From assembly GCA_030704615.1 (NCBI GenBank), contig CM060731.1, forward strand, positions 39,680,001 through 39,744,000: 64,000 nt of DNA, in the 5' to 3' direction. Positions 1 to 64,000 of this stretch are shown piece after piece. A model generated the notes under the pieces. That model made no database searches and was not told the origin of the DNA. It worked only from the letters and a program-made list of their open reading frames with translations. Both the position numbers and the translations under genes were made by a program. Positions within the stretch are counted from its first letter, which is position 1, and every line of letters starts with the position of its first letter. The DNA comes from Takakia lepidozioides (taxonomy: Eukaryota; Plantae; Bryophyta).

Positions 1-420
1 GACCTACAAGAGCCGATCCCCCCTCCATGCATTTCACCTCATTCCCAATCCCCTTCTCTGATCCCCCTTATTCCAAATTGTAGACATTGATCCCTATGCA
101 GAACTTTCAAAACACTGATCCCCTCTTGAAGTTTGCAAACAGTGATCTTCCTAGTGAACACCGACCCCTCTATTGAATTTTGCAGACACTGTTTCCCCAA
201 GCAGAACTTTGAAAACACCGATCCCCCTAATATGCATTGGAACAATGATCCCTTTGCAGAACATTGGAAATGACCGATCCCCGTGAAGTTTGTAAACATT
301 GTTCCCCCCTACAGATATTTCAAAACCTGATCCCCTGATCCTCTTATCTTTGATCCCCTTATCTTATGATCCCCATGATGCCCTGATCCCCTGATCCCTG
401 TCATGTACTGAGACCCTCGC
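1..420. repeat. Degenerate GATCCCC-rich repeat tract (about 30-bp subunits such as TTTGCAAACATTGATCCCC)
   Basis: Recurrent 'aaacactgatcccc/aaacattgatccc' motifs. The same subunits recur at 1020-1640. Confidence 0.7.
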
Positions 421-984
421 TACCCGATCCTGCACTATTTCCCCATGGTGACTTGCCAAAAGCATTAATAGTATATTCTAAGAGTGAAACTTATATGAAA
501 GCCATAGCACCTAAACCTTACATGTAGCAACTTTATTCATCTGGCTATCTAATTATATACATATTAATATAATCTTTTTCTTTTTCTTATTATTATTATT
601 ATTTTTCTCTTTCAATTCCATTCTAAATAGCATTACACCATTATATATCATATATTTTTAACAGATCTCTACTTTAGTTGTAACAGGTGCTAAACAATCT
701 ATAAGTGTACACTCCATTAAAATTCCGTTTAAATATATTTGACACGCTTATACATATATAACATTATTGATTCATCTATAATTGTGGGCCAACCTTATAG
801 TTGGCTCCTGGGCCTTTTCTATTACTGGCACTAAGCAACTATTATTGACAGTTCCTCGTTAGCGAATCAAATTTAGATTTTGAGCAATTAAAGTCATGCA
901 CTAAACCACTCAAACCGTCACTTTAGGTTCTTTAAAAAAATTAAAAATGTTTCAAATTTATACTTAATAAAATGGGCTTTCAAA

Positions 985-1640
985 CTGGCCTTTGAGCGGC
1001 TGAAGTCTCGGCACTGAACGAGCCAAACCCCCCTCCATCAAAACATTAATTCCCCTAGTAACATTTGTAAACAGTGATCCCCCTAGTGAAGTTTGCAAAC
1101 ATTGACCCCCCCACATAACTTTGACAACACCAATCGGGCCCCCAAATAAAATTTGTAGACACTGTTCCCCCCAACAAAACTTTGAAAACACTGATCCCCC
1201 TAATGAGGCACTGAACGGCCTTGAGCGGATCAAGTCCGGGCCAAACCCCCCTCCATCAAAACACTAAAATTCCCCTAGTAACATTTGTAAACAGTGAAGT
1301 TTGCAAACATTGACCCCCCCACACAACTTTGACAACGGCACTCGGGCCTAAATGAAATTTGTAGACATTGTTCCCCCCAACAAAACTTTGAAAACACCGA
1401 TCCCCCTAATGAGGCACTGAACAGCCTTTAGCGGATCAAGTCCGGGCACTGAACGGCCTTGAGCGGATGAAGTCCAGGCACTGAACGGCCTTGAGTGGAT
1501 CAAGTCCGGGCACTGAACGGCTCAAGTCTGGGCATTGAACGAGCCAAACCCCCCTCCATCAAAACACTAAAATTCCCCTAGTAACATTTGTAAACAATGA
1601 TCCTCCCTAGTGAAGTTTGCAAACATTGACCCCCCCACAA
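985..1640. repeat. Tandem ~220-bp units plus a nested ~31-bp tandem (GCACTGAACGGCCTTGAGCGGATCAAGTCCGG)
   Basis: 'ccaaaccccctccatcaaaac...ccctagtaacatttgtaaaca' starts at about 1023, 1241 and 1544. The short unit is repeated 4-5 times at 1410-1545. Confidence 0.8.
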
Positions 1641-2329
1641 AATTGCAGGGGCAGGGAAACATGAAGAAGGAGACCGTTGTGTAGGAGGAATAAAACACCA
1701 TGATAGGACGAAAAACAAATCCCTATAAGTACATGCATTATGAGCTGGCCGGTATACAACCATCTTGGACTCTGCAACCTGCATCAATCCTATTCAGCTG
1801 CCCGAAATGCAACCATCTTCGAATTTGCAACATGCACGTAAAAAATATTACGAGGCCATGTTTACAATATGTCAATCTCGTAAGGTAAGTAGTATGAAAA
1901 AGCAAACATGAAATTGAGGCTGAAGTTTGGAGATACTATAGTTACATACCATCATCCCCCTCCACATGTGATTAGCTACAGCCTACGGCAATCCTCTACT
2001 TCAGCTTTGAAAACAACAAACAACAAACAACAAAGATGAAAACAACAAACAATAACAAGAAGAAGAGAACAAGAAAACCCCATGTATGCATTTTATGCAA
2101 GACATTCGTCGCAAGAGAATAACAAACGCCGTAGAGCGGACACGATTCAGGCACTGGCAGGTCATCCCAAACCCGTCGAAGCAGGAGCACGAACAAATAC
2201 GACAGTTGCAAACCCTCAGATGCGGAGATGGACAACCCTACCTCCACGACGAAGTCACCATCACATGCAAGGGCACGTGGTTCGATCGGCATCGTTGGAT
2301 GTGTAAGGGATTTCAGAGCAGGATATCGG

Positions 2330-3960
2330 CGGCAAGGCCAGGGAGGGAGATGGACGGCCGGGGGAGCGCCACGCAGTGGACCATTGTGAGGCACGATCAC
2401 ATGGCGGGGGGATGGCCACATGACGCTGAAGAGGGGCAAGGGGGATTAGTCCCCGGGGGCGGCGGGGATCGGCAGGGGATCGACATTGGGGGTGCCGCCA
2501 CGTGGTCGAGGGGGATGAGGTGGGGGGGGGGGGGATTGACGATGAGGGGACCGCCACGTGGCCCCGTGGGGTCGCCCAGGGTACGATGGAGCAGCACGTG
2601 GCGGCAGATGTGGGGAGGGGGGTCAGTCCCCGAATTGGACAAGGGGATCATCTGAGGCGGGGTCCGTGACGACGCGGGGGATCGCGCCGTTGATGGAGGA
2701 GGGGATCGAGGGCGGTGGGGACCGCCACGTGGCGTGGCAGTGTCATCGGCTCTTCATCCGCCCATCATCCATCCCCTGCGCGGGAGGATGGCGGGGGGAT
2801 GAGGGGCAGATGACCCACATCATCCATTTTATTAAGGTTGGATGGATGGGTAGGGGATCGATGGTTCGGGGGATCACCATGTGGCGGCGTTACGGTTTAG
2901 GGGATCACTCCTGCACTGGACGGGGGATCAACCGAGGGGTGGGGAGTGGTGACGGCTCCGGGGATTGGGCCGTGGATGGATGGATGGATGGGCAGTGGAT
3001 CGACGGTTCGAGCGAGCACCACGTGGCTGCAGATTAGCGGAGGGGGATCACTCCCGCACTGGACAGGGGATCAACCCAGGGATGGGGGGAGCGGCGACGT
3101 CTTGGGGGATTGCGCCGTGGATGGGATGAGGGGATCGACGGCGGGGGAACCGCCACGTGCCGTGGCAGTGTCATCGGCCCTTCATCCACCCGTTATCCAT
3201 CCCATGCTCGGGAGGATGACGGGGAATGAGGGGCAGCTGACCCACATCATCCATTGTTTTCAGGTTCGATGGATGTGCAGGGGATCGACGGTTCGGGGGA
3301 GCACCACTTGGCGGCCGATTAGGGTTGGGGGATCACTCCCGCAGTGGACGGGGGATCAACCGAGGGGGGGAGCGGCAATGGCTCGGGGGATCGCGCTGTA
3401 GATAGGATGAGGGGATCCAGAGTGTGGGGGGCGCCACATGGTGGCAGATGAGGAGTGGGGGATCAATCCCCGAATTGGACTGGAGATCAACCCAAGGGGG
3501 CGACCGACGGCGCGGGAGATGGTGGAGTGGGGGATCAACAGCGAGGGGACCGCCACGTGGCGCAGTGGTGGCATCAGCCCGTCATCCATGCCCTGTGCGG
3601 GAGTATGGCGGGGGATGAGGTCGGATGACCCACCTCATCCATTTAATTGAGGTTGGATGGATGGGCACTAGGGGATCGACGGTTTAGGGGACCACCACGT
3701 GGCGGGAGATGGGGGGTGGGGGCTCACTCCCGCACAGGACGGGGGATCAACCCAGGGATGAGGGGATCCACAGGGGGATGCCCCGTGGCTGGAGATCGGG
3801 TGGTGGTGGGGGACGCACGGCTGGGGCCGATGGAGCCTTGGGGGCGCCAGCGGGCAGCGATGGGTGCAGGCTCACGGGTCCCGGGCGTGGGGGGGTGAGG
3901 GGGGGGGGGGGGGGAGGATTTGACATGGGGCGTCCAGCTCGACGACGAGCCTGCCGGAGG
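2330..3960. repeat. G-rich degenerate repeat array (GGGGATC and CCACGTGG motifs), possibly the subterminal region of a DNA transposon
   Basis: Dozens of GGGGAT(C) motifs, the reverse complement of the GATCCCC motifs at 1-1640. A higher-order block recurs at about 2700, 3130 and 3530. Confidence 0.65.
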
Positions 3961-4039
3961 GGGGCGTTCCCGGCTGTACCTCGCGGGCAGCTCACACGCT
4001 TGAAATAAAATCAAGCCACATCAATATTGGGACCCCTAT

Positions 4040-6785
4040 TGTACTGGTACCCCATACTTTAGTTTGTGCAAATCTAAAACTATTACCCCACAAAAACTTT
4101 GACTGCTGTTACTTCAACATCACTGCTGTGTTGAGCATCCCAACCACCTGTGGGTTTTGCAACATGCATGGAGAAGACTCGAAATTTGAGTTTCTCCTGG
4201 TACTTTAGGTACTTTTTAAGTGTTGCTTCCATTTTGTACAAAGGCCTAAGTTAGGGTAAAGTGGGAAGCATGCAACCTCGGTCGTCTGTCTGGCGATCCT
4301 ATTATTTCCAGTGAGGTGACTGAAATAAGTGGCCCAATAGCTTGATGTTATGGTTTCACACCAGCGAGGATGTGGGTTTATGAGTTTTATTCACATGCAG
4401 ATAGGGCAATGTCTGTGAATGTGGTTTGGTGCTAAATCTGCCTTCGGGGACGCTCCAAACTTTTGAGTGGGCATGCTTGACCTTTCTTACCCAGATGAAG
4501 CTCTTAGCATTCATTACATACTGGCGCCTTCATTGTACCAGACACCAGGGGATCCCTTTCTAGCTGCAGCATATCCGCTGCAGGTCCTGACGTCCAGGCC
4601 AACGAGTGCATCAACAAAGGGTATTGTATTCAGCCCATTTTTATATGAACACATGCTTTGCTTGTGTGTGTCTAAACTCAGGCTGATCAGAGCTCAGCAT
4701 CTCGTGGCAGAACTTGCTTCAAGACTTGTAAGCCAATCATCGCCATGCAGCATCAGCTTGAACACGTCCAAGCATGAAGTCGGTCTAATTCGATCGGCTG
4801 ACAAGTGGATTCATCCGTATGCCCATCCAGATCACGCTTTGCACATGTTTGATTATGAAAATGATGCTTGTAGTGTACTCAGGTTGGGATGAGCACACTA
4901 TAAATCTTTGAGCTCCCTAGTTCATTTCCATTACCAGCTCGACCTCGACTTCTGCGGTGTCTGGGCCTAGTGTGAAACGGACCTCAGTTTGCCTTGAGCG
5001 CCCACGGCTCCAATTCACCTGTCCATGGTAGAGACACCTGACTGCTTGAGTTCTCTAGGTCTGCATGTTGCTTCAACTTGCTCTTGCCTGCCTGCAGTGA
5101 CGTTACCCACTAGTGATCGACATCATTTGTGATCCCTTGAGCTGCATATCTATTCACAACCTGATCACGAGGCTTTGTATGACCCCCTCCATCTCTTCAA
5201 ACATAATGTATGAAATATGTGTAGTTGATCACGTGTGGCTCTCCTGTGGCTCCTTGTAGGATTTATTAGGTGATGACTTTCTTACGCATGAGTTTCGCAG
5301 ATAATTTGCGCTAGATCTGATGTGCACGCTACGGACTTGACTCCATGCAGACACAAGGCAAGGTACCTACTTGTACGAGTTCTAGATTATTGTATTGCAT
5401 GGATAGCATGAAAACCAGGAATCCCTTGCCAGCTCCTGCACACGATAATTTGATTCACGCTGTGCTGACTGTCTTTGCAACCAGTGCAGAAATTCAGCGT
5501 CATTGTCCGACCAAGTTTCATGATGAATTCTTCCATCCTGCTTGCCGTCCTGTGCTTTTCCCTTCTGGCCAGCACAGAGGCCCTCACTCACCGCAAGGCT
5601 CGCGTTCGCATTGTCAACAACAGCGGAAGAAATATCCAATCCAGTAGCATCTACGTGGCCCACAAATACAGCAACGTCTACAAGAACCAGCTCAAGTTCA
5701 CCAAAGGCCTCAGCAATAGGGAGACAGACGATGCCGGCGGCCAAATGCTTGTCGACTATCATACGGGCATCTTCACAACTGGCGTTGACTGGTGGTACGT
5801 GACATGGGTGTTTGCCGATAACAAGGCCATCTACCAGACCGACCCCAACAACTTCAGGTGCCTTATCGACCAGGTTGAGAACATAGGCCCCACTGCGCTC
5901 GCCTCTGCCGCAGCCGCCATTGCAGGGGTTGCTGCTTGCGGATTCCCTCCAGTCGCCGGGTGCGCAGCGTCCCCAGCCGCGGCTGCAGGTGCTGCGATCG
6001 CCGCAGATGCCATCTCGAAGGCTCTCCTGAGTGACGAGGCGACTTGCGGGTTCAAGCGGTACATGCTGGAGTCGGAAGATGACATGAATTCGTCGGGGGA
6101 TACTTGGGTAACCATCAGTATAAATGGCAACAACGAGCTGACCTTTTCGTCCCCGTCGGGATCTGCCGCGACTGTGTACGACGAGATCGAGATCCGGCCA
6201 GATGGGACGGTGATAATTGACACGGCCAACTTCTCAGCAGCTCGCGCGGCCGCTGCAGCTCGTGCTTTTGGAGTCAAAATCCCCATTGCCGCCTGCAAAT
6301 CCGAAGAGCACCTACTCCAGAGTGTGGATCAGATCGTCTGAAAATGTCTTCTTGTGGTTACTTCCCTCTTCATGTAGCTTCACGTACATGCATGCAGTGA
6401 ATGACCGCCTTTGACAGTATAAGTCTACCTTCTGTTGACATGAATCTATGTTATATATGTCTAACCTTCTTAATATGCTGCCCGACGGGCATTATAGCAT
6501 ATAGTGAGGGTCCGCTTTGAAGAGTGTGTGTTCGAAACTTCTGTATGCCAATCTTGACATCGCGGTATGACATACTTAAGTCTTCTACCGAGATTCATAA
6601 TAAACTCAGTTGGGTGATTTTACTGGATTAGACACTTTGTATCAATCTGAATCCTGATGTGGAACCCAAAAGCAACTAAACTACTAAGGCCATGACCTTG
6701 ATCACCGTGCACACTTTGACTGACTAGTATGTCCATGATTTTTTGGGTGTTATGGAGCACTACAAAGAACAGAAGTACAGCTAAG
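4040..6785 (+). repeat. Duplicated unit carrying PUD-like gene copy 1 with its promoter and 3' flank
   Basis: Aligns by eye in inverted orientation with about 14395-17860. From about 4585 onward it aligns in direct orientation with about 23770-26075. Confidence 0.85.
5520..6341 (+). CDS. Secreted PUD1_2-like (up-regulated in daf-2 domain) protein, copy 1, 273 aa, intronless
   Basis: First true ATG is at 5520 (MMNSSILLAVLCFSLLASTEA, signal-peptide-like). Motifs RVRIVNNSG, VAHKYS.VYK, VDYHTG..TTGVDWWYVTW, DPNNFR, GFKRYML.SED and FSSPSGS match the PUD1_2 family as I recall it. Confidence 0.8.
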   Translation: MMNSSILLAVLCFSLLASTEALTHRKARVRIVNNSGRNIQSSSIYVAHKYSNVYKNQLKFTKGLSNRETDDAGGQMLVDYHTGIFTTGVDWWYVTWVFADNKAIYQTDPNNFRCLIDQVENIGPTALASAAAAIAGVAACGFPPVAGCAASPAAAAGAAIAADAISKALLSDEATCGFKRYMLESEDDMNSSGDTWVTISINGNNELTFSSPSGSAATVYDEIEIRPDGTVIIDTANFSAARAAAAARAFGVKIPIAACKSEEHLLQSVDQIV

Positions 6786-7289
6786 TTACCTACATGAATG
6801 GGATGGTGTTGGTTGGATATGTGGGAAGGTGGTTGTGATAAATCTGTGAGTGAATTGTCAATCCCATATTGCAACCACTGCATCGAACGTCTGGGGAATT
6901 TAACAAGAGAAGCTCTTGAAGTGATGTCTTAGATTGATGCGGCATGACAAATTCGAACTGACTTCACACAGATGGGTGCATGACATTAACCCACATAAAA
7001 GTGTAGACATTTTCTTTCCATACCTATTTCTGTCTTCATCTTCTTCAACCACTGAATTCCTCTGAGACAAATTGTGAGCTGCTTTCATTATTGGTGAGGG
7101 TACTGTATCCATCTTTATGATTACTTAGCTAATGGTATGGCTTGCATTCTCTACTGTACATGTACCGAGTAATGGATCATTTTTCATTGCCAGACCGCGA
7201 GAGTAGCACACTTTCTTGTATCATTTTCTCATAAATCTCCAACCATACCAATACCCTGCTCCAAGTAAATATGATATCCAGTTTAGGCA

Positions 7290-7470
7290 TTTTTATACAT
7301 CCACCCTGGTCTCGCACTTGGCATGCATGTTGACAAGGGTGTTGAGTAGAGAGCTGTGTGGATTGAATCCCATTTCTGATGATATGGCAGTGCACCAGCT
7401 CTCCCTTTGCTGGGCATTTTATGCTGATGCACTTTTTTGCAAGAGACAGGAATAAGTATTCTGCAAAATG
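7290..7470 (-). pseudogene. Degenerate PLS-class PPR fragment
   Basis: EYLFLSLAKKC...KGELVHCHIIRNGI, then a frameshift into STLVNMHAKC. Confidence 0.55.
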
Positions 7471-8090
7471 TGCAGCACCTCTGTCAAATGTCCTGCAATG
7501 TGTACTCACATCCGCTGGAAGAGTTGTTGTTGACTCCCTCTCTTGGTCCTTATTCAAAAGCGGCCGAGTGCAGGTGTCCAATCAAGCAACTGTGCCTCAT
7601 TCAACTTTTCTGTCTGCTTGAGGTGGAACTCTTATATGATCCACTGAACAGTACCCTATCTCCTGTTGATTGTGGTTGACCTTGTGCCATGGCAGATAAA
7701 TGACCAACCCTCAATCCAAAGGCCCGCCTATGTGCCCTTATGAGTCTGGTGATCTTGATCTTTTTCTTGACTGAATTCACAGCTTTAACCACCGCCTTCT
7801 CTGCTTTAACCACAGAAGCTCAAAGCCTCTATACGGGGAACCCAAAATGCCTGCTACCAAGGAAGTAAACCGATACCAAAAGTAAAAACCGCTTGTAACT
7901 AAGAGCAGAATTGTGGTTGATTTTAAGCTACCTAATACAATACTGTTGCCAGCATCATTCACAAACCCTCCCTCACCTCGCATAGAGAAAAGGGCAGACA
8001 AGCCTTTGTGGCTTTGAAACTAGAATCTGAGATTGTTGTATCTGCCAAACGAAGACATGTTGCATATCCAGGTCTATGCTACTTGATGGA

Positions 8091-8520
8091 TTAGAATTGT
8101 TGCCGGATGACATCTGGTACAATTCCAGCTTTGCCATGGACCTCTTCGCCCTTTTTCAGAGCTGCCAGGCTTGCACACGCATTGCAAATGCACACAAACG
8201 TGATGTGGTCGGGCTTTACCCCTTCCACCATCATTCGATCATAGGTCTCCAAAGCCTCCATATGACGTCCCTGCTGTGCATACCCTGTAAGCATCGTGTT
8301 CCATGACACCACATCTCGTTCAGCCATAGTGTTGAAAACTCCCTTCGCATCCGTAATGCACCCACATTTGGCATACATGTCCACCAGGGCAGTGTTCAGA
8401 ATGACATTTGGTACAATTCCAACTTTGACGAGGTCACCATGGACCTCTTTCCCTTTTTCCAGAGCTCCCAGGCTTGCACACGCATTGCAAACACAAACAA
8501 ATGTGATGTGGTTGGGACAA
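8091..8520 (-). pseudogene. PLS-class PPR repeat fragment (RNA-editing factor type)
   Basis: PNHITFVCVCNACASLGALEKGKEVHG...NVILNTALVDMYAKCGCITDAKGVFNTMAERDVVSWNTMLTGYAQQG. Truncated at both ends. Confidence 0.85.
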
Positions 8521-8901
8521 AGTACTCTTTCTCTTAGTTCTCTTCTACAGAGAACATATGAAACCAGACAAAGGAAATTCAACTAGAAAACTACATACAA
8601 GTAGAACAACATATATCTAATCTGAGAGCCTAAAAAAATGTAAACTACTTACAAGTACAACAAAAGAACAGAAAACGGAATGACAACAAAAAAATTGGCA
8701 TGTCTACCAATAATTTCCAACTTTCCTTCTCATGCAACTCCATCTCAACGCAATCACCATTTGGTGTATAATCAAATGGCTACACTTGTCAATTTTTGTG
8801 ACCTGGGGCTCTGACCTCCAAATTTCAACCTAGCACTAAGAAGACATCTGACAAGCACATTCCAATGTGTCACCTATGGCTTCATCAAATGCTATCTCTT
8901 T

Positions 8902-9175
8902 CTAGCTTTCCAAAGTTAAAGCTTTGGACAAAGCTTCACTCATCTGGTCTGCAGGATATTCAAAATCCACAATGCCACCTGGAAGAATTTTGTCATAGAC
9001 AGCGTGATCAAACTGGCCATGCCCATAGAGTGCCATCACTATCACCTTGGCAAGCCCTGTTTCCCTGCATTTCAGTGCTTCCCGTATGGTGGCTGCTATG
9101 GCATGTGTGGGTTCGGGTGCTGGGATGATGCCCTCAGTGTGTGCAAACTTCAAAGCCCCTGCATAATCCACGTTT
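8902..9175 (-). pseudogene. Isolated C-terminal exon of tryptophan synthase beta chain type 2 (TrpB2-like)
   Basis: FAHTEGIIPAPEPTHAIAATIREALKCRETG.AKVIVMALYGHGQFD; the canonical motif is LCGHGHFD. No upstream exons were recognised. Confidence 0.8.
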
Positions 9176-9414
9176 CCGACATGTTAGGCCAGCAAACAGA
9201 TCTACATGGCACTTTCTTAACATCTGAAATAAGAACCAGACCTTGGATTGTGGTTGCAGTGAATTTCTTGAGTGAGAATGGCCAGACACAGCAACCATCC
9301 AAAACAATTGCTAAAAACAAGCTTCAGCAGACAAACCAGCCCTAATTCAGCCTTGTTGTGTCTTTAAATATGGCAAGAATCTGAATTTATGTGGCCTTGC
9401 ACTAATGGCAAAGA

Positions 9415-9662
9415 GCTGTAGGGCGGCCAGGCTCGCACACGCACACAAACGTGATGTGGTCGGGCTTCACCCCTTCTCCCATCATTTGCACATAGGTCTC
9501 CAAAGCCTCCATCCGCCCCTGCTGTGCATACCCTGCAAGCATCGCGCTCCACGACACCACATCTTGTTCAGCCATAGTGTTGAAAACTCCCTTAGCATCC
9601 TCGATGCACCCACATTTGACATACATGTCCACCAGGGCAGTGTTCAGAATGACATCTGGTAA
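9415..9662 (-). pseudogene. Second PLS-class PPR fragment, paralogous to 8170-8410
   Basis: PDVILNTALVDMYVKCGCIEDAKGVFNTMAEQDVVSWSAMLAGYAQQG...GVKPDHITFVCVC. Confidence 0.85.
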
Positions 9663-9966
9663 TCTGGCAGGCATTCACCTTTTTGCCTTGGTTGTCCCAC
9701 TATGAATGGGGTCAGAAAAGTATTCATTCCACAGCTTCTCCTCATCTCTGTTACCTGATTTTGGATACTTTCCTGTTGTCACATTGGCAGTATCATGTCA
9801 AAGTCACTCCAAACTAGATTCACTCAACCAGCTAACTTGCAGAATGCAACATGGAAATTTAGGGCCAATTCTGATAAGAGGGAAAATGAAATGTGTTGAC
9901 GAAGGTGCCTTCATTAGCAGTGCCTGATTTATCAATCAGCTCACACTGCACTTAATGTTGTTGGTT

Positions 9967-10245
9967 TTACCAGTAATCCCCACAAGATTGGAAATGGTGA
10001 AAGCATCCCGAACAATAACTTCTCGCCCAACAATCTTTGGGATGAACTTGGCGGCCGTATGGCAGTCACCGCACACCTGAAGGTTCTTGTTGATGCGAAT
10101 AGGCGTCCCAGGGGAAGCCCAAAAGAAATGGCCCGCTTCTCACTCTGGTGGCCAAGAGAAGTTTCGTTCTGCTCCTCCTCCACATCATGCAATACAAAGC
10201 GAGTGTCGGGTGCATACCCCATTGCCTTCATCTGCCACAATCTCC
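9967..10245 (-). pseudogene. Frameshifted DYW deaminase domain of a PPR editing factor
   Basis: [20 protein letters not shown]...[13 protein letters not shown], then frameshifted [47 protein letters not shown]. The HSE motif is altered to QSE. Confidence 0.85.
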
Positions 10246-10530
10246 ACTCTCAAGCAGCATCGTCCCTTCCCCGCGCTCCCGGTTATTTTCGGGCAATTCG
10301 GGCAGGCAGACAGTTTAGACAGTTCAAGTTCAGTTTTCGGGCAATCCGGGCAGGTTCCAAGGAAATTGCCGACGACGATGACATGGCGATGAAACGTGGC
10401 GACGATGACGTGGTGACGATGACGAGGCACTATGGCACCCACTACGCTAGCTTCCGACCTTCGGTCATCGCTAGAATTTAGAGTGGATGTTACTCACACC
10501 TGCGGATGATAAATTATGTAGAGACTAAAC

Positions 10531-11405
10531 CAGTGTTGTGCGGGTTCTGGCTTTTTAAGGAACCCGCCGGGTCCGGGTGCGGGTTTTTTTCGGAGCCAAG
10601 TCCGGGTCCGGATCCTGGTTTTTGAAATTTGGAAAATCCGGGTCCGGGTTCGGGTCCGGGTTTGTCAACACGGACTGGGGTTTGGGTCCGGGTAGTTGTT
10701 GGGAAATATTAGCGGGTTCACAAGTTCGGATCCAGGTCCTAATTTATTGATTAAATAAATTAGAAAATTAAGATTAATTAGGGATAAATTTATTTTTGGC
10801 TGGAAAAAACTTTAAATCCTAATAATGAATTTTATTTTAAGAGACATTCCTTCAAAATATACCATGAATATGAATATGTATACCATGAATAAGAATTAAA
10901 TTAAGTTTGAGTTCCATTTTCTATTTTTCAATATCAATTCTTTAAACATGTTAAGAATAGTAATATGCCTCAAGGGTAGATCACTATAGCATGGATGTGT
11001 GGGATCTGGCATATTAATAATATATGACGTCTCCTTTGGGAGGTGTAAATTATGGTCCCATAGGGCACAACTTTGTGACACCACTCCGGGGGTTGAACCC
11101 ACAACCGCTTTTGAGGTGGTTTGTGGGCATTACCACTGGGCTACAACGTGGTGGGGCTGGCTGACCTATTGCTGCTCGTCCCCTCCACACATATGACAAA
11201 ACCTACCAGATCTAAGGTGGACTCCGTATGCCCCATCTAAATTCCCCTGACCTGACCCGCCCCTGACCCGCTACATTGGCCCACGGGTAGCGGGTTTAAC
11301 GGGTTCTGGACCCAGCAGGCGGGTCCGGGTCCGGTTCCGGGTTCATTTTAGAAATGAATCCGGGTTAGGGTCCGGGTTTTTTGTGATAGCACGCGCACAA
11401 CACTG
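10531..11405. mobile_element. Non-autonomous hAT-type element (MITE), 875 bp
   Basis: TIR CAGTGTTGTGCG...CGCACAACACTG. 8-bp TSD GACTAAAC at 10523-10530 and 11406-11413. CGGGT subterminal repeats. The paralogous empty site is at about 27653. Confidence 0.9.
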
Positions 11406-11780
11406 GACTAAACCTTGTTGCTTGAAAGCAGCAAATTACGAAGCAATTTAGGGCTTTAAGGAAAACAGGAAACACGGCGTGTTTAGTGCTTAGTGTAGGA
11501 CGAAGAAGACGAGTGTGAGCCGGCTACACTTTTCACGACCCACAAATTGCTGAGCACTACACTGGAGGATTTTCGTGCCCTGCACTGCGTGCAGCGACAA
11601 TCTGGATGATGGCGTGAGCGTGGCGAAGCAAAAACCAAGGCTTGGAAATCACTCATATACCTGGAGAGCTGGAGACTGCACCGACTACAGGTTTGAAAGT
11701 GTTTTCTCTCTCTCTCTCTCTGCCTCTAACTCTGGATTTCTCACATGGTTACAGAATTTGACATCGAGGTATGATCTTGT
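11406..11780 (+). pseudogene. Duplicated promoter and exon 1 of the TAD3 gene
   Basis: Near-identical to 27653-28035, with deletions in the exon. The sequence left of the MITE (10478-10530) matches 27607-27660. Confidence 0.8.
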
Positions 11781-12658
11781 TATGTCTTGTTATCTTCCCT
11801 GGGCCTAAAACTTCTTGTTAGTAGGTCCATCTGCAGTACCACATTGTAGGTACTAAGATATCTTACTTGCAAGTATACTTGAAGACGTGGTTCAGCTTCC
11901 ACACAGGCTTCTAACTTATATCCAGTTCCAGAATCCACACACACCTCGAGGACAAACAGGGCTTTTCAAGTGTGCCAATATCGTTGATTTACATTCAATG
12001 TCCACATAAATTTGGCTAGTGGATCTGTCTGGATCCCTGGATTTCTGCCAACTTGTTCACTTTGCTCCAGTTTTGCCCAGGCCTATTTTGGTGTCCCTGA
12101 ATACAAAGTTGCTGCCCTCCACCTGGATTGCTATTTGGACAAAATATTGGCTTGTGCTAGGTGTTTTCAAAACCTCTTTAAATGTAGACAAATATATCAG
12201 CTTCTACTCAAGGTTCAGACTCCAAGCCCATAGAGCAGCAATGAACATATCCGTGACTGCTGGTGTCAAGGTGCTGATAAGAAACCCTTCAAGAGAGGTT
12301 TTCATTTAACGGAAAATTTATGGTGATGCCTCCCAGAAACCCCTGCAAAAGGCTTAAACCAGAAACTGTGTAGAGGGTAGGGAGCCCGTCACCTTACCTC
12401 CTCTGTGGAGTCATAATTAACCTTCCAACCACCATCAATGTTGTACACTTCCTCTTCCCACCACCTTTCCCTTCTCTCTTTTCGTCTTCCCCTTGCTTTC
12501 TCTTCTGCGAGCTGAACCGTCCACACAGACACTCGTCACCACGTTTGACAGCTGAAATGGGCGGCTGTACTAAGTGTGGAAGGAATTTTGAAGGATAAGG
12601 AAAGTTCTAAGAAACGAGGATAGATTCCGGGCAAGGAAAAAGGGGAACGTACAACTGG

Positions 12659-12991
12659 GTGGGAAAAACGTCCAGCAGAGATGTCAATCCTGCCACTTCA
12701 AGCCATAGAAGTGTGGACATGTGGCCATCTGATGGTATTGCTCTGGCCCTCAGGTGTCGAGCTCCGCAGTTTATTTGTAAGAAGGTGGCAGAGGAAATAG
12801 TTGGCCCAGTTATTAAAAGTGATGAAAAGGTAAAGGAACAGATTGATCCGCTGAACCGACCAGGATTGCAAGCTCGTGGAGACATTCCTACTTCAACAAT
12901 CTTCAACAATCTATCCTACTATGTTGCGCAAAGTTCGCCAGGGGCATTGACAGTGTTTTTTGAGGATGATGATATGCTCACAATGCTCTAA
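12659..12991 (+). pseudogene. Fragment of a bifunctional nuclease (BFN/DUF151-like) domain gene
   Basis: SVDMWPSDGIALALRCRAPQFICKKVAE resembles the family motif D.RPSDAIALA.R..API. Upstream sequence is interrupted by stops. Confidence 0.55.
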
Positions 12992-13305
12992 GTTAGAGCG
13001 TTTTGTCTTGATAGTGCTTATATTGAGCTCCGGAGTCAGGCTGTACAGTGCTGTACATGTCAAAATCGATTGTGTATATGACTGTTTGATATTACAGATG
13101 TGGTCCAGTTAACTGGGTTTGCAGTCCTGGACATGGTTTCTGCGTGATAGATGGCAATGCTTGGATGGCAATGCTTGAGATTGAGTTCTACTTCTGGACA
13201 GATTTATCGTCCGTACTTTGCCATTTGGACTCCTGATTGCCCTTTTGTTTTTATACCCAATCAATACAACTGCAAACTTGTATCTGAATTGATCAAAGCA
13301 CTCAC

Positions 13306-13697
13306 CATGCGCGCCAGAATCCCTTTGGCTCCTTTCTTTCTGCCTCTCTGAGGGTTTTTGGTTTTCTGAGCACTGACACAAATACAATATAGATATATAT
13401 TGTATATTACAATTTGTAATTAAAAGGTAAAAGGTGGAGTGAAGCCTTTAGTTTGGACCACTGATTGTGCATGTAAGTAGCGCATTACATTGTGTTTTGG
13501 GGTGAGCTCTTTGTTCCAAGAACTGAAGCAAAGCTTTGCAGTTCATTTTGCAGGAAAGCCCAACAGCTGTTCCTTATTGGCAGACGTCACTTGACAATTT
13601 ATGATGGCAGGAATGGACTGAATGATCAACTCCTGTATATGCCTCCAAGGGGCCTATTTGTAATGGTACCTGATCTGCAACTTACTGTACTGGTATA
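13306..13697 (+). repeat. ~390-bp segment duplicated in inverted orientation at about 20097-20481
   Basis: ORF-track translations are near-identical (MFWGELFV.RTEAK...) on opposite strands. Both copies end in 27-bp satellite units. Confidence 0.85.
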
Positions 13698-13784
13698 GTC
13701 TAACCTCTTTAATATGACACCTAGAGGAAACGGAAAAAATGTCATAATATGGAGGTGTCACATAATCGATAATATAACAAATGG

Positions 13785-16700
13785 GACATGGCCTTTCAAG
13801 CGTTATTGAAAGACCTTCGCTGCCTAGAAAGTTGACGTCGAGATCACAATTCATCTTCCAGTTTTCTCTTTCTCTTGGGCTCTTTTCTAGGAGAGTTTTG
13901 GAGTTTCAAGAGAGGCAATGCCCTTACAGTGCGACGTACGTGAATCACAACTACTAAATCCCAAGCTTCAGGACTGCTGAGTTGTCTGCCACAATCACAA
14001 CTGAACTGCAGCTGCACTAATACAGATATATAGCACCCACTCCAGTACACCTGAAAAGCTATGCATAAATCAGCTATATATTCAAGGTCTGCATGCTGAT
14101 TCCCAACTCCCAGCACTCGGGACTTTCAAGCATACACGGGCGTACATACAAGGTCGAGCAAGATACATTCTGTGGTTAATGAAAATCTAGGTACACATGT
14201 TCAGTTTGGACGGATTTCGCAATCAATTTCTTCATGAGACTTGCTGGAGACTTGTACCCCAAAATTTGTTTGGGAACACTTGTAAAGTCAGAATTCAAAT
14301 CTCAACAGGTCACAAGTGCAGCGCATCATGAATGGTGAAGGCACAACTAATTTAGACTACCTTGCCCAGTTGCACCCATCATGTACGACGAGGGTGTGTA
14401 GCTGTACTTCTGTTCTCGTAGTGCTCCATGGTAACACCCAAAAAAGTCATGGACAAACCTGTTAGGTGCCAAGAACGAGGATAGAAGGAACCAGTTCTGA
14501 AAGGATGCTGCGGCAACTGCTATAGTTCCGGTTTGTTTGGGTGAACCGACAGTTGCAGGTTGAGGCGAGCAAGCTTGTGAGCATGAAGGCGATTGAAGGC
14601 TAGGGATTTTCAAGATGTCAAGTACAGAGCAGCGTGAAATGGAAAAGATAGCCGTGAGGCTGGTGGCTGGTTTTGGGCAGATTTGAATCTAGATGACGTT
14701 CACTGCGATGGTGGGGTGGACCGGTAGAGTTACTCGGTAACGTGCACTTGTAATTAGTTTGCTAGTGCTATAGATCTTAGCTAGTTTTACTGTTGCTAGG
14801 AACCAGGCCGTGGGGCCCTCATATGTAGAGGACAAAGTTATGTGAAATCTTGTCAATAGAGCTTCAGAGCAAAAGCACTTTGAATTGGCTGGATTTCTGT
14901 TGCGTGATGAAAGACGAGTCAGCCAAAGTGTGCAGGGTGATTTAAGGTCATGGCCTTAGTATGTTTAGTGTCTTTGGGTTCCACACATCTTGATCAAGGA
15001 TTCAGATTGATACAAAGTGTCTAATCCATTAAAATCACCAAACTGAGTGCCACTTTATTATGAATCTCGGTAGAAGACTTAAGTATGTCATATGATGTCA
15101 AGATTGGCATACAGAAGTCTTGAGCACACTCTTCAAAGCAGACCCTCACTATATGCTATAATCCCTGTCACAGCATATTAAGAAGGATAGACAGATAACA
15201 GAGATTCATGGCAACAGAAGGTAGACTACTGTCATAGGCAGTCAATCACTGCATGCATGTACGTGAAGCTACATGAAGAGGGGAGTAACCTCAAGAAGAC
15301 ATTCTCAGACGATATTCTGATCCACACTCTGGAGTAGGTGCTCTTCGGATTTGCAGGCGGCAATGGGGATTTTGATTCCAAAAGCACGAGCTGCAGCGGC
15401 CGCGCGAGCTGATGAGAATTTGGCCGTGTCAATTATCACCTTCCCATCTGACCGGATCTCGATCTTGTCGTACACAGTCGCGGCAGATCCCGACGGGGAC
15501 GAAAAGGTCAGCCCGTTTTTGGCATTTATACTGATGGTTACCCAAGTATCCCTCGACGAATTCATGTCATCTTCCGACTCCAGCATGTACCGCTTGAACC
15601 CGCAAGTCGCCTCGTCACTCAGGAGAGCCTTCGAGATGACATCTGCGGCGATCGCAGCACCTGCAGCCGCGGCTGGGGACGCTGCGCACCCGGCGACTGG
15701 AGGGAGTCCGCAAGCAGCAACCCCTGCAATGGCGGCTGCGGCAGCGGCGATCGCTTTGGGGCCTAATTTCTCAATCTGGTCGATGAGGCACCTGAAGTTA
15801 GTGGGGTCGGTCTGGTAGATGGCCTTGTCATCGGCAAACACCCATGTCACGTACCACCAGTCAACGCCAGTTGTTCCGAAGCCCGTATGATAGTCGACAA
15901 GCATTTGGCCGCCGGCATCGTCTGTCTCCCCATTGCTGAGGCCTTTGGTGAACTTGAGCTGGTGCTTGTAGACGCTGCTGTATTTGTGCGCCACGTAGAT
16001 GCTACTGGGTTGGATATTTCTTCCGCTGTTGTTGACAATGCGAACGCGAGCCTTGCGTTGAGTGAGGGCCTCTGTGCTGGCCAGAAGGGAAAAGCACAGG
16101 ACGGCAAGCAGGATGGAAGACTTCATCATGAAACTTGGTCGGACAATGACGCTGAATTTCTGCAATGGTTGCAAAGACAGTCAGAACAGCGTGAATCATA
16201 TTATGGTGTGCAGGAGCTGGCAAGGGGGTCCCTGGTTTTCATGCTATCCAGTACAATCAGAGTACAAGTAGGTACCTGCCTTGTGTCTGCATGGAGTCAA
16301 GTCCGCAGCACATCAGATCTCGCTAGCAATTATTTGTGGGACCTACTGGGGCTTCTGATAGAGTACTTAGCAGGCAGATATAGATTTACTAGTCTAATAA
16401 TTTCGAAACTCATTAGTAAGAAAGACATCGTCTAATAATCCAAAAAGCCACAGGAGAGCCACAAGACTCAAGTGATGATCATCAACTGCACATATTTCAT
16501 ACATTCCATTTGAAGAGATGCAGGGGGATGTGCAATGACTTCTTGCCATTCAGACTCGTGATCAGATGTGAGTAGTGATGCAGCTCAAGGGATCACAACT
16601 GATGTCGATCATAAGTTCATGTACTGGGTATAATCGTCACTGCAGGCCGGCAAGAGCAAGTTGAAGCAATATGCGGACCTAGACTACTCATGCAGTCAGG

Positions 16701-17203
16701 TGGCTCACCATGGACAGGTGAATTGGAGCCGTGGGCGTTCAAGGCAAACTGAGGTCCGTGTCACACTCGGCCCAAACACGCAGAAGTGGAGGTCGAGACG
16801 TGGTGATGGAAATGAACGAGGGAGCTCACAGATTTATAGTGTGGTCATCAAACCTGGGTGTACTACAAGCATCATTTTCGTAATCAAACATGTGCAAAGC
16901 GTGATATGCATGGGCAGATGGATAAAACTGAGCATAATCCACTTGTCAGCCGATCAGTACGTACAATTAGACCGACTTCATGAATGCTTGGACGTGTTCA
17001 AGCTGATGCTGCATGGCGATGATTGGTCTAACTTACAAGTCTTGAAGCAAGTTCTACACGAGATGCAGAGCTCGATCTGATCAGTTTGAGTTTAGATATG
17101 TTTTAACGTTTTAACACACACAAACAAAGCATGTGTTCATACAGAAATGGGCTGAATATAATACCCTCTGTTGATGCACTCATTGGCCTGGCAAGTCAGG
17201 ACC
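13785..17203 (-). repeat. Left arm of a large inverted repeat (partner 23770-26688)
   Basis: Continuous inverted similarity, e.g. ORF 13844-14116(-) versus 26321-26572(+), and the PUD gene with its promoter. This arm has an extra ~450 bp at about 14460-14915. Confidence 0.85.
15305..16129 (-). CDS. Secreted PUD1_2-like protein, copy 2, 274 aa, intronless
   Basis: ATG at 16129 with an intact signal peptide (MMKSSILLAVLCFSLLASTEA). About 90% identical to copy 1 by eye. Confidence 0.8.
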   Translation of the reverse strand: MMKSSILLAVLCFSLLASTEALTQRKARVRIVNNSGRNIQPSSIYVAHKYSSVYKHQLKFTKGLSNGETDDAGGQMLVDYHTGFGTTGVDWWYVTWVFADDKAIYQTDPTNFRCLIDQIEKLGPKAIAAAAAAIAGVAACGLPPVAGCAASPAAAAGAAIAADVISKALLSDEATCGFKRYMLESEDDMNSSRDTWVTISINAKNGLTFSSPSGSAATVYDKIEIRSDGKVIIDTAKFSSARAAAAARAFGIKIPIAACKSEEHLLQSVDQNIV

Positions 17204-17837
17204 TGCAGCGGATATGCTGCAGCATCCGAATAACTTAGCACACATAACTAGAAATTCAAAACAAAGCGGCAGGGATCCCTGGACACCATCTCTCCCCCCT
17301 CTCTCGCTTTCTTTCAGCGCAGGCACTGCCCCCTGGTCTGGTACAGACAGATTTAGCACCAAACCTTATTAAGCTTACCCCTTGATAAACAGGGTTCCAT
17401 TCCCTTTCTTTTAAAAATAAGATAAAATAAAAAATGTTAGACTGCTGTCACTTTGACAACATCACTGCTGTGTTGGGCATCCCAACCACCTTTGCAACAT
17501 GAATGGAAAAGACTCGATTTTGAGTTTCTCCTTGTACTTTGGGTACTTTAATTTAAGTGTTGCTTCTACTTTGTACAAAGGCCTAGGGTAAAGTGGGAAG
17601 CATCCAGATTTCAACCTCGGTCGTCTGTCTGGCGATCCTATTATTTCCAGTGACTGAAATGAGCTTGATGAGCTTGCTGTTATGGTTTCACACCAGCGAG
17701 GATGTGGGTTTATGAGTTTTATATTCCACATGGAGATAGGGCAATGTCAGGATGTGGGTTTATGTATTCACATGGAGATAGGGCAATGTCTCCGAATGTG
17801 GTTGGGTGTTTGATAGTAACTCTAGATTTGCAAAAAC

Positions 17838-18160
17838 TAAAGTTGCCGATGGGGTACCAGTACAGTAAGATCGGGTACCCTTACACTAATTAAGTTGCAG
17901 ATCGGGTACCAAATGTTACACTAATTAAGTTGCAGACCGGGTACCATTACACTAAGTTGTAGATGGGGTACCGTTACAGTAAGTTGCAGATGGGGTACCA
18001 TTACACTAAGTTGCAGATGGGGTACCATTACAGTGATACACGAAGTTGCAGACCTGTTGCAGATGGGGTACCATTACAGTGATTACACTACGTTGCATGG
18101 GGTACCATTACACTAAGTTGCCGATGGGTAGATCGGGTACCAGTACACTACGTTGCCCAT
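17838..18160 (-). repeat. 27-bp minisatellite, inverted relative to 22428-23225
   Basis: Repeats of AAGTTGCAGATGGGGTACCATTACACT, roughly 11 degenerate units. Confidence 0.9.
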
Positions 18161-19409
18161 GTATGGAATAGCAAAAAGATGAACGCAGGCCCGGGACATC
18201 GGTACAGGACTGAGTTAAAAATCATGGTTTTGGCCTGGAGCCCGGGCTAGCCTAGCTTCATGCCCTGGACAGCGGGGTAGGTGTGGGAACTTTGGGGAAC
18301 AATTTTAGAGCATTTGCGGTCAGCTACCCAGAAATGAACGGCCGAGATTTGATGTAGGATTTCGATGGTGACGATTTCGTCTCTCTCCTCTCCTCCGTGT
18401 CTCTTGCCTTGCCCAAGCTCTTGAATCTATGTAGCCGAGGATACATTCCTAAAAAGATTCTACAGCCTAGGCCCGGGCCCCTAGTCCCGGGCTACCTGCT
18501 TATATATACGTTCCGTATATCAATAAGTACATAACGTATTTTCCAAGTAGTTTTCGGACTGCTGCCCGGACAGGAAGCCGAGAACCCAAGCTAGGGTTTT
18601 TCGCAATGCAATGGAGGAGGAACTCTGATCAAATAAAACCTGCTCTCCAAGCTGTTGTGCCCGTACTATTCACCCAAAATGATATACGTACAGACAGTAA
18701 CTGCAAGGGGAACAGGCTCTTATATACACTAACGTCGGTTGGTGTCACCTCTATCTCTACATAGTTACACATCAACTGTCCAGCCCAGTGATTGCAGGTG
18801 ACAAGCGCCAATGGGCCATACTTCTGGGTTTGTTAGCCGGTGAAGGGCCTCCGCTAGCAGTTTCCACAGGCCCATCAGGGCTTGTTCCCGTAATTAAGCT
18901 CCCAACTCGCTTCCTCAATGATGTTTGCTGAGCTGGGTGCACACGTTCGTCAGACCAAAATCATCGCTAGAGTCCTCATCAACACTCTGCCTTCCTCCTG
19001 CAACAAAAGAGAAGTAGCTGTCATAAACATAACATTGTCAAGAGGGATAATAGCAGACCTGAGCTCTTATCTCTCACATAGAGGGTCATAATATTCATTG
19101 AGAGTATTAAATCCTGTATTTTTGGTTTCTCTAGCCTACATAATTGCAAGTAACCTGCTTGGCATTTATTTCTGAAATGAGTTCTTCCCATCGGTTGTCA
19201 TTTTGGTGGTGGTACCATCCCAATCCATAATTGATCTATGTTGGCCAGCAAACGGCTAAGCTTCCCCAGTGCACTCAAGCTCAAGAAAGGTTACCTACTA
19301 CCCATAACTGCAGGTGAAGGTTAAAGGTTCGCATTGGAAATTTTCATTTTCAATTGGATGATAGATATTGCATCCATTTGCAAGTTTCTAATCTGGTCCA
19401 ATATAATAA

Positions 19410-19500
19410 CTGACTGGTGTTGACATAGCTCTAGCTAATAACAGCTCATGTATATACTTTGCCTGATTAAGCTTTAGGCCAAAATGATCTTCCAATGACA
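19410..19500 (-). mobile_element. Small Ty1/copia reverse transcriptase remnant
   Basis: Minus-strand translation EDHFGLKLNQAKYIHELL...MSTPV resembles the copia RT motif GL.LSQ.KYI.DLL...STP. Confidence 0.4.
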
Positions 19501-20480
19501 TGACATGATAGAAGCTGGGTCTACACCTGGAAAGCTAATATGCAATTTCTCCATAACACAGAACCAGTACATCCAAGAGAACAGTGAGAGCAGTTGCTGA
19601 CATGATTGAGATATACAAGCTCCTCAGGTCTCATTCGACCTACCAAGATATTGTAGTGGTCTGTCATCATTGTAATCAGGCCAGCACCCGAAGCAGTGCC
19701 CTCTGGAAGAGATAAAAATGCCTACACACAGCATGAGAACCGAGGAAGTGAGAAACAGCGCCGGTCCAGAATCCTTCAATTCTGGCTGAAACCTGAATGG
19801 ACACGCTCTGAGGTTCCTGCCACTTTTCTATGAACCCTGAAATATTTCTCCAGCAAATGTCTCTTTCGTAAAGCAGTACATTTCATGGATCTTCAACCGC
19901 TCATGACTTGAATGCCAATTGTGACAGGTGCTGCGCTATGACAGCGCTATGACGTTATACCGGGAGTGTAATGTACTCCTCAAAATATAATGTACTCCCC
20001 AAAATATAAGGTACTTATGTACTTACCCTAAAATTTGTCCAGATAAGCGTACTCAAACTAGGAAGAAAGTGATGAGGTTCTTTACGTTGCAGATCGGGTA
20101 CCAGTACAGTAAGTTGCGGATCAGGTACCATTACAAATAGGCCCCTTGGAGGCATATACAGGAGTTGATCATTCAGTCCATTCCTGTCATCATAAATTGT
20201 CAAGTGAAGTCTGCCAATAAGGAACAGCTGTTGGGCTTTCCTGCAAAATGAACTGCAAAGCTTTGCTTCAGTTCTTGAAACAAAGAGCTCACCCCAAAAC
20301 ACAATGTAATGCGCTACTTACATGCACAATCAGTGGTCCAAACTAAAGGCTTCACTCCACCTTTTACCTTTTAATTACAAATTGTAATATACATATAGAT
20401 ATCTATATATGTTAGTGCTCATAGAACCAAAAACCCTCGGAGAACCAGAAAGAAAGGAGCAAAGGGATTTTGGCGCGCAT

Positions 20481-21510
20481 GAAATGAAATGAAATGAAAT
20501 GAAATGGTGCTTTATAACGTCCGCGGCGGGGAAAGCTCATAGAGCTTATGGGACAAAATGGAAAGAAAAACATGAGAGAAAACAAGAAACCAGTGTCAGA
20601 GAAAAGAACTACTGTTCGAGTGGTTGTCTAGGGGTGAATGCCTCGTGTAGGTAGGCTGCCAAGCATTTCTGATCTTCATATTGAAAGACTTCAGTGAGAG
20701 ATTGGGTTCCACGGAATAGACAATGGAATCTCCCACGGATCTCATAGTATAGAGGGCAATAGAAGAAGAAGTGTTCTTCAGTATCAATTTCCTGGTTGCG
20801 CCCTGTGCAATCTAGACAGTGGCGGTCCTCCCGCTGCAGGTTTTCTCATCTGCCAGTCTCTATCCGTAGGTTGTGGGAGCCCACCCTGGACCGTCCCAAA
20901 GTCCTCAGGAGAGAAGGAGATAAAGAGGCCGAAAGGTAATTTGGCCGCAAGATTCTATCATCTCGGAGAACCAAGAATGTTTCTCGATAGAAATGGATCT
21001 TTGTCGTGAGGTTGGGTAACTTCCGAGTTCTTCTAACATGTAGCTCCATGAGCTCATTTCTAATGAGTTGGTTGCGGTCATGCTTGGATGTGATGTCCAC
21101 CTCTTCTGGGTTCACCGGCAATAGTGAAACAGTAGAGAGTACATGGCGTTCAAAAAAAGGAACCACATGGGCATACTAGGATTGTTTGAAACCTGCATTT
21201 TTTAGTCTAATAAATGTCGCAAGGGCCCTGGTCACAAGCCCCTTGGGAGGAAGGGCTTGTAACCTATGCAGGAAAATTGTAAGCTGGAAGAGGGCCTCAG
21301 TTTGAAGTGGCACGCAGGCGAATTCTGCATTCAGAGGGAGGGAGTTGCGAGGGAGTTGTGCCTCTGGCGCCAAGCATTGCTTGGAGGAAAGATGAGTGCA
21401 ATGGTTCCAGATTCTTTTCCCACCAAGAAACTGGGACCGCAGATGCCCAGAATTCACAACCAAAAGTGGCATTTGAGTGGACCACGCTATCAAACAGCCA
21501 TGGTTACCTG
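20481..21510 (-). mobile_element. 5'-truncated non-LTR retrotransposon (RTE/RTEX-like) with a (CATTT)n tail
   Basis: C-terminal LINE motifs FGCEFW, YLSASLSPSLLRTLGRSRVGSHNLRIETGR, C..C...DTEEHFFFYCPLY. GAAAT x5 tail at 20481-20505. Confidence 0.75.
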
Positions 21511-21905
21511 GCCCCTTCACAGTGGACATGTCCCGGGATCCATCTTCGATGTTGACCTTCCCACATCTAAATTATGTCTGCTCTTCCACAATTCCCTTTT
21601 CTTCTTTCTCTTTTTCTTCTTTCTTTTGAGCTACCTGTACAGCATGAATGAGAAGAGGCCTTCTTTAGCCGGGCTTGTCATGTCATATTGTAGCTGATCT
21701 CACGCAAAAACAACTGATCAAACTGTTATCAGAATTTAACACATGCAGTTGTCCACCAACACCATGTGTATTATGCGGGAGCTTCGAGGTGCTGGCTTGC
21801 CCTTTCGTGGTGGCCCAGTGCTTGGGGCACAAGGCATTGCATCCACGCTTTCCTGTACAAGCATCGACGAGCGTTTGTGAGAGATTTCGAGTGTGATTCT
21901 TCTCC
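21505..21905 (-). repeat. Segment duplicated in inverted orientation at about 26765-27050 and 27390-27548
   Basis: Shared translations LEISHKRSSMLV and LTQKQLIKLLSEF, and the shared sequence 'catgtcccgggatccat'. Confidence 0.75.
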
Positions 21906-22427
21906 ACTCGGTTTGTTTTTCAATCACGATAAGAGGTCGCATTATCGAATAATACCTAAAGATCACTAAATTGACAAGCTAAACTTCTATGTTTGAGAAA
22001 GAAAAGTGTCCAAGGTTGTTTGTTGTTGCCTACTAAGATTGGCAACAGTCATTTTGTTGAGTTTCCAGTTTATAACATCAGCAACATTAAAAGTTTGAGG
22101 GTTATCAAGTATGAAATGAGACAACATCTCCGCATGGTGTGACACGTGGTGGCTGCTCATCTACGTCACTTGGATCCACATTAAGGTCAAAATCATGAAG
22201 ACAAAAAAAAACCCTAAAAACCCTCCACCTGAAAACGGTAAAGGGACAAGAGAACACCCAAAACATTTGATCTCATGTTCCTTATGTATGTTCCCAATGT
22301 CCCAAGCCCAAAGGTTGGTGGGTCCCACCACATTAAAATAGTATAAACCTCCTTAATATGACAAAGTAGGGGTCTTGGAGTGTCATAATAAGGTCACATA
22401 ATCGAGAGTTATATTAGGTTATACTGT

Positions 22428-23225
22428 ACCCCATCGGCAACTTAGTGTAATGGTGCCCGATCTGCAACTTAGTGTAATGGTGCCCGATCTGCAACTTAGT
22501 GTAATGGTGCCCGATCTGCAACTTAGTGTAATGGTGCCCGATTGCAACTTAGTGTAATGGTGCCCGATCCAACTGCTGCCCTGGTGCCCCATCTGCAACT
22601 TAGGTGTAATGGTGCCCGATCTGCAACTTGTAATGGTGCCCGATCTGCAACTTACTGTAATGCCCGATGGTGTAATCCCGATCTGGCAACTGCAACTTAC
22701 TGTAATGGTGCCCGATCTGCACTTAGTGTTGGTCCCGATCTGAACTTAATGTAATGGTGCCCGATCTGCAACTTACTGTAATGGTGCCCATCGGCAACTT
22801 ACTGTAGGTGCCCGATCTGCAACTTAAGTGTAATGGTGCCCGATCTGCAACTTAGTGTAATGGTGCCCGATCTGCAACTTAGTGTAATGGTGCCCGATCT
22901 GCAACTTACTGTAAGGGTGCCCCATCTGCCACTTACTGTAACGGTTCCCGATCTGCAACTTACTGTAACGGTACCGATCTGCACTTACTGTAAGGGTACC
23001 CGATCTGCAACTTACTGTAAACCCGATCTGCAACTTACTGTAATGGTACCCGCAACTTACTGGTACTTACCCATTTGCAACTTACTGTAATGGTACCCGA
23101 TCTGCAACTTACTGTATGGTACAAAACTTACTGTAATGGTACCCGATCTGCAAATATAAGTGTAATGGTACCCGCTCTGCACCGTAGTGTACTGGTACCC
23201 CATCTGCAACTTACTGTAATGGTAC
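22428..23225 (+). repeat. 27-bp minisatellite array (AGTGTAATGGTGCCCGATCTGCAACTT), about 29 units
   Basis: Directly visible tandem. It produces the spurious VPDLQLSVM repeat ORF. Confidence 0.95.
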
Positions 23226-23229
23226 GGTG

Positions 23230-23769
23230 AACCACGGCAACTTTAGTTTTTATGTAGAGTTATCACCATCGTTGGACTGGTATATATGTGAAGGACTGCT
23301 ATATGTACTGGTATATGCAATGGTATTAGATACCAGACCAGTCTGGTATCATTTGGGAGAATACTTGGTCATATACCAGACCAGGCTGGTATCAGTTGTT
23401 CATACCAGCCACAATACCAGTACTCCCCTACCGTCTTCCGAAAGTCATTTATTCTGGTATGTGTACTATACCCGTACTATACTAGATTATGCCTACATAC
23501 TTGTACTTATGTATACTTACTTCTTTATGTGTATTGTATCTGTTTTCACTTGATACAGTTTGCTATTTGATAAACTTGTAATTCAAAATGGCTTTGAAAT
23601 GATACCAGAGTTGATATCTCATAGCAACTGGTACTGTGGTCATGATACTCATATTCATTCCAGTATCTGGAAAAAATACATCCACCATTAGACCAGACCG
23701 GTGTGAAAGTTTTGTGATACGTCTCGTACCAGTCTGGTATGTCCTAAACCTAATACCAGGACAACACTG
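23230..23769. mobile_element. Probable truncated hAT MITE (right end only)
   Basis: Ends in CAACACTG at 23762-23769, the same TIR terminus as the 10531 element, exactly where similarity to the PUD promoter unit begins. ATACCAG/CTGGTAT subterminal repeats. Left TIR not found. Confidence 0.55.
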
Positions 23770-26688
23770 GTCCTGACTTGCCAGACCAATGAATGAGTGC
23801 ATCAACAGAGGGCATTATTATATTCAGCCCATTTCTATATGAACACATGCTTTGCGTGTATGTGTTAAAACATAACTAAACTCAGACTGATCAGATCGAG
23901 CTCTGCATCTCGTGGCAGAACTTGCTTCAAGACTTGAAAGCCAATCATCGCCATGCAGCATCAGCTTGACCACGTCCAAGCATTCATGACTTCAGTCGGT
24001 CTAATAATTCTACGTACTGATCGGCTGACAAGTGGATTATGCGCAGCTTCATCCGTATGCCCATGTATATCACGCTTTGCACATGTTTGAATACGAAAAT
24101 GATGCTTGAGTATACTCAGGTTTGATGAGCACAATATAACTCTGTGAGCTCCCTAGTTCATTTCCATCACCAGCTCGACCTCCCTGGGCCGAGTGTGAGA
24201 CGAACCTCAGTTTGCCTTGAGCGCCCTCGGCTCCAATTCACCTGTCCATGGTGAGCCACCTGACTGCATGAGTAGTCTAGGTCCGCATATTGCTTCAACT
24301 TGCTTTTGCCGGCCTGCAGTGACGATTATACCCAGTACATGAACTTCTGATCGACATCAGTTGTGATCCCTTGAGCTGCATCACTATTCACAATCTGATC
24401 ACGAGTCTGAATGGCAAGAAGTCATTTCTTGCCTCTCCTTCAAACGTCCGAATGTATGAAATGTGTGCAGTTGATCACTTGTGGCTCTCCTGTGGCTCTT
24501 TGGATTATTAGACGATATCTTCTTTACTAGTGAGTTTCGCAATTATTAGACTAATAAATCTATCTGTGCCTGCTAAGTACTGTATCCGAAGCCCAGTAGC
24601 CAGTAGGTCCCACAACTAATTTGCGAGCGAGATCTGATGCGCTGCGGATCACTTGACTCCATGCAGACACAAGCCATATTAAGGTACCAGCTACTTGTAC
24701 TCCAGATGATTGTACCGGATAGCATGAAAACCAGGAACCCCCTTGCCAGCTCCTACACACCATAATTTGATTCACGCTGTGCTGACTGTCTTCCAATCAG
24801 TGCAGAAATTCAGCGTCATGGTCCGACCAAGTTTCACCTGTGCTTTTCCCTTCTGGCCAGCACAGAGGCCCTCACTCATCGCAAGGCTCGCGATCGCATT
24901 GTCAACAACAGCGGAAAAAATATCCAATCCAATAGCATCTACGTGGCCCACAAGTACAGCAGCGTCTACAAGAACCAACTCAAGTTCACCAAAGGCCTCA
25001 GAAATGGGGAGACAGACTATGCCGGCGGCCAAATGGTTGTCGACTATCATACGGGCATCTTCACAACTGGCGTTGATTGGTGGTACGTGACATGGGTGTT
25101 CGCCGATGACAAGGCCATCTACCAGACCGACCCCAACAACTTCAGGTGCCTTATCGACCAGGTTGACAACTTAGGCGTCGCTGCGCTCGCCACTGCCGCA
25201 GCCGCCATTGCAGGGGTTTCTGATTGCGGATTCCCTCCAGTGGCCGGGTGCAAAGCGTCCGCAGCCGCGGCTGCAGGTGCTGCGATCGCCGCAGATTCCA
25301 TCTCGAAGGCTCTCCTGAGTGATGATGCGACTTGCGGGTTCAAGCAGTACATGCTGACGTCGGACGATGACATGCATTCGTCGGGGGATAACTGGGTAAC
25401 CATCAGTATAAATGGCAACAACGAGCTGACCTTTTCGTCCCCGTCGGGATCTGCCGCGACTTGGTACGACGAGATCGAGATCCGGTCAGATGGGGCGGTG
25501 ATAATTGACACGGCCAACTTCTCAGCAGCTCGCGCGGCTGCTGCAGCTCGTGCTTTTGGAGTCAAAATCCCCAATGCCGCCTGCAAATCCGAAGAGCACC
25601 TACTCCAGAGTGAGATCGCCTGAGAATGTCTTCTTGTGGCTACTCACCTCTTATGTAGCTTCACGTACATGCATATATTGCAGTGAATCGCCTGTAACAG
25701 TAGTCTACCTTCTGTTGACATGAATCTCTGTTATCTGTGTAACCTTCTTAATATGCTGTGACAGGCATTATAGCATATAGTGAGGGTCTGCTTTGAAGAG
25801 TGTCTCCAAGACTTCTGTATGCCGATCTTTACATCGTATGTCATACTTACGTCTTCTACCGAGATTCATAATAAAAGTGGCACTCAGTTTGGTGATTTTA
25901 CTGGATTAGACACTTTGTGTCAATCTGAATCCTGATCAAGATGTGTGGAACCCAAAAGACACTAAACTACTAAGGCCATGACCTTGAGTCACCGTGCACA
26001 CTTTGACTGACTGGTTTTTTGTCCACGAGTTTTTTGGATGTTATGGAGCACCGCAAGAACAGATAAGTACAGCTACACCCCCTCGTCGTACTTGATGGGT
26101 GCAACTGGGCAGGGTAGTCTAAATTAGTTGTGCCTTCATCATTCATGATGCGCTGCACTCGTGACCTGTTTAGGCTTGAATTCAAGTCTTCCTCCACTTG
26201 TCATGAAACCCAAACAAATTTTCGGGTACAAGTCTCAAGAGCTTGCTTGTGAAATCCGTCCAAACTGAACATCATGTGTATCTAGATTCTCATTAACCAC
26301 AGAATGTATCTTGCTCGACCTTGTATGTACGCCCGTGTAAGTCCCGAGTGCTGGGAGTTGGAAATCAGCATGCACACCTTGAATGTATAGCTGATTTATG
26401 CATAGCATTTCAGGTGTTCTGGAGTGGGTGCTATGTATCTGTATTAGTGCAGCTACAGTTCAGTCGTGATTGTGGCAGACAACTAAGCAGTCCTGAAGCT
26501 TGGGATCTAGTAGTTGTGATTCACGTACGTCGCACAGTAAGGGCGCTGCTTCTCCTGAAACTCTATAACTGATCTCAACCTAGAAAAGAGCCCAAGAGAA
26601 AGAGAAACCTTGAAGATGAATTGTGATCTCGACGTCAACATTCTAGACAGCGAAGGTCTTTCAAGACTACCATTGAAAAGCCATGTCT
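23770..26688 (+). repeat. Right arm of the large inverted repeat
   Basis: Inverted match to 13785-17203. Confidence 0.85.
24818..25623 (+). pseudogene. PUD1_2-like gene copy 3, start codon deleted
   Basis: A 28-nt deletion (TGATGAATTCTTCCATCCTGCTTGCCGT relative to copy 1) removes ATG-ATG and the first half of the signal peptide. An upstream ATG at 24818 is out of frame. The rest of the frame is open to 25623. Confidence 0.75.
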
Positions 26689-27845
26689 GCTGATGAACAA
26701 ATAAAATTCAGGCAAACATTCTATGGACATTCAGGCAAACATTTTATGGGAAAAACAAATCCAGTGGAGAAGAATCAACTCGAAATCTCTCACAAACGCT
26801 CGTCGATGCTTGTACTGCATGAAAGCGTGGATGTAATGCCTTGTGCCTCAAGCACACGAAAGGGTAAGCCAGCACCTCGAGCTCCCGCATAGTACAAATG
26901 TGTTGGTGGCCAACTACATGTCTTAAATTCTGATAACAGTTTGATCAGTTGTTTTTGTGTGAGACCAACCATTTCAACACATTCTCCCCAATGACTCCAA
27001 TTTGACACTGTTTTCACACTGCTCGGCTAAAGAAGGCCCTTTTTTTCACAGGGGACAGACTCAGGCCCTGAGAACTGTACTGATAATTTTTAAAAGAGGA
27101 AAAAAAACCCTTGCGGGGAAGCCATAGATTGTACTCATAAGACGTTGTTTGCCGTTGCGGGGGAAGCCATAGAGACCAACAGAAGAGACACAGCTCAGTA
27201 ACCAGAGTTCAGAGGAAGGTCCTGCAGGAAACTAAGTGAGGTGGGTCGATAACACATTTAAGCTAGGCTCAGGGCTATGCTCAAAGGAGAGATGGATTTT
27301 TGCTCTAGCCCTTCTAAAGCTTTGTGGCGCAAATTCACCTCCGGCTCCTCGCCATCCAAAGCAGTTTGCTTTCCACTAAGAGAGCTCGTAGAGGCCCTTC
27401 TCATTCATGCGATACAGGGGGCTCAAAAGAAAGAAGAAAAAATGAAACAGGAAAGGAAAATGAGGAAGAGCTGAGACAATTAGATGTTGAAAAGTTGGCA
27501 TCGAATATGGATCCCGGGACATGTTCACTGCGTGGGGCCAGGAAACCAATAAGCTGTGAAGGGCAGCTTATAATGATTCGTTCGGAAAAAATAGTTATAG
27601 AGAGTCTAGAGTGGATGTTACTCACAGTGACCAGCGGATGAAATTATATAGAGACTAACCTTGTTGCTTGAAAGCAGCAAATTACGAAGCAATTTAGGGC
27701 TTTAAGGAAAACAGGAAACACGGCGTGTTTAGTGCTTAGTGTAGGACGAAGAAGACGAGTCGGCTACACTTTTCACGACCCACAAATTGCTGAGCACTAC
27801 ACTGGAGGATTTTCGTGCCCTCCACTGCGTGCAGCGACAATCTGG

Positions 27846-30800
27846 ATGATGGGTCAAGAGCAGACCTGCATGAGCATGGCGGAGCAAAAACCAAGGCTCT
27901 GGGAAATCACTCATATACCTGCAGAGCTGGAGACTGCACCGACTACAGGTTTGAAAGTTTAATTTCTCTGTCTCTGCCTCTAACTCTGGATTTCTCACAT
28001 AGTTACAGACATTTATTATCGAGGAATGATCTTCTTGATGTCAAGCTGGCGATAATCTTCTGTGCATCAATGTTGGGTTCCACATCTTCTACACTGTGGA
28101 AAATGTAGTTACATAGTGTTCGTGTTTCTCCGTGTTTATAGTTGGGCTCTTTTGAGTCAGAATGGAGAAAATGAAGTGATGACGAGCTTGGAATTCAGAT
28201 ATGACAGGTGAGGTGCTGACAGAAATGCATGAATGTGGGCGGGGCCGATGGGTGCATCACTTTCATACGTCTGTGCAGTGCGTGTCTTCGCCGCTCCGAT
28301 TGACCCCAAGATCACCAGTCTAGTTATCCGGTGCGGTCTCTCTCCCTTGTATGGATGAACTCCCTCCCTTGAAATTCGATTTGAAAGTTGCTCTATGTAA
28401 GCGCTTTGGCAATCCAGTATTGAAATCATTGCTTGGGTAAGCCGCCGACAATGGGCTTTGGAAGGGTCGCCAGCCCTGACTGTAAGACTGGCTAGCTATG
28501 CAAGAATTGGCCAACATTTCCTCCCTCTCTCTCTCCTTATAAAGCACCATTTCATTTCATTTCTCTCTCCTTGCGTTTTCTGGCGTACTATCTCTTTGTA
28601 GTGAACCTTGTATAGGTGACTTGACCATGTAACGATTAAAGTTGTGATTGAGACGATGCAGAGAACTAAATGCCAAATCGCCTCTATCCACATTGGCCCA
28701 TGTGAAACGCGTCCGCAGAACCGACACCGTAGGTGTGTTTGGCAACCTCTTAGTTTTTGGCCGGCTCTTTCCCTAGCTTTTTCATAGATGGTAGATTGAG
28801 CAGATTGGAATTAGGTGGTGGATTCAGGTTGTGTTGCACGCTTTGCAATCTCAAACCACCCAGCAACTCAAAGAACCTCCCTCTAACTGTCTGACGGACA
28901 CCTGTCTTCTCTCAAGTTCTTTCAATTTTGGCTTCAAATATCTTGTTCTCTTTCTGTGGCAGGGCCATAGGACTTCACTTCTGATGCCAGAGGCACAATC
29001 TCTTTCTTTTCAAATGCTGCCATTTCCTTTAGCTATATCTCAAATGACAATTATAGGCTCTGCCCAGGAAAAGGGGAGGGGGGGGGGTTGGGTTTGCGAA
29101 GGGTGTAACTTCAATAAGGTGCACAAAACCTGGTTGAGGTGCCTCGTGTTCTGTTCATTTGCTTCACCATATTCGGATATTTTGTGATTAGCAGGTGAGG
29201 TGGAACTAAGCATCATTCTCTGCACTGCCAATGAAGAAGGTCAAGGGGGTGAGACTAGTGGCATCCCAGGTCATGTGTTGGAGTTGGTGGACAAGTATGC
29301 GCTGCAACCCTTCGTTGCCAATGTGAGTCTGCCTAACGTCTCTCAGATCCTTCTCCTCCGGTACAGTTGGCCACATATTGGCAGATAGCCAATTTAAAGA
29401 CTGTCATAGAAATGCAGGTGGCTCAGACAATATGGGCTTTGTCATGACACCTGTGAGTCTGGATGAGAAATAAGAAAGAGATAAAAAGAGGCCGAGAGGG
29501 CCCATGGGACACAGAAGAACAACATTTTGGACCAATGAAATCAAAGATGAAATGAAACTTTGAACGTTGAATCAAGACGGAATCCCTCTTGCTGATATGC
29601 TGCTTAGCACTTCAGGTCGTCATAGCTGAAGGCTTTTGCTAGGGATGCGTAACCTCTAACTAGACACCACCATCTGCTCCGGATTTCATACTAGGTAGGG
29701 CACGAGAAAAAGGGATGCTATGTCTCTACTATATGGGTGGTGCAAACTAGCCCCATCTTCTTGTCTGGGATGTGGAGAATGTAGCAGACACAAGGAAGAC
29801 ATGTTGATGAGCTTGCGTGAAAGTTCTGGTATAATTCGTCTTTTCTTGTAAGCTGGTTTGTTGGTCCTCATGAGCTTGCCTGTCCTGCTGGTGAGGATTT
29901 TACAGTACTGCTGAAGAATCACCCCACTGTGCTCATATGGTGAGAGAGAGAAAGACTGAAAGGTTGCAGCATTAGTATGCAGGTGCCATCACAGGCAGCA
30001 AGCAGCAGGGAGGAGTGGGAAGCACAGTGTAGGTTGTGGCCCACCTCATTTCATCCCAATGCCTGGTAATCGTCATGTTGCTATAATCCTTTCTAAAGAT
30101 ATGTTGAGCTAGTGATATAGGTCTCCTATGGAGGAACAGGAACCGGATAAGGAAGGAGGGGATGACTTCTGTAGAATCTCTGGTTATAGGATGCAAATGG
30201 TATCAAACAAAATGCTAAGTTCAGATATTGTCTCTTTACTTACAGTAACTGAGGGGTTAGGAATTGTGCAGCACACAGGCCGCGAGGCTGGATCTGACTG
30301 AGGAGGAGGCAAAAGTAGTGTGCAAATTCATGGAGATGGCTATCCAGCAAGCCCGCCAGGCGCACAGCCAAGGCCAGGTTGTACCCCTTATACTCTTCCA
30401 ACCAGGAAAATATCCTCTACATGGTGACAGTCTCTCTTGCTTGTTCTTTGGATTCTCTTGTACTTAATACTATGTCCCATTGGGTCCTCTGCGCCCCATG
30501 TGGACATAGACAATTTCTGTCTTTCTCACATCCTCTTATCCAAGACAAAGTACATCATTATGCCTTTCTACGAAGCTACACATCCTGCACACGGGGTTTG
30601 GAAAACTTTCGAGTTGGTTCTCATACTCAAAAGGACTGAGACAGGAAGATGGCATATGATACATCTTGAGAATAGAATTTTCCAGTTTGTACTACCCAAA
30701 GAGTGGAGAAAACATCATTCCTTTCTGCCATACCCTGCTGGTGTTTGTTTAGACACTCCTTGTCCTTGGCAGCACCTTCAGTCATGATAGCCTCCGTCTG

Positions 30801-32956
30801 GGAATAATTTGGACCAGAATCTCTTCCACTCTGTCCAAACCAGAACCCTGTACTTTGCCCAAAGTCTAAGGCAAAGAATGCATAACGAGTACACATCTCC
30901 TATTCGTACTCTTGCACCTCACAGAGAAAACACGACACATTTGGTTAGGCCTCTGTTTACATATAATGCGTTTCTTCCATGTTGGCGAGGGTGTTAAAAG
31001 CTGCTTGTTGAGACCATGGTACGTGTCTGACCTTGCAGCCAGCAAACGGGGCGGTGATTGTGGATCCTGTGTTAGGTCGTGTTGTTGCTTGGGGACACGA
31101 TGAAACTGTTGTACCCAAGATGTCTGTCTCCCACACATGTGACACGGACGTCCCTTGGGAAGGGTTGAGATCAGAGCAGGCTGGACAGTGCTGTGAGGAA
31201 GAGTCCTTAAATGCTCAAAATTCTCCAACCAACGCTGTTCCAATGGGTGAGGGTTCGAGGTTTTCGCCCAGCCCTCTTGCCACAACCCAGGGATTTCATA
31301 CCCCTTCAGAGAAAAATGGAGGCTGTAAGATGGTGCTTTGGCATCCTCTTCGGCATGCAGTTATGGCTGCTATTGATATGGCTGCGGAAAGGGACTGTTC
31401 ATTATTTCCACCTGATAGCGGGACTGGCCTGGCAATCACTCAATGCAGAGAAGAAGAAAATGAAGAAGGAAAGCAAGTGTGTTATGATGGTGGTGCCAGT
31501 GCTAAAAGACCACGAATAGTGGAACTGTTGGTGAGTTGCTCATTGAGAAATTATCTGGTCTCTTGACTCAAGATTTGTGTTGGGGCAGAAACAGAACCAG
31601 GTCACTTCACGTAGACTGCTTTGTGCTACTTAGTGTTAAGGAAATGAGACAATCTCGGCAAGGAGCCAGGATGACAAGCTATGGTGGATGCAACTCATCT
31701 GTGCCAGTAATTTGCACCTATTTTGTGTGTACGTCACATTACAGATGATAACTTACTACAGATGCCATGTACAGCTGTCCTTGCAGAACAGAGTAATGTA
31801 TGTCCTGGTTAGATGTCCGCAAAGCATTGCAATATAGGTTGTCCATTTTGTAGAAGGCAAATGTTGAGTGTGGATCAGGTGCAGGTTGGAGATCACAAGC
31901 CAGAAAGCAGTAATGGGGGGATCTGTGACAAGAAAAGCGTAGATATTCCACGCCCTTATTTTTGCACTGGTTTTGATGCCTATGTGACCCACGAACCATG
32001 TGCCATGTAAGTCTCTCTCTCTGTAAGTCTTCAGACCTCATTTGCTGTTTAAGTGGTTTCTTTTTGTTCTTCTTTTTTGTACAGGACCCCCTGACACTAC
32101 TATCTTTCTTTCTTCGGTTTCCAGCCCTCACCCTCTCTCCTGCTGGATTTTAATTTGTTTTCCTCTTCACTCTCCCCCTCACCCTTTGAACCTCCCTACA
32201 ATCCCTTCGTGTTTTACCTACTTTGACTAAACCAGGAACTCCTTTACAGGGAGGCCAAAAATCAAACATTGTCTCTTCATTTCAACCTCCCAAAAACAGT
32301 TTCTAGAATGTGTTGTATGCACATGTGATGGAATCCACGTGGGATTTCGTTGGAGGTTACCCTATGCACTGCCAGGTGGGTTACCAGACAATTGGTCTTC
32401 CCCCAATTAGGTGTACATATTTTCGGTCTTTGAGGGTGACAGGGTGACAGTAGCAGGATAGGATACATGAGCAACAGGATATCTCCAAAGTAATTCTCTC
32501 AATATGCTGGTGGTGTTTATTGTCCATAGGGTGGTCATAGCCTTCCTGAGGTGAAGGGCTCCAAATTTATGTAGGGGTGGTCCTAGAGGGGAACGCATGA
32601 GTGTGTCATCATCTTCATCATCTTATGAAGCCCCTATTGCTATGGTGATTTCTTATATATGAAGAAAGAATGCTAAATGGGAAGGGTGCATCTTCTCTGG
32701 AGCAGCTCGCAGAGATTAGTACAGGTTACCCGGATAGCTTGCATCCTAGTTGAGCAGGGTGATTAAGCAAGTGTTCACCTATACTTGCAGGTGTGCAATG
32801 GCTCTGGTGCATCAAAGGGTTCGCAGAGTGGTATATGGCATCCCAAACAAAATTGTGGGTGCTTTGGGTGGCAGATACCGATTACATGGTCTGCGAGGAC
32901 TGAATCACCATTATACTGTGTTACAAGTATCTATCAGTGAAAGTGAATTTATGTAG
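27846..32956 (+). CDS. TAD3: tRNA-specific adenosine-34 deaminase subunit TAD3/ADAT3 (9 exons)
   Basis: Approximate exons: 27846-27948 (WEITHIP), 28278-28330 (VFAAPIDPK), 28661-28732 (LAHVKRVR), 29195-29322 (LSIILC), 29983-30065 (EEWEAQCRLWPTSFHP), 30246-30378, 31039-31530 (NGAVIVDP, WHPLRHAVMAAID), 31854-32007 (RPYFCTGFDAYVTHEPCAM), 32791-32956 (CAMALVHQRVRRV...LNHHY). GT-AG borders. Confidence 0.92.
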
Positions 32957-33667
32957 TTTTCAGCCATTGCTGCTTGCATCAAGAGGAATATCCAACCATT
33001 CTGAATGCTCTGCACTGTTTTTAGGGTAGATAATTTCTCAGCCCATGTCTGTTGGCTTAGCTTTGGAGACTTAAGCTTCTAGATAACTCGCAATTAGCTA
33101 CTACTGTTGAAATGGTTGAAGTTCTGATGTAGTGAAGCTATGTCTCTGACAGTATACTCGACATTTAACAAATGTCTACTTCTACCGACTGGTCCTTACA
33201 GTTGGTTTTCAATGCATCCCAAAGGCAACCAACTGACTCAGTTTAGAAGACAATATCTGGCTTTTTTGTGGACCAAGCCTTGGAGACTCCAATGAAACTA
33301 AATATCAGTTCATGCACACCTTATCACTAGAGGGGAGTGAAGAGTTGGTGGTAAAACGACCAGAGCCTCTAAGCCTGCAGACTGCCATGTTAAGTGTAAC
33401 CTGCAGCTTAGGCATGAACTTTATCGCGAACTGCACCCAACCTGATATACAGCGAGTTATTGGACGAGTTCCTTTTGTTTCTGTCCGACACAGCAGCCAA
33501 AAAACTGTTCATAACCTTTCATAGAAGGATCACTGTAAAAGTAAACTCTACACAGACTCTACTCCTCAGATAATCTGAAATCTTCTTGTACACCCTCTCC
33601 TTTATTGACAAGGGCTTCCAAAACAAGGTGTCTCTAAACAAACAACATGACCTGAATAATTTTACCA

Positions 33668-36600
33668 TTATGAGGATCTTGGCAGACCATTTCCTGGTAG
33701 AGCACAATTCGGACAATTCAACTGGGAATGAGGATATGAGGTTTGCTGACAACAAGCTTGCATCTCCTGGATCTGCTTCATCCTATTTTCCTGCACATAG
33801 CAAAGGTCTGTTGATTGACCTCTAGATTTTTCATTTGCTTATGGTTGGCAACTACTTCAAACCAACACTAACATATGTGTAAGAAGAAATACTTTCTTGC
33901 GTATGTCAGCACAAAAACTCTAAAATAACCAATGACATACATGTCAACCAGAGAAATTCCACAAATTGAAGGGAGGCTTGTCCAGGAGAATAGATGGAGA
34001 CTTACAAGCTTCATGCTCTCAGTTCTTAGAACATTTTCCATGCTTGTGAACAAAGTTCTCAATCTGGCCACGTGCAGTTCCACCTCTCCACTAATCTCTG
34101 CTAAAGCCAACTTGCTGGTGTCACATGATGAACTTGCTGGTTCTCTCTTGAATCCCACTCCATTCAGAAGAGACAACTGTGCTTGATTAAGGTCCATCTC
34201 CAATTGCCTTGACGCAATTACATTTCTCACTCTCCTCCGGCTACGCTTTAAAGCTGGAATTAATCACATTAGGCATGATTACATTCTTTCTGTATCTCCC
34301 TCATCATCACTTGGAATGGCTAATGCGCAATGAAGTACATGTGAAATTGAAGAGAGTAAAGCATTTGCACAACTTGGAAATTAGAGATGTCTTCCTGGGT
34401 ATCCCTTTTAAGGTGAGGGAGGGTATATATGGAAAGCCAGGTGTTGCAGTACAATTGTGAAAGGAGCAAGATATGTACCTGCGAGACGCCCCTTGGTATC
34501 ATCACTTAGAAGCTCCAGCCATCGACTGGCCATAGGAGCACCTGATATGAAAGTGCATTCCAATACATGGACTTCAGTCTAGGACACCACCCATGGTCCA
34601 GCCCTGCTCTCACTGTTTTCCCTCTGGAGAATTTAAGTATTCAAAGAGAGTATAGGGGGGACACTCCGCGCCTCTTTCAAAACGAAAAGACTTCGCACTC
34701 AACATGGATATCCTAGCAAAAGAGTACTGACCTGTGGCAGGTAGAAAGGAAGTTGCATAGTGGAATTGTGCAGATTGAGCTTTTCCAGCTGGTGGGCTGT
34801 GTTGTATATCCTCAGCATCAGAGGTCAGACTCTGGGACTCACATGCCACATTATTGAGCTGTTCCTGCTCATTCTCTGGCAGTGCCTCCGCATAAGGTCC
34901 TGACTCAGAGAGTCTCAATAGCACTGTTTCCTGCAATATCACATCAGCTCCTCGTGCAAAAGTGGAATCTGTGTTTTCAATCAGCCTCTTTGTACACACA
35001 TCAATATTCCCTTCACCTAAAACAATATCGTTGAGAAGGCTGTTCTGGGTTGGTAGAATGCTGTCTGTCTTCATCATTCCTTCAGTAGTCCAACCTATAT
35101 CCTCAGCTGTCTCTCCAGCAGCACTTGATCTGTACAAGCTGTCATCTGCTTTTGCTGCTGCTTGATCCTTCCTTGCTGGTCCCTCACAGGTCATAGAAGC
35201 CTCTTCAATCACTCTTTCTAAACCAGACTTGCATCTACTTTGATATCCTCTTCCCTCACATTTCAAAGCACCAAATCCTCCAGTTTCCTCTGTTCTTTCT
35301 GGCTGCAGCTTTGAAAATTGCTTTTGGGTGGCCAGGGTTGTGGATTGTACCACAGCTCCAAGGATGGCATGCACTTGTTTGCTGTTACGGATGCTATTCA
35401 TGATGCCAGGATTTAACTCACCAAGCAAGCCACTGGGTGCACTAGGACGAAATCTGGCCTTGCAACCTCCCTTTTTTGCAGTAAGCTGTGATTGTGTATC
35501 ACTGGGTGCAGTTAACCACCTCTTGTCACCCAGCCTCTGTCGAGATCGGGGATGCTTAGCTCGAGAACCAGCTAAACCCTGTGATCCAGAAGCCTCCGCC
35601 CCTGGAAAGAAGTTTTTGACAACATGCTTTGCCAGGTTGGTACACTTGGGCAAGCTGGCTGATTGTGATGGTTGATTATATTTGATGCCTTGTTCAGTGC
35701 CATTGCCAGACATTGTCTCATTGCTTTGTGCACCATGCACAGCTGATGGAAAATTCAGATGTAGACGTGTCTGAAGAGAAGACCCATGACACGAATCTGC
35801 CGTATCCATCTGCCTCACTAGTTGTGCAGGTTGACTAGATTTTATGCCCATTTCAGCCCTGTTCCCACTCGGTGTTCCATTCCCTCCTGCACCATGAGCA
35901 GCTGATTGAAAGTTTCTGTTCACATAGCGAGCTGCCTGAAGAGAGGGCCACACACGGGATGAAGTTGCTGTGTCCACCAACCTCATCGATTGTGATGGCT
36001 CATTGGATCTGATTACCTTTTCATTTCGGGTGCGACTCCGCATCCTATTCCCACCTGTCCCGTTCACAGTTGACGGATTTTTTTGGTTCAAGTGTAGGGC
36101 TGTCTGAAGAGAGGGCAACCCACAAGATGAAGCTGCTAAATCCATCAGTCTTGCTGATTGCAATGGTTGATTTGATTTGAGCGCTTGTTCAGCTCTCACG
36201 CCATTCATTGTTCCATTTCCATCTGCGCCAAGCATAGCTGATGGAAAGTCTTTGTTGAAATGTAGGGCTGTCTGAAGAGAGGGCAATCCATGAGACGAAT
36301 CTGCTGAATCTACCAGTCTCACTGATTGAGACAGTTGATTGGATTTGATGAGTTGTTCAGCCCTGTTGCTACTCATTGCTACATAGTTTTCTGCACCATG
36401 ACCAGCTGACGGAAACTTTTTGTCCAAATCAAGAGCAGTCTGTGGAGAGGGCAACCCATGAGACAAAGCTGCTGAGTCCACCAGCCTCACTAATATCTTT
36501 TGTTGATTGGATTTTATGCCTATTTCAGCCCTGTCACTACTCCTTGCCCCATTGTTTCCTGCCCCATACCCCTGCTGGTGTTTGAGAGAGGGCAACCCAT

Positions 36601-38271
36601 GACATGTAACGGCTGGGTCCTCCAAATTCCCGAATTGGGATGGCTTCATGGAGTGGATGCCTTTTTCAGCTCTATTGACACTGATTGTCACATTGCCATC
36701 TGCATCATGCCCAGCTGATGGGAAGTTTTTGTTTGAATGAGGAGCTGTCTGTAGAGAGGGCAACCTGTGAGAAGGAACTGTTGCATCCATCAACCTATCT
36801 AAATATGATGGTTGAGCTGCTGGAAAGTTTTTGTCCAACTGTGGAGCTGCCTGAAGTGGGGGCAACCCATGAGAAGGAACTGCTGCATCCACCAACCTAA
36901 CTAAATGTGATGATTGAGTGCATGCGATGCCTTGTTCAGCCCTCTTGTCACTGATTGCCCCATTGTCATCTTCATCATTTTCCCCAGCTGATGGAAAGCT
37001 TTTGTCCAAATGTAGAGCTGCGTGAAGAGAGTGCAACTCATGAGACAAAGCTGCTGCATTCGTGGCTGGGGGAGCCGATGGACCATCATCCAGACAGGCG
37101 TTTGAAGCCATTAGCAGCAGTTCAATACCACACTTGGCTTTCCCTGGCTGCAGCTTTCTATCATCCATTAATGTGCTACGCATGCATGGTACTGCCTCAG
37201 TTTGCTGTTCCAGCATTGACACATCCCTATCCAACTCATTATAGCTTCGCTTTTTCCTTGAGGAGCCGGAGGCCAAGCATACTTCTGTATCATACAACTC
37301 TGATCACATGCACACAGAGTTTCAACCACATTATAATGCAGCTTACAGCTTTTCCAGGAACGCAAAAGGCAACTCATCCCAACCTTTGCACCATGTCCCC
37401 CGGACTTGTACTGAATGATCAAAGGAATTGGTGTCTGTAATTGCTGAATGAGTAGACAATTGAATGGTTCTGGAATGTACGGATGAAAGAAATGACACAC
37501 TGAGTACCTTGGAGGTAGCTCTCACGATTATACCTCCGCTGCTTAGGTCTTCTTGACCGCTTGAGAGCAGACGCCAGAGCAGATGCCTGAATGGGTCTTG
37601 TATTCTCCTTGCCCACCTTAATGACTCCAATGCTCTTCCTGATTCCAGACATTGCATTTCCTTGTGCCCTTTTGGTTGCTGTGGGAGCAGCCACAACCTG
37701 CACAGACGCATCAATCTAGAAAAAATTGCTGAAACTCCTTTGAAGTACTAATTCTCTTGTTGGGCCATACAAAGTGAAGGGTTCGGGAGAACTTGCTCAA
37801 GGAGCAAGTCAGTGCAAAAGGACCACATGCTCGGAAGTAACAATGTATTGAAAAATCCAGAATTCCATACATATTCATCTTACCAAGCACAGCAACAGGA
37901 GCAGCGCAGACCAGAACCTAAGTAGAGAGCAAGTGAATCCCAGCAACATTAAGCTAATTTCAAACCTTCCAAGGTGCGGAGTTTTCCAGTGGAGAAATGG
38001 GCTTCTTTGTTGTATTCGAAGATGTTCGTTGGCCTACTGCACCATCTCCTTCCCTGTTGAGATCAAAGCTTGTCAGAGGCTTCATGCGGGCTCCCCGCAA
38101 CCCATCCTCTTCCTCTTCCTGGACCTTCTCATCCATCTCTACACTTACAAGTGCAGCTTCAAGATTGCTGGAGGTAGGTCGGCCTCTCATCGACTGCATG
38201 CGGCTGTCCCCGCTACCCACAGCAAGATCCACGTACAACAAAATCTTCTCCGCTTTGCTTTTCTCATCCAT
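33668..38271 (-). CDS. Conserved uncharacterised plant protein with an N-terminal FDLN (EAR-like) motif and an internal ~53-aa tandem repeat
   Basis: Large exon 34731-~37300 contains PSGLLGELNPGIMNSIRNSKQVHAILGAVV, a motif I recognise from an uncharacterised plant family. Downstream exons read LEMDLNQAQL, HVARLRTLFTSMENVLRTE and ENRMKQIQEMQACC...stop at 33668. 5' exon boundaries are approximate. Confidence 0.75.
35690..37060 (-). repeat. Coding tandem repeat, ~159-bp (53-aa) unit, 8-9 degenerate copies
   Basis: Repeated SHGLPSLQTALHL.K.FPSA.HGA.GN..MS..RAEQGIKSNQ.SQ..RLVD in the 895-aa ORF. Confidence 0.85.
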
Positions 38272-38959
38272 TCTCAACCCTGAACGTCTCCTAAGGAATG
38301 AGGTTCAGACTATCTACTAGAGACTTTGAAAATAAGTCTTCCATATGTTCTCATGAGAGGAAAACCCTATAAACCTCAGCTTATAAACCTCAGCTTCCTC
38401 CTCCCTAGAGCCCCGCAGGACAGAGATGCGTAAGAGAGAGGCAGAGAAGACGAGAGACAGGATGCAGAAGCACCACGGCGGCCCAGCTTGGAGCTCACCG
38501 CATCTTCCCTCTCTTCCATTCAAATTCAAACTCGAGCACAGTCTGCACAAGGACCTGCGACCCGGCGTCTCTCTCCCCATCTCACCCGGAGGAACAGCCG
38601 GCCCGTAATGGATGTAGTCATTCATCATAGTCTCATCGATCCATGCTGCCGACAGGGTCAAGCTCCGCAGGAAGAAGGCTGAGAGCTGCTGCGAGCCTCA
38701 GCAGCGACGCTGACCTTTTGTTGTGGGCTGGAAAGGCAAGTTCAGAAAATGCTTGAATCGCCTTACTTTTCTACGCGCAGAGGTTCTTTTATTTTGGGTG
38801 TTCGGCTTGTCTTCTTTTGTAGTACATAACTCTTAGTTGCTCAGTTGCTGTGGTCGGGTTTGTCGTCTTATTCAAGCCATGTTTAGTCTGTGAGGATTGA
38901 GGAACGCCCCAATCGTAGAGCTTCTTCTCAAATTCCCTTTTAGAATCGGCTCCAAGTCA

Positions 38960-39600
38960 ACATATGGCCCCACAACCCCCTCCTCATCTGTCGTCAAGAC
39001 CCCATTATCGCTCGAAATTGTGCTTGAGTTGCTAGAACTAGACTAATTTCAGTAGTAGTGATCACGGCCGAGGTGTATGAGGGACGTTCCTGATCTGCAT
39101 GTGTCCTTGAATTCGCTTCGACAAGTCCCTCCTCTGTCGTCAAGACCCCAGTATCGCTCGAATTGTGCTTGGATTGCTAGAACATATAGGACTAAGCTCG
39201 GTAGTGGTGATGAGGGCCGAGGTGTCAGTATTTATCCCCTTGTCAAAGGGACGCCGATGTGTCCTTGAATTGTCTTCGACAACTCCCTCTTCTGTCGTCA
39301 AGACCCCAGCATCGCTCAAACTTATGCTTGAATTGCTAGGACATATAGGACTACTGACCTCGGACGTAGTGGTGATCAGGGCCTAGGTGTCAGCAATTAT
39401 CCCCTTTTCAGAGGGACGCTGATCTTCATGTGTGCTTGAATTCGCTTCGAAAACTCCCTCCTCTGTGGTCAAGAGTATCCCTGTATCGTCCCTTGTGGTT
39501 GAACTGCATTGAAAATAAATTTCGGAAGTCAGGCCCGTCGACGTATCAGTAAACAGTACCTTGTCTAAGGGACGCTGGTCTTTGTGTGAGTCCTCATTCG
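38960..39600. repeat. Degenerate ~150-170-bp tandem repeat, about 4 copies, forming the 3' part of the PLATZ pseudogene
   Basis: 'ctctgtcgtcaagacccc' recurs at about 38988, 39134, 39292 and 39463. Confidence 0.7.
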
Positions 39601-39943
39601 CTTCTAGTTTGCACTGCAAAGAGAAAATCCTGTTACGTTCGTCCTTCAAACGCCACTTGCATGTTCTGCAGAGAAGCTGTGCGTCGATGGCCGACGGTGC
39701 CTTTACTCTGGGTTTTGGGGAAGCAGAAAGCTGATTGACCTATTAATAGCATATTCCTCTATGCCACTCACATCCATGTGTCTCTGGATATCCTCACGAC
39801 GAACCACGATCCTGTACGAAGCTTTCCTTGTTTGCAGAAGCCCTCGATGTCTTCACAACTGTGCAATTGGTGGTCCCGTACTCAGAATGTAGAAACGCTC
39901 GAATCCAATTAGCGCCGGACATCCTCTCCACCATTTCCGCCAT
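39383..39943 (-). pseudogene. PLATZ transcription factor pseudogene (intronless, frameshifted)
   Basis: MAEMVERMSGANWIRAFL / QTRKASYRIVVRREDIQRHMDVSGIEEYAIN / CRTCKWRLKDERNRIFSLQCKL. These match the PLATZ motifs QIRRSSY.DVVR..DIQ..D.SG.Q.Y.IN and C..C.R.L.D...FCSL.CK. Two frameshifts, and the first zinc finger is mostly deleted. Confidence 0.8.
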
Positions 39944-41458
39944 GATGGCTCCCAACTAAGCGCGCTTACTTGGAAGAACGTCCTACCAGCCCACCACCGG
40001 CCCCTCTTCTCTCTACTTCGGCTGCCGGCCTGTCTCTCTGTTTGAGCCTCAAAACTCGCTCATAAACATCTCTTCCCTCTGCTTCGTCTGCCTCTTCTCT
40101 CTAATTGAGCCTCCACACACTCTCTGACTAGAAACACTAACACGGACTCTCTCCAAATGACAAGCGAGGCTCAGAATATGAGTGGGGCATTGTTGATGGT
40201 TTTCCAACACCCTTGTGAGGCAAGCCTACACATTTCATACTGATCTGGATCAACCACTCCCCATCAATCTCAGCCGTTCATAGGCTTGAGAGAATGTCTC
40301 CGAACCTCCGCAGGCTCGGTATAGAGCTTCTGCCTTCTGTATGTAGTTCATACATTCCGTAGTAAACGGAAATCAGTTTCATAATTCCATAGTAAGCGAG
40401 ACGTAAGCGAATCCATTGCAGGGAAGTAGTACTTAGCGAACAGTAGTACTTAGTGATTGGAATTGTCCGTTCGAACTGAAAACTGATGAGCAAAAAGATA
40501 CTGACTGATGAGAGATCGAAGGGCAATCGATTATGTGCTAGTCCATGTGTAAAGTGTAATTCAAGGTCTTGCTCCTTACCTCCTGAGAGAGAGAGACAGG
40601 CGTCTTAGAGAAAACTCAGAAACTTCAGGGGCTCAAAAAGAGTTGGCCTGGCTACTTCAATGCTCCTTTGTTGTATGTGGTACTTAGGCCATCGCCAGGC
40701 TAATATAAAACAACGATGGCAGAGGTTTTTAATATGGGTCAGTATGAAAGACTCCACGTTTGTAGATGATGCAATCTTGTTCTTCAGAGTCAAAACGACT
40801 GAATGGGGTTTTCCAATCAAAGTCTGAAGCCTGAAAGCGAAAACGAAGCTGAAATATGATGTTTTGACAGTCAAACGTTCAAGCGAAGAAACACCGGGTG
40901 TAAGGGACCATTGGATGGACAAATGGAAAGGATGCATGAAGCTTTGGTGAATGTAGAGAAAGTGTGTGGTTGGCAGAAATGAGCCAAGGAAAAAGAGAGT
41001 GTGCAGGAAGGGTGCAAAGCAGTGAGTGTAGGAAAATCTCAGTAGCAGTATGCAGTTCAACTTTGTTCTAATTCTTAATCACCTTGACCTTTCAGAGTTA
41101 GCCTCAGTTGAATGAGGAGTGAGAACTGAACAGTAGATGTAATGTTGAACGGTAGACGTAATTTCGGAATACGTGTACATTGCAAACTGCATGAAGGAAC
41201 GGGTAATGTTTTGTATTGATATTGTCAAACCAAGTTTCTGCTCTGCTTGAATTGCAGATATACTCCTATACCAACTTTCTAACAATCACCCTAAGCAAAT
41301 GACAGCTCCCAATCAAAGAATCTCGACAGAATTATCCTATCGACTGAACTGTAACAGATTATCTACACGGTTTTCAAATTCTTTTGTACAAGAAATGAAT
41401 GACTTACACTATCCAACAAGTGAGGATAGAATCTCAATATTCACAGCAGGACTGCATT

Positions 41459-44001
41459 TTAGACTCTGATTTTGAAGCCTGATATTTGGAAGGATTCCAC
41501 AATATTGCGTGCCATATCACTAGCCTTCTGATGCCATTGCTGTTCTCCCGTTTGTACTTGGCACACATATAGTACTCCATCATTCACCACAGCAGATACT
41601 AGCTGGTGGAGTGAATTTTCACTCTTTCCACCTGCCACAAATGCCAACCATCAAGAGCATCAGCCCACTTCAAATGTCTCCCTTATCATCGGCTGACTGG
41701 ACAAATGCCGAGTATTAGGTGCACTTAACCTCATACAGTAGTTAGTGTACTACTCTCAATACTTCCACCCACTCTGTGGAACAAATTAAAGTAACAAACT
41801 CCTCAATCCGCTCTTTTGTCTATGATAAAACTCAGTACCATACCCCTGCATCACAACCTTGCTTTGGCACAAAGCACAAGACACCTGTAGTTCAACTTCT
41901 GCATGTAAGGCCATACCATTCACATGTACAATTCAAGGTTGAGCTATACCTTCCCGGGTGACGATCTCATACGTGTAGTAGGTTAACCCTTGCTTGCTCT
42001 TGGCCCTCTCCACATTAATTATGTTGGCTATTGAGATACTGCCCAGGGGAAATCTTTGCTTTGTTGTCACTCCATCATCATTATCTTGCAGCTGTAGAGG
42101 TTGATTACTTCCTGTCAAAAGATATGCCTGCCTTCTTATAAACTCATCGGGAGAACCAAAGTCTTCAATCCGAGAATGGGGTGAAGGGCTTTTCAGCACT
42201 ATTACGTTGGTCGATGGATCAACACTATCTTCGTATCTGCACACAACAGATTGCTATTCAGATCTCAAACCGCAGACGACAAGTATGGGAAATGAACTAT
42301 CCATGCACCAACCTACAAGTCACAGTAATGGAGGTTGAGAAGCGAGAAGAGGCTATGTACAGTTGATGTGACTTTCTGGCATTATAGAATCTCTGCTCTC
42401 AACTTTCCCATAGGATTCCATCTACATTTTACAACCAGTTGACACAACAAACCATGGTACCTTAGCACAGTCCCATAAAGACAGCCACTGGTATCGTTCA
42501 TGTGCCATGCAGCAGGCAACTGAACATGAAATCCATCACCAATACATAGATTGTAGCTTGCACGCATCCATAGCGGCAGTCCTCCGGCTTTTAAACACAA
42601 GAATAAATCGGAGGATAGGTCGGAGGCGAATCCATGAGACACAGACAACAACACATAGCACCCCGGAAGGTGGTGAAGGGTCAGTACCTGAGGACATAGC
42701 CTGTGGCGATCTGAGATTTAGACTCTACCCAATGAGCTGGTACGCTCACTTCGAACTCTCCCCCTCTATACTCTTTCAAATCTGCCACATCCATCAGGCC
42801 AAATCATGTTTCATGAGTAAAAGGAAACAATAAGATCGTGCTACTCTCCTGTAAGATATGCCCGATACAGGTGAGAAACAACGCAAGTGCATTATGAGAT
42901 AACTTCCATCTAATGACATTAAGGAGCTTCACAAAAGATCCATAGACACAGAAAGTCCCACTCTAATGATTTCCAGAAGGACTAGAATCTCCTCTCGGGG
43001 ATTGCTCCACATATATGTTTATGTAAAACTCCTCGCATAGTTGAACTCAAAGGACGGGCAAAGGGCATGGGCAGTCAGGGTTTCACAGGAAATAAGAGAA
43101 GTTGAAGTGTACCTGTAATGGTGTCAGCATTGCTCGTGCCCAGGGCGACAGTAACCAAATTGGGAGTCAATGTATTTCTCGTTCTGTAAGCATCGCCGGA
43201 CCCTGTGGACATAGTAATCATGTCCCCTGAGTCTGTATAATCTGCCCGATGGCTTGAGCTAATGGGCCTGAGAGCACCGAGCGCCAAACAGAAAGCCAAA
43301 GCTCGTCGCCTTGATGTCTTTGCACCACCTGGAGAGCCAATAGTTTGTGAGATCAATATTCGTCAGAGGTTGGACAACCATCATACTGAGGGGATTTGCT
43401 CTGCATTCCCTCTAAACTGCTTCCGGTCAACTAATGTAGCGACAATTTCCAAGGGGAAATAACTGTTTCCATCTACAGTTCTGGTAAGGCTTTAAAGCAT
43501 TTGTGCATCTTGTTCAGATTCGCGACATAGCAACCTCAAAACAGACATCCCATTGAAGAAAGCTAGAAGATTCTATAAGATTTTCGTCCCTTCATGTGAT
43601 GAAAGCTTCTGAAAAATGAAACACCTACCCTCTCTTCCAGACCAGCTGCGATGTGATGCGGAGGCCTTCCTTCTGGCACTGCCCTCAGTTGCAGTGTCAA
43701 ACAAGCACGCCGAAGTGGAAGCCAGGTTGTCGCTCATGTCTTGGGTGACCACCTCCTTCCTCTCGTCCATAACATCACATTCTTGTAAGATGGCGCTTGT
43801 TGGTTTCGAGGCATTACACGGGGAACTACGAGGTGACCTGTGGGCCGATCTCAACGGTGTTCCCTGGAGAAAATGGTCGCCATTCTTGGTGTAGGATCTG
43901 AAAGGAAGAAGGCTTGTACTTCCTGAAACATTCGTTGCCTGAATGTTACGTGCATCTGTGAAAACTCCTGTTTGAACGCCTGTGGGTTTGTTTGTAATCA
44001 T
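41459..44001 (-). CDS. Divergent PsbP-family thylakoid lumen protein (5' end uncertain)
   Basis: Exons: SRRRALAFCLALG (twin-Arg Tat signal, ~43330-43112); GDGFHVQLPAAW...GTVLR (~42545-42460); YEDSVDPSTNV...IEDFGSPDEFI...YYTYEIVTR (~42237-41950); HQLVSAVVNDGVLYVCQVQTGEQQW...ESFQI (41631-41459). Confidence 0.75.
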
Positions 44002-45278
44002 CCCGAGTAGATGGGTGTGCTTCACAATCGAAAAGCGTGGTAAAGGGCTTTCAGAAACTCTGTATGATCGTTGGTAAAATCTGGGTTCCAAGCACCCTAT
44101 TCCTCGGATGTGTGGGCGTCCCTCTCAGATTGTTTAAGAATTTGAAGGACTGTTCCTCGGATGTGTGGGCGTCTCTCTCAGATTGTTTGAGAATTTGAAG
44201 GAGTGCTTAGATTTCAACGCAGACAGAGGGTGAGGGAGAGGTAACTTAGAAAAGCTATGATTTTTGAAAGAACACTGCGAACATTGAATGAACTTGATCG
44301 TGGTGTGCAGTTCCTTATGCACCTGACAAGCCGGGCTCGCTGGCAGCCTCTCAGAGGCGCTCCGCTCGTGTCCGCCATCGCCAACATCTGGCTGGCCACT
44401 TGTCTCTCGAAGGGACCCGCCAAGGGAATACCAAGACGACAAGTGTTTGCCATATCTTTTTGAGCTGCGTCCCTGAGACTCATCCACTCGCAATCCAATC
44501 TGGTCCAAGACTTGTGTATCGAATCTCACGGATATTTCCTTTGTCATGATCGGAGTAGGTGCAGTCACTGTGCTGGAGGCCACCGTTGCCCCTTCTCTAT
44601 TGGATTGGCAGCCTAGGCTGTTGCCCCACAAGGCCCATCAACTTTTCTTCAACTAAGACCTTGACAGCATCATCCCCAAAGATCAGACCGAAACTTCGTT
44701 TACTTGATATTGAATTTGTGATGAGTGAAGAATATCTGGACATGGGTAACTTGGAACATGTTGACAGCTTCTCTTCCCACAGGAAAAGCCTGTTTTAAAC
44801 TGACTATCTAGGTTTGAATTTTGAATCCACTAGAGAATTGTGGGGTTACATCAAAGAACTGATTTTACTTGTGCCTCATACAAAGTTGCATCCCGTTACA
44901 CGCAATGAGTTCCACCTCATGGGTCACATGCAATGGGGTTACACACAATTGAGAATTCACATGACTAGTGTGCTTAGTGCAGCGTAAATGATCTAAAACA
45001 CCACTTTGTTACCAAAGAGCACTGATGGTCAAACACCAGAAAATAAGTCACTGCAGTATCGGAAGCTAACTGTCACTGTCAAAATTTGAAACTCCGTGTT
45101 CCTTGAAGCAAGACCTAACCTTAATTCAAACAACATGATGCAGCCTCAAGAAGATCAGAACCTAGAGGTAGAATCCTATCATGAACCATCCATATGAACT
45201 TCTGCATAAGCCTCAATACCAATACTAACGTGGACTTCTACCACTACCCTTTCAAAGTTCTCACAAAAGACCAGGCCT

Positions 45279-48200
45279 TTAGACCTGGAGAGCCTCTGAG
45301 CACAGGGTCGGGCCTTTGGGTACATCCTCATTTCCTGATTGACTGGCCAGCCACTCCCTCTTTCGTTTCATCAGTCTCTTGCTGAGCTTCATCACCTGCA
45401 GTTGCTCTTTTGGACGAGAGTATTAATACTACCAGTCACTTGGCCACAGTTGGGTCTCCCCCACTGATTCATGTTAGAATGGTGCTGCCAATAATCACTA
45501 ACCTTCATCCAACTGTGGGTAAGATTACAAATCTTCAATAGCACTTCCATGGGCCAATTCAGCAACCATTAAATCCACATAATACAAATGAGTCATTGAT
45601 ATTGTGATCCATGCAATGAGAGTGAATGACAAAAACCTTTCACACGCAAGGACAAATTCTGTGTGATTGCTAGAATTCAGACGATTTGTCCAATCACCAT
45701 GCATGCAAGGGGCATTAAGCCCATTTGATATTATAGTATCCAGTAGCTATTTTGAAGTAAACCGTCTACTTCAAAGGAGGAGAGCATACTTACAGGAATG
45801 GTTGCCGGTTCCATTGTGCGGCGAACTACAAACACTTCCACTCGAATTCCCTGGCAGACCAAGAGCCAGAAGTTCCAGTGTTAATTGATACTCAGCTACT
45901 TGTCTTCCTGTTCTCGTGTCTTAGAAGTGCCAGACGTATGTTGAAGCCTCTAAGCCATGACAGTACACACTATAGACTGCTAGTATTTCCCAGGAGACAG
46001 GACTTTAAATAAATCTGATATACTTCACATCGTACTTGTCAAAAGCCATTGTGCGCTTTTTCCCTGGAGGACCTAATCAAAGCCAGCTCCATACATCCAT
46101 GTTGGCTTACCGAGGTGTAGTGGGCTAGAGCTAAAAGGTCCTGACTGTATGCATACAGCTTCTCAAAGTTATGCCCTCTGAAAACAGGTCTTAGGAGGCA
46201 GCCCCTGTTCTATCATTGAGGAAGTCAAAGTGAGTTTGAATTCAAGTCTCACCTCCAAATCGACCTGAAGGTGTTGTAGGAGGTCCAGAAAGGCCACTTG
46301 GTTCACTTCCACTTCCTCTGTCATGGCCTTGCTATGCGCCATCAGCACAGCCATACCTTCACATTTACAAACCAGAAATAAGAGATGGAAGCATGGACAG
46401 AAGAAAGACCCTTACAGCAAAAATTAAATACTAGATAAGAGGGGAAAAAGGCCCTGGACAGACAAGCTTATCATGTTCCAGCACAAAGCAGAGAGAATAG
46501 AAAAAAGGAGCTAACCCAGATGTCTACGCTAGCAACTCACCTGTCCGGGGTCTCAGAACTCGCACAACCTGGAGACCACCATCAATTCTTAGTTCACATG
46601 GGAAAAAGTGGCATGTGACCATATGTTCTTAGATGCATGTGAACACTCATGGAGAAAGAGTGAGAACATACTCAGACATTTCTGCCATGGCATTGTGGCC
46701 ATAGAACCCGTGCCCAGTTTGGACAGAATCAAAGGGGATCAGACACTACCTTTGTAAGGGGCTCATTCCAGTGGGACTTCCCTTGATATAAACAATTAGT
46801 TCTAGCTTTCCAGATTTCCTCTAGAAAGCCCATCACACAACCATCAATCTGCTGCGTGAGAGCTGCCCAGCAATTAGACCCCAACAGGGCCAGGGCTTTA
46901 TGCTCATCCTTGAGATAGGTGAACAGAGGTGCAGGGACTATGTTCCTGAAGAGGGTCACTCTCTGGTGAAGAATACCGCGGACATCGTATCAGAAAACGG
47001 ACAAGACTTCAGGCTGCCCACACATTGAGCATTGACAATCTCGTTTTCCTCTCTGCCTCTGTTTTTTGTTCAACGGGATTCCCCACCTTGAGTTTAAATT
47101 TCACTCTAGTGCTGAGGGTAGGTAGGCCCTCACCCATGTCACAAACTGGAAACAAATTCAGGGAAGAGAGAGAAGACTTCAGCTTCAGAGTGAAACAGAA
47201 TGTACTCATAAGATGTTTACCGTAGCCTTGCGACCAAGAGAGAGAATGTACAAGACGTTGTTTGCCATGGCCTTGTGGCCATAGACCCCGCGCCCAGCTT
47301 GGGCAGAACAAGAGGGAAACTATCTTTGTGAGGGGCTCGCTGGTAGTGGGCTTACAATGACCAAGAGAGAGAATGTACTCATAAGACAGATAAGGACCTA
47401 TATTTTCCATAGCCTTGGCCATAGACCCCATGCCCAGTTTGGGCGGACCAAAAGGGAACAGATACTACTTTTGTGCCGGGCTCACTCTGGTAGTTGACTT
47501 ACCATTATAAAGAATGACCAAGAGGGAATGTACTCATAAGATGTTGTTTGCTGTGGCCTTGTGGCCATTGACCCCGTCAATGACCGAGAGAAATGAAATG
47601 AAATGGTGGTTTATAACATCCGCGGAAAGCTCATAGAGCTTATGGGACAAAATGGAAGAAAACATGAGAGAGGAAACAAAACCAGAGCCAGAGATAAAAA
47701 CTATTGTCCGAGTGAGAAACTATTGAGAAAGAGAGAGAGAGAGAGAAGACTCCAGCTGCAGCCAGCATAAATGCAGTCATGGATAGAGGTGTCCAACCAC
47801 ATAAAAGAATATCTCTACACGCATTTGTATGTTGGGTATGCATGCATACCTGTATCAAATCATACACATCATGGTAGTATATGTTTGCATGGGCATGCAC
47901 GTGTGGAGGACATGTGGCTCTACAATCTTATTGGATGAGCAAAGAGGTAAAAATGCATTGGGAGCAGAGTAACTGTACTTTTCATACCTCTTTGACTACT
48001 TTGGGGCACAGCCATTCACGAACTTTAAAATTTCCTGTTGGACACCAAACAAGGCCAACCAAATTGGCATTGAAAAATACATCCCTCAGATGCTAATTTT
48101 CTGGATCTCATAATCTTCAAGAGGCCATCTTGTACTGTTTGTACCAGAAACTATATAGGTCCTTATCTGCTCAACAGTCTTGTTGGCTATTGGGCAGATG

Positions 48201-51200
48201 GATGCTTACCACAACGGTTCCCAAAAGGCATATCACATAAGACGCGGTCCACGCAGCCGGTGCGTAGCGCCAGGCGCCCTGCATCCCATTGGACCACATC
48301 ACATGGCCCTGAAGCTCCACTTCCTGCAAACACATGGAATTGGTATGCGAGCAAAGAAACATGTCCACACATATTCCCTGTGCCGCATTGGGAGTATAAT
48401 TCTCCCGCAATACAATGTGCCAAACATTGGGAACTAACCCCACGTAGCTGTTCCTGCTCCAACGTTAACCTAAGCCTGGGGACAATGGATTGATGAGGTA
48501 TTCCACAAAAGCTCAGCCAAGCAGTTACAATATTGTCGATGCACGATTAACAAAAACCAAGCTTCTGAAACAGCTTCAAATTCCTGATTTCATGAATTGA
48601 CATGTCATTAGCAAGAGCTCAAGGTCCAACTCACCATTAGCGTTCCATTCAGTAGCATCCACTGCTTTTGATGAGGAATCCCCTGCCAGGGCCATTATCC
48701 TTCCTCCCAGCCAGTCAGCTGCCTCCAACGGTATGGTGCCACACCCACACCTGCCACAAGTCGTCATCATGCACATGAAAGTAATCATCCTCTTTCGAAC
48801 AAGATAACATGGGATATGCATAAATTGGAAGCTACACAATATGACAATAACATACTTAGAAAACCTCACATCATCAAGTTCTAGTCCATACGGACAGCAT
48901 TAAACCCCATACCCACACAGTATAAGCTGAAGGGAGGGGTAGTGATCATACATGGGATCAAGCACGATATGGCCGGCCTCAATTTGGCCTAGCTGCAGCA
49001 GAGCATATGCTGTGCTGCCAAGCAAGCAGATTTCAAACATGATGCAAAACCAGCATTACATCTAAGCAATCTCTTCTAACCTACCTCCCTGCCAGCCAAG
49101 TGGGACCCACTCTCTCAGCCAGAAGGTAGTGTGTGATGGGTGAACAAGCCTGTGGCATGGTTTATCTATTTGAAAACATGACCAACATTGCAACTACGCA
49201 TCTTCCCTTGAGTAGTTTGACCCTGCCAGTGGGACCTTAGGTCAAGTGATGAAATGGACAAATCCTTGAAACAACATTCAAAGAGTGACAAGATGAACTT
49301 CCTGCCAAGTCTGGGACACACTTCGCCAAGCTCAGACACTGATAGAAATGTATTCATTAGACTTTACTTGTCATAGGCTTCTAGGGGTAGAAGATCTGAC
49401 ACAAAGAAGGAAACAGGGGGAGTTTATATACAACCATACCTGGGCTTCAAGGAAGTGCTCACTAGTGCTTGTCGATAATGTCTCCTCGAGTACAGCTGCT
49501 TACCACCACCACCACCAAGAATCCCTAAAACATCAGAGCACTCCCAACATGAAGGTGCAAAGGCCTGGTAGGTCAAACAGACAGTCAAACACACCACTGA
49601 AAGTACAGTTGAGCCAGGGATTAAGGAGTCCATCTTCCAGATGGAAGGGAGTAGCCCCTTTCAGAGTAAGAGACACCATAATTTGCATGTGCTTTGGCAG
49701 GAGTCTACCCTTTTTTCTTTTTGAGCCAGGCAAAGTGGGAGTTTTACCTGAGCATGAGCACGGCTTGGTCTTGCTTGCTGTTCACCATGTTTTCCCTTAC
49801 AGACCACCTTCTCACAAACCTCAGCTTCCTCTTTGCCTGATGGAGCTCCCTGCCTATTGCGTTCTTGCAGGTCCTCAGTCTTGTTCTTATTTCCACTGCC
49901 ACAGTAAGGTAGTGTCATCACATCTTAACACATGAAAAAGAAAAAATTGTGCTCTCTACTTTCTCCCCAGAGGCTAGTGGGTATTGGGTGGTCGGAAAAG
50001 CAATATTAGATGGCAATACCCCAGTAGAAGAACTGGCGGCATGAAGGCCTCTCAAACCACATGTTGAGATGGAACTCAAAACAAGAAAGTAACAAACAGG
50101 AAGAATATCACCACAAAAACCCCATGCATTGCAGAAGAAAGTTACCTGTAGATGAGTGCCAAGACCAGAAGAAGCTCATTATCCCTAATCCAAGCAAGGA
50201 CTTCCACTGCACTTAACCACTGGAATTCAAACTTCAATCCAGGCCAAGCAAACACATGCTACGATCATAAGGATTTCTCTACATGGAAACTGCCAACTTC
50301 CGCCAAATGTGTATGGTAGTTGTGGACTGAATGAGATCCACTATGTATACTCTTCTTCTGACTTTTGACATTGGATCTGATGTCCTTTGCCCCGAGAACA
50401 AATCACACCATAGAAAGGAAAATCAAGAGAGACAATATAACCAAATGCCCAGCTTGCAGAAGAACATTGCTCTCTCCCTCAGAGCCAAAAACAGAGAAAT
50501 TAAACAAATGAAGAAATAAAACTAAAGATCCTAGCAGTAGGATACCCACTCATCACATGATATGGCCAGACTCAAGCATTCTAACAACTCAGTTCCTTCT
50601 CCTGGAAGAAATAAGCATTGGGCTTATCACTAACCATCATACTGCCTCATGTTTGCAGGCCATCCCATTAGCTCATGGATCCCTTCTCCCAATGCAGCTG
50701 CACACAAGAAATGTCTGAATGAAATAATGAACAAACTCCAGCATCCACAAACCCAAAGTTGTCAATTCTAGTTCAAAAGGAACTCAAATCTGATCAGAGG
50801 GACTCTCCAATTTACCTGCAGCATCCACAGAGGTGAACACATGCTTCTTCATCTTCATGCAAATTCGATCGCTTGTGACACGGAATGATAATTGTTGGGC
50901 AGGCCATGACTCTTCTCCATGAAGAACCCCATTGACTTTTGAAAGAGACGCCCCTGTGACAGGCTCACCTTCAATCACTCCCTGCCACCGTGTATACAGA
51001 TCCATTGCCATCCTCCAGTCGACCTGCTAGTCATTGATTTCAGCAAGAACCTCCATGCTTAGCTTTGCATGGAAGGCTGGCATGAGAGGACTTACATAGG
51101 ACTTCACCATCTTACAGTCCTCAAGTTATTGGCAAAGTAAGAGGTCTGCGACCCAGACGTTTGGACTAGGTAATTTCCAGAGAAATACTCTGCCTTCAAC

Positions 51201-52894
51201 TCCATACGACATGACTACAAAATGAAATACATTCCAAGACTCTTGCATTTACCGCAAAGTAACAACTAGCAAATCAACGTAGGGTAACACGAGGGACCAT
51301 TAGACCCAACTAATTTGCATTTAGAGACTCCAAGCACTGAAATATCCAGCTCCAACCTTCTGTTCATTTGACGATGCTCATGCATCATCTAGGCAACAGG
51401 CACAGAGGACTTCATAGAAAGAAATCTGTACCTGTGCTGCCAAGGATTTTATATAGTTTATTGCTGCATCCTTCTCTGCTGGTAAATCCTGTGTTAACCA
51501 ACATCATCTCCTTTGTCAGTATCCTCGCCAGGATTAAGAGAACCTGACAGATTCCATATATTTAAGATCCTTTGACCAACAGGCATCTCACTGCCCATTC
51601 AACCGAGGCATGATCTACACGACCATAATGAATTCCGAACAAATAGGTCTAAGGGTCAGTGACAAAGCAAAGCAGATGATCAGAAATAAGTACTGAGTAC
51701 AGACTGGTTCATGAATGAAGATCCCTAAATGTCTGCCATGCCTGTTAGTTGGACCTGAACTGCAGAAAGGTGTGAAACTATAACAGCCTCAGGCCACCCC
51801 AAGGGTTCAAGGACCGACACATGAGAGGAAGAGAGAGATAAAATGGATCATCACAGAGAGGAGCACCTTGAAATGCCCGAGAAACGCATACAGATTGTCC
51901 ACAGATCGCAGTTGTGCCAGTCTCTGCAACCCACAAATCCAAAAAATGTATGTTATTAGTTCTGTGCAACATATTTGCCATCTATAAGGGTCAAAAAATT
52001 AAAAGATGAACAGCCTGACGTCAAGCTGGACTTTTGAGTCCATATGTTGGCCGGTAGTTGCCTCTCCTTCATCCTTGTCTTTTTCTTGACATACATCAGA
52101 TTCAGCACTCAACTCATCCTCGCTGTTCAATCACGGCAATTTGAGGCATTGCAAAGTTCTTACTTGTGATACACTGCTAAATAAATGAAGAGTTACTTCA
52201 GTGGAAGGACCCAAATTGTGGCACTGCAGAATCATACGTACCCTTGAGGACTTAGTCCCTGTGGAATACTAGTATCCGAGAACCCATTGTCCTCATCCAC
52301 AGATGACAATAATCTGGGTGTTCATTTACGGGTTGGCATTAACATCTTGCTCAAACCATAAATTGAAAGCATTGCTACTGCATGCGTCTACCTCTGCAGA
52401 CGGAATGTGGTCGCACATAGAGAAGTGAAGTTACTGAGAAGAGAAAACTTATGAAAAATGAACCTGAGGTATAGACGTAGTTCGAAATAGCACACCTCCA
52501 TAGCTCATCCTATCTGAAATGATCTCTGTTCCTTCCAGTTTCTCCAGCTGCACCCATCGGCACAAACTCCATTCCCTTTAAAAATATCATCAAATCATGG
52601 CGCCCCGGTTCGTCTCTACTACCCTCCCATTTCCCTCTCCACCCTCCATACAGCAAGCAGTCTCATGAATACCTCTCATCGCCCACAGAATTGTGCCCCA
52701 TTTCTCCCCTCGACGACCAAAATTCTCTTTCTCGTCGTCCCTGGTGCCCCACAGCGGAAACCTGTAGCACCAGACAAAAGGAAATGGCGCGAAAAATCAA
52801 AGAAAATGTCCTTCGCAGTCTGGTTTGTTGTGGTTACCTCGCTAAGAAGAGCGAATTGCAATCCAGCAGCACAGGAGGCCCAGTACAGCGCCAT
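45279..52894 (-). CDS. THUMP-domain SAM-dependent RNA (m2G) methyltransferase, THUMPD2/THUMPD3-like, multi-exon
   Basis: MALYWASCAAGLQ; SFRVTSDR...HVFTSVDAAG (THUMP); TAYALLQLGQIEAGHIVLDPM/CGCGTIPLEAA; WDAGRLALRTGCVDRVLCDMPFGNRCG; VVRVLRPRTG; GIRVEVFVVRR. The last exon ends ...EALQV* at 45279. Confidence 0.85.
46670..47720 (-). mobile_element. Intronic cluster of LINE 3'-end remnants, including an RTEX-like GAAAT tail at about 47590
   Basis: 'tgtggccatagaccccg.gcccag' is repeated about 4 times. A LINE C-terminal-like peptide reads ALLGSNCW...FLEEIWKAR. 47590-47670 is near-identical to 20491-20580. Confidence 0.6.
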
Positions 52895-53339
52895 TGAAAT
52901 CTTGCACTCCCCCTCCGCGCACTCTCACTTCCCTCGCACACTCCCGAAACCTTCACTCATCCACTCCACCTACATAAACCCTTGGTTCCAAGTTCCAACT
53001 GACATTGATCGAGTCCTGAGGCTTTGCCGAAGGCGTTGTCATTGTGGCTGCCGACAGATTGTCTTGTGAGGCTCTGCAAGAAATACTGTATCATCTACAC
53101 AAAGCGAAAGCTTTGAAAATTGTTGTCGCCCATTTTAACAGCCAAATACTGGAGGTTTTTCTCTTGCAAGGGAGGGGTATGTCTCTCTTGTTGCTTCTCT
53201 CAAGGTTCTCTCCCTCGCCCCTCCATCATATGTGGCTTTGTTGGACGTATTGCTCTCTCCAGAACTCAAACAGTGATTCTTCTTGTTGCTGGCAGCAAGG
53301 CTGAGACAATTAGATACGCTGGCTCGTGATCACGATATA

Positions 53340-56300
53340 TACCAGCGTGGTATCTTTTCTTGTTATTTCCTCGGTGGTGTTTGGTTTTGGTTTTGCCCCC
53401 TCGTGGCGGTCAGTTTGGGCACATAGTGACACGCATCCGTCTTCGCCGTTTTTTATCTGGAGATTGGGAGAGTCTACAATATGAGCATCAATTACGGGCA
53501 CTAGCCCTTGCGGCACGCGCCCTTCCCGCTTCCTCCACGCAGCCACCCTCATCGGCCCAGAGGCGACTTCGTCATAGTCTCATGTTAGGCCGCGTTGGCG
53601 AGTACTCACGCGCGGCCAAGGCTTTAGCACCTTCCTCACCATCGCCTCCATCACCGGATACTGTCACTGCCCTCGAAGCTCTTCACCCATCAGCTCAGGA
53701 TATTCTGCCGTTTTTTGTTGAGGACTTCGAGCCAAACCAGGATCTCAAGTTAGATCGGGAGGTCTTTACTGAGGCCTTCACGCGGAGTCCCTATCTTGCA
53801 GCGACAGGTCTTTCCGGTCTCCTGTATGAGCACTTACGCGACTGTTTCTCTCCACGGGACTCTGCTAGTGGCTTCTCTCAGCTATTTCAGATTTGCTCTT
53901 TTATTGCTACTGGCCGTATCTCTGCCCCAGTGACCCGTCTCCTTGGGGCCTCCAGATTGTTGGCTATGAGCAAACCCTCAGGTACTGGCATCCGCCCTAT
54001 CGCAGTTGGAGAGGTTCTTTACCGCCTTGTCAGCCGCTCACTTTGTCTTCAGTTTCGAAATGCCTTCCCCGGACACCTCTTTCCGCACCAGTTCGGGGTT
54101 ACCACTCCAAACGGTTGCGAGGCGGTGGTTCAGGGGATTCGTGCAGCTTTTGATCTTCATCTTGGGTGGTTCTCCAGGTCGACGTCACCAACGCTTTCAA
54201 CACTGTGTTACGAGCGGCTATCTTTCAGGAGCTCCGTTCAGCCGGAGGAGATTTCCACCAGCTCATTCCGTTTGTTCGATTATTCTATGCATCCACCACT
54301 CCCCTATACTACAGTCATCATTCTCGCCTAGGTGAGTGCTCCATCATTCAGTCCAAGGTTGGGACCCGCCAAAGCGACCCTTTAGGAGGACCTTTGTTTG
54401 CCATGGCTCATGTCCGCGCCCTCACGGCTTCTGCACAAGTTCACTCATCTTGTTTTTTTCCGTCGGTGGCAGACGACACGCACATTGTAGACCATGCCTC
54501 ACAGGTACTTTCAGCTTACTATCATTTTGTCACCCAACTATCTGCCGTGGGCCTTTCAGTGCAACCTCGCAAATGTGCGGTGTGATCTCCGTCCGGTCTC
54601 CCTATAGATTTTGTCTTCCCTGCTCACTTCATTGCTCCGCCCAATGGCATCAGAATCCTGGGAGTCCATTTTGGCACAACCCAGTTCACAACGTCCTTCT
54701 TGGAATATGCACTCCACCAGGATGTCACCCACGCCGATCTCCTTCCTAGGTTCGGAGATGTACAGGTAGCATATGGAATCTTGACCAAATGTTTTCGTCA
54801 GCGTCCCTCATATCTCTTGCGCACTGTTCCACCCAACCCAGATTTCATACACCTCTTATCTGGGTTTGATACTATCATGGTGACTATCTTTAGGAGATTG
54901 TTAGGACCAGGAGCTTTGGAGGGTGCTCAGGGACTTTTGCCACGACAGCAAGCCACCTTGCCCGTCTCTTCCGGTGGTGTGGGTCTTTTGTCCACTGTCA
55001 CTACCGCCCCGTCAGCTTTCCTCGGCAGTTGGGCATTGGTGGCGCCAGCACTCGCTTCACGATTTCTCTATGACCATCGTCCCATCCTTATGGACGTCGT
55101 TGCACATGTCGACAGTGGCATTTTACCCTTCCAGCAGCATCTCCGCTCTGCACGATATCTTCTTCCGGCACCGGCGCGAGCATGTCTACCACCATTTGAG
55201 CAGTTGGTTGCTCAAGGCCTCGACCATCTTAGGAGTCCATTTCCGAGCGCGTGCACCGTCAGTCATTTTCCGGCATGCTCTCAAGTGCTTTTTCTGAGTT
55301 GCATCGAACCCGACTTCTATCATGCGCAGGACCTGGAGCAGGGGCATGGTTGACAGCACGACCCACTATCTCGCCTCTCATCCCTTATTTTCACTACTGC
55401 GCTCCGCCTACGACTCGGTTTGCCTCATCCTTCGGCATTGGGCCTTCAGCGCTGCGTCTGTCTTCAGCCCATCGATGACCTTGTCATCCATCTCCTCCGC
55501 TGTCCATGTGGTGGTAAGCGCACTGCGTCTCATGATATGGTTTGCAATGCGGTGGCATCTATTGCTCGGGAGGCAAGGTATCATGTACTGCGTGAACAAC
55601 CACATTACGACCCACGCTCACGTCCCACTCTACACGCCGCCGTATTGACATCGTCCTATCTAGATATGGTTTGCGTACCTTAGCAAATGTCGTTCTCGCC
55701 GACCCCACTCGAGCGGATCTGCTATCTCGCGCAGCTACCACACCAGGCACGGCAGCCACTGTAGCAGCCGAGGCCAAAGAGCGCAACTACATCGATCGTC
55801 ACCCCACCGACACATTTCTTCCACTGGCGGTCGAAATATTTGGCTCATTGCACCGGCACTTCGACGATTTCCTGCGGACATGTGCACATCATGCAGCCAA
55901 GAGCGGGTCCACTGGCATCCCACATGCCTCCGTCCTTGTCACCTACTATCGACAACGTGTTTCAGTTGCTTTACAGAGAGCACAAGCCATCTCTATTTTC
56001 CATCGGGCTGATGTGGCTAGCTCCGCGTCATTTCATCTTCCGCCTCTGCCTGACACTTTGCCTATCTCCTTGCCTGATCTCCTCCAGGCTGTTGGCTGGG
56101 AGGGTCGCTCTGCTTGAGTAGTTTACTATAGCTTCTGTTTTTGTCGCTGATTGAGTAGCTTACTATAGCTTTTGTTTTTTTTCTCTAGCTGAGTAGCTTA
56201 CTATAGCTTTTTGTTTTCTTCTCTGTTTTCTTGTTCTCCCCCCGTTTAATTTTTTGTTCTTGTTTCTTGTTCCCCCCCCCTTTTTGGGAACTTCACATCA

Positions 56301-56340
56301 TATGCACGTTCACCCATTGTACATGTTGTAAATAAAGTCT
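53340..56340 (+). mobile_element. Non-LTR retrotransposon with RT, CCHC-type finger and restriction-like endonuclease (CRE-like clade), frameshifted
   Basis: GIRPIAVGEVLYRL, QFGV, QVDVTNAFN, GTRQSDPLGGPLF, VADD, LPVSSGGVGL, AGAWL, HLLRCPCGGKRTASHD, RRIDIV, AEAKERNY, FLPLAVEIFG. The 3' UTR has three TGAGTAG.TTACTATAGCTT repeats and a T-rich tract. Confidence 0.88.
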
Positions 56341-58344
56341 TACAGGGTTTCATCAATCAAATGACCTATTGTCTAGTTTCTGACTGTAGACATACAAAAT
56401 ACAAGACTTCTTCGAATTTTTCTTTCCCTTTTCATTACCTAGAGCTCAAAGAGATTTTTTGAAACGTTGCAACCTTCATTTTGCTCTGCTGAATCCCTTT
56501 TGGGAGCGAAAAGGGCGGGGGGGACCAAAAATAGGACCTAGTCTCATGGATGAGGCTGTATCTGCCAGTAAAGATTCATCCACAAAAATGAACCTTAGCA
56601 ACATTTAGCTACCTACTCATAAAATTGTGGTAAAATTGACTAGCATATTTGTACCTACATGACGAGCTAGCGTAAATAAGAGCCTCTTCACTTGCAAGTA
56701 TTTGGCCCTTTCGGGGGTGCCTATCAACACCGGAGGAACCGGTCACATACATATATATATATATATATGTATATGAGGCCTCTTGAAGGAAGCGTAGACT
56801 ATGGTGTTTCTTGACCCCAAATAACAGTCACACAGTGGCTAGAGTATTCTAGATACATATGAGCTAGCATACAAATTTCTTATGGTATCTGTTCCATATT
56901 TTTGCTTATTAGTGGAGGCCCTAGCTGTAAATTAGTATAGGAATAGGGTCTCTCTTGAGACCCTTCCGGATTTTCGGTACCCATTCGGCCTACCTTCGTA
57001 AAGAACCGTGATAGTTTTCTTTCCGGATTTACCGGTACTTTCTCTTGTCACCTCTTTATCTGGCTTTCTTTTAGGTTTCTTATTTTTTCTTTGATTTAGG
57101 TTTCCAATTGGCTCCGGTGCTTTCGCTGCTTGAGCGCCGCGATCTGTGGTTGCTTCAATCGTGGATTGCATTGCACGTATTTCTCATCTTGTGTCTTCTG
57201 TTGAGGAGCCAGCTTCTTCGAAGCTTTGCAGTGATGTTGCTTTTGGTCAGAAAATTGATTCACTGAGCTTTGATTTGTTGCGCGGAATGATTCACTCGCA
57301 ACTTCATTCTCAATCAGTTGCTGACGATCCAGTCTCTGTTAAGCGAGAGATATGATATGATATGATATTGATGGAGGCGCTTTCGAGGATATGATTTTGA
57401 AAATCTATAGCAGATTTATCATAGAATGAGAACACTATGAAAGATCTTGTGGACATGCTTGCCCTCTTCATCCTTTAGGATGGCAGTTTATACCAGTGTT
57501 GGTCTGGTATGTGGGTTTCATTGGGTATCAACTCGGGCATCAACCCGGGTATCTCACAACCTAACCTATTGTTTCTTGTTCCCGAAAACTTTCGCAGTAC
57601 CTTACCAAAAGGTTCTTGAATTCCTTGGCAGCCCCCCAAAACCTAACAGGCGGTGGTTAGGGTTCTCATTTCCCCGCCTTCTACCAGAGCTCGATTCCTC
57701 ACTGCAAATCTGACAGGGTATCGACATTATGGATGCAAGGTTTCAAGGGTTTATGAGCACCTCTTTTTTTGGCTTGCTTAATGGAGGCTTGCTTAGAGCA
57801 TCTCCACCAGGGGTACACTAAACAACACTGCAACGGTAACCTCCTGAGGCCTCCAACACTCCCCTCCCCCAGCGGCAACCCCTGCACATGTCTTTTTGAC
57901 TGACGTGCCTTGCTCCGGAGGGACCACATGGACAGCCGCCGCCTTACCCTCACGCCATAAATGTAGGCAGTTGTGTTTTTTAGTCGCTCCAATAGGTACC
58001 AGTCGGCCCTAGAAGGCCTGTATCTTGCACGAAAGTACGGGCCCCGGGGGTACGGATACTAGGGCCAAGGGCTCCTTTGCCGTTGCCGGGGCATTTAGGG
58101 ACCCTCGGTGGAGATGCTCTTACATAAATTGTTCTAACTATTTTTGAGTTGTATTGCAGCATCCAGGCTTTGATAAGAGGCATTGGAAGGTTAATCAGGC
58201 AGAGACAGGGCCAACGTGTTATTGAGACCGGGAAAGCACCTTCAGTGCCATTTAACATTTTCACTGACGTGAGATATCGTTGAGGTAAAATAGCAAGTGA
58301 TGAAGCAGAATTGCGAGCATTAAATGGTGGTCTTGGGAAAACTA

Positions 58345-58510
58345 TCAAGAAATCTCATGTTCTGACAATTGAAGAGGAGAGGAAAATGTTGGCACAAGAA
58401 ATCTGTCAGCCGACATCGGCAACTGGCCCAAATCTCAGATTCGGCTACTTCTGAATGCGGAATGTTTCTATCCGGGGAGGGCAAGAGCTTAGGAATGTTG
58501 ATTCTTATCG
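58345..58510 (+). mobile_element. Crypton/DUF3504-like tyrosine recombinase fragment
   Basis: KKSHVLTIEEERKMLAQEICQPTSATGPNLRFGYF*MRNVSIRGGQELRN resembles the L..EEE...P.GL....F.....F..RGG.E.R signature. Confidence 0.5.
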
Positions 58511-58514
58511 ACGA

Positions 58515-60450
58515 TCAAAAGCAACTTGTTTCGACCAATTGGTGAAGTAGTAAACCACATATCATCAAAAAATTTCCACTGTGGTTTAGCACGTAGAAAC
58601 TGTAAGGGGTATGGCCCTGGCTTGTTAAGAGGCCAGACAACAAGGCGATGTCTAACCAGCTCTTTGTAGGTGTTGATAACATCATCAGTAGGGCAATCAA
58701 CAGCAAGTCGGTGCCTGTCATCAGAACACCTAGTAATGTCTATACGTCAATTTTTAGAAACGCCTTGGCAAAACCTGAGCACCAACCCAGTAGGAAATTG
58801 TACAAGTTGACTGAATTGAATGAAAGTTGTAGCGTGTGAAGTTACGTGCGTGCCTATCTTTATGGCACCCTTAAAGGTGTAGTGAGGTGAAGAAGTGGAC
58901 CTGGTGGAGAAAATGTGTCAATTGGGAGAGAGTGGTGGTCCTGCCTTCAATGTGGGGTGTCATGGCAGTTTTTTGAGTCCTGCAAATGTAATTCCCATCG
59001 CGGAATGCAGTCAATGGCAACCCAACACGGGTGCTTTGATTAATTTTGTTTGTTCATGTTCTATTTCCTATAAGCCAGCACAATGAGGTTGACTTGGATT
59101 TGCACAATTTCTCTTAGGATGATGATGGATATATTAGGGACTCAGCTGACGAGGCCGATTGGGACACTAACCTGCTTGACATGACATATAGGTTTGCCTG
59201 TCAAGCAAGTTGACATGTATGTTCAAGCGTAAGACATAGGAAACGAAATTTGACACTGATTTTATTAGTGATAGAGATGCTTTCGTTGGGTCTGAACCTG
59301 GTCTTGCATCCCGGACATGAAGGGCTCTGCTCCAATTTGGTTCTTTCATCTGTTTTGGAGGCAAAGTGTACTACAATTGATATGTAGGGAGTTCAAGCGG
59401 TATGCCTCTATAGAATATAGTAGGGTGATTGGACGATAATGGACACTTGCACTCAATCACCCTTCTTAAAAATGAGCGTAACAAGTCCTTGCGAGAGATG
59501 CGAGGGCATGATGCGTTTCAAAAAAATGTCATTGGTAAGTGCATTGAAATCATCCCCAATGATCAGCCACAATGTTTTTAGCAGCTCCATTGGGAGGCCG
59601 TCAAGCCCGGAGCCTTCCTTACGCTGATATTTGATTGCATCACCCTACGTCTTCATTTTGGAAAGGGACATCCAATTTGTATTTATCGCGTTCATGGATT
59701 GAGCGGAGGATTGCGCTGAGGATTTCATCCCTAGCTAAGCTAGTTTCAGGAGAGGGAGGCCGAAAGGAGAAGATGATAGAGTAGTAATTAGTATCAATCT
59801 TGGCCATTTCCTTTGCCGAGGAGTGTGAGGAGCCATGTGATCCAATGAGGGACTCGATCGAGACAACCATTCGTCTCTCTTTTGCTTTCAAAAAAAAAAT
59901 GCTCATCTTTTCACAATTTAGAAACAAATTGACTCCTGCTTTCCGAGAAAGGGCCTATTATTTGGACTTTTGCAATGCAGCTAAATTCGATCTAGCAAGA
60001 TAATAAGAGGCAAGGGTGGAGGGCCGTTCATTACCATTCTCAAGTTTTGCTAGCAAACACGAAAGCACTTCATCAAATTTTTTGCTTTCTGCACTCTATC
60101 CCAAGCAAACTATATCCAGCAGTAGTTTATCCAAACAAGACAACACTTGACTAGGCTTAATATGGACATCATCCATCTTCGCATGATATTTAAATGCATG
60201 GTTGCATTGCTTGCTTCAACCCATTGTATGGAAAGAGAGGGGTCCTGGAAAGAGACTCAATAACCCTTGGAGTTTTGAGAAAAGCAGGTTTGAGTTTCAC
60301 GTACATGTTCCTTATTTTGGTTTCAAGATGACTTTTTGGAGTTTATTGATATTGGTGCAGTACCCCTTAAAACACAACAGTGGCATATATCCGCCAATCA
60401 CAAAACCCCAACGTCCGTGGTTAGAAACATAAAACCCCTATGATTACAAT
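58515..60450 (-). mobile_element. Degraded L1/Tx1-like LINE ORF2 remnant
   Basis: FFLKAKERR...IESL...NYYSIIFS...LDVPF, followed by GLDGLPMELLKTLW.IIGDDF. Many stops. Confidence 0.65.
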
Positions 60451-61279
60451 TTGGGTACTCACCTAGTGCTCACATACCTTAGAATATTCAGAAGAAACTC
60501 CGCAATTGGGGCATTTTTCTTTTTCTTTTTATGCATGGTTTCTTTATCTTTACAAGATTTTTTTTTTTATAAAACATCACATGACACTAGCCTTGAACTA
60601 AAATTCAACGACTGTGAGTACCGCTTTATTGAAAGAATTTGATCACCATCAATGTCATTGAGAAACTCAATTGAATCAATGTTTCTAAGAACTACCCGCA
60701 CCATAGAGACTGCCTCTTTGGCACCATAGGCACCGCTACACAACACACTTGGTCTGGCAGAGGCCTTGCTCACCCCCCTCCCGGATCTCCGACACATGAA
60801 GCCCTTCAATGGGCGCGTTTAGCTGCCCACGCTTCTCCACATGTCCTCACAATACTTATCCTTACCCAACAAAAATCGCCTGACGACTCTCACCCCCTTC
60901 TACACCTCCCCATCGGAGCTCATCTATTAGCCACTATTGAACCAAATCAACTTAAATACACACACACCCCCCCCCTCTCCCCAAATACCTCCAGCAGAAG
61001 GAACCATCTCTAACCCTTATCCTACTCGTACAACGTACCCTCCCGACAAACATCCCCCCTACCCTCCTTCAGTGTCTCCATAAACTACTCACACAAACTC
61101 ACAAAATGAAAGCTAGCATCGTCCCCCCTTACAAGACTCACCAATCCACTTCCAATCACGAACATATTCCCCTCCCTCCCCTCAAAGTCAAACCTAACAA
61201 GACATGGCTAAAAGCGCTACCACGCCCACCACATACCGCCCATACCGCGACCCCACCTACCATCCCTCAAATATACCAA

Positions 61280-61590
61280 CAAAACATACCTCTTAGATTT
61301 CCCCTCACCCACTCTCACTACACAGATGGATCCCTCATAAACTCCAATGCCGGATATGGTATATGTCATGCGGCCACCCAGAAGGGGGTCGCCCTCCGCC
61401 TACCCGGTCCTGCCACAATTCTATGCGCTGAACTTATGGCAATATATGAGGCCCTCTCTAGGCTCGACACCTTCCTTCCCCCCTATTATATTTTCACCAA
61501 CATCCTCACCTCACTCTTCCTTATCAAAAACCACATAGCCCGCCCTTCTTCCCACCCCCACCACCCGGACCGCAATCTCATCACTGCGGG
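61280..61590 (+). mobile_element. Retrotransposon-type RNase H fragment
   Basis: HYTDGSLINSNAGYGI...LRLPGPATILCAELMAIYEAL...YIFTN.LTSL. Confidence 0.75.
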
Positions 61591-62099
61591 GATTGCTAAA
61601 CCGTGAGCAGAATCCGTGAGTAGAAAATTCCGTGAGCAGAATTCTGCTCACGCTTTTGGATGTGCTCACCTATAACCACGGACACCTATTCGGCTTAGAG
61701 GACCTATTACTGCAGGTAGTGTCCAATATAACATGCATACCAATTCATCGTTATAGATGAATGACGGATGAATGATGGATGAATGGGCGATGAATGTATG
61801 TTGGACGAATGGCACATGGATGAATATAGTTTGTGATTGAATGCAGAATTAAAAAGCATTTTTGAGTAGTGGTTGTCAAATACCCCGAGCTCTAGAGTGA
61901 ACCTCTGTCAACTGCAGAGGGTTGTGGTTGTCCTTTCACCAGGTATCCTAAGTCGAGAGAGATGCTGCAAAGAAGGTGGAGAGGCCATTTGGTGCTTTAA
62001 TATAAATCGTTTGAAAACAGCCGATTCATTCCGACGAAGAATATCCACTGCTACTGGAGTCGGAGTTTAAAACAAAGGAGAGGATTTTGTGTAGAGTTT

Positions 62100-64000
62100 T
62101 GTTGTTATGTCCTTCTTCCATGTGATAAAAAATCCATGCTGGGTAAACGCCGGGTCTTTTGCTTGCAAAGCAGGGTTGGGTTCATTTGCAAGTTTTTCAA
62201 TTTTTATTTTTATTTTCCCCGAATATGCCAGATTAAGGTGTCATCAACGACACCTTAATCTACCTTAATGTGGCTAGTCTTCTGGTGTGTTATTTGGGAT
62301 GAATGACATCTACAAATTGCTCGGACCACATAATTTATGATTCATTGTCATGTCATTCTTCCATGTGACCAGAAATCCATGCTGGGTAAACGCTAGGTCT
62401 TTTACTTACAAAGCAGGGGTTGGGTTCATTTGCAAGTTTTTCAATTTTTATTTTTATTTTATTTTTTTCCGAATGTGCCAGATTAAGGTGTCGTTGACTT
62501 AATCTGGCTGGTCTTCTAGTGTGTTATTTGGGGTGAATGGCATCTACAAATTGCTCGGACCACATAACTTATGATTCATTGTCATGTCCTTCTTCTATGT
62601 GACCAGAAATCCATGCTGGGTTAACGGTCGTTTGCTTGCAAAGCAGGGGTTGGGTTCATTTGCAAGTTTTCCAATATATATATATATATATTATTTTGTC
62701 TTATTTTATTTTTCCCTGAATTAAGGTGTCGTCAACGACACATTAATCTGGCTGGTCTTTGGGTGTGCTATTTGGGGTGAATGACATCTACAAATTGCTC
62801 GGACCATATAACTTATGATTCGTTGTCATGTCCTTCTTCCATGTGACCAAAAATCCATGCTGGGTAAATGCCAGGTCTTTTACTTGCAAAGCAGGGGTTG
62901 GGTTCATTTGCAAGTTTTCCTATATATATATATATAATTATTATTATTATTTTGCCCCGAATGTGCCAGATTAAGGTGCCGACACCTTAATCTGGCTGGT
63001 CTTCTGGTGTGGTGTGCTATTTGGGATGAATAGCATCTACAAATTACTCGACTTATGATTTGTTGTCATGTCATTCTTCCAGGTGATCAAAAATCCATGC
63101 TGGGTAAATGCCAGGTCTTTTGTTGCAAAGCAAGGGCTGGTTCATTTGCAAGTTTTCAAAAAATAAAAATAAAAATAAATTATTATTATTATTATTATTT
63201 TCCCCGAATGTGCCAGATTAAGGTGTCGTCAATGACACCTTAACCCTTAAACCTTAAACGCCCAGTGCCATAGTTTGACATTTTCAGAAAACATGACCCC
63301 TTAAGTGAAAAAAAGGTGTAACTTTTAGAAAATTAACTTTTTAAAGAACTTGACCGCACATTAGATGCGTACCCTCCTCCTGCATCCACATGCCAAATTT
63401 GAGGCCAATCAGCCCCAGAACCACAAATGCCACCGTTGAATGTGGGCCCCATTATTGGGGCCCTTTTGAGAAACATATCCATTTTTGGTAATTTCTTAAA
63501 GATTTGAGTGACGGGATCAAATGGGATTGAGGCGAAATTAGCAGGGTTTCATCCCCTTGAGATCCCTCATCCAACAAGCCAAAAAGTATCCAATTTGGCC
63601 AATGCATGTGATGTTGCCAACGTGGAAAAATCCCATGTTTCTCTCCCTCTCTCACACACGTGTGAATAATGAAACAACGAGAATTACCTTTATCAAATCG
63701 TGACCCCCCTTGCTTGCGTGATGAGACCTCTTTGCAACTTGGCAGATCCGAGGCAATCGGGCAATGAATCTTGGTGTGCCAGGTTGCCCAGGAACACTAT
63801 ATATATATTTCACACAATTCCATGGAGAATGCAAAAAATTATTCAGATTTTTCTGAACCGAAAAGCCCGAAACGGGCTACTGGGCGTTTAAGGGTTAATC
63901 TGGCTGGTCTTTTGGTGTGCTATTTAGGGTGAATGGCATCTACAAATTACTCGGCTTATGATTCGTTGTTATGTCTTTCTTTCCAGGTGACCAAAAATCC
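62100..64000. repeat. ~240-bp tandem repeat (5 or more units, runs off the window end) with an internal palindrome, interrupted by a MITE
   Basis: AAATCC(ATGCTGGGT) at about 62130, 62373, 62607, 62851, 63091 and 63995. Confidence 0.9.
63244..63894. mobile_element. piggyBac-like non-autonomous element, 651 bp
   Basis: TTAA at 63240-63243 and 63895-63898. Termini CCCTTAAA(CCTTAAA)CGCCCAGT...ACTGGGCGTTTAAGGG. Neighbouring repeat units show the empty site CACCTTAATCTGG. Confidence 0.8.

Follow-up and report, generated by a model that had tools for sequence, protein, structure and literature searches.

Three copies of a gene of the PUD1_2 family (Pfam PF18457), two of them intact and one broken, lie in the 64,000-nucleotide stretch of the moss Takakia lepidozioides analyzed here (henceforth the window), and what is new in them is a helical hairpin of about 60 residues, both amphipathic and hydrophobic, which is present in these proteins and in most of their microbial relatives and is absent from nematode PUD-1/2. 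With such an architecture, the product could be a secreted membrane-binding protein of defense, possibly pore-forming, a reading that we regard as a serious possibility falling somewhat short of probable. An old microbial origin of the plant family, taken alone, is a good deal firmer, and we consider it probable.

Copy 1 (5520..6341, forward strand, 273 aa) and copy 2 (15305..16129, reverse strand, 274 aa) are intact, while copy 3 (about 24806..25623, forward strand) has a deletion of 28 nt at 24836/24837. Both ATGs are lost with it, as is the first part of the signal peptide, and the frame is shifted, what remains of it being open to 25623; copy 3 is probably a young pseudogene. Self-BLAST places the three copies in duplicated units at 4563..6783 (forward), 13785..17748 (reverse, inverted) and 23769..26687 (forward), copy 2 standing tail-to-tail with copy 1 and head-to-head with copy 3. 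The copies share 83–89% of their protein and 92–96% of their coding DNA, copy 3 entering the comparisons solely as an in-frame piece, and their flanks diverge by 7–16%. An earlier note on this DNA had described three copies of about 90% identity undergoing local birth-and-death duplication; their coordinates are confirmed and the mode of duplication is supported. Positive selection between the copies was tested through dN/dS and not shown, the values, although above 1 (1.2–1.9), being not significant (p 0.17–0.58).

The same note had called the genes intronless, which holds for the uninterrupted reading frame and not for the gene, because a conserved intron sits directly upstream. This intron is demonstrated in a homolog, where a moss RNA contig (L007), aligned with the related genomic contig L003, splits into two blocks separated by about 470 nt, and the TATA box, the GT donor and the AG acceptor have homologous counterparts in all three copies of the window. 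In copy 1, a TATA-like box (4899..4905, forward), aligned with those of copies 2 and 3 and of L003, would precede a first exon at 4930..5027 (forward, its start approximate), placed by homology to the L007 RNA and the genomic exon 1 of L003 and not from RNA of T. lepidozioides itself; this exon terminates in an ATG which, by frame arithmetic, is in frame with exon 2, and between the two exons there would be a GT..AG intron of 462 nt (5028..5489, forward). By the same homology, the intron of copy 2 (GT..AG, 549 nt) would occupy 16160..16708 on the reverse strand, with its TATA box at 16838, and that of copy 3 (555 nt) 24251..24805 on the forward strand, with a TATA variant at 24135. An abundant RNA contig of sequencing run X6 starts at about 5491, directly 3′ of the copy 1 acceptor.

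The family is transcribed in that run, a single one and probably of RNA: one contig matches copy 2, and a fourth paralog, which differs most at the helical insert, is far more abundant than the copy 2 transcript. Compared with copy 1 over 5790–6604, record 16 of X6 shows 42 substitutions and 15 gaps and copy 2 shows 41 and 15, the listed alleles being the same in both; copy 1 was not detected in this run.

As for the family itself, the three copies score 124, 120 and 97 bits (copies 1, 2 and 3) against the PUD1_2 gathering cut-off of 28.8 bits, copies 1 and 2 matching the model along its full length (positions 1–170), and the predicted fold agrees with this identity, as the note had proposed. 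Copy 1 begins with a signal peptide predicted by inspection (residues 1–21; 5520..5582, forward), conserved in P0001–P0004 and with a hydropathy peak of 3.1 over 11 residues; of the claim that every copy carries one, the part concerning copies 1 and 2 stands by inspection and hydropathy, and that concerning copy 3, where the start is deleted, does not. There follows the PUD1_2 beta-sandwich (residues 22–220; 5583..6179, forward), assigned by Pfam and by an AlphaFold2 model of pTM 0.77, with the invariant motifs HKYS, TGxxTTG, DWW, GFK and SG, and finally a C-terminal extension of the plant members (6180..6338, forward), of low model confidence. The model superposes on C. elegans PUD-1 (4JDE_A) with a VIA Z of 15.3 and an rmsd of 1.6 over 124 residues. 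The conserved patch of PUD proteins, located at the beta2-3, beta4′-5 and beta6-7 loops (Ding et al., PMC3683130), is present in the moss protein as HKY, TGxxTTG, DxW, FK..L..ED and SG.

The helical insert (residues 112–174; 5853..6041, forward) is modeled as 62 residues with two helices of 15–26 residues, in which an amphipathic helix is followed by an uncharged, Ala/Gly-rich hairpin of 42 residues (121–162) with central prolines and a borderline hydropathy of 1.7, the hairpin having a model confidence of 53–80. In the model it maps to the beta6-7 loop, on the conserved pole of the sandwich, and Cys 114, 140, 148 and 176, conserved in the secreted plant members, probably form disulfides in this region. 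Across 95 homologs the insert has a median length of 57, and its first helix reaches a hydrophobic moment of at least 0.45 in 92%; an uncharged run of at least 19 residues occurs in 52 of the 95 and a 19-residue hydropathy of at least 1.2 in 74, some inserts being short or polar. From moss to clubmoss, conservation of the hairpin is strong. In Pfam and NCBIfam it gave no match to families of the oleosin or hydrophobin kind, and the Atlas, searched with the hairpin alone, gave no usable match, nor did the plant protein match any NCBIfam entry.

Homologs were found in other mosses and in the clubmoss Diphasiastrum, whose members are already present in NCBI/UniRef as hypothetical proteins. Those of Diphasiastrum complanatum (O6H91_12G000900, 21G073900 and 20G060000) are 58–67% identical, carry the same signal peptide, cysteines and hairpin, and are likewise locally duplicated, differing from the window genes in that they belong to a clubmoss and are unannotated. 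We found no paper on plant PUD1_2 members, although the supplementary transfer lists of PMC12513842 may name the family unnoticed. Insecticidal protein families of clubmosses are the subject of patents, and this family may be one of them. Among prokaryotes there are at least 14 loci in 185,579 genomes, scattered over phyla, and two of the 14 adjoin a phospholipase gene. Bacterial members are often secreted or lectin-fused. A signal-like N-terminus is seen in 79 of 150 homologs, and the domains to which members are fused are ricin-B, jacalin, Lcl_C, PAN and PLAT; the sandwich also lies within phospholipase C and D proteins (PMC6299612) and occurs as repeats without the hairpin. The bacterial and fungal proteins (Agrobacterium rosae, Penicillium, Ophiocordyceps, Clonostachys, Oceanospirillum) share the sandwich and the amphipathic, hydrophobic hairpin with the moss, and about half have signal-like ends, although they are only 27–42% identical and many bear lectin tails; a single-sequence fold of the Agrobacterium homolog gave no usable model (pLDDT 40), and no tested function was found for these uncharacterized proteins. 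Among the fungi identified by name as carrying the family are Ophiocordyceps, Hirsutella and Clonostachys, which parasitize insects, nematodes or fungi.

With respect to origin, the copies are indeed richer in GC, as the note had said (0.56–0.57 vs 0.46 for the window), and their GC3 is 0.66–0.67 vs 0.40–0.47 in five other ORFs of the window. The moss and clubmoss homologs also have a high GC3 (0.65–0.70), so this composition does not point to a gene newly come from outside, and as evidence of transfer it was rejected. Contamination or an assembly artifact is very improbable: mosses harbor many microbes and the copy 3 deletion was read from the assembly, but the copies are integrated among host genes, with plant-type ORFs (PPR, bifunctional nuclease, PsbP) on both sides, a spliceosomal intron and TATA box, DNA contigs of run X1 (probably the source sample) identical through the flanks, chromosome-scale homologs in Diphasiastrum, and flanks that have diverged from copy to copy.

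In the trees, where most homolog rows have no verified taxon, the plant sequences form one clade (100/100; unrooted, some rows labeled by inference) amid patchy bacterial and fungal genes, which makes an old transfer into land plants likely; and since other mosses and Diphasiastrum have orthologs, with the clubmoss separated from all other plant rows in the best tree (92/89), the transfer was neither recent nor species-specific. Of the horizontal origin put forward in the note, a microbial source is supported as the simplest account. The sister group of the plant clade changes from tree to tree, and AU tests reject neither a fungal (p 0.56) nor a bacterial (p 0.53) sister, so no donor is named; a cyanobacterial or Agrobacterium-group sister had a support of 90 in one quick tree and disappeared in better ones. 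It is less probable, although it deserves weight, that there was not one early gain and that mosses and clubmosses acquired the gene separately or one from the other, or that an old eukaryotic gene was lost in most lineages. In favor of this are the lack of any named match in Physcomitrium, Marchantia, Sphagnum, Selaginella, ferns or seed plants among the matches listed (8000 candidates), a dS of only about 1.05 between the window and Diphasiastrum, a clade of these two that is not rejected (p 0.20), and a sister that, by the same AU tests, may be either fungal or bacterial. Against it, the clubmoss stands apart in the best tree, the dS distances are additive and fit a slow window lineage (window to moss RNA 0.79; moss RNA to clubmoss 1.42), and pure vertical descent would require very many losses. 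Among 355 representatives, most without a taxon, no named algal homolog appeared.

If we accept the single early gain, the gene would have passed once from a microbe into early land plants, come under a plant promoter, gained its upstream intron, and would now be turning over through local duplication. The signal peptide would export the protein, the sandwich could dock on a lipid or glycolipid via its conserved HKYS / TGxxTTG / DWW pole, and the amphipathic helix and uncharged hairpin, in a loop on the same pole, may insert into the target membrane, where oligomers, by analogy with alpha-pore-forming toxins, would make it leak; the likely role, suggested by this architecture, would be defense against grazers or microbes. 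One feature of the alpha-pore-forming class is found in the model, helices of an amphipathic or hydrophobic kind and of membrane-spanning length in a soluble protein, with the hydropathy at the border. What speaks for this membrane-lytic reading is the predicted fold with an insert on the conserved pole; the lectin fusions, phospholipase neighbors and signal-like ends of the microbial homologs; the parasitic habit of the named fungi; an abundant paralog most divergent at the insert; and, as a precedent, the insecticidal fruit-body lectin of bryophytes (PMC12513842). What counts against it is that the hairpin is borderline hydrophobic and modeled with a confidence of 53–80, that some inserts are short or polar, that dN/dS between the copies is not significant, and that the strong conservation of the hairpin from moss to clubmoss is unlike the prediction of a fast arms race. 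No pore-forming toxin fold matched significantly (actinoporins, Foldseek E about 0.02, at least 0.018, and VIA Z 3.6; domain 4 of cholesterol-dependent cytolysins, Z 4.8, equally within noise), and no Pfam match to toxins of the actinoporin or aegerolysin type was obtained. Deletion of pud-1/2, whose products have no hairpin, left the survival of C. elegans on Pseudomonas unchanged (PMC3683130).

The hairpin could alternatively serve a secreted, non-lytic binder of lipids or surfaces, anchoring it in a lipid monolayer, the cuticle or an air-water interface in the manner of oleosins or hydrophobins, for waterproofing or stress protection. Its uncharged stretch of 42 residues, with prolines at the center and probable disulfides, its strong conservation in plants, the high abundance of one paralog, and the induction of nematode PUD genes by heat and cadmium (PMC3683130) would agree with this; however, the bacterial lectin fusions and phospholipase neighbors better fit the targeting of other cells, and the hairpin has no match to such families in Pfam, NCBIfam or the Atlas; we hold this the less likely course. 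Less likely again is a lectin-like recognition protein, whose pole would bind a glycan or headgroup of microbe or grazer, agglutinating or deterring it, the helices providing only oligomer contacts: the patch is aromatic and polar, the repeated hairpin-less sandwiches look like binding modules, and fungal-derived lectins of bryophytes work in such a way (PMC12513842), but in bacteria a lectin domain of its own is often joined to the protein, as would be expected if the PUD and hairpin part were the payload and not the binder. Finally, the 95 sequences all have His48 and nearly all have Ser51 and Asp90, which, together with the genetic links to phospholipases, might indicate a small secreted enzyme that uses these residues to act on, for example, lipids or polymers of the wall and whose lid the helices would form; as no enzyme fold matched and no activity is reported for PUD-1/2 (PMC3683130), we judge this quite improbable.

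In its widest and more tentative form, the membrane-lytic reading would make the hairpin-bearing PUD1_2 proteins an unrecognized cross-kingdom group of alpha-pore-forming toxins, of which PUD-1/2 would be a hairpin-less offshoot, one of them having been taken from a microbe by early land plants and still serving mosses and clubmosses, secreted in abundance, as a weapon against grazers or microbes. For PF18457 a single structure has been solved and a biochemical function is not known, and the hairpin, secretion signals, lectin fusions and phospholipase links offer a concrete and cheap test for the whole family. If the lytic reading were true, the pore-forming proteins would gain a new class and seed-free plants a new defense protein, such plants being already a source of useful insecticidal proteins; if false, there would still be a transcribed, domesticated microbial gene common to mosses and clubmosses. 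The surprise is limited by the fact that horizontal gain of defense-type genes is already well known in bryophytes.

Among known systems, C. elegans PUD-1/PUD-2 (PDB 4JDE; PMC3683130) have in common with the moss the beta-sandwich, the conserved patch and the clustering of paralogs, but they are intracellular proteins of about 150 aa that form a heterodimer and have no helical insert, while the moss protein, which falls outside this short, hairpin-less type, also starts with a signal peptide, ends in a C-terminal tail and has four cysteines that are conserved. The actinoporins, including moss bryoporin (PDB 7PUD), share the proposed logic of lipid binding by a beta-sandwich and insertion of a helix, and they top the weak Foldseek matches of the model, although their helix is single and N-terminal where the moss has an internal hairpin, and the fold match is not significant. 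The acquired defense proteins of seed-free plants, such as the bryophyte fruit-body lectin (PF07367) of fungal origin, which kills moth larvae (PMC12513842), and the fern insecticidal gene (PMC6786969), are likewise small, patchy and of microbial origin; they belong to families unrelated to PUD1_2 and their activity has been tested, whereas that of the moss protein is predicted.

The window holds three related copies of the gene, as the earlier note had it, and since all three pass the Pfam cut-off for PUD1_2 (PF18457), the family assignment is confirmed. Copy 1 (5520-6341, forward strand) and copy 2 (15305-16129, reverse strand) are intact, and copy 3 (about 24806-25623, forward strand) is broken by a deletion. 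Each lies in its own duplicated unit of 2–4 kb, these units diverging by 7–16% in the flanks and by 4–8% in the coding parts, and the neighbouring ORFs are plant-type. In copy 3, 28 nt are missing at 24836/24837, both ATGs are gone and the frame is shifted, and therefore it is probably a young pseudogene; it was taken unrepaired, only its in-frame piece entering the analyses. Thus, the signal peptide attributed to all three copies stands for copies 1 and 2, which begin with a hydrophobic signal-like segment, and falls for copy 3.

Between copies 1 and 2 there are PPR gene fragments (8094-8582 and 9435-9661), an element (10541-11380), possibly a miniature transposon, whose ends are rich in GGGTCC and whose core is AT-rich, and a short ORF (12659-12991) that weakly matches bifunctional nuclease and looks like a last exon or gene fragment. 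A 27-nt tandem array of about 31 copies (22429-23223) and its shorter inverted copy (17926-18032) are placed between copies 2 and 3, within their head-to-head inverted duplication. Farther on, an 895-aa open frame with 168-nt repeats (34610-37297) has no Pfam match, one distant homologue carrying PF27747, and decayed retroelement-like ORFs occupy 53360-56117 and 61106-61606, with an RNase H match at 61106.

The description of the copies as intronless has to be given up. Nothing breaks their reading frame, but the alignment of a moss RNA contig (L007) with a related genomic contig (L003) falls into two blocks separated by about 470 nt. All three copies have homologous sequence at the TATA box, the first exon, the GT donor and the AG acceptor. 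By this homology, copy 1 has its TATA box at 4899 and an upstream intron at 5028-5489 (both forward strand), which we infer to be spliced in this species. The ATG that closes exon 1 shares the frame of exon 2, and translation may therefore begin 11 codons further upstream; the N-terminus is signal-peptide-like with either start.

In the probable RNA run X6, of the same species label, the transcript region is covered and the DNA upstream is not. Transcription could be traced for copy 2, matched by one contig of depth 36 (42 substitutions and 15 gaps relative to copy 1, against 41 and 15 for copy 2 itself, the alleles at the sites listed being identical). Copy 1 and copy 3 did not turn up among the X6 contigs, nor any of the gene in a further run, X7, contigs being able to prove presence and not absence. 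A fourth paralogue, absent from the window, appears in X6 as contigs about 90% identical, at a depth of 744–961 (a rough guide to abundance only), with its largest differences at the hydrophobic insert; most of its alleles are also present in the DNA run X1, and one contig begins at about 5491, directly after the predicted acceptor.

The full-library profile search gave 355 clusters at 50% identity, the named ones being scattered bacteria and ascomycetes; the closest homologue is P0001, from run SRR2518103, probably a moss to judge by its accession number, adjacent to two moss RNA runs named in PMC6839031. The trees, which are unrooted, without nematode rows, with many rows lacking a verified taxon and with fragments under 130–140 residues left out, unite ten plant rows (support 100/100): two are window copies, three are paralogues from Diphasiastrum, and the other five are contigs that, judging by context, we take for mosses. 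The best tree splits Diphasiastrum from the other plant rows (92/89), as in the species tree, a window-plus-Diphasiastrum clade not being rejected (p 0.20), and a dN/dS of about 0.3 between species indicates long purifying selection. The horizontal origin proposed earlier is made likely by a plant clade standing among patchy bacteria and ascomycetes, and the test for the sister group rejects neither fungi nor one bacterial group. The account that needs the fewest assumptions, and in our judgment a likely one, is that the gene came from a microbe once, early on, and was then widely lost. GC content was dropped as a sign of transfer, being common to the moss and clubmoss homologues. In Diphasiastrum (L001, L002), two copies with identical protein sequences face opposite ways on one chromosome, about 46 kb from each other, and paralogues lie on two further chromosomes, a parallel local duplication. 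Among contigs L005, L008 and L006, the plant-clade variants P0006 and P0180 are without signal peptide, cysteines and tail, and P0008 has retained the signal peptide and lost the conserved patch motifs.

The AlphaFold2 model (pTM 0.77) is a PUD beta-sandwich, close to C. elegans PUD-1 (Z 15.3, rmsd 1.6), with no other match above noise in the structure comparison. Its 62-residue insert (residues 112-174) begins with a helix that is amphipathic (moment 0.70) and continues as an uncharged hairpin of 42 residues, rich in Ala and Gly; four cysteines are conserved among the secreted plant members. With the strand numbering of PMC3683130, where three loops make the family's conserved surface patch, our own mapping from topology puts the insert in one of these, the beta6-beta7 loop. 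Far from being a plant invention, the insert is usual across the family: among 95 homologues its median length is 57 and the first helix is amphipathic in 92%. Signal-like ends are present in about half of 150 representatives; several of the longer proteins bear ricin-B, jacalin, Lcl_C, PAN or PLAT domains; further PUD domains are found in phospholipase C and D proteins and as hairpin-less repeats; and at two of 14 bacterial loci a phospholipase gene adjoins the PUD gene. Taken together, these features suggest that the sandwich attaches to membranes or surfaces and that the hairpin is the payload. In Oceanospirillum beijerinckii (L019:4001-5522) 34 nt separate the PUD gene from a GDPD-like gene downstream of it, probably of sphingomyelinase D type, and at L011:1878-6465 another PUD gene lies between a patatin-like phospholipase gene and a second gene, whose PUD domains lack the hairpin.

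As the most likely reading, though with slightly less than even confidence, we propose that the protein would be secreted, would dock on a target membrane by its conserved pole, would insert the hairpin and would form oligomers acting against grazers or microbes, all steps past the fold being inferred. Against this reading, no known pore-forming fold is matched (actinoporins reach Z 3.6), the hydrophobicity of the hairpin is borderline and its sequence well conserved, and the dN/dS of 1.2–1.9 between copies is not significant. Binding of lipids or surfaces without lysis is a less probable reading that nevertheless deserves some weight; lectin-like recognition seems to us improbable, and an enzyme would be a distinct surprise.

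Plant PUD1_2 members are already in databases as hypothetical proteins, and no paper on them or on the hairpin was found in the literature searched, patents and some supplements lying outside it. Docking and hairpin insertion offer a mechanism open to experiment for a family whose function is not known. Defence genes of microbial origin are already a familiar subject in bryophytes. The moss protein is not an actinoporin; it is a true PUD1_2 member, and not of the nematode type, as the nematode PUD proteins are without the 62-residue insert that it carries.
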